Positions 1 to 64,000 of a stretch of 64,000 nucleotides of DNA are shown here, piece by piece. Within the stretch, counting starts at the first letter, position 1; the number at the start of each line of letters is the position of its first letter. The position numbers were made by a program, and so were the translations under genes. The stretch lies in sequence record PZ296772.1. The stretch is one strand, 5' to 3'. The stretch comes from a phage. The notes under the pieces were generated by a model, which was not told the DNA's origin, ran no database searches, and saw only the letters and a list, made by a program, of their open reading frames with translations.

Positions 1-24
1 ATCCGGCAACTGATATCACTGTAC

Positions 25-360
25 GTGGATATGGTATTAATGAGCCTATCCAATTGGTCGAATATGACCTTGCCACCGATGAGGAAATTCCTTATGTCGA
101 TTGAAGATATTAAAGGCTACAAGCCGCATACCGACGATAAAATCGGTAAAGTGAACGCTATTAAAGATGCAGAAGTCCGTCTTGGATTGTTGTTTGATGC
201 TCTGATTGAAGAAGCATATATCTTGAAAGAAAATGAAACAGAGCAACAAACCAAAGAAGATATGGATGCAGTACAGGCTCTTAAGTATGCTAAGCAACAT
301 CTAAAAGAAGCCAGCATGTGGGCCTGTCGTGCAGTATTTCGACCTGAGGAAAAATACTAA
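25..360 (+). CDS. hypothetical protein (start uncertain, may begin upstream)
   Basis: 111-aa ORF co-oriented with flanking early genes; no motif recognised. Confidence 0.35.
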   Translation: MDMVLMSLSNWSNMTLPPMRKFLMSIEDIKGYKPHTDDKIGKVNAIKDAEVRLGLLFDALIEEAYILKENETEQQTKEDMDAVQALKYAKQHLKEASMWACRAVFRPEEKY

Positions 361-575
361 TGGCTTCTACTATTACCGGGTTATTGGACTTTCAAGAAAA
401 AGTCAACAAAATTTGTAGTGAATACTTAAAGTATCTTGAAGAAGACCTTGAAGATTGTAAGGAAGAAGGCGAAGAAGACTATGCTGACCAACGTCGTCGC
501 CAAATCGAAGAGATGAGGCATTTCGCCAATATGGTATCTAAAGAATCTTGGGCTTTAACTCCATTTTATCAATAA
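360..575 (+). CDS. hypothetical acidic protein
   Basis: 71-aa ORF, start overlaps previous stop (taATGg). Confidence 0.4.
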   Translation: MASTITGLLDFQEKVNKICSEYLKYLEEDLEDCKEEGEEDYADQRRRQIEEMRHFANMVSKESWALTPFYQ

Positions 576-579
576 AGTA

Positions 580-628
580 GTTTACTTCTCCTCTAGTTGT
601 GTTACTATAGACATGTCAACTAGAGGAG
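580..628 (+). promoter_or_regulatory. early promoter-like cassette inside inverted repeat
   Basis: GTTTAC, 17-nt spacer, TACTAT; flanked by 12-bp inverted repeat ctcctctagttg/caactagaggag that includes the regB RBS. Confidence 0.5.
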
Positions 629-636
629 AAATCAAA

Positions 637-1095
637 ATGACTATCAATTCAGACGTTTTTATCCGCCGTAATAAACTCCGTCGAATCTTTGAAACGGAGT
701 TCCGCAAAATAAATGCCGGTATAAAAGATGCTGCAAAGTCTCTTGGGCTACCCGGCTTTCATATCAAGTATTCTCAACATCTCTTAGATCGTGCCATCCA
801 GAGAGAAATAGATGAGAATTACGTTTTTGAATTATTTCGTAAAGTAAAAAATCATGTTAAAGAAGTTGCAGAATTTTTATCAATGCCGGCACGTCCAGAT
901 GTTGATGAAGATTTTGTCGAAGGTGTCGAATATCGCCCGGGCCGTTTAGAAATAACTGATGGAAATCTTTGGTTAGGACTTACAGTTTGTCGCGAAAATC
1001 CAGCGTTCAAAATGAAGACTCTTCAATGCAGAATGGCTATTATTAACAGTAAACGACTACCAGGAAAAGCTTCTAAAGCAGTGATTAAAATCTAG
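637..1095 (+). CDS. regB: RegB sequence-specific endoribonuclease
   Basis: Start moved to ATG after GAGGAG RBS; ~153 aa; strong recalled similarity to T4 RegB (FIRRNKLRR, HLKYSQHLLDRAIQREIDE, RPGRLEITDGNLWLG, QCRMAIINS.RLPGKASKAVIK). Confidence 0.85.
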   Translation: MTINSDVFIRRNKLRRIFETEFRKINAGIKDAAKSLGLPGFHIKYSQHLLDRAIQREIDENYVFELFRKVKNHVKEVAEFLSMPARPDVDEDFVEGVEYRPGRLEITDGNLWLGLTVCRENPAFKMKTLQCRMAIINSKRLPGKASKAVIKI

Positions 1096-1103
1096 AGGTA
1101 AAC

Positions 1104-1646
1104 ATGAGAAAAGCACTACTCGCTGGTCTATTTGCTCTTTCATTATCAGCACATAGCTCCGAGCATACTTTTAGTAATGTCCAACTCGATAACTTGAATT
1201 ATGCTTATCAGTTTGGGGAGCAGTTTTCTAAGGATGGAAAATTTAAAACGCATGAAAATATGCATAAGAAAGGACTTGGATACATAATGGCCGCAATACT
1301 ATGGCAGGAATCATCTGCTGGTATTAATCTTAAAGATAAGAAAGGTCACCATGCGTATGGAATGTTCCAAAACTATCTACCAACAATGAGGGCAAGAATT
1401 AACCAGCTTGGTTATAATATGACTGATGCCCAAATTAAGAAAATGCTATCTAAGCGGTCTAATTCAACCAGATGGGCTTATATCGAATTTTCTTATTGGT
1501 TAAATATACATAACGGGGATATAAGAAAAGCTATATCCTCATACAATGCGGGATGGAAGACAAGTGCTGGAAGTAAATATGCTTCTGAAGTCCTAGAAAA
1601 GGCTAATTACCTTAAATCAAATAAACTACTGGAAATAAAAGAATGA
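1104..1646 (+). CDS. secreted lytic transglycosylase-like protein
   Basis: N-terminal signal peptide (MRKALLAGLFALSLSAHS); lysozyme-like/SLT motifs WQESS, YGMFQ, SYNAG. Confidence 0.5.
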   Translation: MRKALLAGLFALSLSAHSSEHTFSNVQLDNLNYAYQFGEQFSKDGKFKTHENMHKKGLGYIMAAILWQESSAGINLKDKKGHHAYGMFQNYLPTMRARINQLGYNMTDAQIKKMLSKRSNSTRWAYIEFSYWLNIHNGDIRKAISSYNAGWKTSAGSKYASEVLEKANYLKSNKLLEIKE

Positions 1647-1990
1647 CCAAAATGTTGGCTTTAATAGTTGGCTTGGTTTCATTTAACGCTCTTGCTAATA
1701 CTACATATACTGATGTAACGGAGTATACAAACAGAACGGCGTCTGATTATTGTGGTAAAAGTCAAGAGTGTAAAGTAGATTTTTCACAAAAATTGTTATA
1801 TGCGTATAAAGACGGAGAAAAAGATGGGGCGTCTAGTAGGTTCAAGGCGTCTACCTTAATTAAACGATATCATAAAAAATGGCAAATATTAGAATGCTCG
1901 GTGGCGGAACCTAAAGATAAGGCAGCATGCAATTCTATGGTAGACCGCCTAGTTGACTCTTATACTAGAGGACTTGCAGCAAGTGATTAA
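1643..1990 (+). CDS. secreted hypothetical protein
   Basis: Signal peptide MTKMLALIVGLVSFNALA; 115 aa; position matches T4 vs region (name not asserted). Confidence 0.45.
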   Translation: MTKMLALIVGLVSFNALANTTYTDVTEYTNRTASDYCGKSQECKVDFSQKLLYAYKDGEKDGASSRFKASTLIKRYHKKWQILECSVAEPKDKAACNSMVDRLVDSYTRGLAASD

Positions 1991-2450
1991 AAACTATATC
2001 AAGGGCGATATTGTCGCCCTGTTTTCTAAAGGTAATAATATTGCTCATGGGTGTAATTGTTTTCATACAATGGGCGCCGGTGTAGCAGGACAATTAGCAA
2101 AGGCTTATCCAAAAATTCTGGAAGCCGATAAACTTCAAACTGTATATGGAGATGAGTCTAAACTCGGGACTTATTCAGTTTATGAAAAATATTTTAAGAC
2201 CCATAAAGCTTATTGCTTTAATCTTTATACACAGTTTGAGCCGGGACCTAATTTTGAGTGCTCTGCTTTAATGAATTGTATAATAGAATTAAATGAATTC
2301 GGAAAGAATAAGATAACAAAGCCTGTAATTTATATGCCAAGAATTGGTGCAGGTATCGGTGGTGGAAACTGGGATGTCATCGAAGAGATTTTAGATACAT
2401 ATTCCACTAAACTAGAAATTGTGATTGTTGATTGGGAACCATTGTTATGA
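1983..2450 (+). CDS. macro domain protein (ADP-ribose binding/hydrolase-like); start uncertain (GTG 1983 or TTG 1953)
   Basis: Macro-domain signature GDIVALFSKGNNIAHGCNCFHTMGAGVAGQLAKAYP (cf. GDIT..DAIVNAAN..GGGVAGAI) and PRIGAGIGGGNWDVI. Confidence 0.5.
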   Translation: MIKNYIKGDIVALFSKGNNIAHGCNCFHTMGAGVAGQLAKAYPKILEADKLQTVYGDESKLGTYSVYEKYFKTHKAYCFNLYTQFEPGPNFECSALMNCIIELNEFGKNKITKPVIYMPRIGAGIGGGNWDVIEEILDTYSTKLEIVIVDWEPLL

Positions 2451-2659
2451 ATATACACTATCCACATCCATATGACCCAAAGAATAAGACAGTAATTATT
2501 CGTCAATGGGAACGCATTTGTCGTACTAAATGTCCAATTAATAGTCCACATGATGTAGATAAAGACTACATCGGAACATTCGTTGAATATACCTTTATTG
2601 ATAAGAAAGGCCGTAAACAACATGTAGAAGAATATTGCTTAAAGGTGACATGGCTATGA
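2432..2659 (+). CDS. hypothetical protein
   Basis: 75-aa ORF, start overlaps upstream stop. Confidence 0.4.
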   Translation: MGTIVMNIHYPHPYDPKNKTVIIRQWERICRTKCPINSPHDVDKDYIGTFVEYTFIDKKGRKQHVEEYCLKVTWL

Positions 2660-2862
2660 GTCAAACAAAAATTCTTACAGGTGCTAAATGCGAAAAATGC
2701 GAATGGCCTGTAGTTTTTGCTTTATGCAATGACGAAATGGCTTGTGATTTTGATTATTGGTGTTACTGTTCGAACAAAGGTTGTAGCAATCATAAAGGTG
2801 AAGGGTTTTACTCAGGATTTTACCCTTACCCGGATTTCGTTAAAGAAGGTGAACCTAAATGA
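2635..2862 (+). CDS. hypothetical Cys-rich protein
   Basis: CEKCEW..C..C..C.C...C pattern, possible zinc-binding. Confidence 0.4.
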   Translation: MLKGDMAMSQTKILTGAKCEKCEWPVVFALCNDEMACDFDYWCYCSNKGCSNHKGEGFYSGFYPYPDFVKEGEPK

Positions 2863-3041
2863 AATTGACTAAAGAAGAGAAAACTAAACTGTTCGAACTT
2901 ATCCATGACCTATTGGATGAACAAGCAGCCACCAGTGCGTATGATGAATACGCTCCTTTGACAGACGAAGAATATCAAGCATTGATGGAATCATTTGACA
3001 GGAAAGAACAAGAACTCATTGACTATGTGAATTCACTATAA
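2859..3041 (+). CDS. hypothetical acidic protein
   Basis: 60-aa ORF, coupled start (aATGa). Confidence 0.4.
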   Translation: MKLTKEEKTKLFELIHDLLDEQAATSAYDEYAPLTDEEYQALMESFDRKEQELIDYVNSL

Positions 3042-3050
3042 GGGACTCTT

Positions 3051-3632
3051 ATGGCTAGTTTAATTTTTACATATGCAGCAATGAACGCAGGTAAGTCTGC
3101 TTCATTACTTACTGCCGCACATAACTATAAAGAACGTGGCATGGGTGTATTAGTTCTTAAACCGGCTATTGATACTCGTGATTCAAAAGGTGAAATAGTC
3201 TCTCGCATTGGTATTCGTCAGGATGCCAATATAATTACAAAAGACATGGATATCTTTGAATTTTATAAATGGGCTGCAGCACAAAAGGATATTCACTGTG
3301 TATTTGTTGACGAAGCTCAGTTCTTAACTACTGAAAAGGTGTATCAACTTAGTCGTATTGTTGACGTATACAATGTGCCGGTAATGGCATATGGACTACG
3401 AACAGATTTTAAAGGTAATCTATTTGAAGGTTCTCAAGCATTAATGGCTATCGCCGATAAGCTTGTTGAACTTAAAGGTGTCTGTCATTGCGGTAAAAAG
3501 GCCACAATGGTAGCTAGAGTCGCGGAAGACGGACTTCCAATTACAGATGGCAGTCAAATTGAAATTGGTGATACTGATAGATATGTGTCATTATGCCGGA
3601 AGCATTGGAATGATTTGACAGGGTTGTTATAA
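3051..3632 (+). CDS. tk: thymidine kinase
   Basis: 193 aa; P-loop AAMNAGKSASLL; TK motifs VFVDEAQF and C-terminal zinc ribbon CHCGKKAT...CRKHW; matches recalled T4 Tk. Confidence 0.9.
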   Translation: MASLIFTYAAMNAGKSASLLTAAHNYKERGMGVLVLKPAIDTRDSKGEIVSRIGIRQDANIITKDMDIFEFYKWAAAQKDIHCVFVDEAQFLTTEKVYQLSRIVDVYNVPVMAYGLRTDFKGNLFEGSQALMAIADKLVELKGVCHCGKKATMVARVAEDGLPITDGSQIEIGDTDRYVSLCRKHWNDLTGLL

Positions 3633-3659
3633 ATACTAATATCTAACCAAGAGGTATAT

Positions 3660-3872
3660 ATGCAGCAATTAAACGAAAGACAACTTCGTAATCTTACTGT
3701 AACCCAATTGGATGAAATCCGAAGAGAATTAGGACATTCTATTTCTCATTTAAACGAGGATATCCGTCAAACTGGTTCTAAAGCTGATTATACACGCAAG
3801 CGCAAGCTGGAAAAATACCTCGCAGATGTTAAGGCCGTCCAAAGGCGAAAAATAAATACTGGCCAAAATTAA
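3660..3872 (+). CDS. hypothetical protein
   Basis: 70-aa ORF with GAGG RBS. Confidence 0.45.
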
Positions 3873-3884
3873 CAGGAGGCCTAT

Positions 3885-4187
3885 ATGGCCTTAAGAGCGA
3901 TAGCCATTGTGGCGATGCTGGGGTTTTTTGCAGCAACGACTCCTATTGTTGGCACTGCATATGTTGACCCGTACTTTGATAACTTTATGGAATCAGGGAT
4001 TAAAAACGTATATACTTTGTTCGAAATTCAAAATGTCGAGAATTCTGAAAAATTCTATAAGTATATGGCAAAGCATTACAAAAATAGCCCCTGTGATGAT
4101 GCATTTGAATGCCAGGAACAAGGCATAAAAACTGCCAGACAATTTGCCGAGTTCATGAAAATAAAATTAGAGCCTACATCTATCTAA
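3885..4187 (+). CDS. rI: lysis inhibition regulator RI
   Basis: Signal-anchor MALRAIAIVAMLGFF; recalled similarity to T4 RI (VDP.FD.FMESGI..VY.LFE, NIKLE). Confidence 0.7.
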   Translation: MALRAIAIVAMLGFFAATTPIVGTAYVDPYFDNFMESGIKNVYTLFEIQNVENSEKFYKYMAKHYKNSPCDDAFECQEQGIKTARQFAEFMKIKLEPTSI

Positions 4188-4219
4188 TCAAAGCCCCTTC
4201 CGAAAGGTTGGGGCTTTTT
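4185..4219 (+). terminator. rho-independent terminator (copy 1 of 35-bp direct repeat)
   Basis: Stem aagcccc/ggggctt, 12-nt loop, T5 run; identical sequence recurs at 4808..4842. Confidence 0.6.
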
Positions 4220-4220
4220 G

Positions 4221-4228
4221 TATAAATA
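4221..4228 (+). promoter_or_regulatory. T4-type late promoter TATAAATA
   Basis: Exact TATAAATA about 25 nt upstream of the 4253 ATG. Confidence 0.45.
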
Positions 4229-4252
4229 TCCTTGTAAACTAAGAGAGGATAT

Positions 4253-4810
4253 ATGAAATTTTTAAAATACATAAGTTGGGTTGTTCTTGTTCCTATAGAT
4301 TGGATCGCAGCGATTTTAGCAATTATTCTAGCACCATTTGTAGTTCCATTCCATAGTGAAAAAACAGGTAAACTACCTTATGGCTTTGACTGGATGATGA
4401 CTTACGATAATCCTATCGATGGTGACCGTGGTCATGTTGAACGTTGGTCTAAAATACGTAAAATTCCTGTTATAGGTAAATATGCTCAACGCGTAGCTTG
4501 GTTATGGCGCAACAAAGCATATAATTTTTCGTATCATGTTTTAGGTCGCGAAGCTTCATCAGAATGGCACTATAAAGGCAACGCTGAAACTAAATCTGGA
4601 TCTCCTGATCCGGCACATCATGGATATCTTTTAGTTTGGAACGAGTCTGCATGGGGATTATTCGCTGCTATACCTTATCTTAAGGTTGGTGGTATTACAT
4701 TTTATCTGCGTGTTTACTGTGGTTGGAAACTTAAGAGTCTTTTGAGTCGTCCTATTCCACGCGCAATGCTTTCATTCCATATCAACCCTTTACGATATTA
4801 CAAAAACTAA
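4253..4810 (+). CDS. membrane protein
   Basis: 185 aa; N-terminal transmembrane segment; flanked by identical terminators. Confidence 0.55.
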   Translation: MKFLKYISWVVLVPIDWIAAILAIILAPFVVPFHSEKTGKLPYGFDWMMTYDNPIDGDRGHVERWSKIRKIPVIGKYAQRVAWLWRNKAYNFSYHVLGREASSEWHYKGNAETKSGSPDPAHHGYLLVWNESAWGLFAAIPYLKVGGITFYLRVYCGWKLKSLLSRPIPRAMLSFHINPLRYYKN

Positions 4811-4842
4811 TCAAAGCCCCTTCCGAAAGGTTGGGGCTTTTT
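4808..4842 (+). terminator. rho-independent terminator (copy 2 of 35-bp direct repeat)
   Basis: Same hairpin and T-run as 4185..4219. Confidence 0.6.
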
Positions 4843-4853
4843 TGCATTTAACA

Positions 4854-4905
4854 GTTTACTTCTCCTCAGGTTGTGTTATAGTAGACCTTACTTACTAGAG
4901 GAGAA
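4854..4905 (+). promoter_or_regulatory. early promoter-like cassette
   Basis: GTTTAC, 17 nt, TATAGT; flanking tctcctc/gaggaga inverted repeat. Confidence 0.5.
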
Positions 4906-4909
4906 CGTT

Positions 4910-5089
4910 ATGTCACGTAAAGAAAAAATTTCTAAGTTAATGTTTTTGATTGAAGAGTATGCTAACGCTGTATCTGATTGGGAAAATGCCCATGGGTGTG
5001 AAGACGGTGATATCGACATTAACAGAGCTATGAAAAAGATGGCTGATACGCACACCGAATTGCAAATGTATGTTAACGAGATTATGTGA
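4910..5089 (+). CDS. hypothetical protein
   Basis: Start moved to ATG after GAGGAG RBS; 59 aa. Confidence 0.45.
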   Translation: MSRKEKISKLMFLIEEYANAVSDWENAHGCEDGDIDINRAMKKMADTHTELQMYVNEIM

Positions 5090-5096
5090 GGATATT

Positions 5097-5303
5097 ATGC
5101 TTTACGATTATACTGGAAAATCTGAAGACGGTGTACTTGAACTTTTACCTGAAAGCGCTGAAGATGATGATACGGTGGTGATGTTTTGTAAAAATGGTCC
5201 TGGGGATAAGGGATGGATTTATCTTCGTCAAGAAAATGACTTAATTGTTTTGGACCCTAAACAAGTTGAAGAACTTTATCAACATTTAAAACACAATCGG
5301 TAG
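5097..5303 (+). CDS. hypothetical acidic protein
   Basis: Start at internal ATG with GAGGA RBS. Confidence 0.45.
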   Translation: MLYDYTGKSEDGVLELLPESAEDDDTVVMFCKNGPGDKGWIYLRQENDLIVLDPKQVEELYQHLKHNR

Positions 5304-5341
5304 TTTACATCTTGGTAGGACTGTGTTATAGTAGTCCTACC
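5303..5341 (+). promoter_or_regulatory. early promoter-like cassette inside inverted repeat
   Basis: GTTTAC ... gtgTTATAGT flanked by perfect 9-bp inverted repeat ggtaggact/agtcctacc. Confidence 0.5.
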
Positions 5342-5469
5342 AAAAACAAATGGAGAACAAAATGAAACTTTTGCTTATCGCTTATGTTGTAGTACAATAC
5401 AATTATCCAATGTTTACTTATAACATGGTAAACGGCATAGTGAATCTTATTGAAGCGAGTATGGTAAAA

Positions 5470-5649
5470 TGACCCGTGAACAAGCTAATAAATTGATGGA
5501 CCTTATCCGTGACTTACGTGAAGCCGATTCAGATTTGAATGATGTAGCTTATCACGCGGTAAATGATAACGTAGACTTTTATGAAAATCAGGTTGATGCT
5601 TGTCAGAATGATTTGGTGAATTTTGTTGAAACTTTAATTGGTGAATAAT
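5470..5649 (+). CDS. hypothetical small protein (below the ORF-track threshold)
   Basis: 59-aa ORF MTREQANKLMDLIRDLREADSDL... filling the gap before 5650. Confidence 0.3.
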
Positions 5650-6180
5650 ATGAAAACTGTAATTGAAACGACTGAGTTGTTTGGTGATTTATGTATTGAA
5701 AAACGCGGGTATGCTTACGTTCTGACACAAGAAGATGATGCGGTTACTATTCTTCCTATGGAACTGGACAAGATTTTGAAACTCAATCCACCAGGCCATG
5801 CATCTGTAATTAACATTAACGAAGACCTTCAAGTTAGTTTTTATCATGGACTTTATAGTGGGGTTAATATCGAAACAGAAGACGAATGTTTTTCTATTAA
5901 TAATTGGAAAACATTCGTCACTAAAGTGAAAGAATTCATGGAATCTGAAACAGCCAAAAAGGCCAAACTTCAATGGGCTAAATGCCGTAATGCTTTTATT
6001 ACAAATCCGGACAACCCTGACTATACAACAGTCCTGAGTGTTAATCCTTCTTATGAAGATGGTGATGTTGTAGTTATTCGCCAAATTGATGACCTTCGTC
6101 AACATATCGTTGCATTAGACAAAGATGAAGCAGTTGCTCTTAAAGCTTATCTTGATTCTATTATCCCAACTTTGAAATAA
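5650..6180 (+). CDS. hypothetical protein
   Basis: Start moved to ATG after GGTGA; 176 aa. Confidence 0.5.
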   Translation: MKTVIETTELFGDLCIEKRGYAYVLTQEDDAVTILPMELDKILKLNPPGHASVININEDLQVSFYHGLYSGVNIETEDECFSINNWKTFVTKVKEFMESETAKKAKLQWAKCRNAFITNPDNPDYTTVLSVNPSYEDGDVVVIRQIDDLRQHIVALDKDEAVALKAYLDSIIPTLK

Positions 6181-6189
6181 GGAATTATT

Positions 6190-6663
6190 ATGATTATCAA
6201 TGAAAACTCTTGGCACTATAAAATTTATGCCGCATTCAATAGTACATGGAATCGTCCGAAAACATTATGTGCTTATTTTTGGAAAACGTTTATTCCGGTA
6301 TTAGCTGTTTCGATTATTGGATTTGCGATTTTAGCAGCAGCCACAATCATTGGCCAGGAAATTTTAACTAAATTCTTTGTTTTTAGCAGTCTATGGACAT
6401 TAGTTCCAGCCTCAATTGGTATAGGCATTTTAACAATATCAGTAATGGTTCTTATTGCTGTCGGGGCGGTAATTGGTCCATCTTGGTTGTTAGACAAATA
6501 TAACGACAGAAAATATTATAAAGAAATTGAGCTCATTGCACAAAACCAAGAACGAATTAAAAATGGACTTGGGCCTATTGAACGTAAGAAATCATTAATA
6601 GGTGAATACCTTAAAGCTCGTAAAGAAAAAGTCTGTCCTACCCTTGAATATAAGGCTAAATGA
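6190..6663 (+). CDS. membrane protein
   Basis: Two or three predicted transmembrane segments. Confidence 0.5.
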   Translation: MIINENSWHYKIYAAFNSTWNRPKTLCAYFWKTFIPVLAVSIIGFAILAAATIIGQEILTKFFVFSSLWTLVPASIGIGILTISVMVLIAVGAVIGPSWLLDKYNDRKYYKEIELIAQNQERIKNGLGPIERKKSLIGEYLKARKEKVCPTLEYKAK

Positions 6664-7649
6664 TGAAAACAATTATGAAAGGCTACTTTGGTAGCCACCT
6701 TTATGGAACGTCTACTCCTGAATCTGACGTCGATTTTAAAGAAATTTATGTCCCTCACGCTCGTGATATCTTGACCGGTAATGTTAAAGAACACATGAGC
6801 AAGAACACGAATAACACATCATCTAAAAACACTAAAGATGATATTGACCACGAGTTGTATAGTCTCAAATATTTCTTTAAACTAGCTGCAGATGGTGAAA
6901 CCGTCGCATTAGATATGCTTCACACTCCACCAAGTCTAGTAGTTAAATCTGATTTGCCTGATGTATGGAAGTATATTCAAGATAACAGGTCTCGTTTCTA
7001 TACCACTAACATGAAATCTTATTTAGGGTACGTCCGTAAGCAAGCTTCTAAATACGGTGTCAAGGGTTCTCGTCTGGCTGTTCTCCGCCAAGCCCTTAAA
7101 CGTTCTAATGAATGGGGACAATACTTTGATAATGGTGCAGTAATTCGTTTATCACATATGAAGAATGTTCTGCCTGTAGGTGAATTTGCTTCATGGGTTG
7201 AAACTGAAAACGAGAAAACAGGTAAGCAAACATTCTATAGTCTGTTGGACCGTAAATTCCAAGATACGTTAACCAATAAAGAGTTCAATGCCATCCTGGT
7301 TAAACTTGAAGAGAACTACGGTGAACGTGCTCGTAAGGCAGAAGCCAATGAAGGTATTGATTGGAAAGCATTGAGTCATGCATGCCGTGGTGGACTTCAG
7401 CTCTTAGAAATTTACAAAACCGGCGACCTGGTTTACCCGCTTAAGGATGCTCCATTTATTCTCGATGTTAAGCTTGGTAAACATACATTTAAAACTGTAC
7501 AAGAATTCCTAGAAGATATCGTTGACCAAGTTGAACATGCGGCAGAACAAGCTGCTAAGAACGGTATGCAGCAAAAAGTAGATATGAGTTTCTGGGATGA
7601 CTTCCTTGAGCAAGTCTACTTAGAAAACCACAATTCATACTATAAATGA
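6660..7649 (+). CDS. Pol-beta-superfamily nucleotidyltransferase-like protein
   Basis: N-terminal minimal nucleotidyltransferase motif YFGSHLYGTSTPESDVDF (GS...[DE]xD). Confidence 0.5.
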   Translation: MMKTIMKGYFGSHLYGTSTPESDVDFKEIYVPHARDILTGNVKEHMSKNTNNTSSKNTKDDIDHELYSLKYFFKLAADGETVALDMLHTPPSLVVKSDLPDVWKYIQDNRSRFYTTNMKSYLGYVRKQASKYGVKGSRLAVLRQALKRSNEWGQYFDNGAVIRLSHMKNVLPVGEFASWVETENEKTGKQTFYSLLDRKFQDTLTNKEFNAILVKLEENYGERARKAEANEGIDWKALSHACRGGLQLLEIYKTGDLVYPLKDAPFILDVKLGKHTFKTVQEFLEDIVDQVEHAAEQAAKNGMQQKVDMSFWDDFLEQVYLENHNSYYK

Positions 7650-7651
7650 TA

Positions 7652-7670
7652 AGGGCCTTCGGGCCCTTTA
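7652..7670 (+). terminator. terminator-like hairpin
   Basis: agggcc-TTCG-ggccct stem-loop followed by ttt. Confidence 0.4.
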
Positions 7671-7696
7671 GGGGGTCAAAATATTTTTAAAAAGTA

Positions 7697-7733
7697 GTGT
7701 ACATGCTTTTAGGATATGTTATTATAGACCTAT
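7697..7733 (+). promoter_or_regulatory. early promoter-like
   Basis: GTGTAC ... gtTATTATagacctat, same -10 context as other cassettes. Confidence 0.4.
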
Positions 7734-7742
7734 CGAAACGAA

Positions 7743-8744
7743 ATGAGTAAATTGGAGAATAAAATGTTCAACGTTCAAATCAAAAAAGGTATCTATCGTA
7801 ATAACGAAATCTCCGGTTCTTATGTTGCCACAAAGACCTGGTTCCCGGCAAAGCTTAATCCTGAATGTTCCCACTTAGGTGACGGTAAAATTTTCGTTAT
7901 GATTGATGGTTCTGAACGTGGAGTATGGGTCTTCAAATCAGATATCGTAATGGAAGGAGCTGAGACATCACCAGTTGCAGTTGTTGAAAGCACTGAAGAT
8001 ATGAAAACTCGTATCAACAAACGCTTTAAAGTAATGAACATGATGACGAATGGCATTATCGATGGCAAAATTCGTTCACTCATTATTTCAGGTGCAGCCG
8101 GTATTGGTAAGACGTATTCTCTGGATAGAGCGCTTAATAATGCTAATGATAACGGTTTCATCAAATACAAAAGCATTAATGGTAAAATCTCAGGTATTGG
8201 CCTTTACGAACAACTTTGGCTCAACCGTGATGCAGACAGCGTTCTCTTAATCGACGACGTTGACGTATTCTCGGATATGGATATCTTGAACCTTCTTAAA
8301 GCAGCATTAGATACTGGTGATAAACGCAAAGTTTGCTGGAGCACTGCATCATCTTATCTTGATGATAAGGGTATTGATAAAGAATTTGAGTTTGAAGGTA
8401 CTATCGTTTTCATTACAAACGTTGATATCGATAAAGAGTTAGAACGTGGTTCGAAACTTGCTCCACACCTTCAAGCTTTAGTATCTCGTTCAGTGTATCT
8501 TGACCTTGGAGTACACTCTAATGAAGAGATTATGGTTCGAGTTGAAGATGTAATATTATCTACTGACATGATGCAGAAACGTGGTCTGACGGATGCAGAA
8601 ACGTATAAAGCATTGTCCTGGATGAAGGCTAACATATCTCGTCTTCGCAATGTGTCATTACGTACGGCTCTTTATGTAGCAGATTTTATTTCAACTGATA
8701 AAGATGGTTGGGAGGAAATCTCTGAAGTAACTTTACTGAAATAA
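7743..8744 (+). CDS. AAA+/P-loop ATPase
   Basis: Walker A ISGAAGIGKTYSL and Walker B VLLIDDVD. Confidence 0.55.
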   Translation: MSKLENKMFNVQIKKGIYRNNEISGSYVATKTWFPAKLNPECSHLGDGKIFVMIDGSERGVWVFKSDIVMEGAETSPVAVVESTEDMKTRINKRFKVMNMMTNGIIDGKIRSLIISGAAGIGKTYSLDRALNNANDNGFIKYKSINGKISGIGLYEQLWLNRDADSVLLIDDVDVFSDMDILNLLKAALDTGDKRKVCWSTASSYLDDKGIDKEFEFEGTIVFITNVDIDKELERGSKLAPHLQALVSRSVYLDLGVHSNEEIMVRVEDVILSTDMMQKRGLTDAETYKALSWMKANISRLRNVSLRTALYVADFISTDKDGWEEISEVTLLK

Positions 8745-8882
8745 GCTTATAGGAAGTTCTGAGGTAACAAAAGCCATAAAGATGAATAATCATATGGCTT
8801 ACCTCAAAGAAGGACACCAGGAACCTACTGAGGGCATAGAAATATTTAAAAATAATGATGTACAAATCAAAGAGGATATGTT

Positions 8883-9170
8883 ATGGATTTTATGCAAAAA
8901 ATTAAAGCCGCAGTCGAACTCTATGCTCATCGTATGGTTAGTTCTACAATGCAATATAGCGAGGAGGTTCGCCAGGACTCTTCCTTGAAAGGAAAAACTA
9001 AAGCCTTAATTACCTTAGATCGTTTGCAAAAGAATGCCATAGAGATGCTCCAGTACGATAAGGATGTGTATAAGAAAGAACAGGAAGAGAAACTTAAATC
9101 TGAAAAATTACAAAAAATCCCGAAGTCGGTTTGGTTCAGTGGAAAAAATACCGAAAAAAGTTTCTTTTAG
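8883..9170 (+). CDS. hypothetical protein
   Basis: 95-aa ORF with AGAGGA RBS; preferred over overlapping 8782..8988 frame. Confidence 0.4.
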   Translation: MDFMQKIKAAVELYAHRMVSSTMQYSEEVRQDSSLKGKTKALITLDRLQKNAIEMLQYDKDVYKKEQEEKLKSEKLQKIPKSVWFSGKNTEKSFF

Positions 9171-9172
9171 TT

Positions 9173-9208
9173 GTTTACAAGGTCTATGATTATGTTATTA
9201 TAGACCTA
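9173..9208 (+). promoter_or_regulatory. early promoter-like cassette inside inverted repeat
   Basis: GTTTAC, 17 nt, TATTAT; aggtctat/atagacct inverted repeat. Confidence 0.5.
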
Positions 9209-9228
9209 TCAACTACTGGAGGTAAAAC

Positions 9229-9756
9229 ATGAACGCTAAAGATATTTTCAACCTGGTAAATTATAACGACGGTAAATTTAAATCTGAAGCACAAAGCAAG
9301 TTCTTTAATGACGTTGCTTATGGTAACGAGATTACCGTGGACGGAGGTCAGATTTTCAAATCTCGCTGGAATTGGATTGTTATCATCGATTCGGTTGGAA
9401 TTGTGGAAGTCTACAAAAACACTAACAAAAAACGTACATTATTCTGGTCTCGTGAAACTAACGAGCAGTACAAAAAGGATAAAGCATCTCGTTTATCCAA
9501 AGTAACCCAGGAAGATATCGAGTTTATCAAGAAAGATATCGAGATGTACGAAAATTTAATCGCTGAAGACCAGGCAGTACTCGATAAGTTTGATGAAATT
9601 AAAGCTTCTCGTGAAATCCCTGACTTCATGAAAGAAACAGTAAACGAACGATACGCTCTCACTTCAGAACGTATTGCAAACTATACAAAACAGAAAGCAG
9701 AACGTATTAGTACTCTTCGGAAATTTGAAGAACGTTTAAAGTCGGTTCACGCATAA
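9229..9756 (+). CDS. hypothetical protein
   Basis: 175 aa, RBS GGAGG. Confidence 0.5.
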   Translation: MNAKDIFNLVNYNDGKFKSEAQSKFFNDVAYGNEITVDGGQIFKSRWNWIVIIDSVGIVEVYKNTNKKRTLFWSRETNEQYKKDKASRLSKVTQEDIEFIKKDIEMYENLIAEDQAVLDKFDEIKASREIPDFMKETVNERYALTSERIANYTKQKAERISTLRKFEERLKSVHA

Positions 9757-9783
9757 ACGCTTTACCCAAGGACGGGTTATAAT
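9755..9783 (+). promoter_or_regulatory. MotA-box-like middle promoter candidate
   Basis: aaaCGCTTTA, 13 nt, TATAAT (Mot box consensus wwwTGCTTtA, one mismatch). Confidence 0.4.
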
Positions 9784-9818
9784 GGTTTTGAGTTCCAATT
9801 CAATCTGAGGAAATAGTT

Positions 9819-10814
9819 ATGAGCATTACATCTGATGCGGTAAAACATGAAATTAACGGTTTATGTGCTTCACAGATTAAAGTGTGGTTTAAAGACCATA
9901 ACGATCGCAGAGCACTTAATTATGAGCAAATTGCTATCCAAGTTCATCAATTACTGACAAGTAAATTTGATTTTCATATGCCGTCTGAAATCTATACTAA
10001 TCTGCCGCGAGCACTTATTAAAGCGTGTAAAGGTTATGGAAAATCAATGGCTGACGGAATATTCAGCGCGCTGAATAAACTTAACGTTCTGTCGATGATT
10101 AACTCTAACAACATCCTGCGTAATCTAGGACGTACTGATTTGTTCGGTCGTGAACAGTGTAAAATGCCTTTGAAATGGATTGTTGCCCATCTTAACGAGA
10201 ACCAAACACGTTTTATGGCTGTAACAGCACGTTTACAAATGGGCCTAGATCGTCAGATGAACTTTAAAACTCATCCACGTTATTCAGGTTCAACAAACTT
10301 TTATAAATGTGAGCTTCAAAAGGTTGGTGGCAAAACTGTCTTAGTAGTTCGTGTAACGTTTGAAGGACGTCGTCAAGGATATTTTGACATAATCGGCTCT
10401 GGACTTAAACATTGTGGATTTATCGACGAAGTTGATATCAAGCGAGACGGCATTGGATACCGTATTGGGTATGTTTGTACTCTTAAAGAAGAGATTTCAG
10501 GACCAGCACCAGGACTAAAAGACGTTAGATATAAAGACGAGCTCGTTGAAGAAATAAAAGAAGTTGAATATGATATCAACCAAGAAGATGCTCTTAAAGA
10601 CCTTATTGATGAACTGAACCAAGACGTTATTCCGGTTCAGAAATTTGAATCAAAACATGCTGAGCAAATCAAATACTTTGAAGCTTTGATTAACGAACTT
10701 AATGTAACTATTCAACAGACTGATGATGAAATCTCACGATTAGCGGGCTTAAACGGTAAAAATAAAACAGAACGAGCTAATCTTATTCAAGTAGTAAAAC
10801 TTCTTAAGGAATGA
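9819..10814 (+). CDS. hypothetical protein with C-terminal coiled-coil
   Basis: 331 aa; heptad-like C-terminal ~70 aa. Confidence 0.5.
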   Translation: MSITSDAVKHEINGLCASQIKVWFKDHNDRRALNYEQIAIQVHQLLTSKFDFHMPSEIYTNLPRALIKACKGYGKSMADGIFSALNKLNVLSMINSNNILRNLGRTDLFGREQCKMPLKWIVAHLNENQTRFMAVTARLQMGLDRQMNFKTHPRYSGSTNFYKCELQKVGGKTVLVVRVTFEGRRQGYFDIIGSGLKHCGFIDEVDIKRDGIGYRIGYVCTLKEEISGPAPGLKDVRYKDELVEEIKEVEYDINQEDALKDLIDELNQDVIPVQKFESKHAEQIKYFEALINELNVTIQQTDDEISRLAGLNGKNKTERANLIQVVKLLKE

Positions 10815-10843
10815 TGTACAACCAAGGATGGTTGGAGTATAAT
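10815..10843 (+). promoter_or_regulatory. promoter with CAACCA-N4-TGGTTG palindrome (family member 1)
   Basis: tGTACAaccaaggatggttggagTATAAT; palindrome in the spacer. Confidence 0.5.
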
Positions 10844-10869
10844 AAATTTTTCAACATGAGGAATATAAA

Positions 10870-11829
10870 ATGGCTTTTATTACACGTAGAGAACTTATCA
10901 AAGAATTTACCTCGAACGCATATACTCCAGGACCTAATCCTATCCGTATGCCTGTAAAGACTCCTGAAGAGATTGAGGAAATCTGTTCATATTATGGGAT
11001 TAATTCTCGTATGTTTACTCAATTTGAATGCGTTACTAACACACCCGTTAAAGAGTTCATTAAAAATGGTGAGTTCAGCCGTTTATTAGCCAAACAGAAA
11101 CTTCGTAATTTTTGTATCGGCGGCTGCGGACAATATTTTGCTAAACAGTTCCGAAATAACCTTAACAATCTGATGGCCATTGCTTCTCGTATTCGTCCTC
11201 AAGCAATTAACATGAAACATTTGAAATATACTTACGATAAGTTAGAAATCATGGTTATCAGTGAGAATGAGTTCACTCTTACATATAAACCTAAGAATGA
11301 TAACGTTGCTCGTGTATTCCACCAAGCGCTAGAAGTGTTAGGCGATAATATCCATGAGATTAAAGCAATTTATTCTCGTGAGCTTAATATTATCGACCCT
11401 ATCAAGAATAAGGGCCATATCGCTATCCAGGCTCGTGTATCTATTGGTAAAAAGGTTCCTGCGCCATGGTGGCACAAAGACTCTGAATACTATCAAAATC
11501 TTAAAAAGGAAAATGCATTGTTTGAAGGCAATATTACAGCAACACCAGTCGGTAATGCAGAGGTTCTAGGCGCATATTCTCCAGCACAATCTGGTATGTT
11601 TAAAGGTTTGCCAAATGTGTGCAAACTGTCGGCAGTAAAACTAAATGTTTCTAATGACCTTCTTCCGGCAGAAGATTATCATTACAACCAAATCAAGGCT
11701 ACTGTAGACCAACTGTCCGTTGAACTTGACAAAGCACAAGCTAAGCTTCGTGATGCTCAAAGTGTTGTAACGAATCTCCAGTTGCAGTATTCTAAACTTT
11801 TTAATGCAATGAATGCATTAAAATCATAA
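10870..11829 (+). CDS. hypothetical protein with C-terminal coiled-coil
   Basis: 319 aa; C-terminal LDKAQAKLRDAQSVVTNLQLQYSKL. Confidence 0.5.
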   Translation: MAFITRRELIKEFTSNAYTPGPNPIRMPVKTPEEIEEICSYYGINSRMFTQFECVTNTPVKEFIKNGEFSRLLAKQKLRNFCIGGCGQYFAKQFRNNLNNLMAIASRIRPQAINMKHLKYTYDKLEIMVISENEFTLTYKPKNDNVARVFHQALEVLGDNIHEIKAIYSRELNIIDPIKNKGHIAIQARVSIGKKVPAPWWHKDSEYYQNLKKENALFEGNITATPVGNAEVLGAYSPAQSGMFKGLPNVCKLSAVKLNVSNDLLPAEDYHYNQIKATVDQLSVELDKAQAKLRDAQSVVTNLQLQYSKLFNAMNALKS

Positions 11830-11833
11830 AACG

Positions 11834-11863
11834 GTTTACAACCAAGGATGGTTGGAATATAAT
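11834..11863 (+). promoter_or_regulatory. promoter with CAACCA-N4-TGGTTG palindrome (family member 2)
   Basis: GTTTACaaccaaggatggttggaaTATAAT. Confidence 0.5.
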
Positions 11864-11891
11864 GAATCTATCTTAACGAGAGGAAAATATT

Positions 11892-12842
11892 ATGACACGT
11901 TCACATTACATTGAATACTTTGCCGGGCTTATCGCTAACGTTCATGCCCAGCGCGCTTCTGGTGCACTAGGATTTGATGTTCCACACCGAGATGTAGTAA
12001 GTGGTATTCTTCGTGATTTTGGTACATACACAGGTCAAGAAAATCATATCTGTAAAGATACTCAAAATGCATATTCTCATTCATTAGGGACACTGCTTCA
12101 ATGGTTCAAACGTTCTCGTTTATTATCTTCTACTGTAGCTCGTGATAACATCAAAAACTTTATGAAGCCGAGCTTTATTAAATCTGTGACATCTAAAACC
12201 GATTTGGTTGAATTCACTATTGTTAATGATGTTAAAAAGACTCATTTGGCTGATTGGTTATCTACCATTCCTGAAACTAAATTTGCTGATAAATTTGCTT
12301 GTGAATTCAATAACCAAGTGAATATGCTTTTTAAACATTCTCGTAAATTATTCACGGGCGGTGATGGTCGTACAAATAAAGTTCATGTTAAAGATTGGGT
12401 TACTGCAGTATTCAAACCAACCGGTAATGGTAACGCATCATTATCAATTGATATCCAGGTTCCTTATTACTACTCACGTAATCTCGGTACCATGAAAGCT
12501 GAAGAAATTAATAAGCATAACAAAACCGTTCGTTCGTTGTCTTATAAACTTATTACATTGTTAGAGACTATGGATGTTGTTGAAACGTTCGACGAGTCCG
12601 AAGATAACGGTTCAATGTTATACAGTTCTCGCACCCGAATTAAGCTGAGGAACCCTAACGAGTATAAACTTAAGACTATTAAAGAACCTAAAGTAGAAAA
12701 AGTTGACAACTTGAGCGAAGAACGTGAGTACCTCAAATCTCGTCTGAAAGAAGTCGAAGCCCAGATTAAAGAACAGACTAAATCGTTAAAAGCTCTGAAT
12801 GCGAAAGCGGATGGTTTACGAAATGCCATTGAGGTGTTATAA
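11892..12842 (+). CDS. hypothetical protein with C-terminal coiled-coil
   Basis: 316 aa; C-terminal EEREYLKSRLKEVEAQIKEQTKSLKALNAKADGLRNAIEVL. Confidence 0.5.
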   Translation: MTRSHYIEYFAGLIANVHAQRASGALGFDVPHRDVVSGILRDFGTYTGQENHICKDTQNAYSHSLGTLLQWFKRSRLLSSTVARDNIKNFMKPSFIKSVTSKTDLVEFTIVNDVKKTHLADWLSTIPETKFADKFACEFNNQVNMLFKHSRKLFTGGDGRTNKVHVKDWVTAVFKPTGNGNASLSIDIQVPYYYSRNLGTMKAEEINKHNKTVRSLSYKLITLLETMDVVETFDESEDNGSMLYSSRTRIKLRNPNEYKLKTIKEPKVEKVDNLSEEREYLKSRLKEVEAQIKEQTKSLKALNAKADGLRNAIEVL

Positions 12843-13147
12843 TGAATCTACGTCTTCTAGAGGATATTGATATGAGCACTAATCATGGCTTAGTTAAGTT
12901 TATTGATGATAGTTCAAAGATTGAATTTGTTCAGCGAGATAAAATCCTCGGTGAAGAAGAGTTCGTTCCTCCGGCATGGAACGAAATAATGAAAATGGTT
13001 GAACGACGTGAAAATGCTGCCAAATCGGCAGCAAAACATCCATGCCCAGAATGTGGAACTATCCAGGTCCAACTGGTTAACTGGACCACTGATAACTTGA
13101 AATTGAAATGCCGTAAATGCTTCCACAAATTTGAGAGAACAATATAA
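12842..13147 (+). CDS. zinc-ribbon protein
   Basis: C-terminal CPECG...(17)...CRKC. Confidence 0.45.
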   Translation: MNLRLLEDIDMSTNHGLVKFIDDSSKIEFVQRDKILGEEEFVPPAWNEIMKMVERRENAAKSAAKHPCPECGTIQVQLVNWTTDNLKLKCRKCFHKFERTI

Positions 13148-13560
13148 TGAGATATAGCCTTCGTTGTTTTATCGCAGCTTTAGTTTTTGCCATTATTCCA
13201 TTCATTTGGAACAGCCAGAATACTTACATGGAAACTAAAGTAATTCCTGTGGAGGTAGTGGAATTAATCTCAGGCCAATCTACAGGAAAATATTCTAAAT
13301 TAGAATTTATTGCAGTCTATAAAGATGAGCAAGGACGAGTTTTTGACAGGCATGTATCACCATCGTTTTATACGCTTCTGAATAAAGGTGATACGATAGC
13401 TATAGAAATTCGTGAGATGGATATTCAGCAAAATACTCGAGATAACATCATTTGGTTCTTTGGTACAGTGCTGATGTTTTCTATCGGTATCACAGGTTTT
13501 ATTACATGTATTGTATTTGGCATTGCATATTTAATCGATGAAAGGAAAAATAATGTTTAA
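13147..13560 (+). CDS. membrane protein
   Basis: N-terminal and C-terminal hydrophobic segments. Confidence 0.45.
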   Translation: MRYSLRCFIAALVFAIIPFIWNSQNTYMETKVIPVEVVELISGQSTGKYSKLEFIAVYKDEQGRVFDRHVSPSFYTLLNKGDTIAIEIREMDIQQNTRDNIIWFFGTVLMFSIGITGFITCIVFGIAYLIDERKNNV

Positions 13561-13816
13561 AGTGTACGGGTATGACTCTACTATTCATAAATGCATTTAT
13601 TGTGATAATGCGAAACGATTGCTGACTGTTAAGAAACAGCCATTCGAATTCATTAATGTTATGCCAGAAAAAGGTGTGTTCGATGATGAGAAAATTGCTG
13701 AGCTTCTGGTTAAGCTTGGACGTGAATCACAAGTCGGATTGACTATGCCACAGATATTTGCTCCTGATGGAAGTCATATTGGTGGATTTGACCAACTGCG
13801 AGAATATTTTAAATGA
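13553..13816 (+). CDS. nrdC: glutaredoxin/thioredoxin NrdC
   Basis: Start moved to ATG after AAAGGA; 87 aa; MFKVYGYDSTIHKCIYCDNAKRLL with CxxC; matches recalled T4 NrdC. Confidence 0.8.
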   Translation: MFKVYGYDSTIHKCIYCDNAKRLLTVKKQPFEFINVMPEKGVFDDEKIAELLVKLGRESQVGLTMPQIFAPDGSHIGGFDQLREYFK

Positions 13817-14109
13817 GTATTGATTTAACTTTCCCGGGCTCTTATGACCAGGGTAAATTAGAAGCTTTGTTATATCAAGAAATGTGTTCTCGTGCTAAGA
13901 ACGATATCCAATATGCTATCGATAATCCATGGGGTGAATTTCGTATATTAATGGGTAATCGAATCATAGGTGTTCAATGGCGATTCGTTGGTCTTGAACC
14001 TGAAGACTACGAAGAAAACGAGCACGGTGACTGGATTCCTGTTGGTGAATATCACTGGGAATACGGTGGTCCTGATTTCGAAGTTTCCTGTGCCTGGGTA
14101 GAACAATAA
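13813..14109 (+). CDS. hypothetical protein
   Basis: 98-aa ORF with coupled start. Confidence 0.4.
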   Translation: MSIDLTFPGSYDQGKLEALLYQEMCSRAKNDIQYAIDNPWGEFRILMGNRIIGVQWRFVGLEPEDYEENEHGDWIPVGEYHWEYGGPDFEVSCAWVEQ

Positions 14110-14127
14110 ACTGCGAGAATATTTTAA

Positions 14128-14484
14128 ATGACATATTCATTAAATCTTAAAGATTTCCAAGATGCATACGAAGTTTGTGTATCAGAGCTTGGTCCTGAAT
14201 CTCCATCTATTATTGAAGTTTTAAATGTGCTCCCTTCATCATTAGCGTATGAAGCCAAATCATGGGGATGGAATGATACTATTGTTCGTGATGACTTGTA
14301 TGTCCTGATGAATGACATGATGGTTAAAAAGGCAGAACCGGTTGCACCAATGGTTACCATTACCGTTGAAGAATATAATCGCCTGCAAGCCATTGAAGAG
14401 CTTCTGTGGAACATTGAATGTGACCTGCCGTCAGGGCTAGAATCCTGGATTGATTATGAAGAGCTCAATAAACTCCGGGGTTAA
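14128..14484 (+). CDS. hypothetical acidic protein
   Basis: 118-aa ORF. Confidence 0.4.
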   Translation: MTYSLNLKDFQDAYEVCVSELGPESPSIIEVLNVLPSSLAYEAKSWGWNDTIVRDDLYVLMNDMMVKKAEPVAPMVTITVEEYNRLQAIEELLWNIECDLPSGLESWIDYEELNKLRG

Positions 14485-14533
14485 ACCGTGGTATTCTGCT
14501 CGATGGGAGACTGTCGAGCCAGACGTCGAAACG

Positions 14534-14563
14534 GTTTACAACGACGAAGAACCATGTTATGAT
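14534..14563 (+). promoter_or_regulatory. early promoter-like
   Basis: GTTTAC, 18 nt, TATGAT; cgtcg/cgacg palindrome around the -35. Confidence 0.4.
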
Positions 14564-14612
14564 GAACCTTCAATAAATGAATTAATTGATATGGAAATGG
14601 GAAGAGATTATT

Positions 14613-14783
14613 ATGCAAGTTAAATTATTGTACCGTTTATTAAAAAACGGCAAGCATGATTGGTATTTGCTTATTAAAACCGATCCGAATTTTTTCTCTG
14701 GACAACCATTTACAGTTCGTCCTACTAAACGTCAGCTTCGCAAAGCTAAACGTTCTCATCGTAACTTTTATAGAGAATATTGA
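14613..14783 (+). CDS. small basic protein with VRPTKRQ tail
   Basis: Start at internal ATG after GGGAAGAG; C-terminal FTVRPTKRQLRKAKR shared with 44045..44257. Confidence 0.35.
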   Translation: MQVKLLYRLLKNGKHDWYLLIKTDPNFFSGQPFTVRPTKRQLRKAKRSHRNFYREY

Positions 14784-14784
14784 T

Positions 14785-15198
14785 ATGAATATTTCTGAAA
14801 CTCGCGGTAAATGGTTCAAGATTGTTAAAGAAGACGAAGAACTACAAGACAAGTTTCCTGAATTAAAGAAAGGAACAATCCTCAAGGTAATTGGTACTAC
14901 TACCGAAGATGGTTATGGCGACCATGGCATTATCGAAGTGATGTTGAACACAGGTGAGAAACTTTGCATCTATGACCGTGATACTTCTCTTTGGTGCTTC
15001 TGGGAATCCCATTCAATAGATGAACTCGAAGAAATTGACCAAGTAGTTTGTGATGGTGGACTTGGCGAATTCGAAGGTGAACGTATTTCTTATGCTTTAG
15101 CTAAATTAGCTGGTCAAGAAAATAATGACGGTTATGAAGGTAATCTGATGCAAGCCGCAGCGGAATACATTGAATATTTAGAAAGACGTTTAAGTTAA
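14785..15198 (+). CDS. hypothetical acidic protein
   Basis: Start moved to internal ATG; 137 aa. Confidence 0.45.
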   Translation: MNISETRGKWFKIVKEDEELQDKFPELKKGTILKVIGTTTEDGYGDHGIIEVMLNTGEKLCIYDRDTSLWCFWESHSIDELEEIDQVVCDGGLGEFEGERISYALAKLAGQENNDGYEGNLMQAAAEYIEYLERRLS

Positions 15199-15203
15199 TA
15201 AAT

Positions 15204-15230
15204 ACCCTTATCTATTTAAGGTAAGGGTTT
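15204..15230 (+). terminator. hairpin immediately upstream of gene 49 (terminator or RBS-occluding structure)
   Basis: accctta / taagggt stem with 11-nt loop, ending 4 nt before the ATG. Confidence 0.35.
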
Positions 15231-15233
15231 ATC

Positions 15234-15707
15234 ATGTTATTATCAGGCGCAAAATATAAAGAAGAAAAACAAAAATTTTATGATGCACAGAATGGTAAGT
15301 GTCCTATTTGCCACCGTGAATTAGACCCTGATGTTCAAGGTAACCATCTTGACCACGACCATGAATTAAACGGGCCAAAAGCTGGTAAGGTTCGTGGTTT
15401 ACTATGTAACCTGTGCAATGCAGCAGAAGGTCAAATGAAGCATAAGTTCAACCGTTCTGGTCTTAAAGGTCAAAACGTTGATTACCTCGAATGGCTTGAA
15501 GCTCTTCTTGCTTATTTGAAACAAGATTATTCTGATAATAATATCCATCCTAATTTTGTTCCAGACAAAACTAAAGAGTTCTCAAGACTAGGTAAAGAGG
15601 AAATGATGACTGAGATGCTTCAAAGAGGATTTGAATATAATGAATCTGATACTAAAACACAATTAATAGCTTCATTCAAAAAGCAGCTTAGAAAGAGTTT
15701 AAAATGA
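15234..15707 (+). CDS. 49: endonuclease VII (Holliday junction resolvase)
   Basis: 157 aa; zinc motif CPIC...CNLCN and HLDHDHELNGPKAGKVRGLLC; near-identical to recalled T4 gp49. Confidence 0.9.
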   Translation: MLLSGAKYKEEKQKFYDAQNGKCPICHRELDPDVQGNHLDHDHELNGPKAGKVRGLLCNLCNAAEGQMKHKFNRSGLKGQNVDYLEWLEALLAYLKQDYSDNNIHPNFVPDKTKEFSRLGKEEMMTEMLQRGFEYNESDTKTQLIASFKKQLRKSLK

Positions 15708-16241
15708 CGATTGAAAAAGAAATTGAAGGACTAATTCATAAAACTAATAAAGACCTTTTAAACGAGAATGCTAATAAAGATTCTCGTGTTTTTCCAACTC
15801 AACGGGACCTTATGGCTGGTATTGTGTCTAAACACATTGCCAAAAATATGGTCCCGTCTTTTATTATGAAAGCGCATGAAAGCGGAATTATCCATTTCCA
15901 CGATATTGATTATTCCCCTGCTCTTCCATTTACTAATTGCTGTTTAGTAGATTTAAAAGGAATGCTTGAGAACGGATTTAAGCTCGGTAATGCACAGATT
16001 GAAACTCCTAAATCAATCGGCGTTGCTACTGCAATTATGGCGCAAATTACTGCACAGGTTGCTTCCCACCAATATGGCGGAACGACTTTTGCGAATGTAG
16101 ATAAAGTACTTTCTCCTTATGTTAAACGCACCTATGCAAAACATATTGAGGATGCAGAAAAATGGCAAATCGCTGATGCGTTGAATTATGCTCAATCTAA
16201 AACAGAAAAAGATGTATATGACGCGTTTCAGGCGTATGAGT
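15704..16241 (+). CDS. nrdD: anaerobic ribonucleoside-triphosphate reductase NrdD, exon 1
   Basis: ORF interrupted by an in-frame stop 2 codons past the predicted 5' splice site; P1 pairing defines the exon end. Confidence 0.8.
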
Positions 16242-16452
16242 TAATTTAATTCAGGCTCATGTAAAACCGGTCTAAACGGGGAACCTCTCTAGTAGACAAT
16301 CCCGTGCTAAATGTTCTTTTGAACTAAATGCCTAACGACTAACCGTGATGAATGTAGCGGTGTAGAATAGAAGCTAATGCTATTCGAAACGGCCGGCATC
16401 GAAAGATGAAGATATAGTCTAATCTGCATGGCGACATGCAGCAGTCATCTTG

Positions 16453-16460
16453 TATAAATA
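16453..16460 (+). promoter_or_regulatory. T4-type late promoter TATAAATA inside intron
   Basis: Exact TATAAATA about 30 nt upstream of the endonuclease ATG. Confidence 0.45.
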
Positions 16461-16489
16461 AGATTATCTTATGAATACGAGGTGAAACA

Positions 16490-17260
16490 ATGAAATGGAT
16501 AAAAAGACGTTGTACTAAAATAAAAGATAAAGACGCATTTACATACTTAGTTAAGTTTTCTAATGGCGACATTTATATCGGTTATAAAAAATTTAGAACA
16601 ATTAAAAACAAGCCCACAAACTGGAAAACTTACACAACGTCATCTAAGTATATAAATGAACGCTTAAAAACTGATACACCTACTAAATGGATAATTTTAA
16701 AAACATTTGATAGTTATAAAGATGCATTAAAACATGAAGAAGAGGTCATACGTAAATATTTTTATAGCAAAAAATGTTTAAATAAATCCATAGGCGGTAA
16801 AAAGTTTTATAAGCATCCGGATACTGAAGAACATATTCAAAAATTAAGAGATGCTCATAAGGGTAAAGTGTTATCCGAATCTCATAAAAACAATATAAAA
16901 TCTTCTGTGGCTGAATATTATGCTAAAAACAGAAGATCTAAGGAACATGTGCAAAATAATATCAATAGTCGAAAAAGTAAAAAACAAGTATCGATAAAGC
17001 TTAAAAATAAAACTTTTAGAAGTTTTAAAAAAGCAGCGGAATATTTAAATTGCACTGAAAGTGAAGTCGAAACTCATCCTCTTGTTTTGAGTATTAAGAC
17101 TACTATTCATAAAGTTCCTGAATATGTGGTTGTTGACGGTATTAAGTATACGTCTTATATAGAAGCAGCTAAAGCGCTAAATTTTCATCCTAGCACTATA
17201 AAAGAACGTTGCATATCTATGGACTATCCAAATTTTGTTGTTTCATATAAACGGGCATGA
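16490..17260 (+). CDS. intron-encoded GIY-YIG homing endonuclease (I-TevII-like)
   Basis: 256 aa in the 3' part of the intron; GIY-YIG-like TYLV..DIYIGY; NUMOD3-like basic repeats (HKGKVLSESHKNNIKSS); C-terminal HTH-like IKYTSYIEAAKALNFHPSTIKERC. Confidence 0.75.
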   Translation: MKWIKRRCTKIKDKDAFTYLVKFSNGDIYIGYKKFRTIKNKPTNWKTYTTSSKYINERLKTDTPTKWIILKTFDSYKDALKHEEEVIRKYFYSKKCLNKSIGGKKFYKHPDTEEHIQKLRDAHKGKVLSESHKNNIKSSVAEYYAKNRRSKEHVQNNINSRKSKKQVSIKLKNKTFRSFKKAAEYLNCTESEVETHPLVLSIKTTIHKVPEYVVVDGIKYTSYIEAAKALNFHPSTIKERCISMDYPNFVVSYKRA

Positions 17261-17274
17261 ATTTGCGACTCATG

Positions 17275-18566
17275 CTGAATATAATGATGAAGTAAATACA
17301 CTTTTCAGCTCTAATGGTCAAACGCCTTTTGTAACAATTACATTTGGTACGGGAACTGACTGGACTGAACGAATGATTCAGAAAGCAATTCTGAAAAATC
17401 GTATTAAAGGTCTTGGTCGTGATGGGATAACTCCTATTTTCCCTAAGCTTGTTATGTTCGTTGAAGAAGGTGTTAATCTTTATAAAGATGATCCGAACTA
17501 TGATATTAAGCAGCTTGCTTTAGAGTGTGCAAGCAAAAGGATGTATCCTGATATTATTTCAGCTAAGAACAATAAAGCTATCACTGGTTCATCTGTTCCT
17601 GTTTCTCCAATGGGTTGCCGTAGTTTCTTGAGCGTATGGAAAGATTCGACTGGTAATGAAATTCTTGATGGACGTAATAATCTTGGTGTTGTAACACTGA
17701 ATCTTCCTCGCATCGCGTTAGATTCTTATATTGGAACACAGTTCAATGAACAGAAATTTATCGAATTGTTCAATGAACGAATGGATTTATGTTTTGAAGC
17801 TTTGATGTGTAGAATTAGTTCCTTAAAAGGAATTAAAGCTACTGTTGCTCCTATTCTTTACCAAGAAGGTGCATTCGGGGTTCGTCTTAAACCCGATGAC
17901 GATATAATTGAGTTATTTAAAAACGGTAGAAGTTCAGTGTCTTTAGGATACATTGGTATTCACGAATTGAATATTCTTATCGGTCGTGATATTGGACAAG
18001 AAATTTTAACTAAAATGAATGCTCATCTTAAACAGTGGACTGAAAGAACTGGGTTTGCTTTTAGTTTGTATTCTACTCCTGCTGAAAACCTTTGCTATCG
18101 CTTCTGTAAACTTGATACAGAAAAATATGGAAGTGTAAAGGATGTTACTGATAAAGGTTGGTACACTAACAGTTTCCATGTTTCAGTAGAAGAAAATGTT
18201 ACTCCGTTTGAAAAGATTTCTCGTGAAGCGCCATATCATTTCATTGCGACAGGTGGTCACATTTCTTATGTTGAACTTCCTGATATGAAAAATAACTTAA
18301 AAGGTCTTGAGGCTGTATGGGATTATGCCGCACAACATTTAGATTATTTTGGTGTTAATATGCCAGTAGATAAATGTTTTACATGTGGAAGTACCCATGA
18401 AATGACTCCTACTGAAAACGGATTTGTTTGTTCTATTTGCGGAGAAACTGATCCTAAAAAGATGAATACCATAAGAAGAACATGTGGTTATTTGGGAAAT
18501 CCGAACGAACGCGGATTTAATCTCGGTAAAAATAAAGAAATCATGCATAGGGTTAAACACCAATGA
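17275..18566 (+). CDS. nrdD: anaerobic ribonucleoside-triphosphate reductase NrdD, exon 2
   Basis: NGQTPFVTITFG; zinc ribbon CFTCGS...CSICGE; C-terminal glycyl-radical motif RRTCGYLG. Confidence 0.85.
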
Positions 18567-19033
18567 ATTATGATAGATTTTATCCCTGTGATTTTGTGAA
18601 TGGCCCTGGATGCAGGGTCGTTCTTTTCGTCACAGGTTGTTTGCATAAATGCGAAGGGTGTTATAATAAATCAACATGGAATGCTAGAAATGGTATTCCA
18701 TTCACTGGTGAAACACTGGAACAATTAATTGAATGTTTGAATAATGATTATACAGAAGGATTAACTATAACTGGGGGAGACCCTCTTTATCCTGATAACA
18801 GAGATGTGATTCATTGCATTGTTCAAACAGTAAAAAATCTTTATCCCAGTAAAAGCATTTGGTTGTGGACAGGATATAAGTTTGAAGATATTAAACAACT
18901 AGAAATGCTTAAATATGTTGATGTTATTATTGATGGGAAGTATGAGAAAAATCTTCCGACCAAAAAGCTGTGGCGAGGATCAGATAATCAGCGACTTTGG
19001 TCAAATACCGATGGGGTGTGGAAACATGATTAA
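18563..19033 (+). CDS. nrdG: anaerobic RNR activating enzyme (radical SAM)
   Basis: 156 aa; CLHKCEGC radical-SAM cluster motif; coupled to nrdD stop. Confidence 0.85.
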   Translation: MNYDRFYPCDFVNGPGCRVVLFVTGCLHKCEGCYNKSTWNARNGIPFTGETLEQLIECLNNDYTEGLTITGGDPLYPDNRDVIHCIVQTVKNLYPSKSIWLWTGYKFEDIKQLEMLKYVDVIIDGKYEKNLPTKKLWRGSDNQRLWSNTDGVWKHD

Positions 19034-19148
19034 ATTGAATTACATTATGGATACTATAAATGATATGATTTTTCATTTTGGTCCAGAATTTTATTCCCAA
19101 TATAGTTTAGTGCTTATCAATGCTTGGTTAATTAATTAAGGATAAAAT

Positions 19149-19364
19149 ATGTATAAATTTCGTAAAGGTTTAGCTGATTTTCTTACAACTGTAACATTCT
19201 TTCTGTTTATGGCAGTTGGAGCTATTTTTCTTATTCCTTTTACTGGTGTATTTTTCGTGATTAGTTTAATTTCTCCAGAAAAGGGCTTATCTTCTAATGA
19301 GTTCAATGAGCGTCTGGATAAAATTACTAACAAACTGAATTCTGTTCTTGATAAAAAGGCTTAA
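19149..19364 (+). CDS. membrane protein
   Basis: 71 aa with central hydrophobic segment. Confidence 0.45.
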   Translation: MYKFRKGLADFLTTVTFFLFMAVGAIFLIPFTGVFFVISLISPEKGLSSNEFNERLDKITNKLNSVLDKKA

Positions 19365-19366
19365 TT

Positions 19367-19684
19367 ATGATTAGTTTTGAGCGGTACGTGGTAGAGAGTT
19401 GGAATGGGTTTGATATGTTCGGTAATGACTATTATTTTTACGAATGTAATCTAAATCCTAGTTTTTGGGCTGGACGTGAACGAGATCTCGAAGAAATTAA
19501 TGCTCGTGCCGAATTGTTAGGTGAACTGCCTACAGTTTATTTTACATTTGATGAATCCGGCTTCGTTATCCAGGTTTATTTTCCTGAAGAAAACTCGGGT
19601 GAGGATTCTGTTAATCCTCCTTATTGGGCTTACCAAGGAATTATTTCTCGTGGAACAAAACTCGAACTTAAAGAACAAGATTGA
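19367..19684 (+). CDS. hypothetical protein
   Basis: 105-aa ORF. Confidence 0.45.
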   Translation: MISFERYVVESWNGFDMFGNDYYFYECNLNPSFWAGRERDLEEINARAELLGELPTVYFTFDESGFVIQVYFPEENSGEDSVNPPYWAYQGIISRGTKLELKEQD

Positions 19685-19973
19685 AATTTATGGCATCCCT
19701 GAAGAAGTTGGACGTTGTCCAGGATGTTATACTGTTACAAAACTTTTAAAGGAGCTCAATGTTCCTTATACATTTTATAAAGTCCTCACTAATAATGGTA
19801 AGATTGAATACGACCGTCCTTTAATCGTATCTCTTGCTAAACGTGCAGGATTCACTTCACTTAATATTCGTTATCCTGTCATATTTTTAAATGATAAGAA
19901 ACAAAAGAATATTGCAGAGTTTAAAAAGTCCTTGATTTCATTAGGATACGACTCTGATATCATAGAAGATTGA
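19650..19973 (+). CDS. nrdH: glutaredoxin/thioredoxin-fold protein (NrdH-like); probable GTG start
   Basis: KIEIYGIPEEVGRCPGCYTV with CPGC redox motif and YPVIF; GTG at 19650 has AAGGA about 10 nt upstream; overlaps upstream gene. Confidence 0.5.
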   Translation: MEQNSNLKNKIEIYGIPEEVGRCPGCYTVTKLLKELNVPYTFYKVLTNNGKIEYDRPLIVSLAKRAGFTSLNIRYPVIFLNDKKQKNIAEFKKSLISLGYDSDIIED

Positions 19974-19979
19974 CCAGGT

Positions 19980-19998
19980 GCCGCCTGGTCTTCTTTAT
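19980..19998 (+). terminator. terminator-like hairpin
   Basis: gaccagg-tgccg-cctggtc stem-loop with weak T-rich tail. Confidence 0.35.
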
Positions 19999-20083
19999 CC
20001 TATTTCTAATATAATCCATTGGAATCTTCACTTCACTATCTCCTTGTGCCCCTCTCAAATCAAAAATATTTTTCATAAAACAG

Positions 20084-20111
20084 TTTACATCCTCGATAGA
20101 TGTGTTAAGAT
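20084..20111 (+). promoter_or_regulatory. early promoter-like
   Basis: GTTTAC, 17 nt, TAAGAT. Confidence 0.45.
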
Positions 20112-20139
20112 TAAACCAACTGCTATAGAGGAAAACAAA

Positions 20140-20322
20140 ATGACAATTGAAGATAAAGAAATTAAGGTTGACCAGTACTATTCTGTCAACGGTAACGCAG
20201 TACAGATAACCGGAGTTTCAAGCCTGGATGTTTGGTACCGTTCAATCAAATATCCAGAAATTGGTGAAATGCTTTGTGACCGTAGTATCTTCTGTTCAAT
20301 TGCGAAGGAAATTAAGCCATGA
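20140..20322 (+). CDS. hypothetical protein
   Basis: Start moved to ATG after AGAGGA; 60 aa. Confidence 0.45.
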   Translation: MTIEDKEIKVDQYYSVNGNAVQITGVSSLDVWYRSIKYPEIGEMLCDRSIFCSIAKEIKP

Positions 20323-20567
20323 TTAGTTTAGATTCAAAGAAGGTTGTTCTAACCCTTAAAGTTAATGACGAGCATCCGGTATTCATTACCATTTCCGATT
20401 TGCATGTTGAAATTGCTAATGGCGTTCGTACTTATCAAGCAAATAAAACTCATTGGGACTATATCCCAATGTTGACGCTTACTCAGCGTTTAGAATCAAT
20501 CGGTCTTAAAGACCTTTCAGTAAGTGAAGTGAATTTTATCAAACGCATTGTATCAATCAACCTCTGA
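20319..20567 (+). CDS. hypothetical protein
   Basis: 82-aa ORF, coupled start. Confidence 0.45.
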   Translation: MISLDSKKVVLTLKVNDEHPVFITISDLHVEIANGVRTYQANKTHWDYIPMLTLTQRLESIGLKDLSVSEVNFIKRIVSINL

Positions 20568-20574
20568 GGTACTT

Positions 20575-20868
20575 ATGGGTAAAACATATCGTCGTAAAGA
20601 TTTGAAAGTTCGCGATTACGACTATTTTGGTAAGCGTAAAGCTCCTGACGGTGTTAGCCACAAAGACATGGTTGAAAACATCTTCCGCTCAGATAAATGG
20701 AAACGTATGAAAGGTGTTGATTCTGAAGTCAAGAACGAAATGAATCGACAACTCCGCAAAGAAGTTCGTAAGTTGAAAAAAGATGTTTACAGTAAAGAAG
20801 ATTATGATTATAATACTTCTCATACTGAAGCCAAACGTAAAGCTAACGAATGTTATCGTTACAGTTGA
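20575..20868 (+). CDS. highly basic Lys/Arg-rich protein
   Basis: Start moved to ATG after GAGG; about 30% K+R. Confidence 0.45.
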   Translation: MGKTYRRKDLKVRDYDYFGKRKAPDGVSHKDMVENIFRSDKWKRMKGVDSEVKNEMNRQLRKEVRKLKKDVYSKEDYDYNTSHTEAKRKANECYRYS

Positions 20869-20875
20869 GGAAATT

Positions 20876-21007
20876 ATGAATATCAAACGCTGGCTTTTTA
20901 AGCAAGGGTTCTACACTTTAAATTCTGCTCCAAAAGGCGATACAACTAAGTGGTCAGTAAATGACTGGATTAAATTTATTGATGAAAACGGTAACTGGAA
21001 AATTTAA
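20876..21007 (+). CDS. hypothetical small protein
   Basis: 43-aa ORF with GAGGA RBS; upstream part of the track ORF overlaps the previous gene. Confidence 0.35.
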   Translation: MNIKRWLFKQGFYTLNSAPKGDTTKWSVNDWIKFIDENGNWKI

Positions 21008-21208
21008 ATGAATCCTGAAAATATTGTGTCATGGCAACTTCGTGAAGAACGTGCAGAATTCTTTGCCAATATGAAACTCAACGGCGTTGAGGATGAAGAC
21101 TTCTTACGTTGGTTCTGGATTTACAAATACAAAGAATGCCAGCACGCTGTACTACTGACTTGTGCAGTTATGTACGAAGGCTGGAAAGGCGCTAAAAAGT
21201 TCGGTTAA
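21008..21208 (+). CDS. hypothetical protein
   Basis: 66-aa ORF, coupled start (taaATG). Confidence 0.4.
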   Translation: MNPENIVSWQLREERAEFFANMKLNGVEDEDFLRWFWIYKYKECQHAVLLTCAVMYEGWKGAKKFG

Positions 21209-21211
21209 TAA

Positions 21212-21250
21212 TGTACAACGATAGGAAGACATGTTATTATCTTCCTATCG
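21212..21250 (+). promoter_or_regulatory. promoter inside inverted repeat
   Basis: TGTACA ... TATTAT flanked by perfect 10-bp inverted repeat cgataggaag/cttcctatcg. Confidence 0.5.
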
Positions 21251-21271
21251 TCTTAAAATGAGGAAAATATC

Positions 21272-21511
21272 ATGGCCCAAGAATTAGATTTTATCAAATT
21301 CAAAAAACACCTCGACGTTAAAATTGGGGATTCAATTGTTAGGATTGAGTATGACATTTTAACAGATGCTATTACTGTTAGTTGTGATGGAAATAGTTTC
21401 AGCTTCGATACAACCGAAAACAAATACCCAATCTATAAAGGCATCTTTGATATGGGTGTTGATATCACTCCACGTGATACAAATTACTTACTTTTCATGC
21501 TTAAAAAATAA
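21272..21511 (+). CDS. hypothetical protein
   Basis: 79 aa; RBS GAGGAAAA. Confidence 0.45.
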   Translation: MAQELDFIKFKKHLDVKIGDSIVRIEYDILTDAITVSCDGNSFSFDTTENKYPIYKGIFDMGVDITPRDTNYLLFMLKK

Positions 21512-21576
21512 TATACAACTCTTGAGAGATGAGTATAATTCTCTAGTTGGATAATAAAATAACCGAGGAAAATAAT

Positions 21577-21909
21577 ATGTCTACTAAAATCAAAAACGTA
21601 GTTAATTCTTTCGCTTTCGATAAAGTTGTTGCTCTTCTGGAATCCGGCAATATTGTTACTCCTCAAGTTCTTGACGCGTGGGAATTCCGTCTTTATGAAA
21701 TCATGCAAAAACATGGCCAGAAAATTGGACGTAATTCTATTCGCGAAATTCTAGTACAATATATTCTTTCTGAATTTGACGTTGCTGCATTTGGTGTTGA
21801 ATCTAAAGCTTATCAGAAACATGAAATCTCTGAAAAGACTATCCGTCGTATGAAAAATCAACGTAAGAAAAAATTCGTTGACCTGAAAATTGTTAAGGCG
21901 GTAAAATGA
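21577..21909 (+). CDS. hypothetical protein
   Basis: Start moved to ATG after GAGGAAAA; 110 aa. Confidence 0.45.
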   Translation: MSTKIKNVVNSFAFDKVVALLESGNIVTPQVLDAWEFRLYEIMQKHGQKIGRNSIREILVQYILSEFDVAAFGVESKAYQKHEISEKTIRRMKNQRKKKFVDLKIVKAVK

Positions 21910-22133
21910 GCGTATTAACAGAAACTTTGATTAATGACCTGCGTCTAGCTGGTTACGAAGTTGGTACAAATAGCCTAGGTCTTCCTCAGATTGAAGGTCC
22001 TGGATTTATTCTAGAATATGAATTCAAACAATGGTGGTTATATGCTACGGTTGACGATGCGTTGAATATTGATTTCGTTGACCAATTTGATTCGCTGGAT
22101 GCTGCTCTTGAAGCAGCAAAGGAACTAGAATGA
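21906..22133 (+). CDS. hypothetical acidic protein
   Basis: 75 aa, coupled start. Confidence 0.4.
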   Translation: MSVLTETLINDLRLAGYEVGTNSLGLPQIEGPGFILEYEFKQWWLYATVDDALNIDFVDQFDSLDAALEAAKELE

Positions 22134-22399
22134 AATTAACTCGAATCAGTATAACTGAAGAAAAGCTTGGCGAATTTTATGTTGACGAATACATGAAAGT
22201 CACGTATTTTCCATTCGTTAAAGGTGTTGGTTTTTGGGAAACTCATGTATCTCAATTAAACGAAGGCGACTATAACGAAACACATGAGAACTTTTTAGAT
22301 TTTCTTTATAATGCCGGTCTTACTGAGCTTTATATCGATATCCATGAGTTCAAACGTTTAATGGAAAAAGTGTTTCAGGCTTATTGTTTGCTCCGATAG
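22130..22399 (+). CDS. hypothetical protein
   Basis: 89 aa, coupled start. Confidence 0.4.
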   Translation: MKLTRISITEEKLGEFYVDEYMKVTYFPFVKGVGFWETHVSQLNEGDYNETHENFLDFLYNAGLTELYIDIHEFKRLMEKVFQAYCLLR

Positions 22400-22406
22400 T
22401 ATCTCG

Positions 22407-22442
22407 TGCTTTAAGATAGGTCTCTAAATATTATGATATAAT
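22407..22442 (+). promoter_or_regulatory. promoter-like region upstream of gene 55
   Basis: TGCTTTA Mot-box-like element, ataggtct/agacctat inverted repeat and TATAAT. Confidence 0.4.
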
Positions 22443-22471
22443 AGACCTATGAATTGAGCCAAGAGGTACTT

Positions 22472-23029
22472 ATGACTGAACAAAAACCTAAAAATAACTA
22501 TGTGAATAATAAAGAGCTTCTCGCCGCTATAATCGAGTGGAAAAAGGAGCTCTTAAATAATAAAGACCCAAACAAAATTATTCGTCAGAATGATACCATC
22601 GGTTTAGCAATTATGCTTATCGCCGAAGGCCTGTCCAAACGTTTCAACTTTTCAGGATATACCCAGTCTTGGAAGCAGGAGATGATTGCAGATGGGATTG
22701 AAGCCTCTATTAAGGGACTTCATAATTTCGACGAAACTAAGTACAATAACCCACATGCATACATAACTCGAGCTTGTTTTAATGCTTTTGTCCAACGTAT
22801 CAAAAAAGAACGTAAGGAAGTTGCAAAGAAATATAGTTACTTCGTTCATAATGTCTACGACAGTCATGACGATGATATGGTAGCGTTGGTAGATGAAACG
22901 TTTATTCAAGACATCTACGATAAAATGACGCATTATGAAGAATCCGCTTATAAAGCTCCTGGGGCTGAAAAGAAGGAAGTTGTTAGCGATTCGCCTAGTT
23001 TGGATTTTTTATATGAGGATGACAATTGA
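22472..23029 (+). CDS. 55: late-transcription sigma factor gp55
   Basis: Start moved to ATG after AAGAGG; 185 aa as in T4; N-terminus [23 protein letters not shown] matches recalled T4 gp55. Confidence 0.8.
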
Positions 23030-23228
23030 CATCTCTAACTACTTAGAAGAACCTTTTGACGAAGCAATCCCTTATTTGGTAAAACTGTTGGGTCGTGAAT
23101 TTAAAATTAATTTTGACATCGACCCTTTGAACCCACATGACGTGTCATTTTCGATAAATGGGACTCCGGTTGAGTATGAGTTCTGTATTGAAGAGGATGG
23201 ACGTTTTTATTTTAATTTAATGAGATAA
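23019..23228 (+). CDS. hypothetical protein
   Basis: Internal ATG start overlapping the gp55 stop. Confidence 0.35.
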
Positions 23229-23229
23229 T

Positions 23230-23553
23230 ATGACTACCGAGATTATTGAAAATAAAGAAGCAGAAGATGCAGTAGCTAAAATGCTACAAGAAATCCAAAA
23301 GAAAAATGAAGCTGAAGCACGTAAAAAATCCGAAAAGATTCTTAAAAAGAATCGTTTTGAACTAAACCGTCTTTATGCTCATGCTCAAGAAGCAGCAATT
23401 CAAAACAACTTCGAAGCTTACGAATATGCTATTAAGAAATCTCGGGATATTCTACGACAACCATATAATGACAAGTTAATTAAAATCCAGTGGGTTACTA
23501 CTCGTCAGGCTATTGAGGACATCATTAATGGCGCTAGTTCAAACAAAGTTTAA
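23230..23553 (+). CDS. hypothetical protein
   Basis: 107 aa, charged and helical. Confidence 0.45.
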   Translation: MTTEIIENKEAEDAVAKMLQEIQKKNEAEARKKSEKILKKNRFELNRLYAHAQEAAIQNNFEAYEYAIKKSRDILRQPYNDKLIKIQWVTTRQAIEDIINGASSNKV

Positions 23554-23773
23554 ACGATTGAAGCTGAACGCAGGGTTCACCCTTAAATTGGGAGGTCCTC
23601 TTTGTGTTAAAATCTCTGAAAAGGAATATCACGACAGTTCTATTACAGAAATTTGTCCACCTATTGTAAAGGCAGACCCAAAACAACTCGTGTGGGTTGA
23701 TTCATTTCAAGTTAAGAAATGGTGGAAACGATGAGAGAAATCGATTTAGGCATTTTCTGAGAGGTGATTATGC

Positions 23774-23947
23774 ATGACGAACATCCCGACTTCTGAAAAT
23801 TTCGATAAAATCCGTAAAGGCAAAGCAGAAAGAATGAGACGTTTTAAAGAGTCTTATGATAAAGCTAAAGCCGAAGGAACTATTACGTACAAGCCCATTC
23901 GATTTAAAAGTTCAAATGAGCCTCTGTACGGTGTACTATGTGGATAG
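23774..23947 (+). CDS. hypothetical small protein (below ORF-track threshold)
   Basis: 57-aa ORF MTNIPTSENFDKIRKGKAER... with GAGAGG RBS, ending at a strong terminator. Confidence 0.3.
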   Translation: MTNIPTSENFDKIRKGKAERMRRFKESYDKAKAEGTITYKPIRFKSSNEPLYGVLCG

Positions 23948-23970
23948 GAACTCTTCGGAGTTCCTTTTTT
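23947..23970 (+). terminator. rho-independent terminator
   Basis: ggaactc-TTCG-gagttcc followed by T6. Confidence 0.65.
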
Positions 23971-24016
23971 GCTTTATAAACGGATGATAGAATGAATTAA
24001 CTAATGAGGAAATAAT

Positions 24017-25036
24017 ATGAAAATTTTGCACTTAGGCGACTTCCATATCGGAGTCAAACAAGACGACCCATGGGTTCAAGATATTCAACGTGATGGTATT
24101 CGTCAAGCAATTGAATACTCTAAGAAACACGGGATTAAAACTTGGATTCAGTACGGCGATTGGTTTGACGTCCGTAAAGCAATAACACATCGTACAATGG
24201 AATTCAATCGTGAAATCGTTGATATGATTTCTAAAGCAGGCATTCACGTTCATGTCACGATAGGAAACCATGACATGGCGTTTAAGAATACAATAACACC
24301 TAACACTGTTTCTGAATTGTTAACTCAATTTGAAAACTTTACTATTTACGAGCGTCCGACTACTGTAGATTTTGACGGATGTCTGATTGATATCGTTCCA
24401 TGGATGTGTGAAGAAAATACAGGTGAAATCTTAGAGCACATCAAGACTTCTTCCGCAGCGTATTGTGTTGGGCACTGGGAACTGAACGGCTTTTATTTCT
24501 ATAAAGGAATGAAGTCTCATGGGCTTGAACCTGATTTCTTAAAGACCTATAAACAAGTCTGGTCCGGCCACTTCCACACAATCTCTGAAGCTGCTAACGT
24601 CAAATATATTGGGACACCATGGACCCTTACTGCAGGCGATGAGAACGACCCACGCGGATTCTGGGTATTTGACACTGATGTTGAACGTATGGAATTTATT
24701 CCTAATGAAACAACATGGCATCGACGAATCACTTATCCGTTTAAAGGCAAAATCAATTATTCTGATTATACTAATCTAGCCGTACGTGTTATAGTATCAG
24801 AAATTGATTCAGAGTTGACTAAGTTTGAATCTGAACTTGAAAAAGTAGTTCACTCTCTTCGTATGGTTTCTAAAGTTGATAACAGTGTTGAATCTGATGA
24901 TGACCAGGAAATCGAGATTAAATCACTTCAAGATATCATTAAAGAATATATTGACGCGATTCCAGATATCTCAGACGAAGACAGAGAAGCGCTGGTCAAA
25001 TATTCCAACGAACTTTATATTGAGGCAACACAATGA
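24017..25036 (+). CDS. 47: recombination endonuclease subunit gp47 (Mre11-like)
   Basis: 339 aa; phosphoesterase motifs LGDFHIG, GDWFD, IGNHD, GHWE; matches recalled T4 gp47. Confidence 0.9.
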   Translation: MKILHLGDFHIGVKQDDPWVQDIQRDGIRQAIEYSKKHGIKTWIQYGDWFDVRKAITHRTMEFNREIVDMISKAGIHVHVTIGNHDMAFKNTITPNTVSELLTQFENFTIYERPTTVDFDGCLIDIVPWMCEENTGEILEHIKTSSAAYCVGHWELNGFYFYKGMKSHGLEPDFLKTYKQVWSGHFHTISEAANVKYIGTPWTLTAGDENDPRGFWVFDTDVERMEFIPNETTWHRRITYPFKGKINYSDYTNLAVRVIVSEIDSELTKFESELEKVVHSLRMVSKVDNSVESDDDQEIEIKSLQDIIKEYIDAIPDISDEDREALVKYSNELYIEATQ

Positions 25037-25290
25037 CTTTAGATGAATTTAACAATGCTGGGCTCGGGCTTGAAGTTGAAATAGACGTTAAAGATGATGA
25101 TGGATTCGAGAACACCATCAAGTATTGGATTGAGCCATTACGCGTTGAAGGCAATGAAGTTAAAGCAGTTCATGTCTGCACCGACTGGGCTATTGAATTT
25201 AGCTTTAATATAATGGACAACGATACTCCCGGCTCTATTCTTAAAATGGCTGAAGCGTGTATCGAGGATGCGTATAATGACGAAGACTGA
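25033..25290 (+). CDS. hypothetical acidic protein
   Basis: 85 aa, coupled start. Confidence 0.45.
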   Translation: MTLDEFNNAGLGLEVEIDVKDDDGFENTIKYWIEPLRVEGNEVKAVHVCTDWAIEFSFNIMDNDTPGSILKMAEACIEDAYNDED

Positions 25291-25516
25291 TTATAAAATC
25301 CATCGTCATGAATTTAGTATTGGTGACGGTTATATTGGTATCGTTGAATGGACTGAGAATTACGAGGAATCAACTCCTCGTTTCTTTGGAACAATGTATG
25401 TTACCTGTGAGTACGCACCAGGTGTTGTTATGTATGCAGAACTAGATGAATATTTTGCTGATAGAGATGACATGTTAAAATATGTAGAGGACTTCATTCG
25501 AAGAGAATACATATGA
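25268..25516 (+). CDS. hypothetical protein
   Basis: 82 aa, coupled start. Confidence 0.45.
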   Translation: MRIMTKTDYKIHRHEFSIGDGYIGIVEWTENYEESTPRFFGTMYVTCEYAPGVVMYAELDEYFADRDDMLKYVEDFIRREYI

Positions 25517-27201
25517 AATCATTTAAATTAAATCGTGTTCGTTATCAAAACATCATGTCGGTAGGTGGGAATCCTATTGATATCCAATTAGATAAAGTCC
25601 AAAAGACATTAATCACCGGTAAAAACGGCGGTGGTAAATCTACGATGTTAGAAGCCATTACTTTCGGACTTTTCGGTAAACCATTTCGTGATGTTAAGAA
25701 AGGACAAATCATTAACAGCACGAATAAGAAAGAGCTCTTAGTTGAGCTTTGGATGGAATTCGATGATAAAAAATACTTCATTAAACGCGGCCAAAAGCCC
25801 AATATTTTCGAAATCTCCGTTGACGGTGTTCGTCTTGATGAATCTGCCAGCAGTCGGGACTTCCAAGAAGAATTTGAACGTAGCATCGGAATGTCATACG
25901 CGTCTTTTAAACAAATCGTTGTGCTTGGGACGGCAGGGTATACCCCTTTCATGGCTCTTAGCACCCCTGCTCGTAGAAAACTTGTCGAAGACCTTTTAGA
26001 AGTCGGCACACTCGCTGAAATGGATAAAATCAATAAGTCTCAAGTTCGAGAACTTAATTCCCAGGGACAAGTTCTAGATGCCAAGAAAGATGGTATTATC
26101 CAACAAATTAAGATTTATAACGAGAATATTGAACGTCAAAAGAAATTATCTGGTGATAATGTAGCGCGTCTACAGAATATGTATGACGATCTAGCCAAAG
26201 AAGCTCGTTCATTAAAAGCAGAAATCGAAGAAGCTAATGAGCGACTACTTAATATCGTTCTTGATGAAGACCCTACTGAGGCATTCAACAAGATCGGACA
26301 AGAAGCATTCTTGATTAAATCTAAAATTGACTCATATAACAAAGTTATTAAGATGTATCATGATGGCGGTACATGTCCTACTTGTGCATCACAGTTGCAC
26401 CAGGGTGATCCTATTGTCTCTAAGATTACCGATAAGCTTCACGAATGTAATCACTCATTCGAGCAACTTACATGTCACAGAGATAATCTGAGTGTCCTAG
26501 TGGACGAATATAGAGCTAATGTTAAGACTAAACAGGACCTTGCATCTGATATTCGTACCAAGAAACAAGCAATGATTGCCACTATTGATAAAGCTAAGAA
26601 AGTTAAAGCTGCAATAGAGCAAGCCTCAGCAGAATTTATCGACCATGCTGATGAGATAGCTTTGCTTCAAAAAGAACTTGATAAAATCATTAAAACAAAA
26701 TCAGACATCGTTCTTGAAAAATACCATCGTGGTATTATCACAGATATGTTAAAAGATTCTGGTATTAAAGGTGCTATCATTAAAAAATATGTGCCTTTGT
26801 TCAACAAGCAGATTAACCATTATCTTAAAATCATGGAAGCTGATTACGTGTTTTCTATTGACGAAGAATTCAATGAATCTATAAAATCACGTGGTCGTGA
26901 AGACTTTAGTTATGCTTCATTTAGTCAAGGTGAAAAGGCCCGTATCGATATCGCACTGTTGTTTACATGGCGAGATATTGCTGAAAAGGTCTCTGGTGTT
27001 AAAATCAACACTCTGATTCTTGATGAGGTTTTTGATGGTGCTGTCGATTCTGAGGCTGTTAAGGCTATAGATACCATCCTTGGTAGTTTACAAAATACTA
27101 ATGTGTTCATTATCTCTCATCGAGATCATGACCCTCAACGTTATGGACAACATCTTCAAATGAGCAAAGTTGGACGATTTACTGTAATGACTGTTTCATA
27201 A
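25513..27201 (+). CDS. 46: recombination endonuclease subunit gp46 (Rad50/SbcC-like ATPase)
   Basis: 562 aa; Walker A GKNGGGKST; central coiled coil with zinc hook CPTC; signature FSQGEKAR; Walker B LILDEVF. Confidence 0.9.
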   Translation: MKSFKLNRVRYQNIMSVGGNPIDIQLDKVQKTLITGKNGGGKSTMLEAITFGLFGKPFRDVKKGQIINSTNKKELLVELWMEFDDKKYFIKRGQKPNIFEISVDGVRLDESASSRDFQEEFERSIGMSYASFKQIVVLGTAGYTPFMALSTPARRKLVEDLLEVGTLAEMDKINKSQVRELNSQGQVLDAKKDGIIQQIKIYNENIERQKKLSGDNVARLQNMYDDLAKEARSLKAEIEEANERLLNIVLDEDPTEAFNKIGQEAFLIKSKIDSYNKVIKMYHDGGTCPTCASQLHQGDPIVSKITDKLHECNHSFEQLTCHRDNLSVLVDEYRANVKTKQDLASDIRTKKQAMIATIDKAKKVKAAIEQASAEFIDHADEIALLQKELDKIIKTKSDIVLEKYHRGIITDMLKDSGIKGAIIKKYVPLFNKQINHYLKIMEADYVFSIDEEFNESIKSRGREDFSYASFSQGEKARIDIALLFTWRDIAEKVSGVKINTLILDEVFDGAVDSEAVKAIDTILGSLQNTNVFIISHRDHDPQRYGQHLQMSKVGRFTVMTVS

Positions 27202-27227
27202 ACGCTTTAACACGATGTGGTTATAAT
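27200..27227 (+). promoter_or_regulatory. MotA-box-like middle promoter inside inverted repeat
   Basis: aaaCGCTTTA, 12 nt, TATAAT; -10 flanked by gatgtggt/accacatc inverted repeat. Confidence 0.45.
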
Positions 27228-27255
27228 GACCACATCAAATTAAATGGAGAACAAC

Positions 27256-27444
27256 ATGGAGTATTCAACTGGCCAACATCTTCTCGTTGTCCCTGAAATT
27301 AAAAAATATGTTTTGACCAATACGTTTTCAGGTGAAGAACATATTGTTACTGAACAAATGCTCAAATCTGCTTTTAAAGATGAGTATAATAAAATAATGT
27401 CTAATCGCAATTCCGCCTGGACAGTTACCGACTTCTACGAATAA
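27256..27444 (+). CDS. hypothetical protein
   Basis: Start moved to ATG after GGAGAA. Confidence 0.4.
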   Translation: MEYSTGQHLLVVPEIKKYVLTNTFSGEEHIVTEQMLKSAFKDEYNKIMSNRNSAWTVTDFYE

Positions 27445-27456
27445 GAGAGAAATAAT

Positions 27457-27873
27457 ATGTTTACTACTGCTAAAGGTTTCACTGCTGCTGATCTGAAAGT
27501 TACTTCTATCCGTACTGACGTTAACCCACATAACCATAATCGTGTTCGTAAAGCATGGGTCCTGCATTGTGATGACGCAAGTGCTAAAAAACTTCAATCT
27601 TTGCCACAAGAAACTCGTTTTATGATTTATGGTTTTATTGATAACGATGTATCTGATATGTGGATTCATCTGATGCGTAAGCACTATAAAGATTCTATTG
27701 AAGCTGGCGGAAAAATCGTTCTTGATAAAGACGGTTCTGAGCGTCTGGAAGATTTATATTGTGTTGATGCAGACGAACAACTAATTGCAGCTGGCGAAAT
27801 TGTTGCTTCTAAAATTCCAGAATATATTGAATCATTGCCTGAAGCTATTAAAAAGCAGATGGTTGCTGCATAA
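27457..27873 (+). CDS. hypothetical protein (position of T4 rpbA)
   Basis: 138 aa immediately upstream of gene 45; name by synteny only. Confidence 0.4.
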   Translation: MFTTAKGFTAADLKVTSIRTDVNPHNHNRVRKAWVLHCDDASAKKLQSLPQETRFMIYGFIDNDVSDMWIHLMRKHYKDSIEAGGKIVLDKDGSERLEDLYCVDADEQLIAAGEIVASKIPEYIESLPEAIKKQMVAA

Positions 27874-27915
27874 TAAATTTGTTATAAACTTTGAATTGTC
27901 TTGAAAGGAAATAAA

Positions 27916-28602
27916 ATGAAACTGTCTAAAGATACTATTGCTATTCTGAAAAACTTTGCCTCTATTAACTCCGGTATTCTGCTGAGTCAAGGTAAATTTA
28001 TTATGACTCGTGCAGTTAATGGCACTACTTATGCGGAAGCAAATATCTCTGATGAAATTGATTTTGACGTAGCACTTTATGATTTGAATAGCTTCTTAAG
28101 CATTTTGAGTCTAGTGTCTGATGATGCTGAAATTTCAATGCACACTGATGGTAATATTAAAATTGCAGATACACGTTCCACAGTTTATTGGCCTGCCGCT
28201 GACAAGAGCACTATTGTTTTTCCTAATAAGCCAATTCAATTCCCAGTGGCTTCTGTGATTACTGAAATTAAAGCCGAAGACCTTCAACAATTGCTTCGAG
28301 TTTCACGTGGTCTTCAGATTGATACAATTGCTATTACAAATAAAGATGGTAAAATTGTTATCAATGGCTATAATAAAGTTGAAGATTCAGGACTAACTCG
28401 TCCTAAGTATTCTTTGACTCTTACCGATTATGATGGTTCTAACAACTTTAACTTCGTAATCAATATGGCTAATATGAAAATCCAGCCAGGTAACTATAAA
28501 GTAATGCTGTGGGGAGCCGGTGATAAAGTTGCAGCCAAGTTTGAAAGCTCTCAAGTAAGTTATATTATTGCGATGGAAGCCGATTCTACCCACGACTTCT
28601 AA
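27916..28602 (+). CDS. 45: sliding clamp gp45
   Basis: Start moved to ATG after AAAGGAAA; 228 aa as in T4; MKLSKDTIAILKNFASINSGILL matches recalled T4 gp45. Confidence 0.85.
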   Translation: MKLSKDTIAILKNFASINSGILLSQGKFIMTRAVNGTTYAEANISDEIDFDVALYDLNSFLSILSLVSDDAEISMHTDGNIKIADTRSTVYWPAADKSTIVFPNKPIQFPVASVITEIKAEDLQQLLRVSRGLQIDTIAITNKDGKIVINGYNKVEDSGLTRPKYSLTLTDYDGSNNFNFVINMANMKIQPGNYKVMLWGAGDKVAAKFESSQVSYIIAMEADSTHDF

Positions 28603-28604
28603 GT

Positions 28605-28632
28605 CAAAGCTTTACGTTTAATGTAGTACGAT
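28605..28632 (+). promoter_or_regulatory. MotA-box-like middle promoter candidate upstream of gene 44
   Basis: caaaGCTTTA, 12 nt, TACGAT. Confidence 0.35.
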
Positions 28633-28677
28633 TATGGAGGAGAAATCCTCCAGTTTAATGATAATGAGGAAAATTAC

Positions 28678-29640
28678 ATGATTACTATCAATTCCAAAGA
28701 ACACATTCTAGAACAGAAATATCGTCCTTCTTCCATTGACGAATGTATTCTGCCTGCGTATGACCATGAAACATTCAAGTCTTTAGTATCTAAAGGAAAA
28801 CTTCCTCATATTATTTTGCACTCTCCTTCTCCTGGTACAGGTAAAACAACTGTAGCAAAAGCATTATGTAATGATATCAATGCCGAAATGATGTTCGTCA
28901 ACGGTTCTGATTGTAAGATTGATTTTGTGCGTGGCCCGTTAACTGCATTCGCTCGTTCAGTCTCAATGGAAGGCAAGCCTAAAGTTATTGTTATTGATGA
29001 ATTCGACCGTAGTGGTCTCGCCGAATCACAACGTCACCTTCGTACGTTTATGGAAGAATTCTCTAGTAACTGCTCTATTGTTATTACTGCTAACAACATC
29101 GATGGAATTATTGAACCATTACGTAGTCGTTGTCGAGTTATCGAATTCGGACGTCCAACCGAAGAAGATAAAATCTCGATGATGAAGAAAATGATTCATC
29201 GTATGGTTGAAATCTGTAAGAATGAAAATATCGAAATCGCTGATATGAAAGTTGTTGCAGCTCTGGTTAAAAAGAACTTCCCGGACTTTCGTCGTACAAT
29301 TGGTCAATTAGACCAGTACTCGTCTAAAGGTGTTCTTGATGCAGGTATTCTGTCTATCGTAACTAATGACCGTGGCACAGTCTCTGACGTTATCGAAGCA
29401 ATGAAGAATAAAGATATCAAACAGCTTCGTGCATTAGCTCCAAAATATGCTGCAGATTATTCATGGTTCATCGATAAATTAGTTTCAGAATGTTATGACC
29501 AAGTTGCACCTGGTAAAAGTATTATTTCGCTTTACGAAATTGCAGGCGAAAATAATAAGTTTCATGGACTAGCAAGTAATATTGAATTACATGTTATGTA
29601 TATGCTTCTTCAACTGACCTGCGAACTGACTTGGAAATAA
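28678..29640 (+). CDS. 44: clamp loader large subunit gp44 (AAA+)
   Basis: Walker [11 protein letters not shown], Walker [12 protein letters not shown] motif RSRCRVIEF. Confidence 0.9.
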
Positions 29641-29641
29641 T

Positions 29642-30205
29642 ATGAACTTATTTGATGATGACGTCCAGCTTAACGAGCACCAAATTGCATGGAAGTCTAA
29701 TGACGCTGATGCGATCCAAAAATGTGCTGATATGTTTAAAGAAAAACCTGAGAATGAATTCTTTAAAATCATTAATGCTATTAATGAAAAGAAACCTATG
29801 TCAATTGCTCAGGTCGACTACTCAAAATTTATGGTTGAGAACTCATTATCCCAGTTCCCAGAATGTATGCCAGCTGTTTACATGATGAACTTAGTCGGTT
29901 CTGAATTAAGTGATGAAGCGCACTTCAACTATATGATGGCGGCAATTCCGCGTGGTCGACGATTCTCTAAATGGGCTAAACTAGTAGAAGACACTTCAGA
30001 GTTACTAGTTATCAAACTGTTGATGAAACATTACACAATCAACATGAATGATGCTACCGAGTATAAGCGGCTCCTTGAAAAAAATAACAAGTTGCCAATA
30101 GTCCTTAAAGAACTGAAGGCCATGGTCACTGATGAATTTCTCAAAGAAGTTACCAAAAACGTGAAAGAACAAAAACAATTTAAAAAATTAGCATTGGAAT
30201 GGTAA
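29642..30205 (+). CDS. 62: clamp loader small subunit gp62
   Basis: 187 aa immediately downstream of 44, as in T4. Confidence 0.75.
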
Positions 30206-30207
30206 AA

Positions 30208-30576
30208 ATGATTGAAATTAAATTGAAGAACCCCGAAGATTTTCTGAAAGTCAAAGAGACTTTGACCCGTATGGGCATCGCTAATAACAAGGATAAAGTT
30301 CTTTATCAGTCCTGTCATATCCTCCAAAAGCAAGGTAAGTACTATATCGTCCACTTTAAAGAAATGTTGCGTATGGATGGACGTCAGGTTGATATCGACG
30401 GTGAAGACTATCAGCGACGTGATTCGATTGCCCAGTTGCTTGAAGACTGGGGATTGATTATTATTGAAGACTCTGCTCGTGAAGATCTATTTAGTCTGAC
30501 TAATAACTTCCGAGTTATCTCTTTTAAACAGAAAGATGACTGGACTTTGAAAGCAAAATATACAATTGGTAATTAA
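30208..30576 (+). CDS. regA: translational repressor RegA
   Basis: Start moved to ATG; 122 aa; near-identical to recalled T4 RegA (KVKETLTRMGIANNKDKVLYQSCHIL, FKEMLRMDGRQV). Confidence 0.85.
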   Translation: MIEIKLKNPEDFLKVKETLTRMGIANNKDKVLYQSCHILQKQGKYYIVHFKEMLRMDGRQVDIDGEDYQRRDSIAQLLEDWGLIIIEDSAREDLFSLTNNFRVISFKQKDDWTLKAKYTIGN

Positions 30577-30580
30577 AGCA

Positions 30581-30598
30581 ATGGGACTTCGGTCCCAT
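30581..30598 (+). promoter_or_regulatory. hairpin between regA and gene 43 (terminator or part of the gp43 translational operator)
   Basis: atgggac-TTCG-gtcccat stem-loop followed by ggagTATAAT. Confidence 0.35.
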
Positions 30599-30657
30599 TT
30601 GGAGTATAATAAGTTCATCAACAAACAAAAGACAATAACTCGTCTAAAGGAAATTAA

Positions 30658-33369
30658 ATGAAAGAATTTTACTTAACGGTTGAACAGATTGGTGATTCAA
30701 TTTTTGAACGTTACATCGATTCTAATGGCCGTGAACGTACTCGTGAAGTAGAATATAAACCATCACTGTTTGCTCATTGTCCAGAAAGTCAGGCTACGAA
30801 ATATTTCGATATCTACGGTAAGCCGTGTACTCGTAAGTTGTTCGCTAATATGCGTGATGCCTCCCAATGGATTAAACGCATGGAAGATATCGGACTTGAA
30901 GCACTTGGCATGGACGATTTCAAATTGGCGTATTTGTCTGACACTTATAACTATGAAATCAAATACGACCATACAAAAATTCGTGTGGCTAACTTCGACA
31001 TCGAAGTAACATCTCCGGATGGGTTCCCTGAGCCGTCACAAGCAAAACATCCAATTGATGCTATCACCCATTATGACTCAATTGATGACAGGTTTTATGT
31101 ATTTGACCTTTTGAATTCTCCATACGGTAATGTGGAAGAATGGTCTATCGAAATTGCGGCTAAGCTTCAAGAACAAGGTGGTGATGAAGTTCCATCCGAA
31201 ATTATCGATAAAATCATTTATATGCCGTTCGATAACGAAAAAGAATTGTTGATGGAATATCTCAACTTCTGGCAACAGAAAACTCCTGTCATTTTGACTG
31301 GATGGAACGTTGAGTCATTTGATATTCCATATGTGTATAACCGAATCAAGAATATTTTTGGCGAATCAACTGCGAAACGTTTATCACCACATCGTAAAAC
31401 TCGTGTTAAAGTTATCGAAAACATGTATGGTTCTCGTGAAATCATTACATTGTTCGGTATCTCTGTTCTTGATTACATTGACCTTTACAAAAAATTCTCT
31501 TTTACCAATCAACCGTCATATTCTCTGGATTACATTTCAGAATTTGAATTGAACGTTGGTAAACTGAAATACGACGGCCCTATTTCTAAGCTTCGTGAAA
31601 GCAATCACCAACGATATATTTCTTATAACATTATCGACGTGTATCGTGTATTGCAAATTGATGCTAAGCGTCAGTTCATCAACTTGAGCTTGGACATGGG
31701 TTATTATGCTAAAATTCAGATTCAATCCGTGTTCAGTCCAATTAAAACTTGGGACGCTATTATTTTTAATAGCCTTAAAGAACAAAACAAGGTGATTCCA
31801 CAAGGTCGTTCGCATCCAGTTCAACCTTACCCAGGTGCTTTTGTTAAGGAACCTATTCCAAATCGATACAAATATGTTATGAGCTTCGACCTCACATCTC
31901 TGTATCCAAGTATTATTCGCCAAGTGAATATTAGTCCGGAAACAATAGCAGGAACGTTTAAAGTAGCTCCATTGCATGATTATATTAACGCTGTTGCTGA
32001 ACGTCCTTCTGATGTGTACAGTTGTTCTCCTAACGGCATGATGTATTATAAAGACCGTGATGGTGTAGTTCCAACTGAAATCACTAAGGTCTTTAATCAA
32101 CGTAAAGAACATAAAGGTTACATGCTTGCAGCTCAACGTAATGGTGAAATAATTAAAGAGGCATTGCATAATCCTAATTTTTCTGATGACGAACCGTTAG
32201 ATGTTGATTATCGTTTCGACTTCAGCGATGAGATTAAAGAAAAGATTAAAAAGTTGTCTGCTAAATCTCTTAATGAAATGTTGTTTAGAGCTCAACGTAC
32301 TGAAGTTGCAGGTATGACTGCACAAATTAACCGTAAATTGCTTATCAACTCACTTTATGGTGCACTTGGCAACGTTTGGTTCCGTTATTACGATTTGCGT
32401 AATGCTACTGCAATCACAACATTCGGGCAAATGGCTTTACAGTGGATTGAACGTAAAGTCAATGAATATCTGAATGAAGTTTGTGGTACAGAAGGCGAAG
32501 CTTTCGTTCTATATGGTGATACAGACTCCATTTACGTATCTGCAGATAAAATTATTGATAAGGTTGGTGAATCTAAATTCCGTGATACCAACCATTGGGT
32601 AGACTTCTTAGATAAGTTCGCTCGTGAACGTATGGAACCTGCTATTGATAGAGGTTTCCGTGAAATGTGCGAATACATGAATAATAAGCAACATTTGATG
32701 TTCATGGACCGAGAAGCTATCGCTGGACCTCCGCTTGGTTCTAAAGGTATTGGCGGATTTTGGACTGGTAAGAAACGTTATGCATTAAACGTGTGGGATA
32801 TGGAAGGCACTCGTTACGCTGAGCCTAAACTCAAAATCATGGGTCTAGAGACTCAGAAATCTTCGACTCCTAAAGCAGTACAGAAAGCTCTTAAGGAATG
32901 TATTCGTCGTATGCTTCAGGAAGGTGAAGAATCATTACAAGAATATTTTAAAGAGTTTGAAAAAGAATTCCGTCAATTGAATTATATTAGCATCGCGTCG
33001 GTATCTTCTGCGAATAACATCGCTAAATATGATGTTGGTGGATTCCCTGGTCCCAAATGCCCGTTCCATATTCGTGGAATTCTGACGTATAACCGGGCTA
33101 TCAAAGGTAATATCGATGCACCACAAGTTGTAGAAGGTGAAAAAGTATATGTTCTGCCTTTACGTGAAGGAAACCCATTCGGTGATAAATGTATCGCATG
33201 GCCTTCTGGTACTGAAATCACAGATTTAATTAAAGACGACGTACTTCATTGGATGGACTACACTGTTCTCCTTGAGAAGACATTTATTAAACCACTTGAA
33301 GGATTCACATCAGCAGCGAAACTCGATTACGAGAAGAAAGCATCTCTGTTCGATATGTTCGATTTTTGA
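30658..33369 (+). CDS. 43: family B DNA polymerase gp43 (RB69-type)
   Basis: 903 aa; exo motifs FDIEV, YNIIDV; pol motifs DLTSLYPSII, LYGDTDSIYV; N-terminus MKEFYLTVEQIGDSIFERYIDSNGRERTREVEYKP matches recalled RB69 gp43. Confidence 0.95.
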   Translation: MKEFYLTVEQIGDSIFERYIDSNGRERTREVEYKPSLFAHCPESQATKYFDIYGKPCTRKLFANMRDASQWIKRMEDIGLEALGMDDFKLAYLSDTYNYEIKYDHTKIRVANFDIEVTSPDGFPEPSQAKHPIDAITHYDSIDDRFYVFDLLNSPYGNVEEWSIEIAAKLQEQGGDEVPSEIIDKIIYMPFDNEKELLMEYLNFWQQKTPVILTGWNVESFDIPYVYNRIKNIFGESTAKRLSPHRKTRVKVIENMYGSREIITLFGISVLDYIDLYKKFSFTNQPSYSLDYISEFELNVGKLKYDGPISKLRESNHQRYISYNIIDVYRVLQIDAKRQFINLSLDMGYYAKIQIQSVFSPIKTWDAIIFNSLKEQNKVIPQGRSHPVQPYPGAFVKEPIPNRYKYVMSFDLTSLYPSIIRQVNISPETIAGTFKVAPLHDYINAVAERPSDVYSCSPNGMMYYKDRDGVVPTEITKVFNQRKEHKGYMLAAQRNGEIIKEALHNPNFSDDEPLDVDYRFDFSDEIKEKIKKLSAKSLNEMLFRAQRTEVAGMTAQINRKLLINSLYGALGNVWFRYYDLRNATAITTFGQMALQWIERKVNEYLNEVCGTEGEAFVLYGDTDSIYVSADKIIDKVGESKFRDTNHWVDFLDKFARERMEPAIDRGFREMCEYMNNKQHLMFMDREAIAGPPLGSKGIGGFWTGKKRYALNVWDMEGTRYAEPKLKIMGLETQKSSTPKAVQKALKECIRRMLQEGEESLQEYFKEFEKEFRQLNYISIASVSSANNIAKYDVGGFPGPKCPFHIRGILTYNRAIKGNIDAPQVVEGEKVYVLPLREGNPFGDKCIAWPSGTEITDLIKDDVLHWMDYTVLLEKTFIKPLEGFTSAAKLDYEKKASLFDMFDF

Positions 33370-33409
33370 TATAATACCATGGACGGTAAACTAATTAAAT
33401 GAGAGAAAT

Positions 33410-34045
33410 ATGAAAACTACTCCTATTACTATCGCTATTGACGCAATCATAAAACAAGCTTCTTCTTTGGCCGCTATGGCCAAAGTAATTAGTCAAAACC
33501 CTGCTCGTTATAATGCTATTCTAGAAACTCTTCGACGCCCGGGACTTAGTAATTATGAAAGCCGAGTAATTATTACAGGTGTTGGTAAGAATGCTAATAT
33601 TGCAACTAAAGCTTCTGAGACATTTGCTTCACTCGGTATCCCGAGTATGTACTTGAACACCGGGCACTATTCTCACGGTGATGCAGGATTTATTGCGCCT
33701 AATGATGTATTAGTTCACATCAGTCGTTCTGGTAAGACTGAAGAAATGATAGGTGTTGCTAAACATCTTCGTATGATTCGTCCTCAGGTTAAACAGATTC
33801 TGTTACATTGTAACCCTGACATTCCACAAGAATACGAAGCTCTTTTTGATTATACGTTCTGTACCGGTATCGCGGTAGAAGTTGACGAGAACTCTTTAGC
33901 TCCGACAATGTCAACCACATTGTTGTTAGCGCTTATCGATACGTTCGCTATCAACCTTTCGTCTGAGCGTGGATTTACCTCTAATGACTTCCTTAAGTTC
34001 CACCCTGGTGGTGCACTAGGTGCCATGTTACGAGGCGAACAATGA
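33410..34045 (+). CDS. SIS-domain sugar-phosphate isomerase (arabinose-5-phosphate isomerase-like, no CBS domains)
   Basis: SIS motifs GVGKNANIATKA, HISRSGKTEE and C-terminal FHPGGALG typical of KdsD/GutQ/KpsF isomerases. Confidence 0.65.
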   Translation: MKTTPITIAIDAIIKQASSLAAMAKVISQNPARYNAILETLRRPGLSNYESRVIITGVGKNANIATKASETFASLGIPSMYLNTGHYSHGDAGFIAPNDVLVHISRSGKTEEMIGVAKHLRMIRPQVKQILLHCNPDIPQEYEALFDYTFCTGIAVEVDENSLAPTMSTTLLLALIDTFAINLSSERGFTSNDFLKFHPGGALGAMLRGEQ

Positions 34046-34185
34046 AAGCAATAACAATAGGACTTTTACTATTGATGCTTGTCATGACTATCTACTGGAG
34101 CTTAACGGCTCCAGTAATGATTCCAACACTTGTAATTGGATGGATTATGATTGGTCTACAGGCAAAGTATGAATGCTTTAACTAG
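34042..34185 (+). CDS. small hydrophobic protein (below ORF-track threshold)
   Basis: 47-aa ORF MKAITIGLLLLMLVMTIYWSLTAPVMIPTLVIGWIMIGL..., two transmembrane-like segments, coupled start. Confidence 0.3.
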   Translation: MKAITIGLLLLMLVMTIYWSLTAPVMIPTLVIGWIMIGLQAKYECFN

Positions 34186-34226
34186 AATAGTGTACAATAC
34201 ATCTACTTACCAATGAGGACCACAAC

Positions 34227-35912
34227 ATGAAAAAAGCTGTTATTCTTGGTGCTGGACTGGCAACTCGTTTGTATCCAATAACGCATCATATTCCAAAAGT
34301 TCTTGTGAACTATAAACAAGACACTATTCTGAGCAATTTGTATACAATTTATTCTGACCTTGGCGCAGATGAAATTATTGTAGTAGTTCATTCAAAATTT
34401 GCTGAAACTGTTCGAGCTTATTGTGAGCAAGAAGGGTTCAATGTGACTATTCGTACAGTTGATGAAGCGTATGGTTCTGCTTATGCTCTTGCTAAATTAC
34501 ACAAAGATTTAGACGGCCATAATGTAATTGTTAACTGGTGTGATATTATTCCTGATTTTGGTTCATGGTCTTGGAATGTTAACGCAATCTATGTTAAGGG
34601 TGACGAATGTCGGTATAATTTCGACGGTGAAAATATCACTAACGTAGGTTCAACAGGTGGTAATGTTGTAGGAATTTATCAGTTCAAAGACTGGGAATTC
34701 TATATGGGTTCTACTGATGAGGAAATTCATGAATACTGCAAAGGACGCGATTTCGTAGAATTCCTTTACAGCGGCGCATTCAATAAATCAGAGCTTATGA
34801 ATCTAATTGATTTAGGTGATATGCCTAAACTTGAAAAAGCTCATGAAGTTCGTGAACTTAATCGTAGTTTTAATGCAGTTGAAATTGGTGAAGAAACTGT
34901 AACTAAATTCGCATTAACCGAACAGGGTCGAGCTCTTCAGAAAGATGAGATTTCATGGTATCTTAAAGTGAAATCAGATTCAGTTCCTCAGTTAGTTTCT
35001 GTAAATGAAAATAACTTTGAAATGGAACGTATTAAAGGTAAGCCGGCATTTGAATATATTAAATCCAAATCAAGTCTTGCTCGTCCACAAATTGTTGATG
35101 CAATTTTAGATGCACTAAAATTCAGCACAGACACGTATTTTGTAAGTCCTGAAACTGTTCGTCGTGATTTCACTAAAGAATTCTATACGAAAGTTATTGA
35201 TCGTTGTGAAAGCATTCAGCCATTGATTGATTCATTTGGTAAAATCACACACGTGAACTACACTAAGATTGGACGTCTGAAGCCAATGCTGAAACAAGCT
35301 TTAGAACACCTTATTCGTTATCATAACCGTTCTCAGGGACAGTACTCTGTTATTCATGGTGACCCGAACTTCAGTAATACTATGATTACTGATAACGGCG
35401 AAGTCAAGTTTATCGACCCTCGTGGATATTTTGGCGAAACCAAGATTTACGGGCCAAAATTGTATGATGAAGCTAAAGTGCTTTATGCTGTTTCAGGTTA
35501 TGATGAATTCAATGCTAATCCGACCTGGGGACAGTTTACTATTGATGAAACAACTTGTAATGTGACTATTAACATCAATCCATTAATTTACAAATATGGA
35601 AAGATGAGTTCGTTTAACGAGTATCATCATTTGGCTGTAGCAATTATCTGGATTGCATTAGGTGGTTATTTCAAGAATAATCCACTTAAAGCGGTAGCCG
35701 CATATTATAAAGGTATGGAACTTCTGACTAAGCAATTACGTAACATGGGCCGTGTACTTCAAGATGGCTCTATTAGTTATGACGTAGCAGAACCTGTAAC
35801 GGCTACTCTGATTACAAAAAATCCTGGTAAATGGGTACTAACTGATAAAGAAACTGGTGTTTCCTATCGTCCAATCGGTGGCGATATCACTCATCAATGG
35901 GAACGAATCTAA
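34227..35912 (+). CDS. bifunctional sugar-1-phosphate nucleotidyltransferase / APH-type anomeric sugar kinase
   Basis: N-terminus ILGAGLATRLYPIT (NTP-transferase G-x-G-T-R-L); C-terminus kinase catalytic loop VIHGDPNFSNTMI and metal-binding FIDPRG. Confidence 0.6.
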   Translation: MKKAVILGAGLATRLYPITHHIPKVLVNYKQDTILSNLYTIYSDLGADEIIVVVHSKFAETVRAYCEQEGFNVTIRTVDEAYGSAYALAKLHKDLDGHNVIVNWCDIIPDFGSWSWNVNAIYVKGDECRYNFDGENITNVGSTGGNVVGIYQFKDWEFYMGSTDEEIHEYCKGRDFVEFLYSGAFNKSELMNLIDLGDMPKLEKAHEVRELNRSFNAVEIGEETVTKFALTEQGRALQKDEISWYLKVKSDSVPQLVSVNENNFEMERIKGKPAFEYIKSKSSLARPQIVDAILDALKFSTDTYFVSPETVRRDFTKEFYTKVIDRCESIQPLIDSFGKITHVNYTKIGRLKPMLKQALEHLIRYHNRSQGQYSVIHGDPNFSNTMITDNGEVKFIDPRGYFGETKIYGPKLYDEAKVLYAVSGYDEFNANPTWGQFTIDETTCNVTININPLIYKYGKMSSFNEYHHLAVAIIWIALGGYFKNNPLKAVAAYYKGMELLTKQLRNMGRVLQDGSISYDVAEPVTATLITKNPGKWVLTDKETGVSYRPIGGDITHQWERI

Positions 35913-36298
35913 TGCATCGTGTAGAAAACATGCTTAATCTTTGTTTTGATGTCGACGATTGTATAACAGAGTGGAATAACAATCGTGATTACGTGAACTT
36001 CAAGCCAGACGTCGAAATGGTGACTGCCATTAATGCCCTGTATGATGCAGGGCATACCATAACGCTTTACACTGCTCGTGGTATGAAGTCAGTAGGTCCT
36101 GGACGTATAGCAATTGACATTCTACCGAGTCTGATTCAGAACTTGGAAAACATTGGTTTGAAGTACCATAATTTGCTAACACATAAACCAGTATATGATT
36201 GGATTATCGACGACAAAGCTATGCGTCCTGACGAATTCAAAGCTCTTATGAATAAAGGCGAATTCGAAACATTTAAATCATATAAACCGAACCTATAA
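35912..36298 (+). CDS. HAD-like phosphatase (small)
   Basis: Start at ATG overlapping upstream stop; motif I CFDVDDCIT (DxDx-). Confidence 0.4.
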   Translation: MHRVENMLNLCFDVDDCITEWNNNRDYVNFKPDVEMVTAINALYDAGHTITLYTARGMKSVGPGRIAIDILPSLIQNLENIGLKYHNLLTHKPVYDWIIDDKAMRPDEFKALMNKGEFETFKSYKPNL

Positions 36299-36346
36299 TA
36301 ATTTAAGTAAGACCTGCAAAAAAACCATCGCATCAATTAACGTGAG

Positions 36347-37516
36347 ATGCAAAAAATGAATACTTTTAAAATCGGAACGAATTTTGATTTAGCTCTTCTT
36401 GATAAAATCGTAGAGCTCAATAAAACTTATCCTAATAGCTTGATAAACGAAGTGTACGGCTCTACAAGAGAAATGGCTTTTGTAGCAGCCAGACCTGATT
36501 TTAGGCTTCCTGACGTTGACAAAAAGATGTTAGAAGATTACGTTAAACGTTGTAACGAATTAGGTATTTGCTTTAACTATACACTCAACACGATAAATCC
36601 TGGTTCAAAAAGAGAACTAGTTGAGTGGAAGAAGAAAGCTATTCAGGATTATGTTCAGTATCTTTGGTCAATAGGCGTATGGCGTATTACTATCGCTAAC
36701 CCTGTTGTTATGGAAATTGTTCGTGAAGTAAATAAAGACATTGAGATTGAAGTTTCAACAATTCTACATGTTGATGCTGTAACTCAAATCAAATACTTGC
36801 ATGACCAATATAATATCAAAAAGGTCTGCTGTGGAATTCATAAGAACCGTTCAGTTTCTTTCCTGAAGCGTGCAGCAGAGTTTTGCAATAAGAACAATAT
36901 AATATTTGAAGTTCTTGTAAATGAGTTCTGTTCTAATGCTGGTAAAGGGTATACAACACATTGTAGCTATCGTGACTCTTGCTATATTTTCCATAGTACT
37001 GATGTTACAGCTGATGATGCTAAATCCTTAAATGGATATCCAATGCAGCACTGTATTAAAGCTCGTGATACAGACCCATTTAACTGGTTGAGAACTCGTT
37101 TTGTTCGTCCTCAAGATTTGAAACTTTATAATGATATTGGTATCACTCAATTCAAAGTTTCAGGACGTACAGGTAGCACAGACTACATTTTGAAAGTTCT
37201 TGAAGCATACGCTTCTGAAAAGTTTGAAGGTAATTTGTTAGAACTGTGGAAGCCTTTAGAGACTATTTTCACTCTTGAAAACGAAACCGAGTTTTCACAT
37301 ACAGTAAATATTGAAACCTCTTTGTTAGATGGCTTTTTAGAAAAAAGGTGGTTCAGACATCCAGATTTCGATTGTGCTAATGAAATCTGTGGGACGACGT
37401 GTACATATTGTGAAAGATATTATAAACGTCAGTTATCTAAAAACGGGTTAGCAGAAAACTCTATATCTATTATTGATATAACTAACTCTGATGACGCTTT
37501 GAGGTACCCGGAATGA
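36347..37516 (+). CDS. peptidase-U32-family-like protein (putative Fe-S enzyme)
   Basis: Central region resembles recalled U32 pattern (FNYTLNTI...GVWRITIANPVVMEIVRE...IEVSTILHV...NRSVSFLKRAAE); multiple Cys (CSNAGKG..HCSYRDSC, CANEICGTTCTYC). Confidence 0.35.
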   Translation: MQKMNTFKIGTNFDLALLDKIVELNKTYPNSLINEVYGSTREMAFVAARPDFRLPDVDKKMLEDYVKRCNELGICFNYTLNTINPGSKRELVEWKKKAIQDYVQYLWSIGVWRITIANPVVMEIVREVNKDIEIEVSTILHVDAVTQIKYLHDQYNIKKVCCGIHKNRSVSFLKRAAEFCNKNNIIFEVLVNEFCSNAGKGYTTHCSYRDSCYIFHSTDVTADDAKSLNGYPMQHCIKARDTDPFNWLRTRFVRPQDLKLYNDIGITQFKVSGRTGSTDYILKVLEAYASEKFEGNLLELWKPLETIFTLENETEFSHTVNIETSLLDGFLEKRWFRHPDFDCANEICGTTCTYCERYYKRQLSKNGLAENSISIIDITNSDDALRYPE

Positions 37517-37752
37517 TTTCTAGAAAAACTTTTAATCACCAACTTAATGAAGAGATTTTGACTACGAAACTGAACACTAACGAACAAATTCTTAAAAAGG
37601 CCCTTATGGGCCTGTTTGAAACCAAAGCGGCTAAAGTGATTAAAGAACCTGTTCAATTGGAATACTACGCTGATGCATTTCTTCACAGTGTTCTTGGAAG
37701 TATCGATGCTGAAGCTTTACGGTATACCAACATTGCCAAGAAATTCAAATAA
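37513..37752 (+). CDS. hypothetical protein
   Basis: 79 aa, coupled start. Confidence 0.4.
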   Translation: MISRKTFNHQLNEEILTTKLNTNEQILKKALMGLFETKAAKVIKEPVQLEYYADAFLHSVLGSIDAEALRYTNIAKKFK

Positions 37753-37775
37753 GCTTTACGAATCGAGTATATAAT
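37749..37775 (+). promoter_or_regulatory. MotA-box-like middle promoter candidate upstream of gene 42
   Basis: ataaGCTTTA, 11 nt, TATAAT. Confidence 0.4.
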
Positions 37776-37794
37776 AAATTGTATTGAGGTAAAC

Positions 37795-38511
37795 ATGGGA
37801 AAACATAACACAATGAAATATATCAAAGCCGCAGATTTTCAAGCCGCATTTAAAGCAGTCAATCGTGAAATTTTAGAAAACCCAGAATTCGTAACTGATT
37901 CTCGTATTGGACGTTGTAATGAAATTGGGTCTATGACAGTAGTTGTTGACACTCCATCATCATTCAAAATGACCGACCCACGTATTAACCGCATCTCTTA
38001 TGAATATGCTGAAGACTTCTGGAAGTTTATGATTTCTGGTGGTACTGACGCAGAAGAAGCGTTTAAGGCATACCCTAATGTCGCTAAATTTATTTCTAAA
38101 CCCAAATCAGACGCTTTGCCGGCGAACTTCAACACTTTCTATGGTCCTCGCATTGCGGCCCAATTACCAGCTCTTCTAAAAGAACTTAAAGAGAAGCCTA
38201 ACTCTCGAAGAGTTGTGTTCCAAATTCTAGAAAGTTCTGATCAGGCTTTGCTTGATTCGGACGAAACGCTTGAATATCCATGTACTGACTCAGTGACTTA
38301 TTATATTCGTGATGGTAAGCTTTATACCCACTGTCATATGCGTTCTCAGAACTGTGCTGTTGTTATGCAGTTGGATTTTTATCTCCAAGGAAAATTACTT
38401 CATTATATCGCTAACGAATGCGGTGTAGAAGTAGGTGATTATACTCATACCATGGTAAGTGCCCATGTGTTTGAACGTGATTTTGATTATGTTAAAGGAT
38501 TCCTTGACTAA
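37795..38511 (+). CDS. 42: dCMP hydroxymethylase (divergent)
   Basis: Thymidylate-synthase fold: nucleophile YPCTD, then HMRSQNCAVVMQLDF with Asp where TS has the PFNIAS Asn; T4 gene 42 position. Confidence 0.65.
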   Translation: MGKHNTMKYIKAADFQAAFKAVNREILENPEFVTDSRIGRCNEIGSMTVVVDTPSSFKMTDPRINRISYEYAEDFWKFMISGGTDAEEAFKAYPNVAKFISKPKSDALPANFNTFYGPRIAAQLPALLKELKEKPNSRRVVFQILESSDQALLDSDETLEYPCTDSVTYYIRDGKLYTHCHMRSQNCAVVMQLDFYLQGKLLHYIANECGVEVGDYTHTMVSAHVFERDFDYVKGFLD

Positions 38512-39410
38512 TGGCTATTTTCCGCGTACCTATCTTGAGTATGCGGTCTTATGAAACTGGACAGTATGCTATCCTTAAGGATGGCAACTTCCAACTTCAT
38601 TTGCACCGTGCTAATCCAGGTGATGTGATTACATATCCACGTAATGCATCTGATATTAAAGAATGTGAACGTCTTTTCCCGGAATTTAAGTTTGTTCCAT
38701 TATGGTATAAAGATAACGCGTATAACACTCGTAAATATTTCTGGTCTGAAAATGAATTTGTGGTTGATTCATTAATTGCTTATTATGATTGTGATTTTCT
38801 AATCACAGATATCACTGGATATGATGGCGCTTTTGACGTAGAATTCAATTTCAATATCACTGCAGACCCTAATAAACCACGTTTTTATATTGATGAATTC
38901 TTAAAAACCGACATGTTGTCTGTTAATCGTTCAATCCAAACAACTGTGTTGAATAAACGTCAAAAGGAAGTGCTGGTTAACGCTGGTGCCGATGGTAATA
39001 AGATTATCGTAACGCAGAAAGTTATACGTCCTTCCGTCATGCAGCGTCTTGTAGGTGATTTGGCTCCTATTCATCTAGATGGTATTTTTCATCCATTTCG
39101 AATTAGTGACCCATGCTATCGTTTTGAACAAGTTGTTGAATGCGCAATTCAATTAGGTCAACCGCTTTATATAACTGATCCAAATAATAGTTTCGACAGA
39201 AATAAGTATCCTGAAGAAGCGCTGATTCGAATTTTTAATCCAACTAAAACTGAGTACTATCAAATTCTTAAAGGACGTCCGAAGATTCAATATTTCGAAA
39301 ATCCTGAAGAAGTATTCCATCCAGGTCTTGGTGAGTTCATCTACTTTAATGCTTTAATTTCTTCACCGTATAATATACCTAAATACGAAGATGTCGTAAT
39401 CGAGGAATAA
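38511..39410 (+). CDS. hypothetical protein occupying the T4 beta-glucosyltransferase position
   Basis: 299 aa, coupled to the gp42 stop; no recognisable similarity to recalled T4 beta-gt. Confidence 0.45.
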   Translation: MAIFRVPILSMRSYETGQYAILKDGNFQLHLHRANPGDVITYPRNASDIKECERLFPEFKFVPLWYKDNAYNTRKYFWSENEFVVDSLIAYYDCDFLITDITGYDGAFDVEFNFNITADPNKPRFYIDEFLKTDMLSVNRSIQTTVLNKRQKEVLVNAGADGNKIIVTQKVIRPSVMQRLVGDLAPIHLDGIFHPFRISDPCYRFEQVVECAIQLGQPLYITDPNNSFDRNKYPEEALIRIFNPTKTEYYQILKGRPKIQYFENPEEVFHPGLGEFIYFNALISSPYNIPKYEDVVIEE

Positions 39411-39411
39411 A

Positions 39412-39960
39412 ATGGCTAAAATTATTTTAGTAGATGGCCCGGATAATGCCGGTAAAACAACTTTCATTAATGACGTAATGGAAATTAGTGAAAGATATGT
39501 AAAGATTGATTTCCCTAAACGAACAATTGATGGACGTTTCGATGTTAAGTCTCGAAATGAAGTTGGCTGTTTCGAAACGATGTTGAATTATTTAGACCCT
39601 ACTAAGATTTATCTGTTAGACCGTGGATATATTAGTAACTGGGTTTATGGACGTATTCGACAAGATGCGGACTCAGTTCTTGACGTTTATGAACAGGATT
39701 ATGTTCGTCTTTGCCAAAACCATGATGTGTTCACAATTATTTTAACACGTAACGAAATGACTGAAAGTTTTGAAGACGACCTTATTACTTTGTCTTCATT
39801 AGGTTTTAATACAGTCATTTCATATTTTGAAGAGTTTGCAATTCATAACAAAATCCAAACGTATCAATTACTTAATCATGATGGTGCTAACAAAGTTATA
39901 GGATTTAATGCAAGCGAACGTAATAATTTGATTACAGAAATCATCAAATGGGCTCGTTAA
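39412..39960 (+). CDS. P-loop nucleoside/nucleotide kinase-like protein
   Basis: Walker A VDGPDNAGKTT; LLDRGYISNWVYG resembling the dNK/TMPK DR(Y) motif. Confidence 0.5.
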   Translation: MAKIILVDGPDNAGKTTFINDVMEISERYVKIDFPKRTIDGRFDVKSRNEVGCFETMLNYLDPTKIYLLDRGYISNWVYGRIRQDADSVLDVYEQDYVRLCQNHDVFTIILTRNEMTESFEDDLITLSSLGFNTVISYFEEFAIHNKIQTYQLLNHDGANKVIGFNASERNNLITEIIKWAR

Positions 39961-40058
39961 GAGCCATTTAAAGTTTTAAATGCTGTATAACCCTTAGTAT
40001 ATAATCATCTTATCTTTTAAACATGAGTAAAATATAATGATGCCTATGGAAAAATACA

Positions 40059-41231
40059 ATGTCTGATTTAAAATCTCGTCTGATTAAAGCTTCTACTTCT
40101 AAAATGACTGCAGACTTGACTAAGTCTAAGCTGTTTAATAATCGTGATGAAGTCCCTACTCGTATTCCGATGTTGAATATTGCACTAGGTGGTGCTCTGA
40201 ATGCAGGATTGCAATCAGGCTTGACTATTTTTGCTGCTCCTTCTAAACACTTTAAAACGTTGTTTGGGCTGACTATGGTTGCAGCGTATATGAAGAAATA
40301 TAAAGATGCAATCTGTTTGTTTTATGACTCGGAATTCGGTGCTTCAGAATCTTATTTTCGTTCAATGGGTGTCGATTTAGACCGTGTAGTTCATACACCA
40401 ATTCAGTCTGTCGAACAACTTAAAGTCGATATGACTAATCAGCTTGACGCTATTGAACGCGGTGATAAAGTTATTATCTTTATCGATTCAATCGGTAATA
40501 CTGCATCTAAGAAAGAAACCGAAGATGCGTTGAACGAGAAAGTTGTAGGTGATATGTCTCGTGCTAAGGCACTTAAATCTCTTTTCCGTATTGTGACCCC
40601 GTATCTGACTATTAAAGATATTCCGTGTGTTGCAATTAACCATACCGCAATGGAAATTGGCGGATTGTATCCTAAAGAGATTATGGGCGGTGGTACAGGT
40701 ATTCTTTATTCTGCCAACACAGTATTTTTTATCTCTAAACGTCAGGTTAAAGAAGGTACAGAATTGACCGGTTATGACTTCACGTTGAAAGCAGAAAAAT
40801 CTCGCACCGTTAAAGAAAAATCTACTTTCCCAATCACGGTTAATTTTGATGGTGGTATCGACCCATTCAGTGGCTTGCTAGAAATGGCAACTGAAATCGG
40901 TTTTGTGGTTAAGCCTAAAGCCGGGTGGTATGCTCGTGAATTCCTTGACGAAGAAACAGGTGAAATGATTCGTGAAGAAAAATCATGGCGTGCTAAAGCT
41001 ACTGATTGTGTAGAATTCTGGGGACCTTTGTTTAAACACAAACCTTTCCGAGATGCAATTGAAACCAAATATAAACTAGGTGCTATCTCTTCTATTAAAG
41101 AAGTTGATGACGCTGTTAACGACCTTATTAATTGCAAAGCAACAACTAAGGTTCCAGTTAAAACTTCTGATGCTCCATCTGCAGCAGATATAGAAAACGA
41201 CCTTGACGAAATGGAAGATTTCGATGAATAA
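40059..41231 (+). CDS. uvsX: RecA-like recombinase UvsX
   Basis: 390 aa; MSDLKSRLIKASTSK, Walker A, FDGGIDPFSGLLEMA, WYAREFLDEETGEMIREEKSWRAK; near-identical to recalled T4 UvsX. Confidence 0.9.
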   Translation: MSDLKSRLIKASTSKMTADLTKSKLFNNRDEVPTRIPMLNIALGGALNAGLQSGLTIFAAPSKHFKTLFGLTMVAAYMKKYKDAICLFYDSEFGASESYFRSMGVDLDRVVHTPIQSVEQLKVDMTNQLDAIERGDKVIIFIDSIGNTASKKETEDALNEKVVGDMSRAKALKSLFRIVTPYLTIKDIPCVAINHTAMEIGGLYPKEIMGGGTGILYSANTVFFISKRQVKEGTELTGYDFTLKAEKSRTVKEKSTFPITVNFDGGIDPFSGLLEMATEIGFVVKPKAGWYAREFLDEETGEMIREEKSWRAKATDCVEFWGPLFKHKPFRDAIETKYKLGAISSIKEVDDAVNDLINCKATTKVPVKTSDAPSAADIENDLDEMEDFDE

Positions 41232-41565
41232 TCTCGATGATTTAAATCTAGAAATCGTTGATGAATCCCCTTCTTTGGAAGGGGAGGACATTCGCAAAGA
41301 ACGAGTGTTTAATGAATCTCTTAAAATTATCCGTTCAGCAATGGAAAATGTCATTCAAGAGATTCTGATTACACTTGAAGACGGTTCACATCATATAGTC
41401 TATATTACAAAACTAGACTGGGTTGATGGTAAAATCGTAATGGACTTTGCAGTTCTTGACCAGGACAGAAAAGCAGAACTTGCACCACATGTTGAAAAAT
41501 GTGTTACAATGCAAGTACAACAAGCTTTTAATGAACGAACCAAGAAAAAATTTAAATTCTTTTAA
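41224..41565 (+). CDS. 40: head vertex assembly chaperone gp40 (by position)
   Basis: Start moved to ATG overlapping uvsX stop; 113 aa between uvsX and 41. Confidence 0.5.
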   Translation: MNNLDDLNLEIVDESPSLEGEDIRKERVFNESLKIIRSAMENVIQEILITLEDGSHHIVYITKLDWVDGKIVMDFAVLDQDRKAELAPHVEKCVTMQVQQAFNERTKKKFKFF

Positions 41566-41574
41566 GGAGTTATC

Positions 41575-43017
41575 GTGGTAGAAATTATTTTGTCTCATCT
41601 CGTATATGACCAGGCTTATTTTTCTAAGGTCTGGCCTTATATGGATTCTGAGTATTTTGAGCGTGGACCGGCAAAAAATGTCTTTAAAATTATAAAGAGC
41701 CACGTTAACGAATATAATGCAATGCCATCCATCAATGCATTAAAGGTGGCTTTAGATAACAGTTCTTTAACTGAAGCCGAATATAAAGGAACTTCAGACC
41801 TAATTGAAAAATTGGCTGATACTCCTGAAGACCACGAATGGTTGGTTAAAGAAACTGAGAAATATGTCCAGCAAAAAGCGATGTATAATGCTACATCCAA
41901 AATCATTGAGATTCAGTCTAATGCTGAACTACCTCCAGAACAACGTAACAAGAAAATGCCTGACGTAGGAGCTATTCCTGATATTATGCGTCAAGCACTT
42001 TCAATTTCGTTCGATAGTTATGTTGGACATGACTGGATGGAAGACTACGAAGCACGCTGGCTTTCTTATCTGAACAAAGCACGTAAGGTCCCGTTCAAAT
42101 TAAACATTCTGAATAAAATCACTAAAGGTGGTGCTGAAACCGGTACACTAAACGTTTTAATGGCTGGTGTTAACGTTGGTAAATCTTTAGGCCTTTGTTC
42201 ACTTGCTGCAGATTATCTTCAAACAGGTCATAATGTTCTTTATATTTCCATGGAAATGGCTGAAGAAGTTTGTGCTAAGCGTATAGATGCAAACATGCTT
42301 GACGTATCGCTCGATGATATCGATGATGGTAATGTATCTTATGCTGAATATAAAGCCAAGATGGAAAAATGGCGTTCAAAATCCACATTAGGACGTTTAG
42401 TAGTTAAACAGTATCCTACCGGTGGAGCTAATGCTAATACATTTCGTGCATTGCTTAATGAGTTAAAACTTAAGAAGAACTTTGTGCCATCCGTAATCAT
42501 GGTTGATTACTTAGGTATTTGTGGGTCTTGTCGTATCAGAGTTTACACTGAAAATAGCTACACATTAGTTAAAGCTATCGCAGAAGAACTTCGTGCATTA
42601 GCAGTAGAATCTGAAACAGTTTTATGGACTGCAGCTCAAGTAGGACGTGCAGCATGGGATGCTTCGGATATGAACATGAGCGATATTGCAGAATCAGCAG
42701 GTTTACCAGCAACGGCAGATTTCATGTTGGCCGTAATTGAAACCGAAGAACTTGCACAAGCTGAACAACAACTTATCAAACAAATCAAATCACGATATGG
42801 TGATAAGAATAAATGGAATAAATTCCTGATGGGTGTACGTAAAGGCAACCAAAAATGGATTGAGATTGAGCAAGAAGGCATGAACACACCTAACACAGTA
42901 AATGAAAACGCAGGTGCTCAGATGCGTCAGGCAGAGGTGAATCGTACGGAACGCGTAGGTAAAGCCAAAGCAACACGGGCTGACCTAGATAGCTTAGCCA
43001 ATGAGTTAAAATTTTAA
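41575..43017 (+). CDS. 41: replicative DnaB-like helicase gp41
   Basis: GTG start after AAGGAG; Walker A AGVNVGKS; near-identical to recalled T4 gp41. Confidence 0.9.
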   Translation: MVEIILSHLVYDQAYFSKVWPYMDSEYFERGPAKNVFKIIKSHVNEYNAMPSINALKVALDNSSLTEAEYKGTSDLIEKLADTPEDHEWLVKETEKYVQQKAMYNATSKIIEIQSNAELPPEQRNKKMPDVGAIPDIMRQALSISFDSYVGHDWMEDYEARWLSYLNKARKVPFKLNILNKITKGGAETGTLNVLMAGVNVGKSLGLCSLAADYLQTGHNVLYISMEMAEEVCAKRIDANMLDVSLDDIDDGNVSYAEYKAKMEKWRSKSTLGRLVVKQYPTGGANANTFRALLNELKLKKNFVPSVIMVDYLGICGSCRIRVYTENSYTLVKAIAEELRALAVESETVLWTAAQVGRAAWDASDMNMSDIAESAGLPATADFMLAVIETEELAQAEQQLIKQIKSRYGDKNKWNKFLMGVRKGNQKWIEIEQEGMNTPNTVNENAGAQMRQAEVNRTERVGKAKATRADLDSLANELKF

Positions 43018-43024
43018 TAAAAAA

Positions 43025-43043
43025 GGAGACTTCGGTCTCCTTT
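43025..43043 (+). terminator. terminator-like hairpin
   Basis: ggagac-TTCG-gtctcc followed by ttt. Confidence 0.5.
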
Positions 43044-43047
43044 CGGG

Positions 43048-43077
43048 GTTTACATCTTCCTCTAGGCATGATATGAT
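43048..43077 (+). promoter_or_regulatory. early promoter-like
   Basis: GTTTAC, 18 nt, TATGAT. Confidence 0.45.
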
Positions 43078-43106
43078 GAACTTACACCAACCAAGAGGAA
43101 AACATT

Positions 43107-43481
43107 ATGAATATGTCTCAAGCAATTTTTACTGCAATCACCGAAAACAAAACTGTTGAAGTAGTTTCTCCGCTGGCAACCTACGTTATTCTTGCTCCTA
43201 AAACTATTGTATCTCGTATGGAAAACACGGGCAAACGTATCGTACAAATAGTTGGAGCTGGAAATCAAAAACTTGATTATCTACGAACCATCAAAGCTTA
43301 TGAACATTTCCAACTCGAAAAAGGTTCTCCTATCCAGGTAGAACTCGTAAATGGTGATATCGTTCGAGCAATGTTCCATCATTTCTATGCATTGAATGAC
43401 CCATCTAAAGCGGTTCGTTTAATTGCATACGACGCAAACCAAAACGAAATCAACGCAGATATATCTAAATTACATTTTTAA
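43107..43481 (+). CDS. hypothetical protein
   Basis: 124 aa, RBS AAGAGGAAAA. Confidence 0.45.
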   Translation: MNMSQAIFTAITENKTVEVVSPLATYVILAPKTIVSRMENTGKRIVQIVGAGNQKLDYLRTIKAYEHFQLEKGSPIQVELVNGDIVRAMFHHFYALNDPSKAVRLIAYDANQNEINADISKLHF

Positions 43482-43482
43482 G

Positions 43483-43532
43483 TTTACTTCTCCAGTAGTT
43501 GTGTTATTATAGACCCTATCAACTACTGGAGA
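43483..43532 (+). promoter_or_regulatory. early promoter-like cassette inside inverted repeat
   Basis: GTTTAC, 17 nt, TATTAT; perfect 12-bp inverted repeat ctccagtagttg/caactactggag includes the RBS. Confidence 0.5.
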
Positions 43533-43537
43533 ACAAA

Positions 43538-43855
43538 ATGAAAACCATCGATTGTAAAGCAGAATTTAAGATTTTTTATCACGGTTCAAGTAGTTCAGCT
43601 AACATCAAAAACATGCTTTGTCCTCCTGAAGAAACAGGAGTTCTGTCTGAAACAGGACGTAAGAAAAACTTGGATCGTGTATTCTTTACTGAAGATATCG
43701 GTTTAGCAAAGATTTATGCAGGACGAGCAGCACGCTCTTATGGAGGTGAACCACGTCTCTATCGAGTAATTTCTCCGGTAGATGTAGTTCAAATGAATGA
43801 TACTAAAGGCGCTACAGTTTATCACGCTGAATGGGCATTTTGCGAGGAAATATGA
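43538..43855 (+). CDS. hypothetical protein with possible minimal ADP-ribosyltransferase-like (Arr-like) motifs
   Basis: Start moved to internal ATG; FYHGSSS, VFFTEDIGLAKIYAG and RLYRVISP loosely resemble recalled Arr-type H-Y-E transferases. Confidence 0.4.
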   Translation: MKTIDCKAEFKIFYHGSSSSANIKNMLCPPEETGVLSETGRKKNLDRVFFTEDIGLAKIYAGRAARSYGGEPRLYRVISPVDVVQMNDTKGATVYHAEWAFCEEI

Positions 43856-44043
43856 GCAAATTAACTAAAGTTACTTTTATTGGCTGGTTTAAAAGCGGTG
43901 AGATGTTCACTAAAGATATCATGTTATCAGGCGACCGTGAAGAAATCGAGTGGGTTGCGGTACAACTTGCTGAAGTGAACAACGCATTAGTTAAAGCATT
44001 TGTTAATGACGAGAAAGTTTTTGAAGCTGATTTCAGAGGATAA
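43852..44043 (+). CDS. dmd: Dmd (discriminator of mRNA degradation, antitoxin-like)
   Basis: Start moved to ATG overlapping upstream stop; 63 aa; FIGWFKSGEMFTKDIM and AEVNNALVKAFVNDEKVFEADFRG match recalled T4 Dmd. Confidence 0.65.
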   Translation: MSKLTKVTFIGWFKSGEMFTKDIMLSGDREEIEWVAVQLAEVNNALVKAFVNDEKVFEADFRG

Positions 44044-44044
44044 T

Positions 44045-44257
44045 ATGTATTCAACTGTGTTTAAACCATCAACATACGAATTTGCATCAACTACACAATG
44101 GAAAGCTCTTATTCTGGAAGGATGGGAACTAATGATGGACTGTGAAGCATCTGAAAAGTTTCCACACGGCAAAGTGGACTTCGTTAAATTTGCTGTACGT
44201 CCGACTAAACGACAGATTCGTCAAGAAAAACGCAAATTTCGCAAAAGTTTAAAATAA
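44045..44257 (+). CDS. small basic protein with VRPTKRQ tail
   Basis: Start at ATG after AGAGGA; C-terminal FAVRPTKRQIRQEKRKFRK paralogous to 14613..14783. Confidence 0.4.
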   Translation: MYSTVFKPSTYEFASTTQWKALILEGWELMMDCEASEKFPHGKVDFVKFAVRPTKRQIRQEKRKFRKSLK

Positions 44258-44259
44258 CT

Positions 44260-44289
44260 GTTTACAAGCACCACATACTGTGTTACTAT
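44260..44289 (+). promoter_or_regulatory. early promoter-like
   Basis: GTTTAC, 18 nt, TACTAT. Confidence 0.45.
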
Positions 44290-44317
44290 CTTTCTATCAA
44301 CTACAGAGGAAATTGAA

Positions 44318-44686
44318 ATGAAAAAATTAATCGCTTTAGCAATGGTATTTGGATTAACCGGATGTGGTGCCCATGGCTTTATTCCTAATAACGTTGGCCA
44401 ACTGATTTACAATCCGAATGTTAAACAATATGAACAACCTAAAGTTGAAGTGGAAGACCCGGTTACTGTAGGTAATCGAATGATTCAAGCTGATGCTCAT
44501 GCTCAACGTTATCGTGATTCTGATACTGTAGCTATGTCAAAAGAACAACGTGTTAAAGAACATTGCTTACAGGCTACTGAAATCGCATTCATTCGCTATG
44601 TTGAAACAACTGGTAAAGAGCCTACCCAGAAACAAATCGCAAATAACTACGTCCAGTGTATTGAACGTTTAAACAAATTTAATTAA
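44318..44686 (+). CDS. lipoprotein
   Basis: Signal peptide plus lipobox MVFGLTGC. Confidence 0.5.
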   Translation: MKKLIALAMVFGLTGCGAHGFIPNNVGQLIYNPNVKQYEQPKVEVEDPVTVGNRMIQADAHAQRYRDSDTVAMSKEQRVKEHCLQATEIAFIRYVETTGKEPTQKQIANNYVQCIERLNKFN

Positions 44687-44689
44687 TTG

Positions 44690-44720
44690 GTTTACACCAA
44701 AGTTAAAATAAGATACTATA
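44690..44720 (+). promoter_or_regulatory. early promoter-like
   Basis: GTTTAC, about 19 nt, TACTAT. Confidence 0.4.
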
Positions 44721-44747
44721 AACATAACAAATCAAGAGGAAATTAAC

Positions 44748-44996
44748 ATGGAATTATTCGTGGCTAGTTCAGTAGCAGTTTTAATCGCAGGTATTGGTTC
44801 AATCATCATTTACATGTTGCCTTGGGTAATCGCACTTATTCGTGGCACAAAAAGCACAACAGCAATCTTCTTTGTATCTTTACTCTTTAACTGGACGATG
44901 GTTGGTTGGATTGGAACTTTAATTTGGTCTATCGTTGCCGAAAAGAAATCTGCTCAGCAGCCTCAACAAGTAATTATTATTCGCGAAAAAGAATAA
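44748..44996 (+). CDS. membrane protein
   Basis: Two transmembrane segments. Confidence 0.45.
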   Translation: MELFVASSVAVLIAGIGSIIIYMLPWVIALIRGTKSTTAIFFVSLLFNWTMVGWIGTLIWSIVAEKKSAQQPQQVIIIREKE

Positions 44997-45000
44997 ACTT

Positions 45001-45035
45001 GTTTACATTATAGATGGACTATAGTATAGTAGTCC
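45001..45035 (+). promoter_or_regulatory. early promoter-like cassette inside inverted repeat
   Basis: GTTTAC, 18 nt, TATAGT; ggacta/tagtcc inverted repeat. Confidence 0.45.
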
Positions 45036-45059
45036 TATCAAATCAACTAAGGAGTTAAA

Positions 45060-45353
45060 ATGAAAAAGTTATCATTGGCAGCAATCTTACTCGCAGTATC
45101 ATGTGCACCAGCTCCAGTTACGGCAGGTTATGATAAAGACCTCTGTGAGTGGTCAATGACTGCAAATCAAGAAGATGTTGAACAACAAATCTTCTCTGAT
45201 ATCATGAACATCACTAAACGAGACCGTCCTAATATGGTTAATAAAGTTGTTGAACAACTTAAGTCTGGTGGTATCATGCAGTACAATTATGTTTTGTATT
45301 GTGACCCTAATTTCGATAACAAAGATATCGTAACCGAAATCACAGGTGAATAA
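45060..45353 (+). CDS. sp: Spackle periplasmic protein
   Basis: 97 aa with signal peptide; AGYDKDLCEWSMTA, SGG.MQYNYVLYCD match recalled T4 Sp. Confidence 0.7.
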   Translation: MKKLSLAAILLAVSCAPAPVTAGYDKDLCEWSMTANQEDVEQQIFSDIMNITKRDRPNMVNKVVEQLKSGGIMQYNYVLYCDPNFDNKDIVTEITGE

Positions 45354-45354
45354 T

Positions 45355-46005
45355 ATGATTTATTACATGCACAAAAACGCGCCATTTAAATATGGTAAAT
45401 TTCCTAATGCACAATGTTATAATATAACGCCGAATGAAAATAATAACGGTTATCATATTGGTGTAATTTTTGTAATTGTTAAAGATAACGAAATCGTTGC
45501 CTGGGCTGATTTTAAAGGTACAACGTATGATGTTAATCCGGTGCCTTTCACATATTATAATATAATGGATTTGGCATATGATTATAATTGGTTTAATCAT
45601 GACGCGTTGGCTCATATTGAAGGTGTAGGATTTGACATCTCTTATTCTAGTTATTCATTATGTCCTATGAGCCGAGCTCACGGTAAAGATGCATCATATC
45701 TTTCATTTCGGAAACGTGTAAACTTCAAACGTAGTACAGAGTATGTCGGTGGACTCTTTGTTAAAGATAATAAAATAACCCGTATTAGTTATCCTTTAAG
45801 TGTAGGTCAAAAAGATGTTGATGTTGATTTAGACTTAACCGAAAATAACATTAATCATATTGCTTCCGTGTATTTTGATATCGATGAAAAAATTGTAGTG
45901 TGTGGATACGAATTACCGCCTGAAGAAAAGGCTGAAACAATTGAAGTCGAATTAGAAATTTCTGTTGATGACCAAATATTTAATGCATTTATGAATCGAG
46001 GTTAA
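45355..46005 (+). CDS. hypothetical protein
   Basis: Start moved to ATG after GGTGA; 216 aa. Confidence 0.5.
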   Translation: MIYYMHKNAPFKYGKFPNAQCYNITPNENNNGYHIGVIFVIVKDNEIVAWADFKGTTYDVNPVPFTYYNIMDLAYDYNWFNHDALAHIEGVGFDISYSSYSLCPMSRAHGKDASYLSFRKRVNFKRSTEYVGGLFVKDNKITRISYPLSVGQKDVDVDLDLTENNINHIASVYFDIDEKIVVCGYELPPEEKAETIEVELEISVDDQIFNAFMNRG

Positions 46006-46006
46006 A

Positions 46007-46204
46007 ATGACTACTGCAATTTGCACTGGTTCTAAAATTAGTGTTTTTACAAGTTTTGAAGATTACGAAGTTGTTTCAAAACACCAATGCCATATTAGCG
46101 TAAAAGCTAATGATGGTGTAATTTGGAATATTCCGCAGTATGAAGGCACTACATATGAAGTCACAGATATAAATGGTGACAAAGCAATCTTTGTAATTGA
46201 TTAA
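46007..46204 (+). CDS. hypothetical protein
   Basis: 65 aa. Confidence 0.4.
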   Translation: MTTAICTGSKISVFTSFEDYEVVSKHQCHISVKANDGVIWNIPQYEGTTYEVTDINGDKAIFVID

Positions 46205-46223
46205 ATATACTCAGGAGGTACCT

Positions 46224-46691
46224 ATGGGTATTATTAACACTGCAATAGATTCTGTTTACGCATATAAGTTTATTCGACTAATGCAAAAACCTTTTACCGA
46301 ATGGAAAGCATACGAAGCCAAAATCATCGATGAACGTGGAAGTGTTCTTAAACGTCCTTCTACTCCCGAAGAGAAAGCAGCGTATACACCTTTTCATGCT
46401 TCAGTTCGTTCAATGAAGCGAATGATGAGCACTGTTCCGGGTCTTAATGGAATGGCCTCAATGATGTCTGCCTGGAGTGCTGTAGCTTCACGCTATAACA
46501 TTACGGAAGAACAACAGAAAGAAATATTTAAAGAACTCCCTTTATTTGAGGATATGGTTGCTGGTGATTCAGGTGGCAGCCCTCAAGCTATTGCATCAGG
46601 AACAACTACAGGTGCAGTCGTAAATAAAGGTCCAGAACAAATTCCTTCCAAGAAAAGAAAGCGAATTAAAGTAAATATTAATAAGTTGTGA
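46224..46691 (+). CDS. hypothetical protein
   Basis: Start moved to ATG after CAGGAGG; 155 aa. Confidence 0.45.
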   Translation: MGIINTAIDSVYAYKFIRLMQKPFTEWKAYEAKIIDERGSVLKRPSTPEEKAAYTPFHASVRSMKRMMSTVPGLNGMASMMSAWSAVASRYNITEEQQKEIFKELPLFEDMVAGDSGGSPQAIASGTTTGAVVNKGPEQIPSKKRKRIKVNINKL

Positions 46692-46697
46692 TATGAT

Positions 46698-46717
46698 GGC
46701 CTTATTAATTTAAGGCC
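46698..46717 (+). promoter_or_regulatory. RNA hairpin abutting the gene 61 RBS
   Basis: ggcctta-ttaatt-taaggcc stem-loop directly upstream of GGAG-N9-ATG; no T-run. Confidence 0.3.
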
Positions 46718-46730
46718 TCTGGAGAATACT

Positions 46731-47753
46731 ATGGCTGAATGGATAGATAATGAATTTGCGTATCGTGCGTTTTCTCACCTACCTCGTTTTAGACAAATCA
46801 ATAATTCAAGCACATTTAAATTAACATTTCGTTGTCCAGTTTGTGGCGACTCCCAGACAGATGCAATGAAAGCTCGTGGATGGTATTATGGCGGTACTCC
46901 TGGTAATGTACATTGCTATAATTGTCAATACCACAATACAATTTCCGGATACTTAAAAGAATATGACGAAGAGCTTTATCGCGAATATCTAATGGAAGTT
47001 CGTAAAGAAAAAGCTAGAATGGAACCAAAGATTGAAAAGGTTCCTGAAGCTAAGCCGGAGCCAGAGAAAAAGACTATAAATTCTTTGCCGTCTTGTTCTC
47101 GTCTGGACAAGCTGCCTGAAGAGCATCCTATTGTGAAATATGTTAAGTCTCGATGCATTCCTAAAGAATCATGGAACAGATTATGGTTCACATTAGAATG
47201 GCCTAAATTGGTCAACAAGATTCAACCTGGTACGTATAAGAAAGAGATTCCCGAACCACGTTTAGTGATTCCTATTTTTAATAAAGACGGGAAGGCTGAG
47301 TCATTCCAAGGACGTGCACTTCGTAAAGATGCTCCTCAGAAATATATCACTATTAAAGCGTTTGAGTCTGCAACAAAAATTTATGGTGTTGAACGTGTTA
47401 AGGAAGGGGACGTCTGGGTAATGGAAGGCCCTATTGATAGTTTATTCATACCCAATGCAATCGCTATTACAGGCGGCTCAATAGATTTAGATGTGGTACC
47501 ATTTAAAGAACGTCGGGTATGGGTAATGGATAATGAACCTAGGCATCCGGATACTATAGCTCGCATGAAGCGATTAGTTGATGCAGGCGAACGTGTCATG
47601 TTCTGGGACCGAGCTCCATGGAGATCAAAGGATGTGAATGATATGGTAATGAAAGAAAATGCAACACCACAAGAAATTTTAGAATATATGAAACAGAATA
47701 TTTCAAGTGGGTTGCATGCTAAAATGAGATTATCTCGTTATTCGAAGATTTAA
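46731..47753 (+). CDS. 61: DNA primase gp61
   Basis: 340 aa; zinc ribbon CPVCGDS...CYNCQYH; WIDNEFAYRA, KYITIKA, RVWVMDNEPRHPDTI match recalled T4 gp61. Confidence 0.9.
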   Translation: MAEWIDNEFAYRAFSHLPRFRQINNSSTFKLTFRCPVCGDSQTDAMKARGWYYGGTPGNVHCYNCQYHNTISGYLKEYDEELYREYLMEVRKEKARMEPKIEKVPEAKPEPEKKTINSLPSCSRLDKLPEEHPIVKYVKSRCIPKESWNRLWFTLEWPKLVNKIQPGTYKKEIPEPRLVIPIFNKDGKAESFQGRALRKDAPQKYITIKAFESATKIYGVERVKEGDVWVMEGPIDSLFIPNAIAITGGSIDLDVVPFKERRVWVMDNEPRHPDTIARMKRLVDAGERVMFWDRAPWRSKDVNDMVMKENATPQEILEYMKQNISSGLHAKMRLSRYSKI

Positions 47754-47947
47754 ACAAGCCCTATAATAGCAAAGGCCAAATCAACTACAGTATCCAATGG
47801 AACAGAAGGAACTATAATACCATGGGCAACTAACAATGGCGCAATCCCGAAGTTCCATGAAATAATGCCACCTACAACTATTGCAGCGATAGCAGTTTTC
47901 TTTTTATTGCCTTTAATAGCGTTGATTAACGATGGAAGTTTAAACAT
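47750..47947 (-). CDS. small membrane protein (minus strand)
   Basis: 65 aa with two hydrophobic segments; minus-strand RBS AAGGAG 5 nt before ATG; no competing + ORF in the 61-56 gap. Confidence 0.5.
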   Translation of the reverse strand: MFKLPSLINAIKGNKKKTAIAAIVVGGIISWNFGIAPLLVAHGIIVPSVPLDTVVDLAFAIIGLV

Positions 47948-48035
47948 AATATCTCCTTAGTTACCTATTATTTATTACGCTTTATAAAATTAATGTTAGA
48001 ATTAACTCTCTTATACTGAATTGAAAGGAAAAATT

Positions 48036-48557
48036 ATGGCACACTTTAACGAATGTTCACAACTTATTTCTGGTGTTGATAAAGCAGAAGAAGCTTATTT
48101 TAATGCTCTGATTCACGAAGATAAAGACCCACTGCAGGTAATGCTTGATATGCAGAAATCTTTACAGGTTCGTTTGGCAAATGATAAGCCTGAACATAAC
48201 AAACATCCTGATGAATTGGCTACTGCCGGTGATGTTGTTGATTGGCTGCGTAATCAGAAAGATTATATTGATGATGAATTCCGTGAACTGCTGACTTCAC
48301 TTGGCGGTATGAGCAATGGTGAAAAAGCCGCTAGCTCTGTATGGAAGCCGTGGAAAGCACAACATGCTGAATATCGTAATCGTCGTATCGATGAACTGTC
48401 TCCTGAAGACCAGCTTGAAATTAAATTCGAGATGATTGACATCCTCCACTTTGTTCTGAATATGTTCCAAGGTCTGGGTCTTTCTGCTGAAGAAATCTTT
48501 AAACTTTACTACTTGAAAAACCAACACAACTTTGAACGCCAGGATAACGGTTACTAA
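48036..48557 (+). CDS. 56: dCTP pyrophosphatase gp56 (MazG-like)
   Basis: Start moved to ATG after AAAGGAAA; MAHFNEC, DPLQVMLDMQ, TAGDVV.W, IDDEFRELLTSLG, LEIKFE..DI.HFVLNMF match recalled T4 gp56. Confidence 0.85.
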   Translation: MAHFNECSQLISGVDKAEEAYFNALIHEDKDPLQVMLDMQKSLQVRLANDKPEHNKHPDELATAGDVVDWLRNQKDYIDDEFRELLTSLGGMSNGEKAASSVWKPWKAQHAEYRNRRIDELSPEDQLEIKFEMIDILHFVLNMFQGLGLSAEEIFKLYYLKNQHNFERQDNGY

Positions 48558-48563
48558 TTAAGT

Positions 48564-48571
48564 TATAAATA
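48564..48571 (+). promoter_or_regulatory. T4-type late promoter TATAAATA for soc
   Basis: Exact TATAAATA about 30 nt upstream of soc ATG. Confidence 0.5.
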
Positions 48572-48602
48572 CACCTGTAATTAAACAACAAAGGAGTTAA
48601 TT

Positions 48603-48839
48603 ATGGGTGGTTACGTTAATATCAAAACCTTTACGCATCCTGCCGGTGAAGGCAAAGAAGTTAAAGGTATGGAAGTTTCTGTACCGTTTGAGATTTATTC
48701 AAACGAACATCGGATTGCAGATTCTCATTACCAAATCTTTCCATCAGAAAAGGCAGCATATTCTACTGTAGTTTCTGATGCGGCTGATTGGAAAACTAAG
48801 AATGCCGCAATGTTTACCCCTACACCAGTAAGTGGTTAA
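48603..48839 (+). CDS. soc: small outer capsid protein Soc
   Basis: 78 aa; GYVNIKTF and HYQ.FPSEKAAYSTV match recalled T4 Soc. Confidence 0.8.
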   Translation: MGGYVNIKTFTHPAGEGKEVKGMEVSVPFEIYSNEHRIADSHYQIFPSEKAAYSTVVSDAADWKTKNAAMFTPTPVSG

Positions 48840-48846
48840 ATAATTT

Positions 48847-48872
48847 AAGGAATCCTTCGGGATTCCTTTTTT
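48847..48872 (+). terminator. rho-independent terminator
   Basis: aaggaatcc-TTCG-ggattcctt followed by T6. Confidence 0.7.
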
Positions 48873-48881
48873 GTTTCTACA

Positions 48882-48911
48882 GTTTACAACCACTAAAAAC
48901 TGTGTTAAGAT
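48882..48911 (+). promoter_or_regulatory. early promoter-like
   Basis: GTTTAC, 18 nt, TAAGAT. Confidence 0.45.
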
Positions 48912-48939
48912 ATTTTTACTTACTCAAGAGGAGAACAAT

Positions 48940-49167
48940 ATGTTAAATCGTTGGATTAAACCTAATAACACATTAGGTGCTTTGATTGCTCAAGAAGTTT
49001 CATTGAAATACGGCCTTGGATATTATGATGATGTAGTCGTACACTCGTTCATGATGGATGGTGAAAACGTCAAATTTAATGCCGAAATCCGTTGGGATGA
49101 CGGTGGTGTTCGTTTTGTTCGAGGAACAATTAATGCTTACGATGCTGAAGAAGTTGTTTGCTGTTAA
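48940..49167 (+). CDS. hypothetical protein
   Basis: Start moved to ATG after AAGAGGAG; 75 aa. Confidence 0.4.
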   Translation: MLNRWIKPNNTLGALIAQEVSLKYGLGYYDDVVVHSFMMDGENVKFNAEIRWDDGGVRFVRGTINAYDAEEVVCC

Positions 49168-49350
49168 ACCAGGCGAAGGTATGATGCCGATTCCTGATAC
49201 ACACGAAAAAAGTTGGGAATACATTGGTGATGGAATGATGGAAGAAGTTGTTCGTCCAAAAACAAAACAGGTTAATGCTTCAAGCTCTTCCGATTATAAT
49301 CATTCATACGTATCGTCTTGGCCTGGTGATTCTGGGTCAAGTTATTCTGA

Positions 49351-49557
49351 TTGTGGTTCAAGCTCAGGGAGCTGCGAATGAACAGAATAGTAAAATGGTT
49401 TAAAAGCTTGAATGATGGTGTCGGTCCGGAAGATTGGCTGGATGTTCTTGAAGAGAATATGGCTAAAGAATTCCAGAAACACGAAGAGAAGCTCGTCGAA
49501 GATGAAGGCGAACGTATTGTAAAACTTTATATGGGTGAACCATCGAGGAAATTATAA
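49351..49557 (+). CDS. hypothetical protein
   Basis: 68 aa. Confidence 0.35.
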   Translation: MWFKLRELRMNRIVKWFKSLNDGVGPEDWLDVLEENMAKEFQKHEEKLVEDEGERIVKLYMGEPSRKL

Positions 49558-50021
49558 TGGATGCTATGTTATTTAAAATGTATTTGCTTGAAGCCAAGTC
49601 GTTTAAACATATACCAGTAGAAGATAAGACTCCACTAGAAATAGCTATTCTCATTAACAAAAGTCTAAATAATCCGCAATATATCGTAGAAGAATTCTGC
49701 AAATTGCAGATTCCTAAAGGTTACAAAATTCGTGTAGAGCGAGTTGGAGCTATTACTCATTCTAAAAATTCTCCGTTTAGTCTTGAAGAAGGCATAAAGG
49801 ACTTAGGTTATGAATCTACGGAAAATGCAGTTTATGTGAATCCTGAAAAGCGTTTAGACTTGTTTGAAAAGCGAGACCATAAGTATTTTGCCAAAAAATA
49901 CTTTATTACATCATTAGCAGATTTAATCCATTTGCAACGAGCTATTTGGAAATTTTTTAAGACAAAAGGTGTAGTACTAGAAACATTCTCTGAACCTGCT
50001 AGTTTTTATCTCGGTGAATAA
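49557..50021 (+). CDS. hypothetical protein
   Basis: 154 aa, coupled start. Confidence 0.45.
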   Translation: MDAMLFKMYLLEAKSFKHIPVEDKTPLEIAILINKSLNNPQYIVEEFCKLQIPKGYKIRVERVGAITHSKNSPFSLEEGIKDLGYESTENAVYVNPEKRLDLFEKRDHKYFAKKYFITSLADLIHLQRAIWKFFKTKGVVLETFSEPASFYLGE

Positions 50022-50022
50022 T

Positions 50023-50202
50023 ATGGACTTGATGAGTATGTTTGATGAGCCTGAAGTTGAGGCTCCTAAAGTGCATCGTAGTGAACTTGTTGATGAACTA
50101 GATAGTATTATACAACGACACGGCTTTAGTTTACCTGTTGAAGCCCTGAAAGACCTTGCCTCTTATTATGACGACCCTCCACCATGGAGTCCTTGGAAAT
50201 GA
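50023..50202 (+). CDS. hypothetical acidic protein
   Basis: Start moved to internal ATG after GGTGA. Confidence 0.35.
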   Translation: MDLMSMFDEPEVEAPKVHRSELVDELDSIIQRHGFSLPVEALKDLASYYDDPPPWSPWK

Positions 50203-50362
50203 AAGAGAAATTTAAAGAGAAATTCTTACTAGAAATCAAGGAAAAAGACTTTGAGACATGGTATCGAATGGTGAAAGGGTTGACATTGCTTTTTAAAGCA
50301 TCCTTATTCATGTTAGAACAACCTGGTCCTGATGGACCTTTAGTAGGAAAGCTTAAAAAGTA

Positions 50363-50391
50363 GTTTACATTCCCTCCTCTCGTGTTATGAT
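50363..50391 (+). promoter_or_regulatory. early promoter-like
   Basis: GTTTAC, 17 nt, TATGAT. Confidence 0.45.
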
Positions 50392-50418
50392 AGGCTTATC
50401 TTTAAATGGAGGTCTATC

Positions 50419-51000
50419 ATGACATGTCAATCTGAACTTCAAGAACATGAATACCTAACAAATCTGATTGATAGCAAATTCACCCGCCAAGAACAAAACA
50501 TTCTCTGGGCCTGCACCGATTCTAAGGAAGACCCGGATTTCCACTATGAATTAGACCATCTTGTTCGTAAGCATATGACTTCTACAGTGCCAGTAGAACT
50601 CTACCGTGGTGTAACTCCAGAAGAAGTAGAACGTCTTTCCCTTCTTTCTGTGGGATGCCATTGGTCTCCTGGACGAGTAACATCGTTCACAACTGATTTC
50701 AGTACAGCTCGTCAATTCTCCGGGAGATGGGAATATCAGACGTACACTATTCTTAGTCTCAGGAATGCTCCATTCATTTTTGATTACTACCAAAACATGG
50801 TTAACATTGTACTTGCCGGAAAGAACCCTAAGCATGTTATGGAAGAAACGCGTGTTGACGTCCTAGATATGATTGAATCTGAACAAGAATACATGGTCTC
50901 AGGTATCTCTAGATTTGAGATTGTGGAAATTGAAGAGTTAGAGTATGACCCTTTGCCTCGAGTATACAAAATCATTCACTTAAAGATGTTGAATTTTTAG
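50419..51000 (+). CDS. modA: ADP-ribosyltransferase, ModA/ModB type (first of pair)
   Basis: R-S-E motifs: LYRGV, SFTTDF, EQEYMVSG; paralogous to next ORF; symbol by recalled T4 order. Confidence 0.55.
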   Translation: MTCQSELQEHEYLTNLIDSKFTRQEQNILWACTDSKEDPDFHYELDHLVRKHMTSTVPVELYRGVTPEEVERLSLLSVGCHWSPGRVTSFTTDFSTARQFSGRWEYQTYTILSLRNAPFIFDYYQNMVNIVLAGKNPKHVMEETRVDVLDMIESEQEYMVSGISRFEIVEIEELEYDPLPRVYKIIHLKMLNF

Positions 51001-51030
51001 TGTACAAACTCTACCTACGATGATACTATA
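51001..51030 (+). promoter_or_regulatory. early promoter-like
   Basis: TGTACA, 18 nt, TACTAT. Confidence 0.4.
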
Positions 51031-51057
51031 CTTTTATCAACCAGAGGAGAAACCTAA

Positions 51058-51666
51058 ATGTTTATGCCGTATAACGAGTGTGAAATTGAAGAAATGGTTC
51101 GTCGTGCTCAAAACCCCGAATATCAAGATGTATTGCAGTACGAAATTGATAGTCAATTCAGCGACATTGAACAAAGTGTACTGTGGCAGTGTATGGAAAA
51201 CAAGCCAGACTGTATTCAACAGGAGTTAAGTTCAATCGTTCGTAGAAATTGGACGTCTTCTGTTCCTGAGACAATGTATCGTGGAATCTCTAAGAAAACT
51301 ATGGCCACACTCGATGATAAAGGCATTGGTAGTATTATTAAATTTGACAGAGTAATGAGCTTTAGTCCAGTGTTTGGTGTAGCACGTAACTTCGCTTCAT
51401 ATAATTTTTATGGAACATTTAATATGTTCTGCGTCAAAGATGCACCATTTGCTTTCAACTTCCGTGAACATATGCTTAATATGATTCTGGCTGCACCATC
51501 TTGTGAGTTCAATGGAGCTTTCCCTGAAGCGACAAGACGGTCTAATGCTAGACTTATATCTGACGAATGTGAATTTATGCTCCCTATAGGGACTACACTG
51601 CGTGTAGATTCTATTATTCAAGATGGACGTTATACAATCTGGAATCTGTCTATTGTTGGTTACTGA
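51058..51666 (+). CDS. modB: ADP-ribosyltransferase, ModA/ModB type (second of pair)
   Basis: R-S-E motifs: MYRGI, SFSPVF, ECEFMLPIG; symbol by recalled T4 order. Confidence 0.55.
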   Translation: MFMPYNECEIEEMVRRAQNPEYQDVLQYEIDSQFSDIEQSVLWQCMENKPDCIQQELSSIVRRNWTSSVPETMYRGISKKTMATLDDKGIGSIIKFDRVMSFSPVFGVARNFASYNFYGTFNMFCVKDAPFAFNFREHMLNMILAAPSCEFNGAFPEATRRSNARLISDECEFMLPIGTTLRVDSIIQDGRYTIWNLSIVGY

Positions 51667-51740
51667 CTGGATTGGAATAACCGGATGGAACTCAGAACCA
51701 TTATAACACATAAAAAATTAAAGCATTTTACGAAAAAAGT

Positions 51741-51769
51741 GTGTACACTACCTGAGGGCATGATATTAT
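51741..51769 (+). promoter_or_regulatory. early promoter-like
   Basis: GTGTAC, 17 nt, TATTAT. Confidence 0.4.
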
Positions 51770-51818
51770 AGACCTATCAGCTAAATGACCTAACGTCCGT
51801 AAGACAGAGGAAAATATT

Positions 51819-52565
51819 ATGTTATCAAATAATAAAATTAACAAAATCAATCGTCGTCTTGACCACACCAGAGCTTCTGCGAAGAGACGCTCTAAGGATT
51901 TTAACTTAGATTTTAATTACCTTAAAAACATTCTTGATCAAAAGGTCTGCGCTTACTCAGGTGAATCTTTCAATAACTCTGTTGAAGGTGAGAAATTATC
52001 CTTAGAACGTTTTAATAATGATATAGGCTACATTAAAGGTAATGTTATCCCAGTTAAGAAAAAATATAACACGGCTCGTTCTGATTTAACATTAGAAGAA
52101 CTTATTGAGAAACGTGATGCCATTGCAAGACGTATTGCTAATCCTTCTGCCCGTAAAGTAGAGAAACTTAATCTTGACGAGAAGAAATGGGCCCAAATTA
52201 AAAAGGTTTATGGTACTATTTTAAAAATCCGAGCAAAACGTGAAAACCGTGTTAAGCATATGGCGAACATGATGAAAAATCAACCTTTATCTAACGAATC
52301 TAAACTTAGAATTGTTGCTTTGAAAGCACGCATTAATGGCTCACATCAAGCAGAAGGCCATGAACTTACTAAACTCAACGTTCTTCTTAAAGGCTCTGAC
52401 TGGAAAACTAAAACTAAATTAACTGACGCCGAATCGCTTTTCGATACATATGATAAAGTTATCCAAGGTCTGCAACGTTTTGAAAAGATCGGTTTCATTG
52501 GTAAATTAAAATTGAAACGTGGCCTACCACTTAGCGCATCATTATTCCAACTGATTAAAGGTTAA
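51819..52565 (+). CDS. hypothetical protein (position of T4 srd)
   Basis: 248 aa between the mod pair and dda; name by synteny only. Confidence 0.4.
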   Translation: MLSNNKINKINRRLDHTRASAKRRSKDFNLDFNYLKNILDQKVCAYSGESFNNSVEGEKLSLERFNNDIGYIKGNVIPVKKKYNTARSDLTLEELIEKRDAIARRIANPSARKVEKLNLDEKKWAQIKKVYGTILKIRAKRENRVKHMANMMKNQPLSNESKLRIVALKARINGSHQAEGHELTKLNVLLKGSDWKTKTKLTDAESLFDTYDKVIQGLQRFEKIGFIGKLKLKRGLPLSASLFQLIKG

Positions 52566-52567
52566 TT

Positions 52568-52879
52568 ATGGTTTATGTATATGCAATAGTTTATCGAGAT
52601 ATGGAAGGATTTACTGTCCCGGTTCCACTTGATGAGCATCGTCCTGCAGTATTTTTTAGAAAGGATATTGCAGATAAAGTTTTCGATACTTTGAAAACAC
52701 AGTATAAAACAGATTTAAAAATGGGAGTTCTAAGAATGGTCGAAACTCCGCGTAAGTTCTGGTTTAATAAGCTTGAAATGAAACACGTTAAACTAGATGC
52801 GGAGACGCAAAAATTGTATCAACGAATCCTGGACACAGGCCGTATTGTTAGTATTCCAATTGCAGGGACTTTACGATGA
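52568..52879 (+). CDS. hypothetical protein
   Basis: 103 aa immediately upstream of dda. Confidence 0.45.
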   Translation: MVYVYAIVYRDMEGFTVPVPLDEHRPAVFFRKDIADKVFDTLKTQYKTDLKMGVLRMVETPRKFWFNKLEMKHVKLDAETQKLYQRILDTGRIVSIPIAGTLR

Positions 52880-54189
52880 CATTTGATGATTTGACTGAAG
52901 GCCAGAAAAACGCCTTCAACGTTGTTATGGAAGCTATTAAAGAAAAGAAACATCATGTAACTATTAATGGACCTGCTGGTACAGGTAAAACAACCCTTAC
53001 TAGATTCATCGTTGAAGCCCTTATTTCTTCTGGAGAATCAGGTATTATTTTAGCAGCCCCTACACATGCTGCTAAAAAGGTTCTAAGCAAACTTGCGGGT
53101 CAAGAAGCATCGACTATTCATAGCATTCTTAAAATCAACCCAACTACATACGAAGAAAACGTATTATTTGAACAGAAAAAGGTTCCAGACTTAGCCTTGT
53201 GTCGTGTACTGTTATTTGATGAAGCGTCAATGTGCGACCGTTCTCTGTTTAAAATAATGTTAGCTAGTATCCCTAAATGGTGTACAGTAATTGGAATCGG
53301 CGACCGATGCCAGATTCGTCCGGTAGACCCAGGCGAATCAACTGCGTATCTAAGTCCTTTCTTCACTCACAAAGACTTCGTGCAATGCAACCTTACAGAA
53401 GTTAAACGTAGCAATGCACCAATTATTGATGTTGCGACTGATATTCGTAACGGCAAATGGATTTACGATAAAGTAGTTGATGGGCACGGTGTTCACGGAT
53501 ATACAGACCTTAAATCGTATATGATGAACTATTTTAACGTCGTTAAAACTCCTGAAGACCTTTTCGAAAATCGAATGATGGCATTCACAAATAAGTCGGT
53601 GGACAAGTTAAATTCAATTATTCGCCGAAAACTTCTTGAAACAGAAAAACCATTTATTAAAGACGAAGTCATTGTTCTACAAGAGCCGTTTACTAAGACA
53701 TATAAGCTAGATGGTAAAAATATGACCGAAATGCTTTTCAATAACGGTCAATTCGTTCGTATTCGAGATGCTGTAGAAACGTCTACATTCGTTAAAGCAC
53801 GTGGTGTTTCAGGCGAATATATGATACGATACTGGAATCTTACAGTAGAAACGTATGGGGATGATGAAGAATACATCCGCGAAGATATAAAGGTTATTTC
53901 TTCTGAAGAAGAGCTTTATAAATTCAATTTGTTTTTGGCTAAGACCGCAGAAACATACAAATTTTGGAATAAAGGTGGTAAAGCTCCATGGAGCGAATTC
54001 TGGGATGCTAAACGTATGTTCACTAAGGTGAAGGCACTACCAGTATCAACCTTCCATAAGGCCCAGGGTATGTCTGTTGACACGGCCTTTGTTTATACAC
54101 CGTGTATCCATTACGCCGATTCAGAATTAGCTAAACAGTTATTGTATGTCGGCACAACTCGTGGTCGGTTTGACGTCCATTTTATTTGA
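52876..54189 (+). CDS. dda: Dda SF1 DNA helicase
   Basis: 437 aa; motif I GPAGTGKTT, motif II LLFDEASM, C-terminal VGTTRG; matches recalled T4 Dda. Confidence 0.85.
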   Translation: MTFDDLTEGQKNAFNVVMEAIKEKKHHVTINGPAGTGKTTLTRFIVEALISSGESGIILAAPTHAAKKVLSKLAGQEASTIHSILKINPTTYEENVLFEQKKVPDLALCRVLLFDEASMCDRSLFKIMLASIPKWCTVIGIGDRCQIRPVDPGESTAYLSPFFTHKDFVQCNLTEVKRSNAPIIDVATDIRNGKWIYDKVVDGHGVHGYTDLKSYMMNYFNVVKTPEDLFENRMMAFTNKSVDKLNSIIRRKLLETEKPFIKDEVIVLQEPFTKTYKLDGKNMTEMLFNNGQFVRIRDAVETSTFVKARGVSGEYMIRYWNLTVETYGDDEEYIREDIKVISSEEELYKFNLFLAKTAETYKFWNKGGKAPWSEFWDAKRMFTKVKALPVSTFHKAQGMSVDTAFVYTPCIHYADSELAKQLLYVGTTRGRFDVHFI

Positions 54190-54198
54190 GAGAAAATT

Positions 54199-54876
54199 AT
54201 GAGCACTGATGTTATTATAGATTTTGAAACATTCGGCAATACATCAAAAGCGGCTGTTATTGACCTTGCGGTTATTGCATATAATTCCGACCCTGAAGTT
54301 GTTGAATCATTTGAAGAACTTGTTCAACGAGGTAAGCGAATTAAATTTAATTTAGCTTCTCAGAAAGGGAAGCGAGTTTTCGCTAAATCCACTATGAAAT
54401 GGTGGAAAGAACAATCGGCTGAAGCACGTAAAAACTTGGCTCCGTCTGAAGACGATGTCACTACGCTTGAAGGCATTAAAATCTTTTTAGACTATTGCCG
54501 AGCTAATAAAGTTGACCAATGGAAATCACAGATGTGGTGTCGTGGTATGAGCTTTGACTTCCCGATATTGGTCGATTTGATTCGTGACCTCTATCGTGAT
54601 GAAGGTGTTCCTGAACCAGAGATTGATACTGATAAATTAGAACCGGTTAAATTCTGGGCTCAACGTGATATTCGTACGGCAATCGAAGCTTACTCGTTGA
54701 CACGAGGATTAAGTATGTGTCCATTACCGATGGGTACGCTAAAAGGATTCGTTGCCCATGATAGTATTCATGATTGTGCTAAAGATATTTTGATGTTAAA
54801 ATATGCTCAGCGTTATGCGCTTGGTCTTGAAGATGTCCCTGAGAATCCTGACCCGTTAAGTGTAAAACAGCGATAA
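54199..54876 (+). CDS. dexA: exonuclease A (DnaQ-like)
   Basis: 225 aa; Exo I motif IDFETFG; T4 dexA position. Confidence 0.65.
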   Translation: MSTDVIIDFETFGNTSKAAVIDLAVIAYNSDPEVVESFEELVQRGKRIKFNLASQKGKRVFAKSTMKWWKEQSAEARKNLAPSEDDVTTLEGIKIFLDYCRANKVDQWKSQMWCRGMSFDFPILVDLIRDLYRDEGVPEPEIDTDKLEPVKFWAQRDIRTAIEAYSLTRGLSMCPLPMGTLKGFVAHDSIHDCAKDILMLKYAQRYALGLEDVPENPDPLSVKQR

Positions 54877-54882
54877 AATCAG

Positions 54883-54911
54883 TTTACAACCAAGGACGGT
54901 TGGAGTATAAT
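54883..54911 (+). promoter_or_regulatory. promoter with CAACCA-N4-CGGTTG palindrome (family member 3)
   Basis: GTTTACaaccaaggacggttggagTATAAT. Confidence 0.5.
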
Positions 54912-54941
54912 CTTTCTATCTTAACCAAACGGGAAACAATT

Positions 54942-55436
54942 ATGAATATCAATACTACGTCTACTTACATCCTGAAAGACGAAAAACAAATCAACTGGTA
55001 CGGTGCTTCAGTGCGAGCTTATGAAAAGTTTTGTGAAATTTTAGGTGCCACTCAAGGTAATAGTTTCACTATTGTTAACTTCATTAAACAAGTTGAAGGC
55101 CCTTGGTTATTCTTAGAAATTAAAAATTCATACGGTACAATTTCTACTACTGCCATCCCAAGCACCGACTTTGAACTGTTGATTGAAGAAGCACCTGTTA
55201 AAGATGGTCTCCACTTTGATATGGATATCGTTTGTATGTACGGTACTCTGATTAAGCCTATTGAGCCTACTGATTTATTGTGTAAATATGTTTCAATTCG
55301 ACGCCCATTCGATGGTCCAGTAAATGGATGGGTAACTGACCAGTGGATTGAAGATGGGGTTGAACTTCTGAACGTTGTTCATGCCGGTGATTTTAGTGTG
55401 GTTCCACGTAGTGCAGTAGTTAATATTCTAAATTAA
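54942..55436 (+). CDS. paralog-family protein 1 (shared C-terminal domain)
   Basis: Start moved to ATG; C-terminal TDQWIEDGVELLNVVHAGDFSVVP shared with 55498 and 55963. Confidence 0.5.
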   Translation: MNINTTSTYILKDEKQINWYGASVRAYEKFCEILGATQGNSFTIVNFIKQVEGPWLFLEIKNSYGTISTTAIPSTDFELLIEEAPVKDGLHFDMDIVCMYGTLIKPIEPTDLLCKYVSIRRPFDGPVNGWVTDQWIEDGVELLNVVHAGDFSVVPRSAVVNILN

Positions 55437-55438
55437 TG

Positions 55439-55468
55439 TTGTACATCCAAGGATGGATGGAGTATAAT
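55439..55468 (+). promoter_or_regulatory. promoter with degenerate CATCCA-N4-TGGATG palindrome (family member 4)
   Basis: tGTACAtccaaggatggatggagTATAAT. Confidence 0.5.
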
Positions 55469-55497
55469 GAATTCAATTTAACAAAGAGAGAAAAATT

Positions 55498-55953
55498 ATG
55501 ATTACTATTGGTGAAATTAAGCGTGTATCAACTGCATCCCGGTCTAAAGCCGCAGGTCGTCTGGTTGAAGTGGTAGGACTTCGCACAAATGGCATGGGAC
55601 GCATTAAAGAAGTTAAAGTTCGAATCATTCCTAGTTTTGGACGTCAGGATACTCAGCACGCTTACGTAAGTCCTAAATTCTTGGAAACTCCTGTGAGCGC
55701 TCATTTTGCTTCTACTGAACCTAATGCACAGTTCAAATGGGCCTTGTGTAAAGGTGTTGAATTCCAGACTGATAAAGAATTTGACTTCATCGATGAATAC
55801 GGTTATCCAAGCAAAACTGATACTATGTGTGGCTTCATTAGTGACCAATGGGTTGAAGATGGTGAAAAGTTATACAATATCGTATTCTTAGGTGACTTCC
55901 GAGTTGTTAAAGAATCTGAAATCACTCGTTATGTGTCTCCTCGTAAAGCTTAA
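55498..55953 (+). CDS. paralog-family protein 2 (possible MotB-like by position)
   Basis: 151 aa; SRSKAAGRLVEV and CGFISDQWVEDGEKLYNIVFLGDF shared with neighbour; MotB assignment is recollection only. Confidence 0.5.
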   Translation: MITIGEIKRVSTASRSKAAGRLVEVVGLRTNGMGRIKEVKVRIIPSFGRQDTQHAYVSPKFLETPVSAHFASTEPNAQFKWALCKGVEFQTDKEFDFIDEYGYPSKTDTMCGFISDQWVEDGEKLYNIVFLGDFRVVKESEITRYVSPRKA

Positions 55954-55962
55954 GGAATTATT

Positions 55963-56382
55963 ATGAATATTGTAAATCTCTCTACAGGTGATTACGTATA
56001 TGTATCTGTTGCTTCTCGCTCTAAAGTTGCCGGGAAGTTGGTTGAAGTTCTTTCTGTGAGTGATCCGGTTTTTGGTCGTAACCAAGTTAAAGTTCGTGAC
56101 GCCGATGGTAACATTGGTTACGTTAAAAGCCAATTTATTGAACCAGAAGAAAAAGCGTTCAAATGGAAACTGGGCAGATCAGTTTTAGTTGTAAAAGACT
56201 ACGAGTTCACCATTGCCGCTGCGACAGATGGAACACCGTGGACAACGAATCAAGTTGCTGGTTTTATTTCGGACCAATGGGTAGAAGATGGTGTTAAGCT
56301 TTATAACATTGTTTTCGCTGGGCAGTTCATGGTAGTTCCTGAGTTCCAAATCAAAAAATATTGTCCAGCATCTTTTGCATAA
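55963..56382 (+). CDS. paralog-family protein 3
   Basis: 139 aa; SRSKVAGKLVEV and AGFISDQWVEDGVKLYNIVFAGQF, clear tandem paralog of 55498. Confidence 0.5.
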   Translation: MNIVNLSTGDYVYVSVASRSKVAGKLVEVLSVSDPVFGRNQVKVRDADGNIGYVKSQFIEPEEKAFKWKLGRSVLVVKDYEFTIAAATDGTPWTTNQVAGFISDQWVEDGVKLYNIVFAGQFMVVPEFQIKKYCPASFA

Positions 56383-56386
56383 AGTT

Positions 56387-56415
56387 GTTTACTTCTCCTC
56401 CGGTTTTGATATTAT
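56387..56415 (+). promoter_or_regulatory. early promoter-like cassette
   Basis: GTTTAC, 17 nt, TATTAT; tctcctccggtt/aaccagaggaga near-inverted repeat. Confidence 0.45.
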
Positions 56416-56441
56416 AACCATATCAACCAGAGGAGAATAAT

Positions 56442-56966
56442 ATGTTAGTTTACCGCGTAGAACGTAGTTTTTGTACTCAACGTGAATCATTACCAGGAAT
56501 TGCTATCGAAGATGGTAAAGCCGTCAGAATTTGGGAAACCTCTTGGAATAAAGAACCTCGCTCACCATACGGTTGGTCAGGCACCGACAACTCTGAAGAA
56601 ACATGGGAGTTCCTTGATAAACATGGAATACTCTCAGGTAACTTCTACCATCATGGCGACAACTATAATGTCCCTAATCGTCCTACAGTAAATGAAGACA
56701 AACTCCTTGAACAAAATATCTTAAGATACCATAGAATTGAGCACACATTTGAATTGAACGAAGATTGGGCTCAAGGGTTCTATTTTGGATTTGAAAGTGT
56801 TGACGCGGTTTATGCATGGTTTGATGACCAGGTGGATGTTGAACTCTTGAAAGCTAAAGGATACTACATCGCTGTCTATGAAGCACCCGATTTCATCCTC
56901 GGAAGTTGTCAATTAATGTTTAGACGTTCATTGGCAGAACAAGTTGATTTTATTTTGCTAAAATGA
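56442..56966 (+). CDS. hypothetical protein
   Basis: 174 aa, RBS GAGGAG. Confidence 0.5.
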   Translation: MLVYRVERSFCTQRESLPGIAIEDGKAVRIWETSWNKEPRSPYGWSGTDNSEETWEFLDKHGILSGNFYHHGDNYNVPNRPTVNEDKLLEQNILRYHRIEHTFELNEDWAQGFYFGFESVDAVYAWFDDQVDVELLKAKGYYIAVYEAPDFILGSCQLMFRRSLAEQVDFILLK

Positions 56967-56994
56967 TGTACAACAACTATGGTCTATGATACTA
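56967..56994 (+). promoter_or_regulatory. early promoter-like cassette
   Basis: TGTACA ... TATGATACTAT; ggtctat/atagacc inverted repeat. Confidence 0.4.
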
Positions 56995-57023
56995 TAGACC
57001 TATCAAAACAAGAGGAGAATATT

Positions 57024-57251
57024 ATGAAACGTCAAATCATTAAAAACGTAACTACTGATTCAAACATCGATGAGTTTGAAGATGTTCTGTTTAATCCTGA
57101 TTTAGTTGTTGTACAGAAAAACTGGACCGAATTTTTATGCTACACCGAAGTGGTTTACGTTTACGAAAAACTCGGCGATGAAATGCCTATCTATGGTATC
57201 TTCCGTGAAATCACTGAAAATGGTACAACTTATTGGAAGGAAACTTACTAA
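57024..57251 (+). CDS. hypothetical protein
   Basis: Start moved to ATG after AGAGGAGAA; 75 aa. Confidence 0.4.
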
Positions 57252-57661
57252 TGGCTAATAAATTCCGCGTTAACTCATGGTACCAATTTATAGATAAACG
57301 TGCCCAAGAAGAGTTTATTAAAGACCACACTGATAATGGGATTTATGCACGACGTCTTGGCATGGAACCATTTAAAGTATTAGATGTTGACCATCTCGGA
57401 CGTCCTACTAAAATTTTAACATCTACTGGCACGGTTGGATACGCAACAGGCGGTGATATCCTTGATGAAAACTTTATCTGGCTCTCCACGAATGAAGCAG
57501 AGTTCTTTGACGAAGTTGAAAATCCATATCAAGCGTCCGAAGAGCAAGATTCTGGTGAACTTGGCGAATTGTCTGAATTTCCTGTGATGACGATTACTAT
57601 CGAAAATAATGACCAGGCATGGTCTTTGTATCAAATGTTGAAAGCACATTTTAAGGAATAA
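57251..57661 (+). CDS. hypothetical protein
   Basis: Start moved to internal ATG overlapping upstream stop; 136 aa. Confidence 0.4.
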
Positions 57662-57663
57662 TA

Positions 57664-57843
57664 ATGCCATTATACGACTATAAATGCCAATCTAAAGATT
57701 GTGGCCATGAATATGAAAAAATTAAAAGAATTTCTGAACGAGAAAACGATGTTTGCCCTGAATGTCATCGTTTGTCTACTCGTCGGGTTTCTGCTCCTAA
57801 ACATGTGAACGGTGGTTTTTACGACTTACTTAAGAAGGGTTAA
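57664..57843 (+). CDS. zinc-ribbon small protein (FmdB-like), below ORF-track threshold
   Basis: 59-aa ORF MPLYDYKCQSKDCGHEYEKIKRISERENDVCPECHRL... with CxxxxC...CPxC; fills the gap between 57661 and 57846. Confidence 0.45.
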   Translation: MPLYDYKCQSKDCGHEYEKIKRISERENDVCPECHRLSTRRVSAPKHVNGGFYDLLKKG

Positions 57844-57845
57844 TT

Positions 57846-58271
57846 ATGGCTTTTAAAGGTTTTGAAGTTGGTAAGAAATATCGTATTATCAAAGGACAGG
57901 AAGATAATTTCTTGAGAATTCTTAATACGACTGGTAAACGTCTTAATACTAATCTGCATACTACTTTATTGACCAAAGATTTTATTGTGGAAGAGATGAT
58001 TGGTTACGGCGTTTCGGTTATTGCCGTAGAAGCCGTAGGCGATTATGGGCGAACTATTCATAGTATGCAAGGTGATATTCTGCTTTATGGTGCAGAATTT
58101 AAATTCTTTGAAGAAGTTCCGGAACCAGATACAGCTGTCGATTTCAAAAAAGGCTCTATAGAATTTGTTGATGGTTCGGTGATCGTATCAGGCGATGTGG
58201 TCATTACAGTTAAAAGTGAACAAGGGCGTTTGGCTGCAATTGATACACTTCAGAAAATTAAATTTAAATAA
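57846..58271 (+). CDS. hypothetical protein
   Basis: 141 aa, followed by a terminator. Confidence 0.45.
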   Translation: MAFKGFEVGKKYRIIKGQEDNFLRILNTTGKRLNTNLHTTLLTKDFIVEEMIGYGVSVIAVEAVGDYGRTIHSMQGDILLYGAEFKFFEEVPEPDTAVDFKKGSIEFVDGSVIVSGDVVITVKSEQGRLAAIDTLQKIKFK

Positions 58272-58288
58272 GGGCTTCGGCCCTTTTT
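58271..58288 (+). terminator. rho-independent terminator
   Basis: agggc-TTCG-gccct followed by T5. Confidence 0.6.
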
Positions 58289-58334
58289 GCTTTAGATTTC
58301 GGATGATAGAATACCTTCATAACGAGGAGACAAC

Positions 58335-60152
58335 ATGATTAAAAATGAAATTAAGGTATTGTCAGATGTAGAACATATTAAGAAACGTAGTGGTATGTAT
58401 ATTGGTTCTTCGGCCAAAGAAGCACATGAGCGTTTTTTGTTTGGTAAATATCAACAAGTTGAATATGTTCCTGGTCTGGTTAAATTAATCGATGAGATTA
58501 TTGACAACTCGGTCGATGAAGCTATTCGTACATCATTTAAGTTTGCAAATAAAATTGATGTGCAAATTAAAAATAATCAAGTTTCGGTGGAAGATAACGG
58601 ACGTGGTATTCCTCAAGGTTTAGTTACAGACCAAACAGGTGAACAAATTCCTGGGCCTGTAGCAGCCTGGACTATTCCAAAGGCCGGTGGTAACTTTGGT
58701 GATGACTCTGAACGCAAGACTGGTGGTATGAACGGTGTCGGGAGTAGTTTAACTAATATCTTCTCTACGTTGTTTACAGGCATTACGTCAGATGGCGAAA
58801 ATGAAATCACTGTTAACTGTTCAAACGGAATGGAAAACAAATCATGGTCTTCTAAGAAATCTAAAGGTAAAGGCACTAAAGTAATCTTCACTCCTGATTT
58901 CTCTTCATTTGAAGAGCATAATTTATCTCAAATTTATTTAGATATTACTTTAGACCGACTTCAAACATTAGCAGTCGTTTATCCTGATATCAAGTTCACA
59001 TTTAATGGTAAAAAGGTTGATGGTAATTTTAAACGATTTGCTAAACAATTTGGTGAAGATAACATCATTCAAGAAAATGATAAAGTCTCTATAGCATTCA
59101 CAACATCACCAGATGGCTTCCGTCATTTAACTTATGTGAATAACATCCATACTAAAAATGGCGGACATCATGTTGAATGTGTAATGGATGATATCTGCGA
59201 ACATCTTTTGCCGGGTATTAAAAAGAAATATAAAGGTATTGAAGTCACTAAAGCTCGTGTTAAAGAATGCCTCACAATGTTGATGTTTATTAGAGACATG
59301 AGCAACGTGCGTTTTGATTCTCAGACTAAAGAACGTTTAACGTCGACGTATGGTGATATTCGTAATCATATCCAATTAGATGCTAAGAAAATTGCTCAGG
59401 CACTTCTTAAAAACGAAGCCTTGATTATGCCTATTGTTGAAGCAGCATTAGCTCGTAAATTGGCGGCAGAAAAGGCTGCAGAAACTAAAGCAGCTAAAAA
59501 GGCAACTAAAGCTAAAGTTCATAAGCATATTAAAGCTAACCAATGTGGTAAAGATGCAGATACGACATTGTTCTTAACAGAAGGTGATTCGGCAATTGGT
59601 TATCTCATTGATGTTCGTGACCGTGAACTACACGGTGGATTCCCATTACGTGGTAAGGTGATGAATAGCTGGGGTATGTCATATGCTGATATGATGAAGA
59701 ACAAAGAGCTCTTTGATATCTGTGCTATCACAGGTCTTATTCTTGGTGAAAAGGCAGAGAATACGAACTATCGTAATATTGCAATTATGACTGATGCCGA
59801 TCATGACGGTCTTGGAAGTATTTATCCGGCTTTGCTTGCTTTCTTTAGTAATTGGCCTGAATTGTTTGAACAAGGACGTATTCGCTTTGTTAAAACGCCT
59901 GTAATTATTGCACAAATTGGCAAAACTCAAAAATGGTTTTATACTGTAGCTGAGTATGAAGAAGTTAAAGATACACTGCCTAAGCATAGTATTCGATACA
60001 TCAAGGGATTAGGCTCCCTTGAAAAGTCAGAATATCGTGAAATGATTCAGAACCCAGTGTACGACGTAGTTAAACTTCCTGAAAATTGGAAAGAACTATT
60101 TGAAATGCTCATGGGTGATGATTCAGAACTTCGTAAAGAATGGATGTCCTAA
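58335..60152 (+). CDS. 39: DNA topoisomerase II large subunit (GyrB-like), single fused gp39+gp60-equivalent ORF
   Basis: 605 aa; GHKL ATPase motif LIDEIIDNSVDEA, GGMNGVGSS; Toprim LTEGDSA and DADHDG in one frame. Confidence 0.85.
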   Translation: MIKNEIKVLSDVEHIKKRSGMYIGSSAKEAHERFLFGKYQQVEYVPGLVKLIDEIIDNSVDEAIRTSFKFANKIDVQIKNNQVSVEDNGRGIPQGLVTDQTGEQIPGPVAAWTIPKAGGNFGDDSERKTGGMNGVGSSLTNIFSTLFTGITSDGENEITVNCSNGMENKSWSSKKSKGKGTKVIFTPDFSSFEEHNLSQIYLDITLDRLQTLAVVYPDIKFTFNGKKVDGNFKRFAKQFGEDNIIQENDKVSIAFTTSPDGFRHLTYVNNIHTKNGGHHVECVMDDICEHLLPGIKKKYKGIEVTKARVKECLTMLMFIRDMSNVRFDSQTKERLTSTYGDIRNHIQLDAKKIAQALLKNEALIMPIVEAALARKLAAEKAAETKAAKKATKAKVHKHIKANQCGKDADTTLFLTEGDSAIGYLIDVRDRELHGGFPLRGKVMNSWGMSYADMMKNKELFDICAITGLILGEKAENTNYRNIAIMTDADHDGLGSIYPALLAFFSNWPELFEQGRIRFVKTPVIIAQIGKTQKWFYTVAEYEEVKDTLPKHSIRYIKGLGSLEKSEYREMIQNPVYDVVKLPENWKELFEMLMGDDSELRKEWMS

Positions 60153-60168
60153 GCTCCTTCGGGAGCTT
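60151..60168 (+). terminator. terminator-like hairpin
   Basis: aagctcc-TTCG-ggagctt followed by cattttaatttt. Confidence 0.5.
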
Positions 60169-60194
60169 CATTTTAATTTTAATAAGGCTTAATT

Positions 60195-61295
60195 ATGAAA
60201 GTTATGTTTATCCCATCTCGTGCAGTCCCATTTAATCCTGACCGTGTACAAGGTGGACTTGAAGCAGTACATTTAAATGTGTTGAAATATCTTGTGTCCA
60301 TCGGTGCTGATATTGATTATATCGGCTTTGATAATGACACGTTTGGTGACTGGAAAGTTACACACCATCCTGTTGGTCATCTGACTAAATTCAGTCTAGG
60401 TATGAGTTATACTATGGCTCGTAAGATTGTTGAACTAGCCGGCATCCATGAATACGATTTTGTTGTTACTATGGAACCGACTAAACTAACCGTCCAAGCA
60501 ATTAAAGACGCAGGTCTCTCTAAAGTTCATAAGAATTTTATGGCTACGCCATTTGAACCGGTGTCTCGTGGTATTGTTCAAATTTGGGATCAGACTATCC
60601 AGATTCACAAGAACGGTGGGAAGAGCTATGCTCCTACTAAAGCCTTCCGTGAATTTGAACGTAAATATTGTCATATGACTTCAGCTCTTACTGACAAAAT
60701 TGATTATGACTACTGGCGTGAAAATCCATTATTTGAACCTGATGACTACCCGGTTATTTGTTTGAATGAAAAACCTGAAGTTCTTCCGGCAACTGATTTG
60801 ATTATTAGTGCTCAACGTTATGACACTAAGATGCGTCGCACTGATGTTGCTCTTGAAGCAATTAAAGCACTAGGCGAAAATGGTATTGGTTATTGTCCAA
60901 GCAAATGGGCACCACCAGCTAAATATCCTGTTATTATTGATGCTCCACACAGTGAAATCATGGAACGTCTTAAAACAGCTAAAGCACTTATTAATACATG
61001 TCCTGACACAGGTACGGTAGAGAATAGTTCTATTGAAGCCATCTCTAAAGGTGTCCCTGTAATCCAGTTAGTTTTTAAGGATTATCCTCATGCGACATTC
61101 GAATACGACCCAGATACTGTGCGTGTAGAAATTGATTCCTCTACTCCTAAGAAAGAAGTAGTTGCGCTTTACACAAAAGCTGTATTAGAATTCACTGACA
61201 CATACAAAGCTCGAGTTAAACGTGCTGAAGCAGTATGGAAGAAGTATAATCGAGATGCAGTTGTTGCGATGTGGGATAAAATCTTCACAGCGTAA
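60195..61295 (+). CDS. GT-B-fold glycosyltransferase (candidate DNA hmC glycosyl/arabinosyl transferase)
   Basis: 366 aa; N-terminal MKVMFIPSRAVPFNPDRVQGGLEAVHLNV and C-terminal ENSSIEAISKGVPVIQ resembling the GT4/GT-B donor-binding motif; between 39 and rIIA. Confidence 0.55.
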   Translation: MKVMFIPSRAVPFNPDRVQGGLEAVHLNVLKYLVSIGADIDYIGFDNDTFGDWKVTHHPVGHLTKFSLGMSYTMARKIVELAGIHEYDFVVTMEPTKLTVQAIKDAGLSKVHKNFMATPFEPVSRGIVQIWDQTIQIHKNGGKSYAPTKAFREFERKYCHMTSALTDKIDYDYWRENPLFEPDDYPVICLNEKPEVLPATDLIISAQRYDTKMRRTDVALEAIKALGENGIGYCPSKWAPPAKYPVIIDAPHSEIMERLKTAKALINTCPDTGTVENSSIEAISKGVPVIQLVFKDYPHATFEYDPDTVRVEIDSSTPKKEVVALYTKAVLEFTDTYKARVKRAEAVWKKYNRDAVVAMWDKIFTA

Positions 61296-61387
61296 ATCCT
61301 GAATAGCCTGAGGCACTATTACACATAAGATGATAAATTATATGGTCTTTAGTAATAGTGCCCTAGGAATCTACTGAAGAGAATATT

Positions 61388-61588
61388 ATGAGAACATATA
61401 ACGTGGACTTGGAACTTTTTGATAAAGCGGTGCTCCGGGAATTCCGGCTTATCCAAAGATTTTTTGATATCGAGTCAGCAGAGTCATTTAAAGAACGCTT
61501 TAAAGAAATTCGATATAAAATACAAACCGATACAGCTACTAAAGAAGAACTTCTTGAAGTAGCAGAAATTTTTAAACGTAACTTGTGA
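61388..61588 (+). CDS. hypothetical protein (rIIA-proximal small ORF)
   Basis: 66 aa immediately upstream of rIIA. Confidence 0.4.
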   Translation: MRTYNVDLELFDKAVLREFRLIQRFFDIESAESFKERFKEIRYKIQTDTATKEELLEVAEIFKRNL

Positions 61589-61600
61589 TGAGAGAAAAAT

Positions 61601-63814
61601 ATGATTATTGAAACAGCTAAAGAAACGATTATTGGTTCAGGCGGTAAGAGCACAGCATTCACTATTCAAGGCAATAGCAAAGTTTATAAGATTTTGTCTA
61701 ATGACCTTTATACAAACAAAGAATTGGCTTGTGTACGTGAATTAATCACAAACTGTATCGATGGACAAATTCTTAATGGTTGCACTGATAAGTTTATTGT
61801 TCAGGCTCCAGGTCGTTTAGACCCACGTTTTGTAGTTCGAGACTTTGGTCCTGGCATGAGCGATTTCACCATTAGAGGTAATGACGAAGAGCCAGGAATC
61901 TATAACTCATATTTTGCTTCAACTAAAACATCGAGTAACGATTTCATTGGCGGATTCGGACTCGGCTCTAAAGCTCCACTAGCATATACCGATACGTTTA
62001 ACCTTACGTCTTATCACAACGGTGAAGTTCGTGGTTACGTAATCTACCAAGATGACAGTGGTCCACAGATTAAGCCGACCTTTGTAGATAAGATGGGCCC
62101 TGATGACCGTACGGGTGTAGAAGTAGTTGTGCCGGTTAACCCAGAAGATTTTGAAAAGTTCGCATCTGAAATTGCATATGTTATGCGTCCTCTAGGTGAT
62201 ATTGCAGAAGTTCGCGGTGTTAAAGATATTAAATACTTTCCTGAATTTGACGATGTATATTTGGCTAAGGAAGCTCCATGGGGTGAACGTGGTAATATCA
62301 TGGCTGTTTATGGTGGTATTGTATATCCAATCGGAAGTGTTATTAAAGAACAAACATGGATGATGACGCGATGCACTACAGCTTATATTAAATTCCCTAT
62401 GGGTGAACTAGATGTAGCCCCGTCTCGTGAAGCATTGTCATTTGATAAACGTACAGTAGCAAATATCCATAAACGCGTTGCAGAAATTGATGCAAAATTA
62501 TTTGCTGAAGATTCTAAGAAATGGATTGATTGTGAATATCCACGTCATGTATTCCGTGAAATCGATTCTCTTGGTTACTCTGCTCGTAAATACATGGAAA
62601 AAGCTGGTTCTAATATTGAATCACTGAAATATTCTAAAGAACAGCTAACTTATTCTGAGTTGTACAAACGTTTTAAAATGGGACCCGAATGGTGCAACCT
62701 TGGTGTTGTATATGATATCGTTTCAGACCCACGACTTCGTCGTATTCGTGAAAGCGGAAGCTCGTCTGCAACTATTTCAATTAATAGCCTGCTAGGTATT
62801 AGTCGTAAGCATATTGATATTGTTATTGACGATGTGAAAGGCCGCGTACCAATGATGCGTGCTCTGAACGATGCTTTGACTTCCACAGATGCATCAACAC
62901 TCGTTGATAAGGTTCCTTCCGGATATGGTAGTAGCGTATTATTCATTAACCCGGAAGATGAAGTTGCAATGAAACTTCTGGAACGATTAAAGGTTATTTT
63001 CGCTGGTGATAGCCTTAAATTTTATAAGACCTCTGAAATTCTTGCATTAGTTAAACCGTGGATTGAAGTTAAAGAACGTTCATCGCAGCCTCGTCCTAAA
63101 TCCCCAAGTGCTCATCGGTTCTTTAAGAACGAAAAAGATGTTTGGGTATCAGAAGACCTTTTTATTCCGGCCAGTAAAGCTGATGAGATTCAAGGTTATG
63201 TTGTAATTCGTAATCGTTCTAATGCTGAATGTCTTGATGCAGATAAAGGTTGGTTGAACTATGATTCAAATTTCTTGACCCGTATTGCTGATTTGTCAGG
63301 TATTAAAGAGTTCACTGTAGTTCGCCCACAGATTGCTAAGAAAGTTCGTAAACTTGGTGAAGTAGAATGTTTGTTCGAAAAATCAATTAATGACTATGTT
63401 ATGCTAATTGATAAAGTGGATTATGATGAGTATGTATCACCAAGTCGTAGAGCACAGCCTTATTTGAATCATATTACTCGTAATGAAGAGCTTAATTTCC
63501 TTAGTAAATATTTTAGCTCTAAGAACAAAGAAATCAGTAAAGACTTTGCAAAACTCTCAACAGTAAATAATCGCTGGGGATGGAATCGATTCGCAGGTGC
63601 TGATAACAAAGACCTGAACAGGAAGTTAGAATTGTGTGCTAAAATTTTCGATAAGCTTAAAGATAATGCTTACGATAATGATGATAAAATGGTTATTGAA
63701 TTCGAAACCAATTATCATATTGTGTCAGAATACATGGGACGACGTGGTACTCTTTCCAAAGAACAGGTCGCTCAAATCGTTAAATTCATGAAGGCCGTGG
63801 AAGCGGCCAAATAA
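61601..63814 (+). CDS. rIIA: rIIA protein
   Basis: 737 aa; N-terminus MIIETAKETIIGSGGKS...KVYKILSNDLYTNKELACVRELITNCID matches recalled T4 rIIA. Confidence 0.8.
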   Translation: MIIETAKETIIGSGGKSTAFTIQGNSKVYKILSNDLYTNKELACVRELITNCIDGQILNGCTDKFIVQAPGRLDPRFVVRDFGPGMSDFTIRGNDEEPGIYNSYFASTKTSSNDFIGGFGLGSKAPLAYTDTFNLTSYHNGEVRGYVIYQDDSGPQIKPTFVDKMGPDDRTGVEVVVPVNPEDFEKFASEIAYVMRPLGDIAEVRGVKDIKYFPEFDDVYLAKEAPWGERGNIMAVYGGIVYPIGSVIKEQTWMMTRCTTAYIKFPMGELDVAPSREALSFDKRTVANIHKRVAEIDAKLFAEDSKKWIDCEYPRHVFREIDSLGYSARKYMEKAGSNIESLKYSKEQLTYSELYKRFKMGPEWCNLGVVYDIVSDPRLRRIRESGSSSATISINSLLGISRKHIDIVIDDVKGRVPMMRALNDALTSTDASTLVDKVPSGYGSSVLFINPEDEVAMKLLERLKVIFAGDSLKFYKTSEILALVKPWIEVKERSSQPRPKSPSAHRFFKNEKDVWVSEDLFIPASKADEIQGYVVIRNRSNAECLDADKGWLNYDSNFLTRIADLSGIKEFTVVRPQIAKKVRKLGEVECLFEKSINDYVMLIDKVDYDEYVSPSRRAQPYLNHITRNEELNFLSKYFSSKNKEISKDFAKLSTVNNRWGWNRFAGADNKDLNRKLELCAKIFDKLKDNAYDNDDKMVIEFETNYHIVSEYMGRRGTLSKEQVAQIVKFMKAVEAAK

Positions 63815-63823
63815 GGAAACATT

Positions 63824-64000
63824 ATGTACAATATCAAATGCTTGTCCCAAGAAGAACAGTTAGAAGCTTACGGTCTGGTTGAATCAGGCAAATGGACTCG
63901 TAAAGAAATTGCCGATTACTTCGACATTTCAACAGATACTCTTCGTAAGATTGTTAAGAATTTTAAAGCTGAAGAGAAAGCAGCTGAATTTGAAGACGAA
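63824..64000 (+). CDS. rIIB: rIIB protein, 5' partial (runs off window end)
   Basis: ATG after AAGGAAA; MYNIKCLSQEEQ... matches recalled T4 rIIB N-terminus (MYNIKCL). Confidence 0.7.
   Translation, partial: MYNIKCLSQEEQLEAYGLVESGKWTRKEIADYFDISTDTLRKIVKNFKAEEKAAEFEDE

Follow-up and report, generated by a model that had tools for sequence, protein, structure and literature searches.

Early-promoter cassettes in the window

An initial annotation of a 64,000-nucleotide stretch of phage DNA (sequence record PZ296772.1; hereafter the window) reported that at least 15 intergenic regions share one design, a promoter whose -10 element is enclosed by an inverted repeat, and likened it to the promoter-early stem-loop (PeSL) cassettes of T4-type phages. 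What, then, are these repeated elements, and what might their stems do? The window is Mosigvirus DNA, 99.8% identical to phage PTK, and the phage is an RB69-like relative of T4. A curated scan yielded 24 early-promoter cassettes, all on the + strand and extending from 580 to 56966, which agrees with the span given initially (Table 1). Strict motif matches in a scan of the window number 21 on the + strand and 8 on the - strand.

The cassettes are about 60 bp long and combine an early promoter with a ribosome site, laid out as a -35 element (GTTTAC or TGTAC), 17-18 nt, the -10 element, a leader and the ATG. The -10 element lies 26-30 nt from the ATG in 21 of the 24, an upstream stop codon abuts or overlaps the -35 element (within 5 nt) in 17, and AT content 5' of the cassettes is raised (0.73 vs 0.63). 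All 24 are confined to two plastic regions of the window, with none in the 21-kb core replication block, and the genes 3' of them are mostly without a family. Each cassette fills the gap from one gene's stop codon to the next start: an AT-rich stretch comes first, followed by an early promoter of the T4 sigma-70 type and a ~22-nt leader with a strong Shine-Dalgarno (SD) sequence; promoter activity is predicted from homology to T4, and the start-site positions are likewise predictions.

Table 1. Cassettes, middle promoter and repeated terminator of the window (SD access, SD unpaired probability in read-through RNA vs own transcript)
Feature	Position	Strand	Stem	SD access	Remarks
Early cassette 5' of regB	580..639	+	SD-sequestering hairpin 586-630, z -6.1; 14-bp perfect inverted repeat TTCTCCTCTAGTTG/CAACTAGAGGAGAA	0.00 vs 0.42	-10 at 603-608, predicted start ~615, ATG 637
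Early cassette	4854..4912	+	Hairpin 4860-4905; anti-SD TTCTCCTC pairs GAGGAGAA; inverted repeat 8 bp, p 0.002	0.00 vs 0.55	Directly 3' of terminator 4813-4842
Early cassette	5303..5364	+	Hairpin 5312-5343 hugging -10, TTGGTAGGACT/AGTCCTACCAA, z -3.8; SD outside		Stem pair series G-C to G.U to A-U among relatives
Early cassette, GTGTAC -35	7697..7766	+	Not significant, z 0.6		After terminator 7651-7669
Early cassette	9173..9231	+	Hairpin 9180-9207 hugging -10, AGGTCTAT/ATAGACCT, z -2.8		
Early cassette	10814..10872	+	Spacer mini-hairpin AACCA-AGGA-TGGTT 10820-10833, then GGAG before -10		
Early cassette	11834..11894	+	Spacer mini-hairpin 11840-11853		
Cassette copy within end of upstream gene	12814..12874	+	None		-10 overlapped by next gene's annotated start (12842)
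Early cassette	20083..20142	+	Imperfect SD-pairing hairpin 20090-20132 (TCCTC.ATAG/CTAT.GAGGA), z -2.2	0.18 vs 0.84	
Early cassette, TGTAC -35	21211..21274	+	Hairpin 21218-21251 hugging -10, z -5.1; 12-bp ACGATAGGAAGA/TCTTCCTATCGT		Two changes in L008, both G.U-preserving
Early cassette, ATATAC -35	21511..21579	+	Not significant		
Early cassette	43048..43109	+	Anti-SD TTCCTCT pairs AGAGGAA (43057-43100), z -2.2; inverted repeat p 0.03		After terminator 43023-43043
Early cassette	43482..43540	+	SD-sequestering hairpin 43488-43533, 14-bp TTCTCCAGTAGTTG/CAACTACTGGAGAA, z -5.8	0.00 vs 0.67	Paralog of 580; two compensatory pairs vs 580
Early cassette	44260..44320	+	None		
Early cassette 5' of imm	44690..44750	+	None (MFE 0)		
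Early cassette 5' of sp (spackle)	45001..45062	+	Bulged hairpin 45013-45039 hugging -10, z -2.3		
Early cassette	48882..48942	+	None		Terminator 48847-48872 before cassette
Early cassette 5' of ModB-like ADP-ribosylase	50363..50421	+	-10 hexamer and discriminator (from 50386) pair SD..AUG (to 50421), z -2.7	0.05 vs 0.29	
Early cassette 5' of ModA-like gene	51000..51060	+	Weak SD-pairing stem 51010-51050, p 0.047		
Early cassette 5' of srd	51741..51821	+	Not significant		Long leader
Early cassette	54882..54944	+	Spacer mini-hairpin		
Early cassette	55439..55500	+	Spacer mini-hairpin ATCCA-AGGA-TGGAT 55445-55458		Compensatory change
Early cassette 5' of motB.2-like gene	56387..56444	+	SD-sequestering hairpin 56393-56437, z -5.3	0.00 vs 0.46	One C-A mismatch in window; perfect 13 bp in 5/6 relatives, G.U in sixth
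Early cassette 5' of cef	56966..57026	+	Hairpin 56981-57000 hugging -10 (GGTCTAT/ATAGACC), z -2.4		
Middle promoter	27204..27236	+	Inverted repeat GATGTGGT/ACCACATC (27214-27236) around TATAAT, z -5.4		MotA box GCTTTA 27204-27209, 12 nt, then TATAAT
Canonical terminator	4190..4219	+	GC stem and T-run		Direct repeat at 4813-4842 (29-bp overlap)
Second terminator copy	4813..4842	+			Repeat of 4190..4219; immediately 5' of cassette 4854

Early-promoter stem-loop cassettes are a kind of element already described in other T4-type phages. In published PeSLs an AT-rich region leads into an early promoter, and an SD and ATG close the cassette; the stem-loop takes any of five positions, one of which overlaps the -10 element. 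PeSLs cluster in hyperplastic regions beside ORFans and mediate indels via recombination (PMC2839356, PMC4122927). The initial PeSL reading is supported by the promoter consensus, the fixed SD/ATG end, the AT-rich upstream sequence, the two plastic regions and mostly family-less genes, as well as by stems beyond chance in about half of the cassettes and four cassette-to-cassette recombination events, both described below.

Stems around the -10 element

Twelve of the 24 cassettes fold better than dinucleotide shuffles (p<0.05; 1.2 expected), with a mean z of -1.72, and nine contain an inverted repeat that pairs perfectly (Watson-Crick) over 7 bp or more, against a shuffle mean of 0.91 and a maximum of 4 in 200 trials. 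The inverted repeats thus exceed the shuffled expectation. A spacer is more complementary to its own leader (-9.75 kcal/mol) than to a swapped one (-7.42 kcal/mol; permutation P=5e-5). Most stems are perfect Watson-Crick, with loops of 6-30 nt and stabilities of -13 to -24 kcal/mol, and five strong ones make no contact with the SD. A hairpin enclosing the -10 element is therefore above chance but not universal, being a property of about half of the cassettes: seven have no stem and four only a 5-bp hairpin within the spacer. The claim of at least 15 regions of one design overstates the enclosing stem, which occurs at ~13-14 sites with imperfect stems and a middle-promoter hairpin included. All four examples quoted initially exist. 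Two have exact coordinates (5314..5341 and 21219..21250), 43491..43532 should be shifted by one to 43490..43531, and the one placed at 27211..27230 lies at 27214..27236 and belongs to a MotA-box middle promoter, not an early cassette.

Chance or shared ancestry might account for the complementarity, which would then simply reflect repeated, AT-rich promoter sequence and no selected structure. Half of the cassettes do lack a significant stem, and paralogous repeats are not independent of one another; however, the excess over expectation, the advantage of cognate pairs and the compensatory changes seen between paralogs and across genera all speak against this explanation. After the shuffle, swap and covariation tests it is already disfavoured, and almost certainly wrong.

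Conservation and covariation of the stems

The regB leader keeps its hairpin across five lineages, T4 among them, at protein identities as low as 55% and with differing distal arms. With the arms aligned from hand-set anchors, the covariation score over 16 SD-pairing cassettes is 0.373 vs 0.143 ± 0.025 (0 of 500 shuffles), and for regB leaders only it is 0.218 vs 0.106 ± 0.022 (0 of 500 shuffles); slid controls score 0.03-0.11. The count of covarying pairs in the regB-only test, a sample of about five lineages, is not significant (94 of 500 shuffles). Within the pairing, the SD/anti-SD core does not vary while the remainder covaries, and stems in relatives show compensatory as well as G.U-preserving changes. 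Orthologous genes of T4 have the same design with different arms: stems enclosing the -10 element are found in T4 itself, eight of 15 T4 cassettes fold significantly (p<0.05), and T4 modB and motB.2 carry the same design as cassettes 50363 and 56387, respectively.

These comparisons bear on whether the inverted repeat acts in DNA, whether by binding a dimeric protein as its operator or as a cruciform or hairpin target, in early-promoter shut-off or as the target of a recombination nuclease. The repeats, mostly perfect, have the -10 element at their centre, early-promoter shut-off in T4 has been described as not fully understood (PMC3014915, PMC2988021), and the PeSL authors speculated on a DNA-binding protein at the stems. 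Nevertheless, we regard a DNA-level role as very unlikely: the arms vary among cassettes and covary, leaving no common operator sequence; with loops of 6-30 nt, extrusion as a cruciform is disfavoured; and several substitutions in relatives keep pairing only via G.U. Every T4 stem, moreover, has 2-3 G.U pairs, and its sense strand folds better than the antisense by 3-11 kcal/mol. This strand bias, clear in T4, is absent in the window, which counts against the masking reading given below.

Ribosome-site accessibility in read-through RNA

In six to eight cassettes the SD sequence itself forms the 3' arm, and its anti-SD partner lies in the promoter spacer. The initial statement that downstream arms include the ribosome-binding site is borne out at 580, 4854, 20083, 43048, 43482 and 56387, and in another form at 50363. 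These SD-pairing cassettes sit at regB, the ModB-like and motB.2-like genes and several ORFans. Because the predicted start site lies within the loop or the 3' arm, the stem would be missing from the cassette's own transcript; therefore, any coupling to RNA structure concerns read-through RNA. In 17 of 24 cassettes there is no terminator between the genes, so read-through RNA must include the stem.

The SD core is buried in the read-through context and open in the own-promoter context at 580, 4854, 43482, 56387 and 50363. Gene 49, documented in T4 (PMC3014915) and with its hairpin present in the window at 15204-15228, is likewise picked up by this method. Across the family, SD accessibility in the read-through context is not below that of 62 other genes (p=0.19), nor is the long-versus-short gain in accessibility above theirs (p=0.24); a translational filter therefore fits at most a quarter of the cassettes. 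Read-through into two SD-pairing cassettes, 4854 and 43048, would be limited by the canonical terminators that immediately precede them.

We consider it reasonably probable that these are PeSL-type early regulatory cassettes and that some of their stems mask the SD in read-through RNA. In about half, the promoter spacer is complementary to sequence 3' of the -10 element; mRNA from the cassette's own promoter would begin in the loop or 3' arm and so lack the 5' arm, and the hairpin would form only in RNA reading through from upstream. Where a GGAG-type SD is the 3' arm (six to eight cassettes), read-through RNA would be closed to ribosomes and to RegB, and promoter-proximal immediate-early mRNA open to both. 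Early SDs with GGAG are targets of the RegB endoribonuclease, and RNA structure is known to protect GGAG from it; most SD-pairing cassettes of the window have GGAG SDs, and regB itself follows cassette 580. For stems that hug the -10 element off the SD, the read-through hairpin is a candidate stabiliser or attenuator.

Masking of this kind has a precedent in T4 e, soc, 49 and I-TevI, in which a late promoter is nested in an RBS-sequestering hairpin (PMC3014915). As in the window, the promoter occupies the loop or 5' strand of the hairpin and the SD or AUG its 3' strand. Long RNAs begun upstream are then closed, and promoter-proximal ones open, in the T4 genes and, by prediction, in the window. 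The nested promoters of the window are early and sigma-70-type, whereas those of the T4 genes are late (TATAAATA); because of this difference, the predicted effect is the mirror image of the T4 late case, with expression confined to the immediate-early period.

Masking could instead couple translation of neighbouring genes, the SD being hidden until a ribosome that terminates at the upstream stop opens the stem at its base; translation of the downstream gene would depend on that of the upstream one instead of being blocked. The anti-SD is located at the stem base, ~10-13 nt past a stop codon that lies within 5 nt of the -35 element in 17 of 24 cassettes. Given this spacing and the size of ribosome footprints, however, a terminating ribosome would reach at most about the first base pair of a 13-14 bp stem, and stems without the SD would be left unexplained. 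We judge coupling improbable.

It is also unlikely, if less so, that the stems are terminators or attenuators of upstream transcription that limit spill-over between adjacent early units. Termination is the function proposed for PeSL stem-loops, and one from RB49/phi1 placed before lacZ cut expression like a strong terminator (PMC2839356). Annotators of SA79RD called the hairpin orthologous to that of 56387 a rho-independent terminator, and the stems of the window are stable. Yet no cassette stem is followed by a U-tract, and none is among the entries of a terminator-like list for 1-20000. The canonical terminators of the window, GC-rich TTCG-loop stems with T-runs, are separate from the cassette stems. 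Two of them, 4813-4842 and 43023-43043, lie directly 5' of the stem-bearing cassettes 4854 and 43048, respectively, where a second terminator would be redundant. Nor does termination explain an invariant SD/anti-SD core amid a covarying remainder.

Cassettes as recombination crossover points

Apart from any effect on RNA, the cassettes, because they are dispersed repeats, serve as short homologies through which recombination adds or removes single genes. Some cassettes do act as crossover points: both ends of four of 21 indels against relatives fall within two cassettes, with a junction overlap of 27-65 bp in three of the four, and a base-by-base check confirmed two of these events. In L010/L011, cassette 7697 is present twice, around an extra gene (65-bp overlap, 7704-7768). 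The crossover partners 10814 and 11834 flank a segment (10844-11836) missing from L011, as do 21211 and 21511 (21219-21516), and 54882 and 55439 flank one (54949-55441) missing from G2285 and RPN187. The suggestion that cassettes mark indel boundaries holds for these four but not in general, since only 11 of 42 indel ends (26%) lie within 30 nt of a cassette, vs 39% of intergenic positions, showing no enrichment.

The PeSLs of RB49/phi1 (Arbiol et al. 2010, PMC2839356) are likewise intergenic repeats of AT-rich stretch, early promoter, stem-loop and SD/ATG, lying in hyperplastic regions beside ORFans, where recombination between copies adds or removes genes. Their stem-loops are commonly between -35 and -10 or overlap the -10 element. 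RB49 PeSLs, however, have near-consensus TTGACA/TATAAT promoters, not the T4-type -35 of the window, and compact GGGG-loop-CCCC stems. The stems of the window are longer and sequence-diverse, hold the whole -10 element in the loop, reach the start region or SD with their 3' arm and are present in no more than half of the cassettes; the RB49 paper does not take up translation. The PeSLs of T4/PST (Comeau et al. 2014, PMC4122927), described along with those of KVP40/nt-1, have the promoter type of the window (TTTACW N17 TAYWAT) and are similarly tied to indels between close relatives, and the same study describes middle-promoter versions (PmSL), whose counterpart here is 27204-27236. The T4/PST stem-loops are placed just 5' of the promoter, whereas stems of the window enclose the -10 element; the T4/PST arrangement is matched by the terminator-promoter pairs 4813/4854, 7651/7697, 43023/43048 and 48847/48882. 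A window-specific gene (4253-4810) lies between the terminator copies 4190..4219 and 4813..4842, and another, of 203 bp, stops 23 nt 5' of cassette 44260.

Early-promoter cassettes in the window

A strict scan for GTTTAC (at most one mismatch), a gap of 16-19 nt and a TATAAT-like hexamer returned 21 matches on the + strand versus 8 on the - strand, with 13 intergenic matches. When an SD and an ORF were also required in a relaxed scan, 24 convincing early-type cassettes were obtained between 580 and 56966, all on the + strand, which holds nearly all genes of the window. Each cassette, named here by its first coordinate, spans about 60 bp and comprises an early promoter, a leader, an SD and an ATG. 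The promoters consist of a GTTTAC or TGTAC -35, a spacer of 17-18 nt and a TATAAT-like -10, and a TGn motif is present in most cassettes other than those with a mini-hairpin in the spacer. Their homology to the T4 regB early promoter suggests that they are active as promoters. A generic sigma-70 scan based on TTGACA gave no excess (55 found versus 73.7 expected from shuffles); therefore, the T4-type -35 matters.

Every cassette has an SD, the ATG lies 26-30 nt from the -10 in 21 of the 24, and the leader frequently reads CTATCAAC...GAGGAGAA. In 17 of the 24 cases the -35 begins within 5 nt of the upstream stop codon, or overlaps it, so that the cassette makes up the entire intergenic region there. 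The 25 nt upstream of the cassettes are 73% A+T, versus 63% in the window as a whole and 66% in intergenic DNA. Eleven cassettes lie in 1-22 kb and thirteen in 43-57 kb, and none is found in the core replication block at 22-43 kb. A repeat finder, run independently of the scan, identified the cassettes as the largest direct-repeat families of 43000-57100. For the majority of the downstream genes tested, either no Pfam family or just a DUF was assigned.

One cassette, 12814-12874, is a full copy that lies within gene 11892-12842, in its 3' end. The next gene is annotated to start at 12842, in overlap with the -10 of this cassette, so a transcript from that promoter could encode only the 91-aa form starting at 12872 and not the annotated 101-aa form.

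Inverted repeats around the -10

To compare the cassettes with chance, we folded the span between the end of the -35 and the ATG alongside 300 dinucleotide shuffles. Twelve of the 24 cassettes fold better than their shuffles at p < 0.05, where 1.2 would be expected (mean z -1.72), and in 9 of the 24 the -10 lies inside a perfect Watson-Crick repeat of 7 bp or more (shuffle mean 0.91, maximum 4). Likewise, a spacer pairs with its own leader at -9.75 kcal/mol versus -7.42 kcal/mol with the leaders of other cassettes (permutation P = 5e-5), a comparison that controls for composition and shared motifs. The inverted repeats thus exceed chance, yet they do so only in about half of the cassettes. The initial annotation, which had described at least 15 intergenic regions sharing a -10-enclosing repeat, was right about the repeated cassettes and overstated how widely the stems occur. 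All four of its quoted examples are present: two exactly as quoted, one off by one base, and the fourth at 27214..27236 rather than 27211..27230. This fourth example, a MotA-box middle promoter, has a strong hairpin (z -5.4); no significant stems were found at the other middle promoters (9760, 23975, 28612, 37753) or in the soc late-promoter region. Rfam gave no matches at the gathering threshold across the whole window. The cassettes fall into types according to the position of the stem, as listed in the table together with the indels that join two cassettes.

Cassette types, spacer mini-hairpins, and indels with both ends in cassettes
Feature	Position (nt)	Strand	Description
SD-pairing type	580, 4854, 43482, 56387, 43048, 20083; weakly 51000	+	Anti-SD at start of spacer (TTCTCCTC-like) pairs with GAGGAGAA SD
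-10 as 5' arm type	50363	+	-10 hexamer pairs with SD..AUG
-10-hugging type	5303, 9173, 21211, 45001, 56966	+	Repeat around -10, ending near start site
Spacer mini-hairpin type	10814, 11834, 54882, 55439	+	5-bp hairpin with AGGA loop between -35 and -10
No-stem type (seven cassettes)		+	
Spacer mini-hairpins	10820-10833, 11840-11853, 54888-54901, 55445-55458; also 9764-9777; T4 locus ~12592-12605		
Indel 1	7697 (cassette)		65-bp duplication of the cassette, flanking an extra gene in two relatives
Indel 2	10844-11836		Missing in AV116; 27-bp overlap; removes one of three tandem genes (9819-12842)
Indel 3	21219-21516		Missing in AV116; ends just past two -35 boxes
Indel 4	54949-55441		Missing in G2285 and RPN187; 64-bp overlap

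The spacer mini-hairpins have a conserved AGGA/AAGGA loop and a 5-bp stem that covaries (AACCA/TGGTT and ATCCA/TGGAT; CCACA/TGTGG in T4). In most copies GGAG follows the hairpin, immediately ahead of the -10, and promoters that carry the hairpin lack a TGn extended -10. The three tandem genes of 9819-12842 are of similar size (331, 319 and 316 aa), and each is preceded by a promoter region with a spacer mini-hairpin, namely a MotA-box-like site at 9760 and the early cassettes 10814 and 11834. The only gene of this trio that was scanned, 9819-10814, matched no Pfam family.

Predicted masking of the SD in read-through RNA

The stem-loops of promoter-early stem-loop (PeSL) cassettes have been proposed to act as terminators or attenuators (PMC2839356). 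The stems described here do not have the features of intrinsic (rho-independent) terminators: the loops of the stems that enclose a -10 are 6-30 nt long, no U-tract follows any of these stems, their tails are A-rich or mixed, and a terminator scan, in its list for 1-20000, flags none of them. At separate positions the window contains canonical GC-rich tetraloop terminators with T-runs, two of which directly precede stem-bearing cassettes. In the relative SA79RD, the hairpin at 14773-14817, which is orthologous to window hairpin 56393-56437, was labeled a rho-independent terminator by the depositors; it has no U-tract, and its end lies in the SD of the gene that follows.

The geometry of the stems bears on the RNA in which they can form. 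Their 5' arms are located in the spacer or, at 50363, are the -10 itself, and transcription is predicted to start about 7 nt past the -10, within the loop or the 3' arm. Given these predicted starts, RNA initiated at the cassette's own promoter should be unable to form the stem, and only read-through RNA initiated upstream could do so. Adjacent genes have no intervening terminator at 17 of the 24 cassettes. We calculated the probability that the SD core is unpaired in both kinds of RNA. In the read-through context, this probability is at most 0.05 at 580, 4854, 43482, 50363 and 56387, versus 0.29-0.67 at the same five cassettes in the own-promoter transcript. The SD core of 10814 is also unpaired with a probability of at most 0.05, by way of a different leader hairpin, and in the remaining cassettes the SD core is not buried in the read-through context. 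The stems have folding energies of -13 to -24 kcal/mol. The same calculation recovered gene 49, a documented T4 case. In the window, the hairpin at 15204-15228 upstream of gene 49 (endonuclease VII) buries the SD (z -4.3) and corresponds to the translational hairpin documented for T4 gene 49.

We considered whether SD masking is a property of the whole family. When the cassettes were compared with 62 other genes, neither SD accessibility (p = 0.19) nor the gain in accessibility on truncation (p = 0.24) differed, and thus the SD-masking reading applies only to a quarter of the cassettes.

In T4, the genes e, soc, 49 and I-TevI have a late promoter within the 5' strand of a hairpin that sequesters the SD (PMC3014915). 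The five SD-masking cassettes resemble e, soc and 49 in that the SD, the AUG or both lie in a stable helix of upstream-initiated RNA and in that, judging from the geometry and the predicted starts, transcripts of the nested promoter would lack the 5' strand of that helix. They differ in that the nested promoters are of the early sigma-70 type and not late promoters (TATAAATA). Therefore, these cassettes would work like the e/soc/49 family but are not members of it.

Conservation of the hairpins in T4 and its relatives

Among 15 early cassettes from two T4 regions, 8 have significant hairpins. Among these 8, the cassettes at regB, nrdC.8 and motB.2 are of the SD-pairing type, those at dmd and motB hug the -10, and the one at modB is of the -10/AUG type. 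We collected sixteen regB loci by protein homology. The regB hairpin is present in five lineages with RegB identity down to 55%, and of the sixteen loci the one at 40% identity has no hairpin. The SD/anti-SD core of these hairpins is constant, and the distal arms differ, reading TAGTTG/CAACTA, TTGACTG/CAGTTAA, TTTATG/CATAAA and TGTAAG/CTTACA. In one lineage, a second, -10-hugging helix is nested in the hairpin.

A plain MAFFT alignment of the regB leaders (A1) placed the 3' arms out of register and was replaced by alignments A2 and A3, in which an invariant CC/GG pair anchors the arms and an N linker connects them. With this hand-made register, which leans towards structure, 16 SD-pairing cassettes show changes on both sides in 11 of 15 pairs and a covariation score of 0.373 versus 0.143 ± 0.025 (0 of 500 shuffles; slid controls 0.03-0.11). 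For an unselected, regB-only set the score is 0.218 versus 0.106 ± 0.022 (0 of 500; slid controls 0.05-0.10), and in this set the count of covarying pairs is not significant (94 of 500). Within Mosigvirus, 580 and 43482 differ at two compensatory pairs, relatives show G-C, G.U and A-U states at 5303, and one relative has two G.U-preserving changes at 21211. Folding of the sense versus the antisense strand was set aside as a means of discriminating RNA from DNA structure: the T4 stems have 2-3 G.U pairs, and their folding on the sense strand is better by 3-11 kcal/mol, the stems of the window show no such bias, and unstructured cassettes are mildly sense-biased too.

The 2010 paper that described PeSLs makes no mention of translation (PMC2839356), PeSLs are absent from a 2010 review of T4 genomes, and two T4 reviews describe no early promoters nested in SD hairpins; older literature may hold an earlier description. 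The SD-masking subset, which is conserved in T4, is an under-described variant. That some early promoters are nested in hairpins masking the next gene's site of ribosome binding was less expected, and this design is conserved by covariation from the window to T4 at regB; it occurs at motB.2 and modB as well. If the masking works as predicted, it would make translation depend, in a simple, built-in manner, on the RNA's promoter of origin, and it would bear on two loose ends in T4, namely how early protein synthesis is sharply shut off and how RegB selects its targets.

We tentatively suggest that, across T4 and its relatives, some early promoters may sit in hairpins that have the GGAG SD of the promoter's gene as the opposite strand, forming a 'transcript-origin filter', a possibility that we do not regard as the probable one. 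Under such an arrangement, translation would be restricted to mRNA from the gene's own immediate-early promoter, which RegB would then inactivate, and read-through RNA from upstream early or middle promoters would be silent and RegB-resistant. Potentially harmful early proteins (the RegB nuclease, the ModA/ModB ADP-ribosylases, motB.2 and several ORFans) would in this way be confined to the first minutes of infection. RegB cleaves GGAG in its own SD, and the arrangement suggested here would fit such facts. If true, it would also help to account for early protein synthesis ending abruptly and for the resistance of many GGAG sites in longer transcripts to RegB.

Recombination between cassettes

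PeSLs were defined in phages RB49 and phi1 as repeated cassettes that combine an AT-rich region and an early promoter with a stem-loop, an SD and an ATG, the stem-loop being in any of five possible positions, mostly between the -35 and -10 or overlapping the -10; they concentrate in hyperplastic regions, where copy-to-copy recombination shuffles genes (PMC2839356). They were later extended to T4/PST and KVP40/nt-1, where the stems of T4/PST were placed immediately upstream of the promoter, and middle-promoter versions were described (PMC4122927).

By megablast, the window belongs to the RB69-like genus Mosigvirus; over 12 kb it shares 99.8% identity with Escherichia phage PTK and 99.1% with phage AlbertHofmann. 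According to the annotation of relatives, it carries the early/replication arm of T4, with the genes in the order of transcription: regB, vs, tk, rI, the nrdC region, pin, 49, nrdD, nrdG, 55, 47, 46, 45, 44, 62, regA and 43, followed by arabinose genes, 42, uvsX, 40, 41, dmd, imm, sp, 61, 56, soc, mrh, modA/B, srd, dda, dexA, the motB region, cef, goF and 39.

Comparison of the window with eleven Mosigvirus-like loci revealed 21 distinct indels or replacements. Four of these have both ends in two different cassettes, three with a junction overlap of 27-65 bp. Two junctions were verified base by base and are chimeric cassettes: one joins the left flank and GTTTAC of 54882 to the spacer and leader of 55439, and the other follows 10814 as far as GGAG and then continues with the leader of 11834. 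A fifth event involves gene 4253-4810 (DUF7338), which is specific to the window and missing from all five relatives compared. This gene is flanked by a directly repeated 30-nt terminator (copies at 4190-4219 and 4813-4842) and has a TATAAATA late-promoter motif upstream; recombination between the terminator copies seems to have inserted or deleted it. The other sixteen indels bear no relation to cassette pairs.

Eleven of 42 breakpoint ends lie near cassettes, versus 7.7% of random positions and 39% of intergenic positions. Proximity is thus enriched over random but not over intergenic positions and is not by itself evidence of recombination; only events with both ends in cassettes count.

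With a promoter, a stem-loop, an AT-rich upstream region, an SD/ATG end, clustering, ORFan-like downstream genes and copy-to-copy recombination, the PeSL interpretation first proposed for these repeats is supported: the cassettes are members, in the RB69-like lineage, of a kind already known from other T4-type phages. The RB69-like lineage is thereby added, with base-level junctions, to the phages that show cassette-mediated gene swapping. Since the promoter cassettes also serve as substrates for recombination, they explain how accessory early genes can be exchanged among T4-type phages while regulation is left intact.

Short-homology recombination also acts outside cassettes, since gene 13813-14109 (282 bp; window 13790-14109) is missing from three relatives with a 36-bp junction overlap that lies in coding sequence. 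In G2285 and phiC120, most of a ModB-like ADP-ribosylase gene (50438-50875) is deleted; the junction overlap is 9 bp, and a short ORF is left behind an intact cassette.

The taxonomy line of Shigella phage JK45 (MK962757.1) reads Tequatrovirus; a 23-kb region of this phage is 96.3% identical to the Mosigvirus window with 97% of the query covered; either the JK45 genome is mosaic or its assignment to Tequatrovirus is questionable. The nrdD gene is split by an insert of about 1.05 kb (16240-17286) that gave no group I intron match in Rfam at the gathering threshold. The insert encodes a 256-aa GIY-YIG/NUMOD homing-endonuclease ORF (16490-17260), annotated as I-TevII in JK45; it is also present in JK45 and T4 and is missing from five other close relatives.

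What the first reader, a model, noticed from the sequence alone, without database searches (positions are those of the whole stretch)
1983..2450. Macro-domain protein in a phage that encodes ADP-ribosyltransferases
The ORF upstream of tk has macro-domain hallmarks (GDIVALFSKGNNIAHGCNC, MGAGVAG, PRIGAGIGGG). The same window encodes two R-S-E-type ADP-ribosyltransferases at 50419..51666. A macro domain could reverse or read phage or host ADP-ribosylation (protein, RNA or DNA) or counter NAD/ADP-ribose-based host immunity.
Basis: inference. Interest (0 to 1): 0.55.

Follow-up and report, generated by a model that had tools for sequence, protein, structure and literature searches.

The report
Phage T4 tk.4/adfM macrodomain ortholog
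This gene is a real macrodomain enzyme, but it is the ortholog of phage T4 tk.4 (adfM), which a 2025 preprint showed protects T4 from the bacterial DarTG2 system that ADP-ribosylates phage DNA, so the finding is correct but already known.

Summary

The window is a T4-like Mosigvirus. The gene sits in the conserved order regB-vs.1-vs-tk.4-tk.3-...-tk and is 83% identical, without gaps, to T4 Tk.4.

T4 tk.4 was named adfM in the HIDEN-SEQ preprint (Nov 2025). It was the single transposon-screen hit against DarTG2, and a clean knockout made T4 sensitive to DarTG2. The best explanation is therefore removal of DarT2-made ADP-ribose from thymidines in phage DNA. The link to the phage's own ModA/ModB is not supported, because macro homologs occur in 2778 phage records of many genera and Mod homologs in 1053 records listed only from enterobacterial phages.

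One refinement is mine. The family has an invariant Gln (Q84, 260/260 homologs) where DarG, TARG1 and PhiKZ "AdfM" have the catalytic Lys. This matches Streptomyces SCO6735, a Gln-type macrodomain shown to hydrolyse thymidine-linked ADP-ribosyl-DNA. Enzyme activity of any Tk.4 protein is still untested.

Verdict: already known, low interest.

The parts
1983..2450 (+). tk.4 / adfM coding sequence: 155 aa, GTG start, TGA stop, single macrodomain
   Evidence: ORF listing. 83% identical to T4 Tk.4 over 155/155 aa with no gaps. A CDS mapping to these coordinates is annotated 'macro domain protein' / 'phosphatase' in O157 typing phage 3. Pfam Macro. AF2 model pLDDT 94.4.
1968..1972 (+). Shine-Dalgarno GAGGA, 10 nt upstream of the GTG start; the start overlaps the stop of vs (GTGATTAA), suggesting translational coupling
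   Evidence: Read directly from the sequence. The same GAGGA is conserved upstream of T4's ATG.
2046..2057 (+). Codons H22-G23-C24-N25 (the H-x-x-N motif). N25 corresponds to the Asn required in SCO6735 (N27), DarG and PhiKZ AdfM (N23); H22 corresponds to SCO6735 H24.
   Evidence: H22 is conserved in 255/260 homologs and N25 in 259/260. Mutagenesis of the equivalents is reported in PMC9411070 and PMC13309987.
2070..2087 (+). Codons M30-G31-A32-G33-V34-A35: the GxG loop that lines the ADP-ribose cleft in macrodomains
   Evidence: G33 and A35 are invariant and G31 nearly so. This loop aligns with MGAGIA of TARG1 and MGKGIA of DarG.
2220..2234 (+). Codons N80-L-Y82-T83-Q84. Q84 occupies the position of the catalytic Lys of TARG1 (K84), DarG (K80) and PhiKZ gp104 (FPTK).
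   Evidence: HMM alignment to TARG1. MAFFT alignment with DarG and PhiKZ gp104. Q84 is conserved in 260/260 homologs, Y82 in 260/260 and N80 in 259/260.
2337..2372 (+). Codons P119-R-I-G-A-G-I-G-G-G-N-W130: the phosphate-binding loop. G126 lies where TARG1 has the catalytic D125.
   Evidence: P119, I121, G122, G124 and W130 are invariant. Alignment to TARG1 MPRIGCGLDRLQW.

Best explanation
The gene is the Mosigvirus ortholog of T4 tk.4, recently renamed adfM (anti-DarT factor, macrodomain). It is a stand-alone macrodomain lying in the regB-tk gene block (an early region in T4, from memory). Its most likely job is counter-defence against DarTG2-type toxin-antitoxin systems.

Proposed mechanism: when the host toxin DarT2 attaches ADP-ribose to thymidines in single-stranded phage DNA and blocks replication, the macrodomain binds the ADP-ribose moiety and hydrolyses the thymine-ribose bond, restoring the DNA.

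The chemistry is probably that of the Gln-type ALC1-like macrodomain SCO6735, not that of the Lys-type DarG. In that scheme Gln84, held in place by Asn25, positions the distal ribose, and a water molecule carries out the cleavage.

What is shown: macro fold and family membership (here); orthology to T4 tk.4 (here); loss of DarTG2 resistance in T4 lacking tk.4 (preprint); thymidine-ADP-ribose hydrolysis by a Gln-type relative (SCO6735 paper).

What is inferred: that this protein, or any Tk.4 protein, is itself the hydrolase, and that it works the same way in this phage.
For: Fold and family:
- Pfam Macro above the curated cut-off.
- AF2 pLDDT 94.4.
- Its only match in PADLOC is DarG (E=2.2e-8, macro part only), and its only match in NCBIfam is antitoxin_DarG.

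Orthology:
- 83% identity with no gaps to T4 Tk.4.
- Same order regB-vs.1-vs-tk.4-tk.3...tk as in T4.
- regB and tk lie within 10 kb in 42 of 80 related viral loci.

Function of the ortholog: tk.4 was the single significant hit when a T4 transposon library was challenged with DarTG2. A clean knockout was sensitised. The authors named it adfM and inferred enzymatic removal of ADP-ribose from DNA.

Active site:
- Q84 aligns with TARG1 K84, DarG K80 and the PhiKZ FPTK lysine and is invariant in 260/260 homologs. N25 is conserved in 259/260 and H22 in 255/260.
- SCO6735 has Gln85, Asn27 and His24 at these positions. It hydrolyses thymidine-linked ADP-ribosyl-DNA and protects against DarT. Q85A is inactive and N27S nearly inactive.
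Against: - No biochemistry exists for any Tk.4 protein. The preprint offers genetics plus a structural resemblance, and it is not yet peer reviewed.
- The catalytic Lys that defines DarG activity is absent.
- The two lysines that position DNA in SCO6735 (K34, K89) do not appear to be conserved (A32 and roughly G88). That mapping is by transitivity through TARG1, not a direct alignment.
- The family carries invariant D49 and Y82, which DarG, TARG1 and BT1257 lack and whose role is unknown (Poa1p does have Asp at the D49 position).
- In other phages the homolog sits beside NAD-salvage or RNA-repair genes, which hints at other or additional substrates.
- The Mosigvirus protein itself has not been tested against DarTG2.
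Confidence: 0.72

Rival explanations
1. Non-catalytic counter-defence: the protein neutralises DarT2 by binding the toxin, or by capping ADP-ribosylated DNA, rather than by hydrolysis.
For: Catalytically dead SCO6735 (Q85A), DarG (K80A) and TARG1 (K84A) all inhibit DarT in vitro by interaction, and SCO6735 does so most strongly. Tk.4 lacks the DarG/TARG1 catalytic Lys.
Against: Residues needed for catalysis in SCO6735 (Gln, Asn, His) are essentially invariant across 260 homologs, as expected for an enzyme. The protein has no counterpart of DarG's C-terminal DarT-binding domain: it is 155 aa and matches positions 4-146 of the 338-position profile.
Confidence: 0.1
2. One reading: the macrodomain erases or tunes the phage's own ADP-ribosylation marks, meaning Alt/ModA/ModB modification of host proteins or ModB RNAylation.
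For: The same genome encodes two Mod-type transferases. Arg-specific macrodomains do exist: MavL is cited in the reference list seen. SCO6735 and TARG1 also act on protein substrates.
Against: The taxonomic distributions do not match: 2778 records across many phage genera for the macro gene against 1053 records listed only from enterobacterial phages for Mod. The genes lie about 48 kb apart and are not linked. The fold class is ALC1-like, not MavL-like. In the T4 screen the gene was flagged only under DarTG2 challenge.
Confidence: 0.05
3. Small-molecule ADP-ribose metabolism, as the main or a second role. Candidates are ADP-ribose-1''-phosphate phosphatase (Poa1p-like), O-acetyl-ADP-ribose deacetylase, degradation of TIR-derived signals (gcADPR, His-ADPR), or support of phage NAD+ reconstitution.
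For: - PHROG 335 is annotated 'phosphatase'.
- In Vibrio phage Ceto the homolog lies between Prs and a Nampt-like gene; in Pseudomonas PAK_P4 it follows Prs and Nampt; in Vibrio phage D484 it follows Pnk and RNA ligase.
- A comparative-genomics review argues that phage macro domains mainly target soluble ADP-ribose derivatives.
Against: - T4 genetics gives a clear DNA-defence phenotype.
- Poa1p has Ser, not Gln, at position 84 (alignment).
- Only 3 of 80 close viral loci have Nampt within 10 kb.
- There is no Nampt/Prs neighbourhood around the gene in this window.
Confidence: 0.13

Closest known systems
T4 Tk.4 = AdfM (anti-DarT factor, macrodomain; HIDEN-SEQ preprint, bioRxiv 10.1101/2025.11.20.689424)
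   Same: Ortholog: 83% identical over all 155 residues without gaps, same position between vs and tk.3, and all family-invariant residues shared.
   Different: Different genus (Mosigvirus, not Tequatrovirus). GTG start instead of ATG. 26 substitutions, for example G127 here against K127 in T4. The DarTG2 phenotype has been shown only for T4.
Streptomyces coelicolor SCO6735 (PDB 5E3B), a Gln-type ALC1-like macrodomain that hydrolyses thymidine-linked ADP-ribosyl-DNA
   Same: Same fold class (profile E=3.7e-15; Foldseek TM 0.71-0.74). Gln at the catalytic position plus the His and Asn partners. Stand-alone protein with no adjacent DarT.
   Different: About 20% identity. The SCO6735 DNA-positioning lysines K34 and K89 seem absent here. 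It is a cellular protein tied to DNA damage and antibiotic production, not a phage counter-defence factor. I could not obtain a residue-by-residue alignment; the equivalences go through TARG1.
DarG antitoxin macrodomain of DarTG2 (PDB 5M31, 5M3E, 5M3I, 7OMU)
   Different: No catalytic Lys (Gln84 instead). No C-terminal DarT-binding domain. No adjacent toxin gene. 30 bits against the NCBIfam cut-off of 250.
PhiKZ gp104 'AdfM' (Cell Rep 2026, PMC13309987)
   Same: A phage stand-alone macrodomain that counters DarTG2. Hydrolysis of DarT2-modified DNA has been shown in vitro, and it carries the same name.
   Different: A different subfamily. gp104 is DarG-type (E=9e-25 to Mtb DarG, FPTK lysine). 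It aligns with the window protein over only 23 residues by BLASTP. It is imported into the phage nucleus.
Human TARG1/OARD1, yeast Poa1p and Bacteroides BT1257
   Same: Nearest solved structures. BT1257 shares the Gln. Poa1p shares H-x-C-N-C and the Asp49 equivalent.
   Different: TARG1 uses a Lys84/Asp125 dyad; here those positions are Q84 and G126. Poa1p has Ser at position 84 and is an ADP-ribose-1''-phosphate phosphatase. BT1257 has no known function.

Membership tests
Macro domain superfamily (Pfam PF01661) | Profile score above the curated gathering threshold | tested here: met
   28.5 bits against a cut-off of 22, E=1.5e-6, covering profile positions 2-117 of 118.
Macro domain superfamily (Pfam PF01661) | Three-layer alpha/beta/alpha macro fold | tested here: met
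Macro domain superfamily (Pfam PF01661) | ADP-ribose-binding loops (GxG loop and Gly-rich phosphate loop) and an N-terminal Asp | tested here: met
   M30-G-A-G33, P119-R-I-G-A-G-I-G-G-G128 and G8-D9 align with the corresponding loops of TARG1 and DarG and are conserved in the family.
Macro domain superfamily (Pfam PF01661) | Physical binding of ADP-ribose | not testable with these tools
   Needs ITC, a thermal-shift assay or a co-crystal structure.
ALC1-like class (TARG1 / DarG / Poa1p / SCO6735) | Closest structural and sequence neighbours belong to this class rather than to MacroD, PARG or macroH2A types | tested here: met
T4 Tk.4 / AdfM ortholog group | Full-length orthology and conserved genomic position | tested here: met
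   83% identity over 155/155 aa. Located between vs and tk.3, upstream of tk, as in T4. Synteny is kept in 42 of 80 related loci.
T4 Tk.4 / AdfM ortholog group | Confers resistance to DarTG2 | not testable with these tools
   Shown only for T4, by a transposon screen and a clean knockout. Not tested for this phage.
DarG antitoxin (NCBIfam NF048014 equivalog) | Full-length model score above the cut-off, i.e. macrodomain plus C-terminal DarT-binding domain | tested here: not met
   30 bits against a cut-off of 250. Only profile positions 4-146 of 338 are matched, and the protein is 155 aa (PADLOC positions 4-145 of 329).
DarG antitoxin (NCBIfam NF048014 equivalog) | Catalytic lysine (Taq DarG K80, in the FPTK motif) | tested here: not met
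   Gln84 occupies that column (YTQ against FPTK). It is Gln in 260/260 homologs.
DarG antitoxin (NCBIfam NF048014 equivalog) | Encoded next to a DarT toxin gene | tested here: not met
   The neighbours are vs (valyl-tRNA synthetase modifier) and tk.3.
SCO6735-type (Gln) thymidine-ADP-ribose hydrolases | Gln at the TARG1-K84 / DarG-K80 position, supported by the Asn and His of the H-x-x-N motif | tested here: met
   Q84, N25 and H22 are present and essentially invariant. The SCO6735 equivalents Q85, N27 and H24 are described. The equivalence is established through TARG1, not through a direct alignment to 5E3B.
SCO6735-type (Gln) thymidine-ADP-ribose hydrolases | DNA-positioning lysines (K34, K89) | tested here: inconclusive
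   By position, K34 maps to A32 (MGAGVA) and K89 to about G88. No direct alignment to SCO6735 could be printed, and other basic residues (for example the nearly invariant K60) might substitute.
SCO6735-type (Gln) thymidine-ADP-ribose hydrolases | Hydrolysis of thymidine-linked ADP-ribosyl-ssDNA | not testable with these tools
   Needs an enzyme assay on DarT2-modified oligonucleotides.
Poa1p-type ADP-ribose-1''-phosphate phosphatase | Poa1p active-site residues and phosphatase activity | tested here: inconclusive

The most novel reading that the evidence does not exclude
The Tk.4 family is defined by a Gln-type active site plus invariant Asp49 and Tyr82, which DarG, TARG1 and BT1257 lack. On the most novel reading it is not only a DarT2 eraser but a broader ADP-ribose-derivative hydrolase. 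It might degrade TIR/Thoeris-type ADP-ribose signals or toxic ADP-ribose phosphates, or feed ADP-ribose back into phage NAD+ reconstitution. That would explain why homologs sit between Prs and Nampt in unrelated phages (Ceto, PAK_P4) and next to Pnk and RNA ligase in KVP40-like phages.
Probability: 0.12. Interest if true: 0.6.

Novelty: already known. Interest (0 to 1): 0.2.

Why it matters
As filed, the finding adds little. Related phage records already annotate the gene as a macro domain protein, and its T4 ortholog has a published (preprint) role as the anti-DarTG2 factor AdfM.

Two modest points remain:
- The T4-type AdfM lacks the catalytic lysine of DarG and has the Gln-type site of SCO6735. 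The accepted picture of an "orphan DarG-like antitoxin" therefore rests on a different chemistry that nobody has tested on a Tk.4 protein.
- Two structurally different phage macrodomains, T4 Tk.4 and PhiKZ gp104, now share the name AdfM.

The family is also very large: 18,039 cluster representatives at E<=1e-3. Pinning down its substrate range would annotate many genes at once.

Tried and rejected
- **Link to ModA/ModB: rejected.** The taxonomic distributions differ, there is no linkage, and the fold class is wrong for Arg-linked ADP-ribose.
- **Membership in DarG proper: rejected.** No catalytic Lys, no C-terminal domain, no toxin neighbour, and 30 bits against a cut-off of 250.
- **Equivalence with PhiKZ AdfM: rejected.** It is a different subfamily.
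- **General association with NAD-salvage genes: seen but rare.** It occurs in Ceto and PAK_P4, yet only 3 of 80 close viral loci have Nampt within 10 kb, and none has Prs, Pnk or RNA ligase by tblastn. It is not a family-wide rule and does not apply to this window.
- **Promoter scan of 1..3800: no claim made.** 10 sigma-70-like sites were found against 13.7 expected by chance.
- **Direct alignment to SCO6735 (5E3B): could not be printed.** It never ranked in the top five alignments, so residue equivalences rely on TARG1 as a bridge plus the paper's own statement.
- **LeRoux et al. 2022 (PMC9250638): not held.** I could not check which T-even phages were tested against DarTG2.
- **Literature searches found no biochemistry for any Tk.4 protein**.

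Full report
**The thing itself.** Window 1983..2450 (+) is an open reading frame of 155 codons. The mechanical ORF list starts it at TTG 1953, but GTG 1983 is the real start for three reasons. It aligns with the ATG of T4 tk.4. A GAGGA Shine-Dalgarno sequence lies at 1968..1972. Closely related records (98% identical over window 1000-4000) annotate a CDS that maps exactly to 1983..2450. The start overlaps the stop of the upstream gene vs (GTGATTAA), and the stop overlaps the ATG of the next gene, so the gene sits in a tightly packed, probably translationally coupled block.

**Is it a macrodomain?** Yes, well beyond chance.
- Pfam Macro (PF01661) scores 28.5 bits against a curated cut-off of 22.
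- A profile of 62 homologs hits PDB sequences of BT1257 (7e-18), TARG1 (4e-16), SCO6735 (4e-15), Poa1p (6e-14) and DarG macrodomains (3e-13 and 7e-12).
- AlphaFold2 with that alignment gives pLDDT 94.4 and pTM 0.90.
- Foldseek gives probability 1.0 to TARG1, Poa1p and DarG.

The protein therefore belongs to the ALC1-like (TARG1/DarG/Poa1p) class.

**Where the window comes from, and which gene this is.** The region is 99.9% identical to Escherichia phages vB-Eco-KMB38 and PTK, and 98% identical to O157 typing phage 3, a Mosigvirus in Tevenvirinae. The local order is regB (613..1095), vs.1 (1104..1646), vs (1643..1990), this gene, three small ORFs, then tk (3051..3632). That is the T4 order regB-vs.1-vs-tk.4-tk.3-...-tk. 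The protein is 83% identical to T4-type Tk.4 over all 155 residues without a gap. Public records already call it 'macro domain protein', 'Poa1p-like family protein', 'Appr-1-p processing domain protein' or 'phosphatase'.

[quoted passage not shown] A clean knockout sensitised T4 to DarTG2. The authors noted similarity of the predicted structure to the M. tuberculosis DarG macrodomain, named the gene adfM, and considered enzymatic removal of ADP-ribose from DNA 'likely'. No enzyme assay or catalytic mutant is reported there, and I found none elsewhere. Earlier work showed that T4 and T2 lacking the NADAR protein AdfN stay resistant to DarTG2, which fits a separate anti-DarTG2 factor.

**A refinement of the mechanism.** In the HMM alignment to TARG1, the catalytic Lys84 (LITKK) aligns with Gln84 of this protein (NLYTQ), and TARG1 Asp125 aligns with Gly126. 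A MAFFT alignment places the FPTK lysine of Mtb and T. aquaticus DarG, and of PhiKZ gp104, in the same column. Across 260 homologs (120 from the word-indexed search and 140 cluster representatives), conservation is:
- Gln84: 260/260
- Asp49: 260/260
- Tyr82: 260/260
- Asn25: 259/260
- His22: 255/260

The Lys that is essential in DarG is thus never present. There is a precedent. S. coelicolor SCO6735 lacks the Lys and Asp and has Gln85 at that position. It still hydrolyses thymidine-linked ADP-ribosyl-DNA efficiently and protects cells from DarT. Q85A and Q85E are inactive, N27S is nearly inactive, and a water-mediated mechanism was proposed. Tk.4 has the same His-x-x-Asn...Gln constellation. 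I therefore read the T4-type AdfM as a Gln-type (SCO6735-like) hydrolase rather than a DarG-type one. The equivalences to SCO6735 are transitive through TARG1, because I could not print a direct alignment. The SCO6735 DNA-positioning lysines K34 and K89 do not seem to be conserved. The roles of Asp49 and Tyr82 are unknown.

**Two different proteins called AdfM.** A 2026 Cell Reports paper names PhiKZ gp104 AdfM and shows in vitro removal of DarT2-made ADP-ribose from DNA, reduced by an N23A mutation. I translated the construct given in that paper. It is a bona fide DarG-type macrodomain (9e-25 to Mtb DarG, FPTK motif). BLASTP aligns it with the window protein over only 23 residues. The two phage factors share a fold class, a target and a name, but they belong to different subfamilies with different catalytic residues.

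**The link to ModA/ModB.** The ORFs at 50419..51000 and 51058..51666 are indeed Mod-type ADP-ribosyltransferases. Nothing ties them to the macrodomain, however. They are about 48 kb away. Mod homologs occur in 1053 phage records, and every genus listed is an enterobacterial host. Tk.4 homologs occur in 2778 records, including Pseudomonas (183), Vibrio (134), Acinetobacter (94), Aeromonas (84) and a Bacillus phage. The characterised substrates of this fold class are ester-, phosphate- and thymidine-linked ADP-ribose (established knowledge). An Arg-specific macrodomain (MavL) does exist, so this rival cannot be excluded on chemistry alone (reference seen), but it belongs to another clade.

**Other readings.** PHROG 335 calls the family 'phosphatase', and Poa1p, an ADP-ribose-1''-phosphate phosphatase, is a close structural neighbour. 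In some distant phages the homolog lies in NAD-salvage or RNA-repair neighbourhoods:
- between Prs and a Nampt-like gene in Vibrio phage Ceto;
- after Prs and Nampt in Pseudomonas PAK_P4;
- after Pnk and RNA ligase in Vibrio phage D484;
- as the N-terminal part of a 261-aa protein in Felixounavirus.

A comparative-genomics review argued that phage macro domains mostly target soluble ADP-ribose derivatives. Among the 80 closest viral loci, though, only 3 have Nampt within 10 kb, whereas 42 keep the regB...tk synteny. An additional small-molecule role stays open but is not indicated for this window.

**Family size.** A profile search of 1.84 billion cluster representatives returns 18,039 proteins at E<=1e-3, 8,842 at E<=1e-10 and 1,204 at E<=1e-30.

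**Verdict.** The gene is the known tk.4/adfM macrodomain, most likely a DNA de-ADP-ribosylase that counters DarTG2. Novelty: already known. The only new angle is the Gln-type active site, together with the fact that hydrolase activity of any Tk.4 protein has not been demonstrated. Interest is low (0.2).

Noticed in passing
window 2002..2020 (+), inside tk.4 codons 7-13: An 8-bp GC-rich hairpin (AGGGCGAT-ATT-GTCGCCCT, about -13 kcal/mol) followed by TTTTCT lies 12 nt after the vs stop codon and was flagged as terminator-like. It is identical in T4 although the flanks differ. It is retained in every sampled lineage where the peptide reads KGD[IL][VI]AL, with one compensatory G-C to A-U change in L024. 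It is lost where the peptide differs. It could attenuate read-through from vs into tk.4, or it could be a by-product of the GGCGAY...RTCGCC codons.
   Followed up: partly
L004 3135..6149 (Vibrio phage Ceto); L005 1..3480 (Pseudomonas phage PAK_P4): In two unrelated phage lineages the Tk.4-like macrodomain gene is embedded in, or adjacent to, the ribose-phosphate pyrophosphokinase plus nicotinamide/nicotinate phosphoribosyltransferase pair, which are NAD+ salvage genes. Only 3 of 80 close IMG/VR loci (L053, L055, L061) show Nampt within 10 kb.
   Followed up: partly
L006 4983..5768 (Salmonella virus VSe11, Felixounavirus): Here the macrodomain is the N-terminal part of a 261-aa 'phosphatase' protein with a C-terminal extension of about 100 aa and unknown nature. 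Several cluster representatives are also 200-470 aa long, with the macro domain at one end.
   Followed up: no
PhiKZ gp104 (sequence from PMC13309987) compared with window 1983..2450: Two phage anti-DarTG2 macrodomains were independently named AdfM but belong to different subfamilies. PhiKZ gp104 is DarG-type with the FPTK lysine. T4/Mosigvirus Tk.4 is Gln-type.
   Followed up: yes
window 4253..4810 (+): A 185-aa ORF with a hydrophobic N-terminus, downstream of rI. The close relative O157 typing phage 3 annotates only small ORFs at the equivalent place. It may be a variable or accessory gene.
   Followed up: no
about window 31900..34800 (+), by collinearity with L003: In the collinear relative, genes annotated as arabinose-5-phosphate isomerase (KpsF), a GlmU-like bifunctional protein and phosphoheptose isomerase lie just downstream of the DNA polymerase gene. 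From memory, this cluster is linked to the arabinosyl-hydroxymethylcytosine DNA modification of RB69-like phages. Not checked here.
   Followed up: no

What the first reader, a model, noticed from the sequence alone, without database searches (positions are those of the whole stretch)
9819..12842. Three consecutive ~320-aa genes with the same globular-plus-coiled-coil architecture
ORFs 9819..10814, 10870..11829 and 11892..12842 are nearly the same length and each ends in a ~50-70 aa heptad-rich helical segment, but their globular parts are not obviously similar. Each has its own promoter. Same-sized, same-architecture, sequence-divergent neighbours in a variable region could be a diversified family.
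Basis: seen in the sequence. Interest (0 to 1): 0.45.

Follow-up and report, generated by a model that had tools for sequence, protein, structure and literature searches.

The report
Tandem paralogues of T4 anti-defence NrdC.5
Three neighbouring early genes of an RB69-like T4-type phage are very diverged copies of one gene family, each a fast-evolving globular domain on a conserved coiled-coil tail, and because the one studied member (T4 NrdC.5) disarms the bacterial Dsr1 immune system, the other copies are good candidates for further counter-defence genes.

Summary
The window is an RB69-like T-even phage (Mosigvirus). The three ORFs are real and correspond to nrdC.6 (A, 9819-10814), nrdC.5 (B, 10870-11829) and nrdC.3 (C, 11892-12842). 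The C-terminal heptad tails are confirmed quantitatively, and for B by a confident 52-residue AlphaFold helix. Pairwise BLAST finds no similarity between the globular parts, and Pfam and PHROGs file the three separately. Even so, they are homologous. An exhaustive HMMER search found single-copy relatives in other enterobacterial T4-like genera that bridge the families. With tails removed, hhalign gives 91-98% probability, against at most 1.2% in 45 controls. The secondary-structure order is the same in both models, although the model of A has low confidence. The family is narrow: 23 representatives among 1.84 billion. It has one copy in Kanagawavirus and Jiaodavirus and three or four in Tequatrovirus, Mosigvirus and Dhakavirus. 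The cores diverge fast; the tails are the best-conserved part. B and C each follow a near-identical PeSL-type early-promoter cassette; the copy before A is degenerate. T4 NrdC.5 is published as counteracting Dsr1 (eLife 2022). A counter-defence role for all three is inferred, not shown. These are known genes with a newly recognised relationship. Interest is moderate.

The parts
9819..10814 (+). Gene A, 331 aa, NrdC.6-type paralogue (Pfam PF26899 on close relatives)
   Evidence: ORF. 97.9% identical to RB69 nrdC.6 and 29% to T4 NrdC.6 (E = 5e-18). phrog_2257. PF26899 is the precomputed label on P0001-P0004.
10870..11829 (+). Gene B, 319 aa, NrdC.5-type paralogue (Pfam DUF7235)
   Evidence: ORF. 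PF23882/DUF7235 at E = 1.1e-118 over the full profile. 95.9% identical to RB69 nrdC.5 and 25% to T4 NrdC.5 (E = 1e-10). AlphaFold2 model with mean pLDDT 66.
11892..12842 (+). Gene C, 316 aa, NrdC.3-type paralogue (Pfam PF26897 on relatives)
   Evidence: ORF. 56% identical to T4 NrdC.3 (E = 3e-118). phrog_1435. Relatives carry PF26897. The NrdC.3 and NrdC.4 families are homologous at 97.7% by hhalign.
10632..10811 (+). Heptad (coiled-coil-like) tail of A, residues about 272-331
   Evidence: Best heptad window 282-309, z = 4.1, 0 of 500 shuffles. 58% identical to Tequatrovirus NrdC.6 against 30% for the core. The low-confidence model shows helices broken near G310-G313.
11668..11826 (+). Coiled-coil-like tail of B, residues 267-319
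   Evidence: Single helix 267-318 at pLDDT 82-95. Heptad window 273-300, z = 4.6, a/d positions 94% hydrophobic.
12696..12839 (+). Heptad tail of C, residues about 269-316
   Evidence: Heptad window 279-306, z = 4.6, 0 of 500 shuffles. 67-85% identical between orthologues.
10815..10843 (+). PeSL-type early promoter cassette before B: TGTACA, 17-nt spacer holding hairpin CAACCA-AGGA-TGGTTG, TATAAT
   Evidence: no matches expected by chance. The hairpin is -6.9 kcal/mol. The layout is as described for PeSLs (PMC2839356 and PMC4122927).
11835..11863 (+). PeSL-type early promoter cassette before C: TTTACA-N17-TATAAT, 11 of 12 consensus positions, same hairpin
9761..9783 (+). Degenerate copy of the cassette before A: TTTACC, 11-nt spacer, TATAAT; non-canonical spacing
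   Evidence: Sequence. Not called by the promoter scan. No hairpin beyond chance (z = +0.35).
9174..9201 (+). Promoter-like site before the nrdC.8 homologue, and the likely source of transcripts reaching A
   Evidence: TTTACA-16-TATTAT with TG, 10 of 12 positions. That it serves A is an inference.

Best explanation
Shown: the three ORFs are the nrdC.6, nrdC.5 and nrdC.3 genes of an RB69-like T-even phage, and they are deeply diverged paralogues of one small family restricted to T4-like phages. Each protein has a basic globular part (an N-terminal helical region plus a beta-beta-alpha-beta-beta sandwich), a variable and probably disordered linker, and a C-terminal heptad helix of about 50 residues. 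Other enterobacterial T4-like genera carry one copy in the same genomic slot. The E. coli/Shigella T-even lineages carry three or four in tandem. Inferred: the array arose by tandem duplication and is reshuffled by recombination between the repeated promoter cassettes and between the paralogues themselves. Inferred: the conserved tail makes the protein a dimer or trimer, or docks it to a shared partner, while the fast-evolving core binds a target. Inferred from the one characterised member: T4 NrdC.5 restores infection of cells carrying the Dsr1 sirtuin defence, so the array is most likely a battery of early-expressed counter-defence proteins. B would be aimed at Dsr1-like sensors. A and C would be aimed at other host defence proteins, or at variants of the same ones.
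For: Identity of the genes. Homology of the globular domains through intermediates: with controls; NrdC.3 vs NrdC.4. Same secondary-structure order in the two models. Foldseek links A's model to the IME523 protein and B's model to the PM2 protein, both members of the bridging group. Coiled-coil tail. Narrow distribution, 23 representatives in 1.84 billion. Copy number of 1 in Kanagawavirus and Jiaodavirus against 3-4 in the T-even genera, with natural losses, split genes and a chimera. Fast divergence against the flanks (A 29%, B 25%, C 56%, compared with NrdC 91%, gp49 90%, NrdC.8 83%). The tail is better conserved than the core. Repeated PeSL-type cassettes. T4 nrdC.5 counteracts Dsr1: PMC9391042.
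Against: A counter-defence function is demonstrated for T4 NrdC.5 only. B is just 25% identical to it, and nothing is known for NrdC.3, NrdC.4 or NrdC.6; the eLife study reports no data on the paralogues. The direct A-to-B and A-to-C comparisons are not significant, so A's membership rests on intermediates. The model of A has low confidence (pLDDT 49). MAFFT places the first shared motif inconsistently between runs. The BFVD search with B's model did not return NrdC.3, NrdC.4 or NrdC.6 entries. Oligomerisation through the tail is untested. The cassette hairpin is weak and has no U-tract. There is no hit to any known anti-defence or defence model.
Confidence: 0.6

Rival explanations
1. The three genes are one paralogous family, but A and C, and perhaps B, are not counter-defence proteins. 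Instead they act as early host-takeover or regulatory factors that bind housekeeping host or phage proteins, and NrdC.5's effect on Dsr1 is a special or indirect case.
For: Function is known for only one member, and only genetically. The family sits among early genes with many different roles. There is no similarity to any catalogued anti-defence or defence protein and no solved relative.
Against: The family shows fast divergence, copy-number variation, frequent loss and restriction to a few host-specific lineages, and the genes are dispensable in natural isolates. These are the usual marks of host-range or arms-race genes rather than core takeover functions. The only experimental datum points to counter-defence.
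Confidence: 0.28
2. The globular core descends from, or mimics, a phage tail-terminator or tail-completion protein. Expressed early, it would act as a decoy that occupies defence sensors which recognise neck or tail proteins. This would parallel DSR2, which senses the tail tube protein and is blocked by DSAD1.
Confidence: 0.08
3. The shared architecture is convergent: three unrelated globular domains that each acquired a similar coiled-coil tail, for example by recombination with a common 3' module.
For: Pairwise BLAST finds nothing between A, B and C. Pfam and PHROGs keep three separate families. The tail is the best-conserved part. Recombination between the paralogues does happen.
Against: With the tails removed, profile comparisons through intermediates still give 91-98% probability, against at most 1.2% in controls. 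The secondary-structure order of the cores is the same. The single-copy relatives match two or more family profiles in the core.
Confidence: 0.04

Closest known systems
T4 NrdC.5 (Pfam DUF7235, PF23882), the counter-defence factor against Dsr1 of E. coli ECOR17 (Srikant, Guegler and Laub, eLife 2022, PMC9391042)
   Same: B is a full-length DUF7235 member at E = 1.1e-118. It occupies the same position in the array, is an early gene of the same size, and has the same core-linker-coiled-coil layout. A and C are remote paralogues of it.
   Different: B is only 25% identical to T4 NrdC.5, and its core lacks an insertion present in the T4 protein. Whether B, A or C acts on Dsr1 or on anything else is untested. 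The mechanism of NrdC.5 itself is unknown.
T4/RB69 nrdC.3, nrdC.4 and nrdC.6 hypothetical proteins (Pfam PF26897 and PF26899; PHROGs 1435 and 2257)
   Same: A is RB69 nrdC.6 at 97.9% identity and C is the RB69 nrdC.3 type at 91%; gene order is identical to RB69.
   Different: The databases treat these as unrelated families of unknown function. Here they are linked to each other and to DUF7235 as one superfamily. The window, like RB69, lacks the nrdC.4 copy.
PeSL (promoter-early stem-loop) cassettes of T4-type phages (Arbiol et al. 2010, PMC2839356; Comeau et al. 2014, PMC4122927)
   Same: A sigma-70-like early promoter matching TTTACW-N17-TAYWAT, with a stem-loop inside the spacer, followed by a Shine-Dalgarno sequence and start codon. 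It is repeated in a hyperplastic region in front of variable genes.
   Different: The stem is only 6 bp, weak, and has no U-tract, so a terminator role is not supported here. Recombination at these copies is inferred, not observed. The copy before A is degenerate.
DSAD1, the SPbeta-type phage inhibitor of the DSR2 sirtuin defence
   Same: A phage protein that neutralises a defence-associated sirtuin (abstracts).
   Different: No sequence or fold relationship was found. DSAD1 binds DSR2 in competition with the tail tube protein, whereas no binding partner or mechanism is known for NrdC.5.

Membership tests
DUF7235 / NrdC.5 family (PF23882) | Full-length match to the Pfam profile above the gathering score | tested here: met
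   B scores 396.6 bits against a cut-off of 30, E = 1.1e-118, covering profile positions 1-307 of 307.
DUF7235 / NrdC.5 family (PF23882) | Counteracts Dsr1, shown by restoring plating on Dsr1-carrying E. coli | not testable with these tools
   Shown only for T4 NrdC.5 (PMC9391042). B is 25% identical to it.
NrdC.6 family (PF26899) | Significant full-length similarity to T4/RB69 NrdC.6 | tested here: met
   A is 97.9% identical to RB69 nrdC.6 and 29% to T4 NrdC.6 (E = 5e-18). Relatives P0001-P0004 carry PF26899. The local Pfam copy returned no such model for A, so the Pfam label is indirect.
NrdC.3 family (PF26897) | Significant full-length similarity to T4 NrdC.3 | tested here: met
   C is 56% identical over 316 aa, E = 3e-118. 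Relatives carry PF26897. The label is indirect, for the same reason as for A.
One NrdC.3/4/5/6 superfamily (proposed here) | Homology of the globular domains, independent of the coiled-coil tail | tested here: met
   Tail-less hhalign through intermediates gives 91-98% (E = 1e-6 to 3e-12). The 45 controls never exceed 1.2%. The direct NrdC.6 vs NrdC.5 comparison is not significant (2.5-5.8%, up to 7.7%).
One NrdC.3/4/5/6 superfamily (proposed here) | Superposable three-dimensional cores | tested here: inconclusive
   The order of secondary-structure elements is the same in the models of A and B, and Foldseek links both to bridging-group proteins. However, A's model has pLDDT 49, no model of C was made, and B's BFVD search did not return NrdC.3, NrdC.4 or NrdC.6 entries.
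Coiled coil | Heptad periodicity beyond what composition gives, over at least 4 heptads | tested here: met
   z = 4.1-4.6 and 0 of 500 shuffles, with scores close to GCN4 and tropomyosin; a single register spans 7-8 heptads. This is a home-made score, not COILS or MARCOIL.
Coiled coil | Long uninterrupted helix | tested here: met
   B: helix 267-318 at pLDDT 82-95. A: helices broken at 295-301 and 313-315 in a low-confidence model. C was not modelled.
Coiled coil | Helices actually associate as a dimer or trimer | not testable with these tools
   No multimer prediction or experiment was available.
PeSL cassette | Sigma-70-like early promoter with a stem-loop between or overlapping the boxes, repeated in front of variable genes | tested here: met
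   Four copies in the window with none expected by chance. Present in Mosigvirus and Dhakavirus loci. Layout compared with PMC2839356 and PMC4122927. The copy before A is degenerate.
PeSL cassette | The stem-loop acts as a terminator or attenuator | tested here: inconclusive
   6-bp stem, -6.9 kcal/mol, z = -1.4, no U-tract. Not called by the terminator scan.
Thioredoxin (the label on many GenBank records) | Thioredoxin fold or CxxC motif recognised by Pfam | tested here: not met
   No thioredoxin or glutaredoxin family matches A, B or C even at E up to 1. The label follows the gene symbol nrdC.x.

The most novel reading that the evidence does not exclude
The array is a set of early-expressed, oligomeric decoys whose cores derive from a phage neck or tail-terminator-like domain. 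Each paralogue would occupy the sensor surface of a different host defence protein that normally recognises late structural proteins. NrdC.5 against Dsr1 would be the first example, parallel to DSAD1 competing with the tail tube protein on DSR2. The conserved tails might also allow mixed oligomers between paralogues, giving combinatorial specificity.
Probability: 0.08. Interest if true: 0.75.

Novelty: new member of a known kind. Interest (0 to 1): 0.42.

Why it matters
T4 NrdC.5 is one of very few known phage answers to sirtuin-based (Dsr1) immunity, and its mechanism is unknown. Two findings give concrete handles on it. First, it belongs to a tandemly expanded, fast-evolving family: NrdC.3, NrdC.4, NrdC.5 and NrdC.6, plus single-copy relatives in Enterobacter, Klebsiella, Pectobacterium, Edwardsiella and probably Acinetobacter phages. 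Second, the family has a modular build: a variable core, a linker, and a conserved coiled-coil tail. Together these nominate three more uncharacterised T-even genes as counter-defence or host-range candidates. They suggest domain-swap and tail-deletion experiments. They merge three Pfam DUFs into one superfamily. They also correct the widespread 'thioredoxin' mis-annotation of these genes.

Tried and rejected
1. Direct pairwise BLASTP, HMM-versus-sequence searches and direct hhalign between A's family and the others gave scores at the level of shuffled decoys or 2.5-21% probability. The link became clear only after the bridging sequences were found.

2. By-eye motif matching ('SRLLS...ILxNF') was dropped as evidence. 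MAFFT aligned that motif to different elements in different runs.

3. The word-indexed homology search returned only some families, apparently those at the ends of the query alignment, although all of them score 150-355 bits locally. Its silence is therefore not evidence of absence.

4. P0094 looked like a cross-family bridge, but it is a natural NrdC.5/NrdC.3 deletion chimera.

5. The AlphaFold2 model of A built from five close relatives came out at pLDDT 49, so only its secondary structure and one Foldseek search were used.

6. The BFVD search with B's model did not return NrdC.3, NrdC.4 or NrdC.6 entries, so this direct structural cross-check failed to deliver.

7. PADLOC, the PDB sequence search, Rfam and tRNA scans found nothing relevant in the globular parts or in the DNA.

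8. The thioredoxin annotation was rejected.

9. The roughly 260-aa neighbours in IME523 and KP1 are not family members.

10. A literature search for the Pfam names and for follow-up work on NrdC.5 found nothing beyond the 2022 paper.
Full report
**What the window is.** The finding's 3 kb is 96.6-98.1% identical to its 25 best-matching Escherichia and Shigella phage genomes, and the three proteins are about 91-98% identical to RB69's. Flanking ORFs are the homologues of T4 nrdC.11, nrdC.10, nrdC.9 and nrdC.8 upstream, and of nrdC.2, nrdC.7, nrdC, gene 49 and nrdD downstream. This is the nrdC-mobD hyperplastic region of a Mosigvirus-type T-even phage. Gene order is identical to RB69: nrdC.8, nrdC.6, nrdC.5, nrdC.3, nrdC.2, nrdC.7, nrdC.

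**The observation.** The three ORFs exist as stated: A at 9819-10814 (331 aa), B at 10870-11829 (319 aa) and C at 11892-12842 (316 aa). A matches T4 NrdC.6 (29% identity, E = 5e-18), B matches T4 NrdC.5 (25%, E = 1e-10; Pfam DUF7235 at E = 1e-118) and C matches T4 NrdC.3 (56%). No RNA gene lies in the region, and the opposite strand carries only short ORFs of 52-95 aa.

**The coiled-coil tails.** No standard predictor was installed, so I scored a/d core occupancy in 28-residue windows over all seven registers.
- In each protein the best window lies in the C-terminal tail, with scores of 7.5-8.4 against 8.6-8.9 for GCN4 and tropomyosin.
- z is 4.1-4.6, and none of 500 shuffles reaches the score.
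- A single register runs for about 7-8 heptads, with 67-94% hydrophobic a/d positions.
- AlphaFold2 models B's tail as one helix, residues 267-318, at pLDDT 82-95.
- The only PDB sequences that the family profile touches are bona fide coiled coils (SMC, GCN4 constructs, IF1, Lpp, APC, keratin), and all align to the tail.
- A's tail contains a G-L-N-G segment and is broken in its low-confidence model.

**Promoters.** B and C are each preceded by a near-identical 29-bp element: T(T/G)TACA, a 17-nt spacer and TATAAT, with the inverted repeat CAACCA-AGGA-TGGTTG inside the spacer. The element before A has only 11 nt between its hexamers and is not a canonical promoter. A is probably read from the promoter at 9174-9201, before nrdC.8; this is an inference. 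The layout matches the PeSL cassettes described for T4-type phages, including the T4-type consensus TTTACW-N17-TAYWAT and a stem-loop between the boxes (PMC2839356 and PMC4122927). Here the stem is weak (-6.9 kcal/mol, z = -1.4) with no U-tract, so I do not claim terminator activity.

**Are the three related?** Pairwise BLAST finds nothing, and Pfam and PHROGs keep three families. From 16 related loci I defined four families: NrdC.6-type (contains A), NrdC.5-type (B), NrdC.4-type (absent from the window) and NrdC.3-type (C).
- hhalign links NrdC.3 to NrdC.4 at 97.7% (E = 1e-12). With tails removed it links NrdC.3+4 to NrdC.5 at 88-91%.
- A's family stayed marginal: 8-21% in local mode.
- An exhaustive HMMER search of 1.84 billion representatives with a three-family profile returned only 23 hits. 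Among them were distant members of 309-345 aa (P0104, P0108, P0111, P0114, P0107) that match two family profiles each.
- Used as a bridging group, with the last 65 residues removed from every sequence, they score 97.6% against NrdC.6 (E = 2.6e-12) and 93.8% against NrdC.5 (E = 1.7e-7).
- NrdC.6 plus bridge scores 95.5% against NrdC.5 and 91.1% against NrdC.3+4 over 188 columns.
- Thirty comparisons with unrelated neighbouring families and fifteen with reversed profiles never exceeded 1.2%.

I therefore treat the homology of the globular domains as established by sequence through intermediates.

**Structure.** The model of A, built from five close sequences, has pLDDT 49. The model of B, built from a 22-sequence superfamily alignment, has pLDDT 66, with the core at about 70-84. 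Both show the same order: an N-terminal helical region, beta-beta-alpha-beta-beta, a low-confidence linker, then C-terminal helix.
- Foldseek against BFVD takes B's model to RB69 NrdC.5. It then finds, at probability 1.00, 309-370-aa proteins of Acinetobacter, Pectobacterium (PM2), Serratia and Klebsiella T4-like phages.
- A's model finds NrdC.6 proteins, then the IME523 335-aa protein, then an Acinetobacter phage protein.
- The IME523 protein belongs to the bridging group by HMM (E = 7e-55). P0114, also a member of that group, has the same length (309 aa) as the PM2 protein and is probably that protein; this is an inference.
- B's search did not return NrdC.3, NrdC.4 or NrdC.6 entries, so the structural evidence is supportive but not independent proof.

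**Distribution and evolution.** The copy numbers found by scanning ORFs of at least 150 aa in each locus are listed below.

| Phage or genus | Family copies |
|---|---|
| Tequatrovirus (including T4) | 4 |
| Mosigvirus (including the window) | 3 |
| Dhakavirus | 3 |
| ACG-C40 | 1 |
| Pinarejo | 3 (lacks NrdC.6) |
| T2 record | NrdC.6 and NrdC.4 split |
| Kanagawavirus (IME523), Jiaodavirus (KP1) | 1, in the syntenic slot |

- A metagenomic protein, P0094, is an NrdC.5/NrdC.3 deletion chimera joined at a short microhomology.
- Between the window and T4, the flanking genes are 77-91% identical, while A, B and C are 29%, 25% and 56%.
- Within each protein the tail is the best-conserved part (A 58% against 30% for the core; B 43% against 22%; C 67% against 56%). 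The linker is the most variable in length and sequence.

**Function.** The only experimental datum is that expression of T4 nrdC.5 restores plating of a deletion mutant on E. coli carrying the ECOR17 Dsr1 sirtuin defence (PMC9391042). That paper reports no data on the paralogues, and I found no later mechanistic work.

My best explanation is a tandemly expanded battery of early counter-defence proteins. In it, a conserved coiled-coil tail oligomerises or docks a fast-evolving target-binding core. This is an inference from family membership, the evolutionary pattern and the architecture. I give the whole statement 0.6. Taken separately, I would put the homology at about 0.9, the coiled-coil tail at about 0.8, and a counter-defence role for all three proteins at about 0.45.

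The main rival is the same family with other host-takeover roles for A and C (0.28). The tail-terminator-decoy idea is the most novel reading that the evidence does not exclude (0.08). Convergent architecture is disfavoured (0.04).

**Novelty and verdict.** The genes are known and annotated in RB69 and T4, and one family member has a published function. Three things are new here:
- NrdC.3, NrdC.4, NrdC.5 and NrdC.6, and the single-copy proteins of other T4-like genera, form one superfamily that current databases split.
- The family has a modular core-linker-coiled-coil build with a conserved tail.
- In Mosigvirus and Dhakavirus the array is punctuated by PeSL-type cassettes.

This is a new member or extension of a known kind, of moderate interest. 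Its main value is as a source of testable counter-defence candidates.

Noticed in passing
window 54883-56382: A second small array of tandem paralogues lies after dexA. ORFs 54900-55436 (178 aa), 55498-55953 (151 aa) and 55963-56382 (139 aa) share a C-terminal motif, roughly SDQW(V/I)EDG..L(Y/L)N(I/V)V..G.F.VV. The first two are each preceded by the same promoter-hairpin cassette as B and C, at 54883-54911 and 55440-55468.
   Followed up: partly
window 6660-13147 and many GenBank records: Homologues of nrdC.2 to nrdC.11, including A, B and C, are labelled 'thioredoxin' in many phage records. The label follows the positional gene symbol nrdC.x. No thioredoxin domain is detectable in A, B or C.
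   Followed up: yes
L001 (T4) 10067-10894; compare L004 10999-11883: T4 NrdC.6 (275 aa) matches other Tequatrovirus NrdC.6 proteins (295 aa) only up to residue 259 and then diverges. This looks like a frameshift that removes the heptad tail in the reference T4 sequence.
   Followed up: partly
P0094; L015 7805-8213 (ACG-C40); L014 (T2 record) 7878-8768 and 9916-10855; L016 (Pinarejo) 8001-8135: Natural rearrangements occur within the array: an NrdC.5/NrdC.3 fusion protein joined at an N-x-V-N microhomology; a phage that keeps only NrdC.6 plus a remnant; split NrdC.6 and NrdC.4 in a T2 'escape mutant' record; and a phage that keeps only the tail remnant of NrdC.6.
   Followed up: partly
window 13147-13560: The nrdC.7-type predicted membrane protein lies downstream of nrdC.2 here and in RB69. 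In T4 it lies between nrdC.8 and nrdC.6. This is a local gene-order change within the hyperplastic region.
   Followed up: no
window 6660-8744: The nrdC.11 homologue is an RlaP-type nucleotidyltransferase (PF10127, E = 4e-13). The adjacent nrdC.10 homologue has weak, sub-threshold matches to AAA/STAND-type NTPase families (best AAA_22, E = 1e-4, 23.1 bits against a cut-off of 27). The pair is conserved in all the T4-like genera looked at and might work together.
   Followed up: no
BFVD entries E5EYP0 and E5EYP1; E5E4A2 of Acinetobacter phage Acj61: Foldseek hits with adjacent accession numbers (318 and 348 aa) suggest an independent tandem pair of family members in another T4-like phage. Together with the Acinetobacter phage hits, this would extend the family beyond enterobacterial hosts.
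   Followed up: no
window 9229-9756: The upstream nrdC.8 homologue (175 aa, 83% identical to T4) also has a helix-rich, weakly heptad-like C-terminal half. Its best window scores z = 2.4 (p = 0.022), well below A, B and C.
   Followed up: partly
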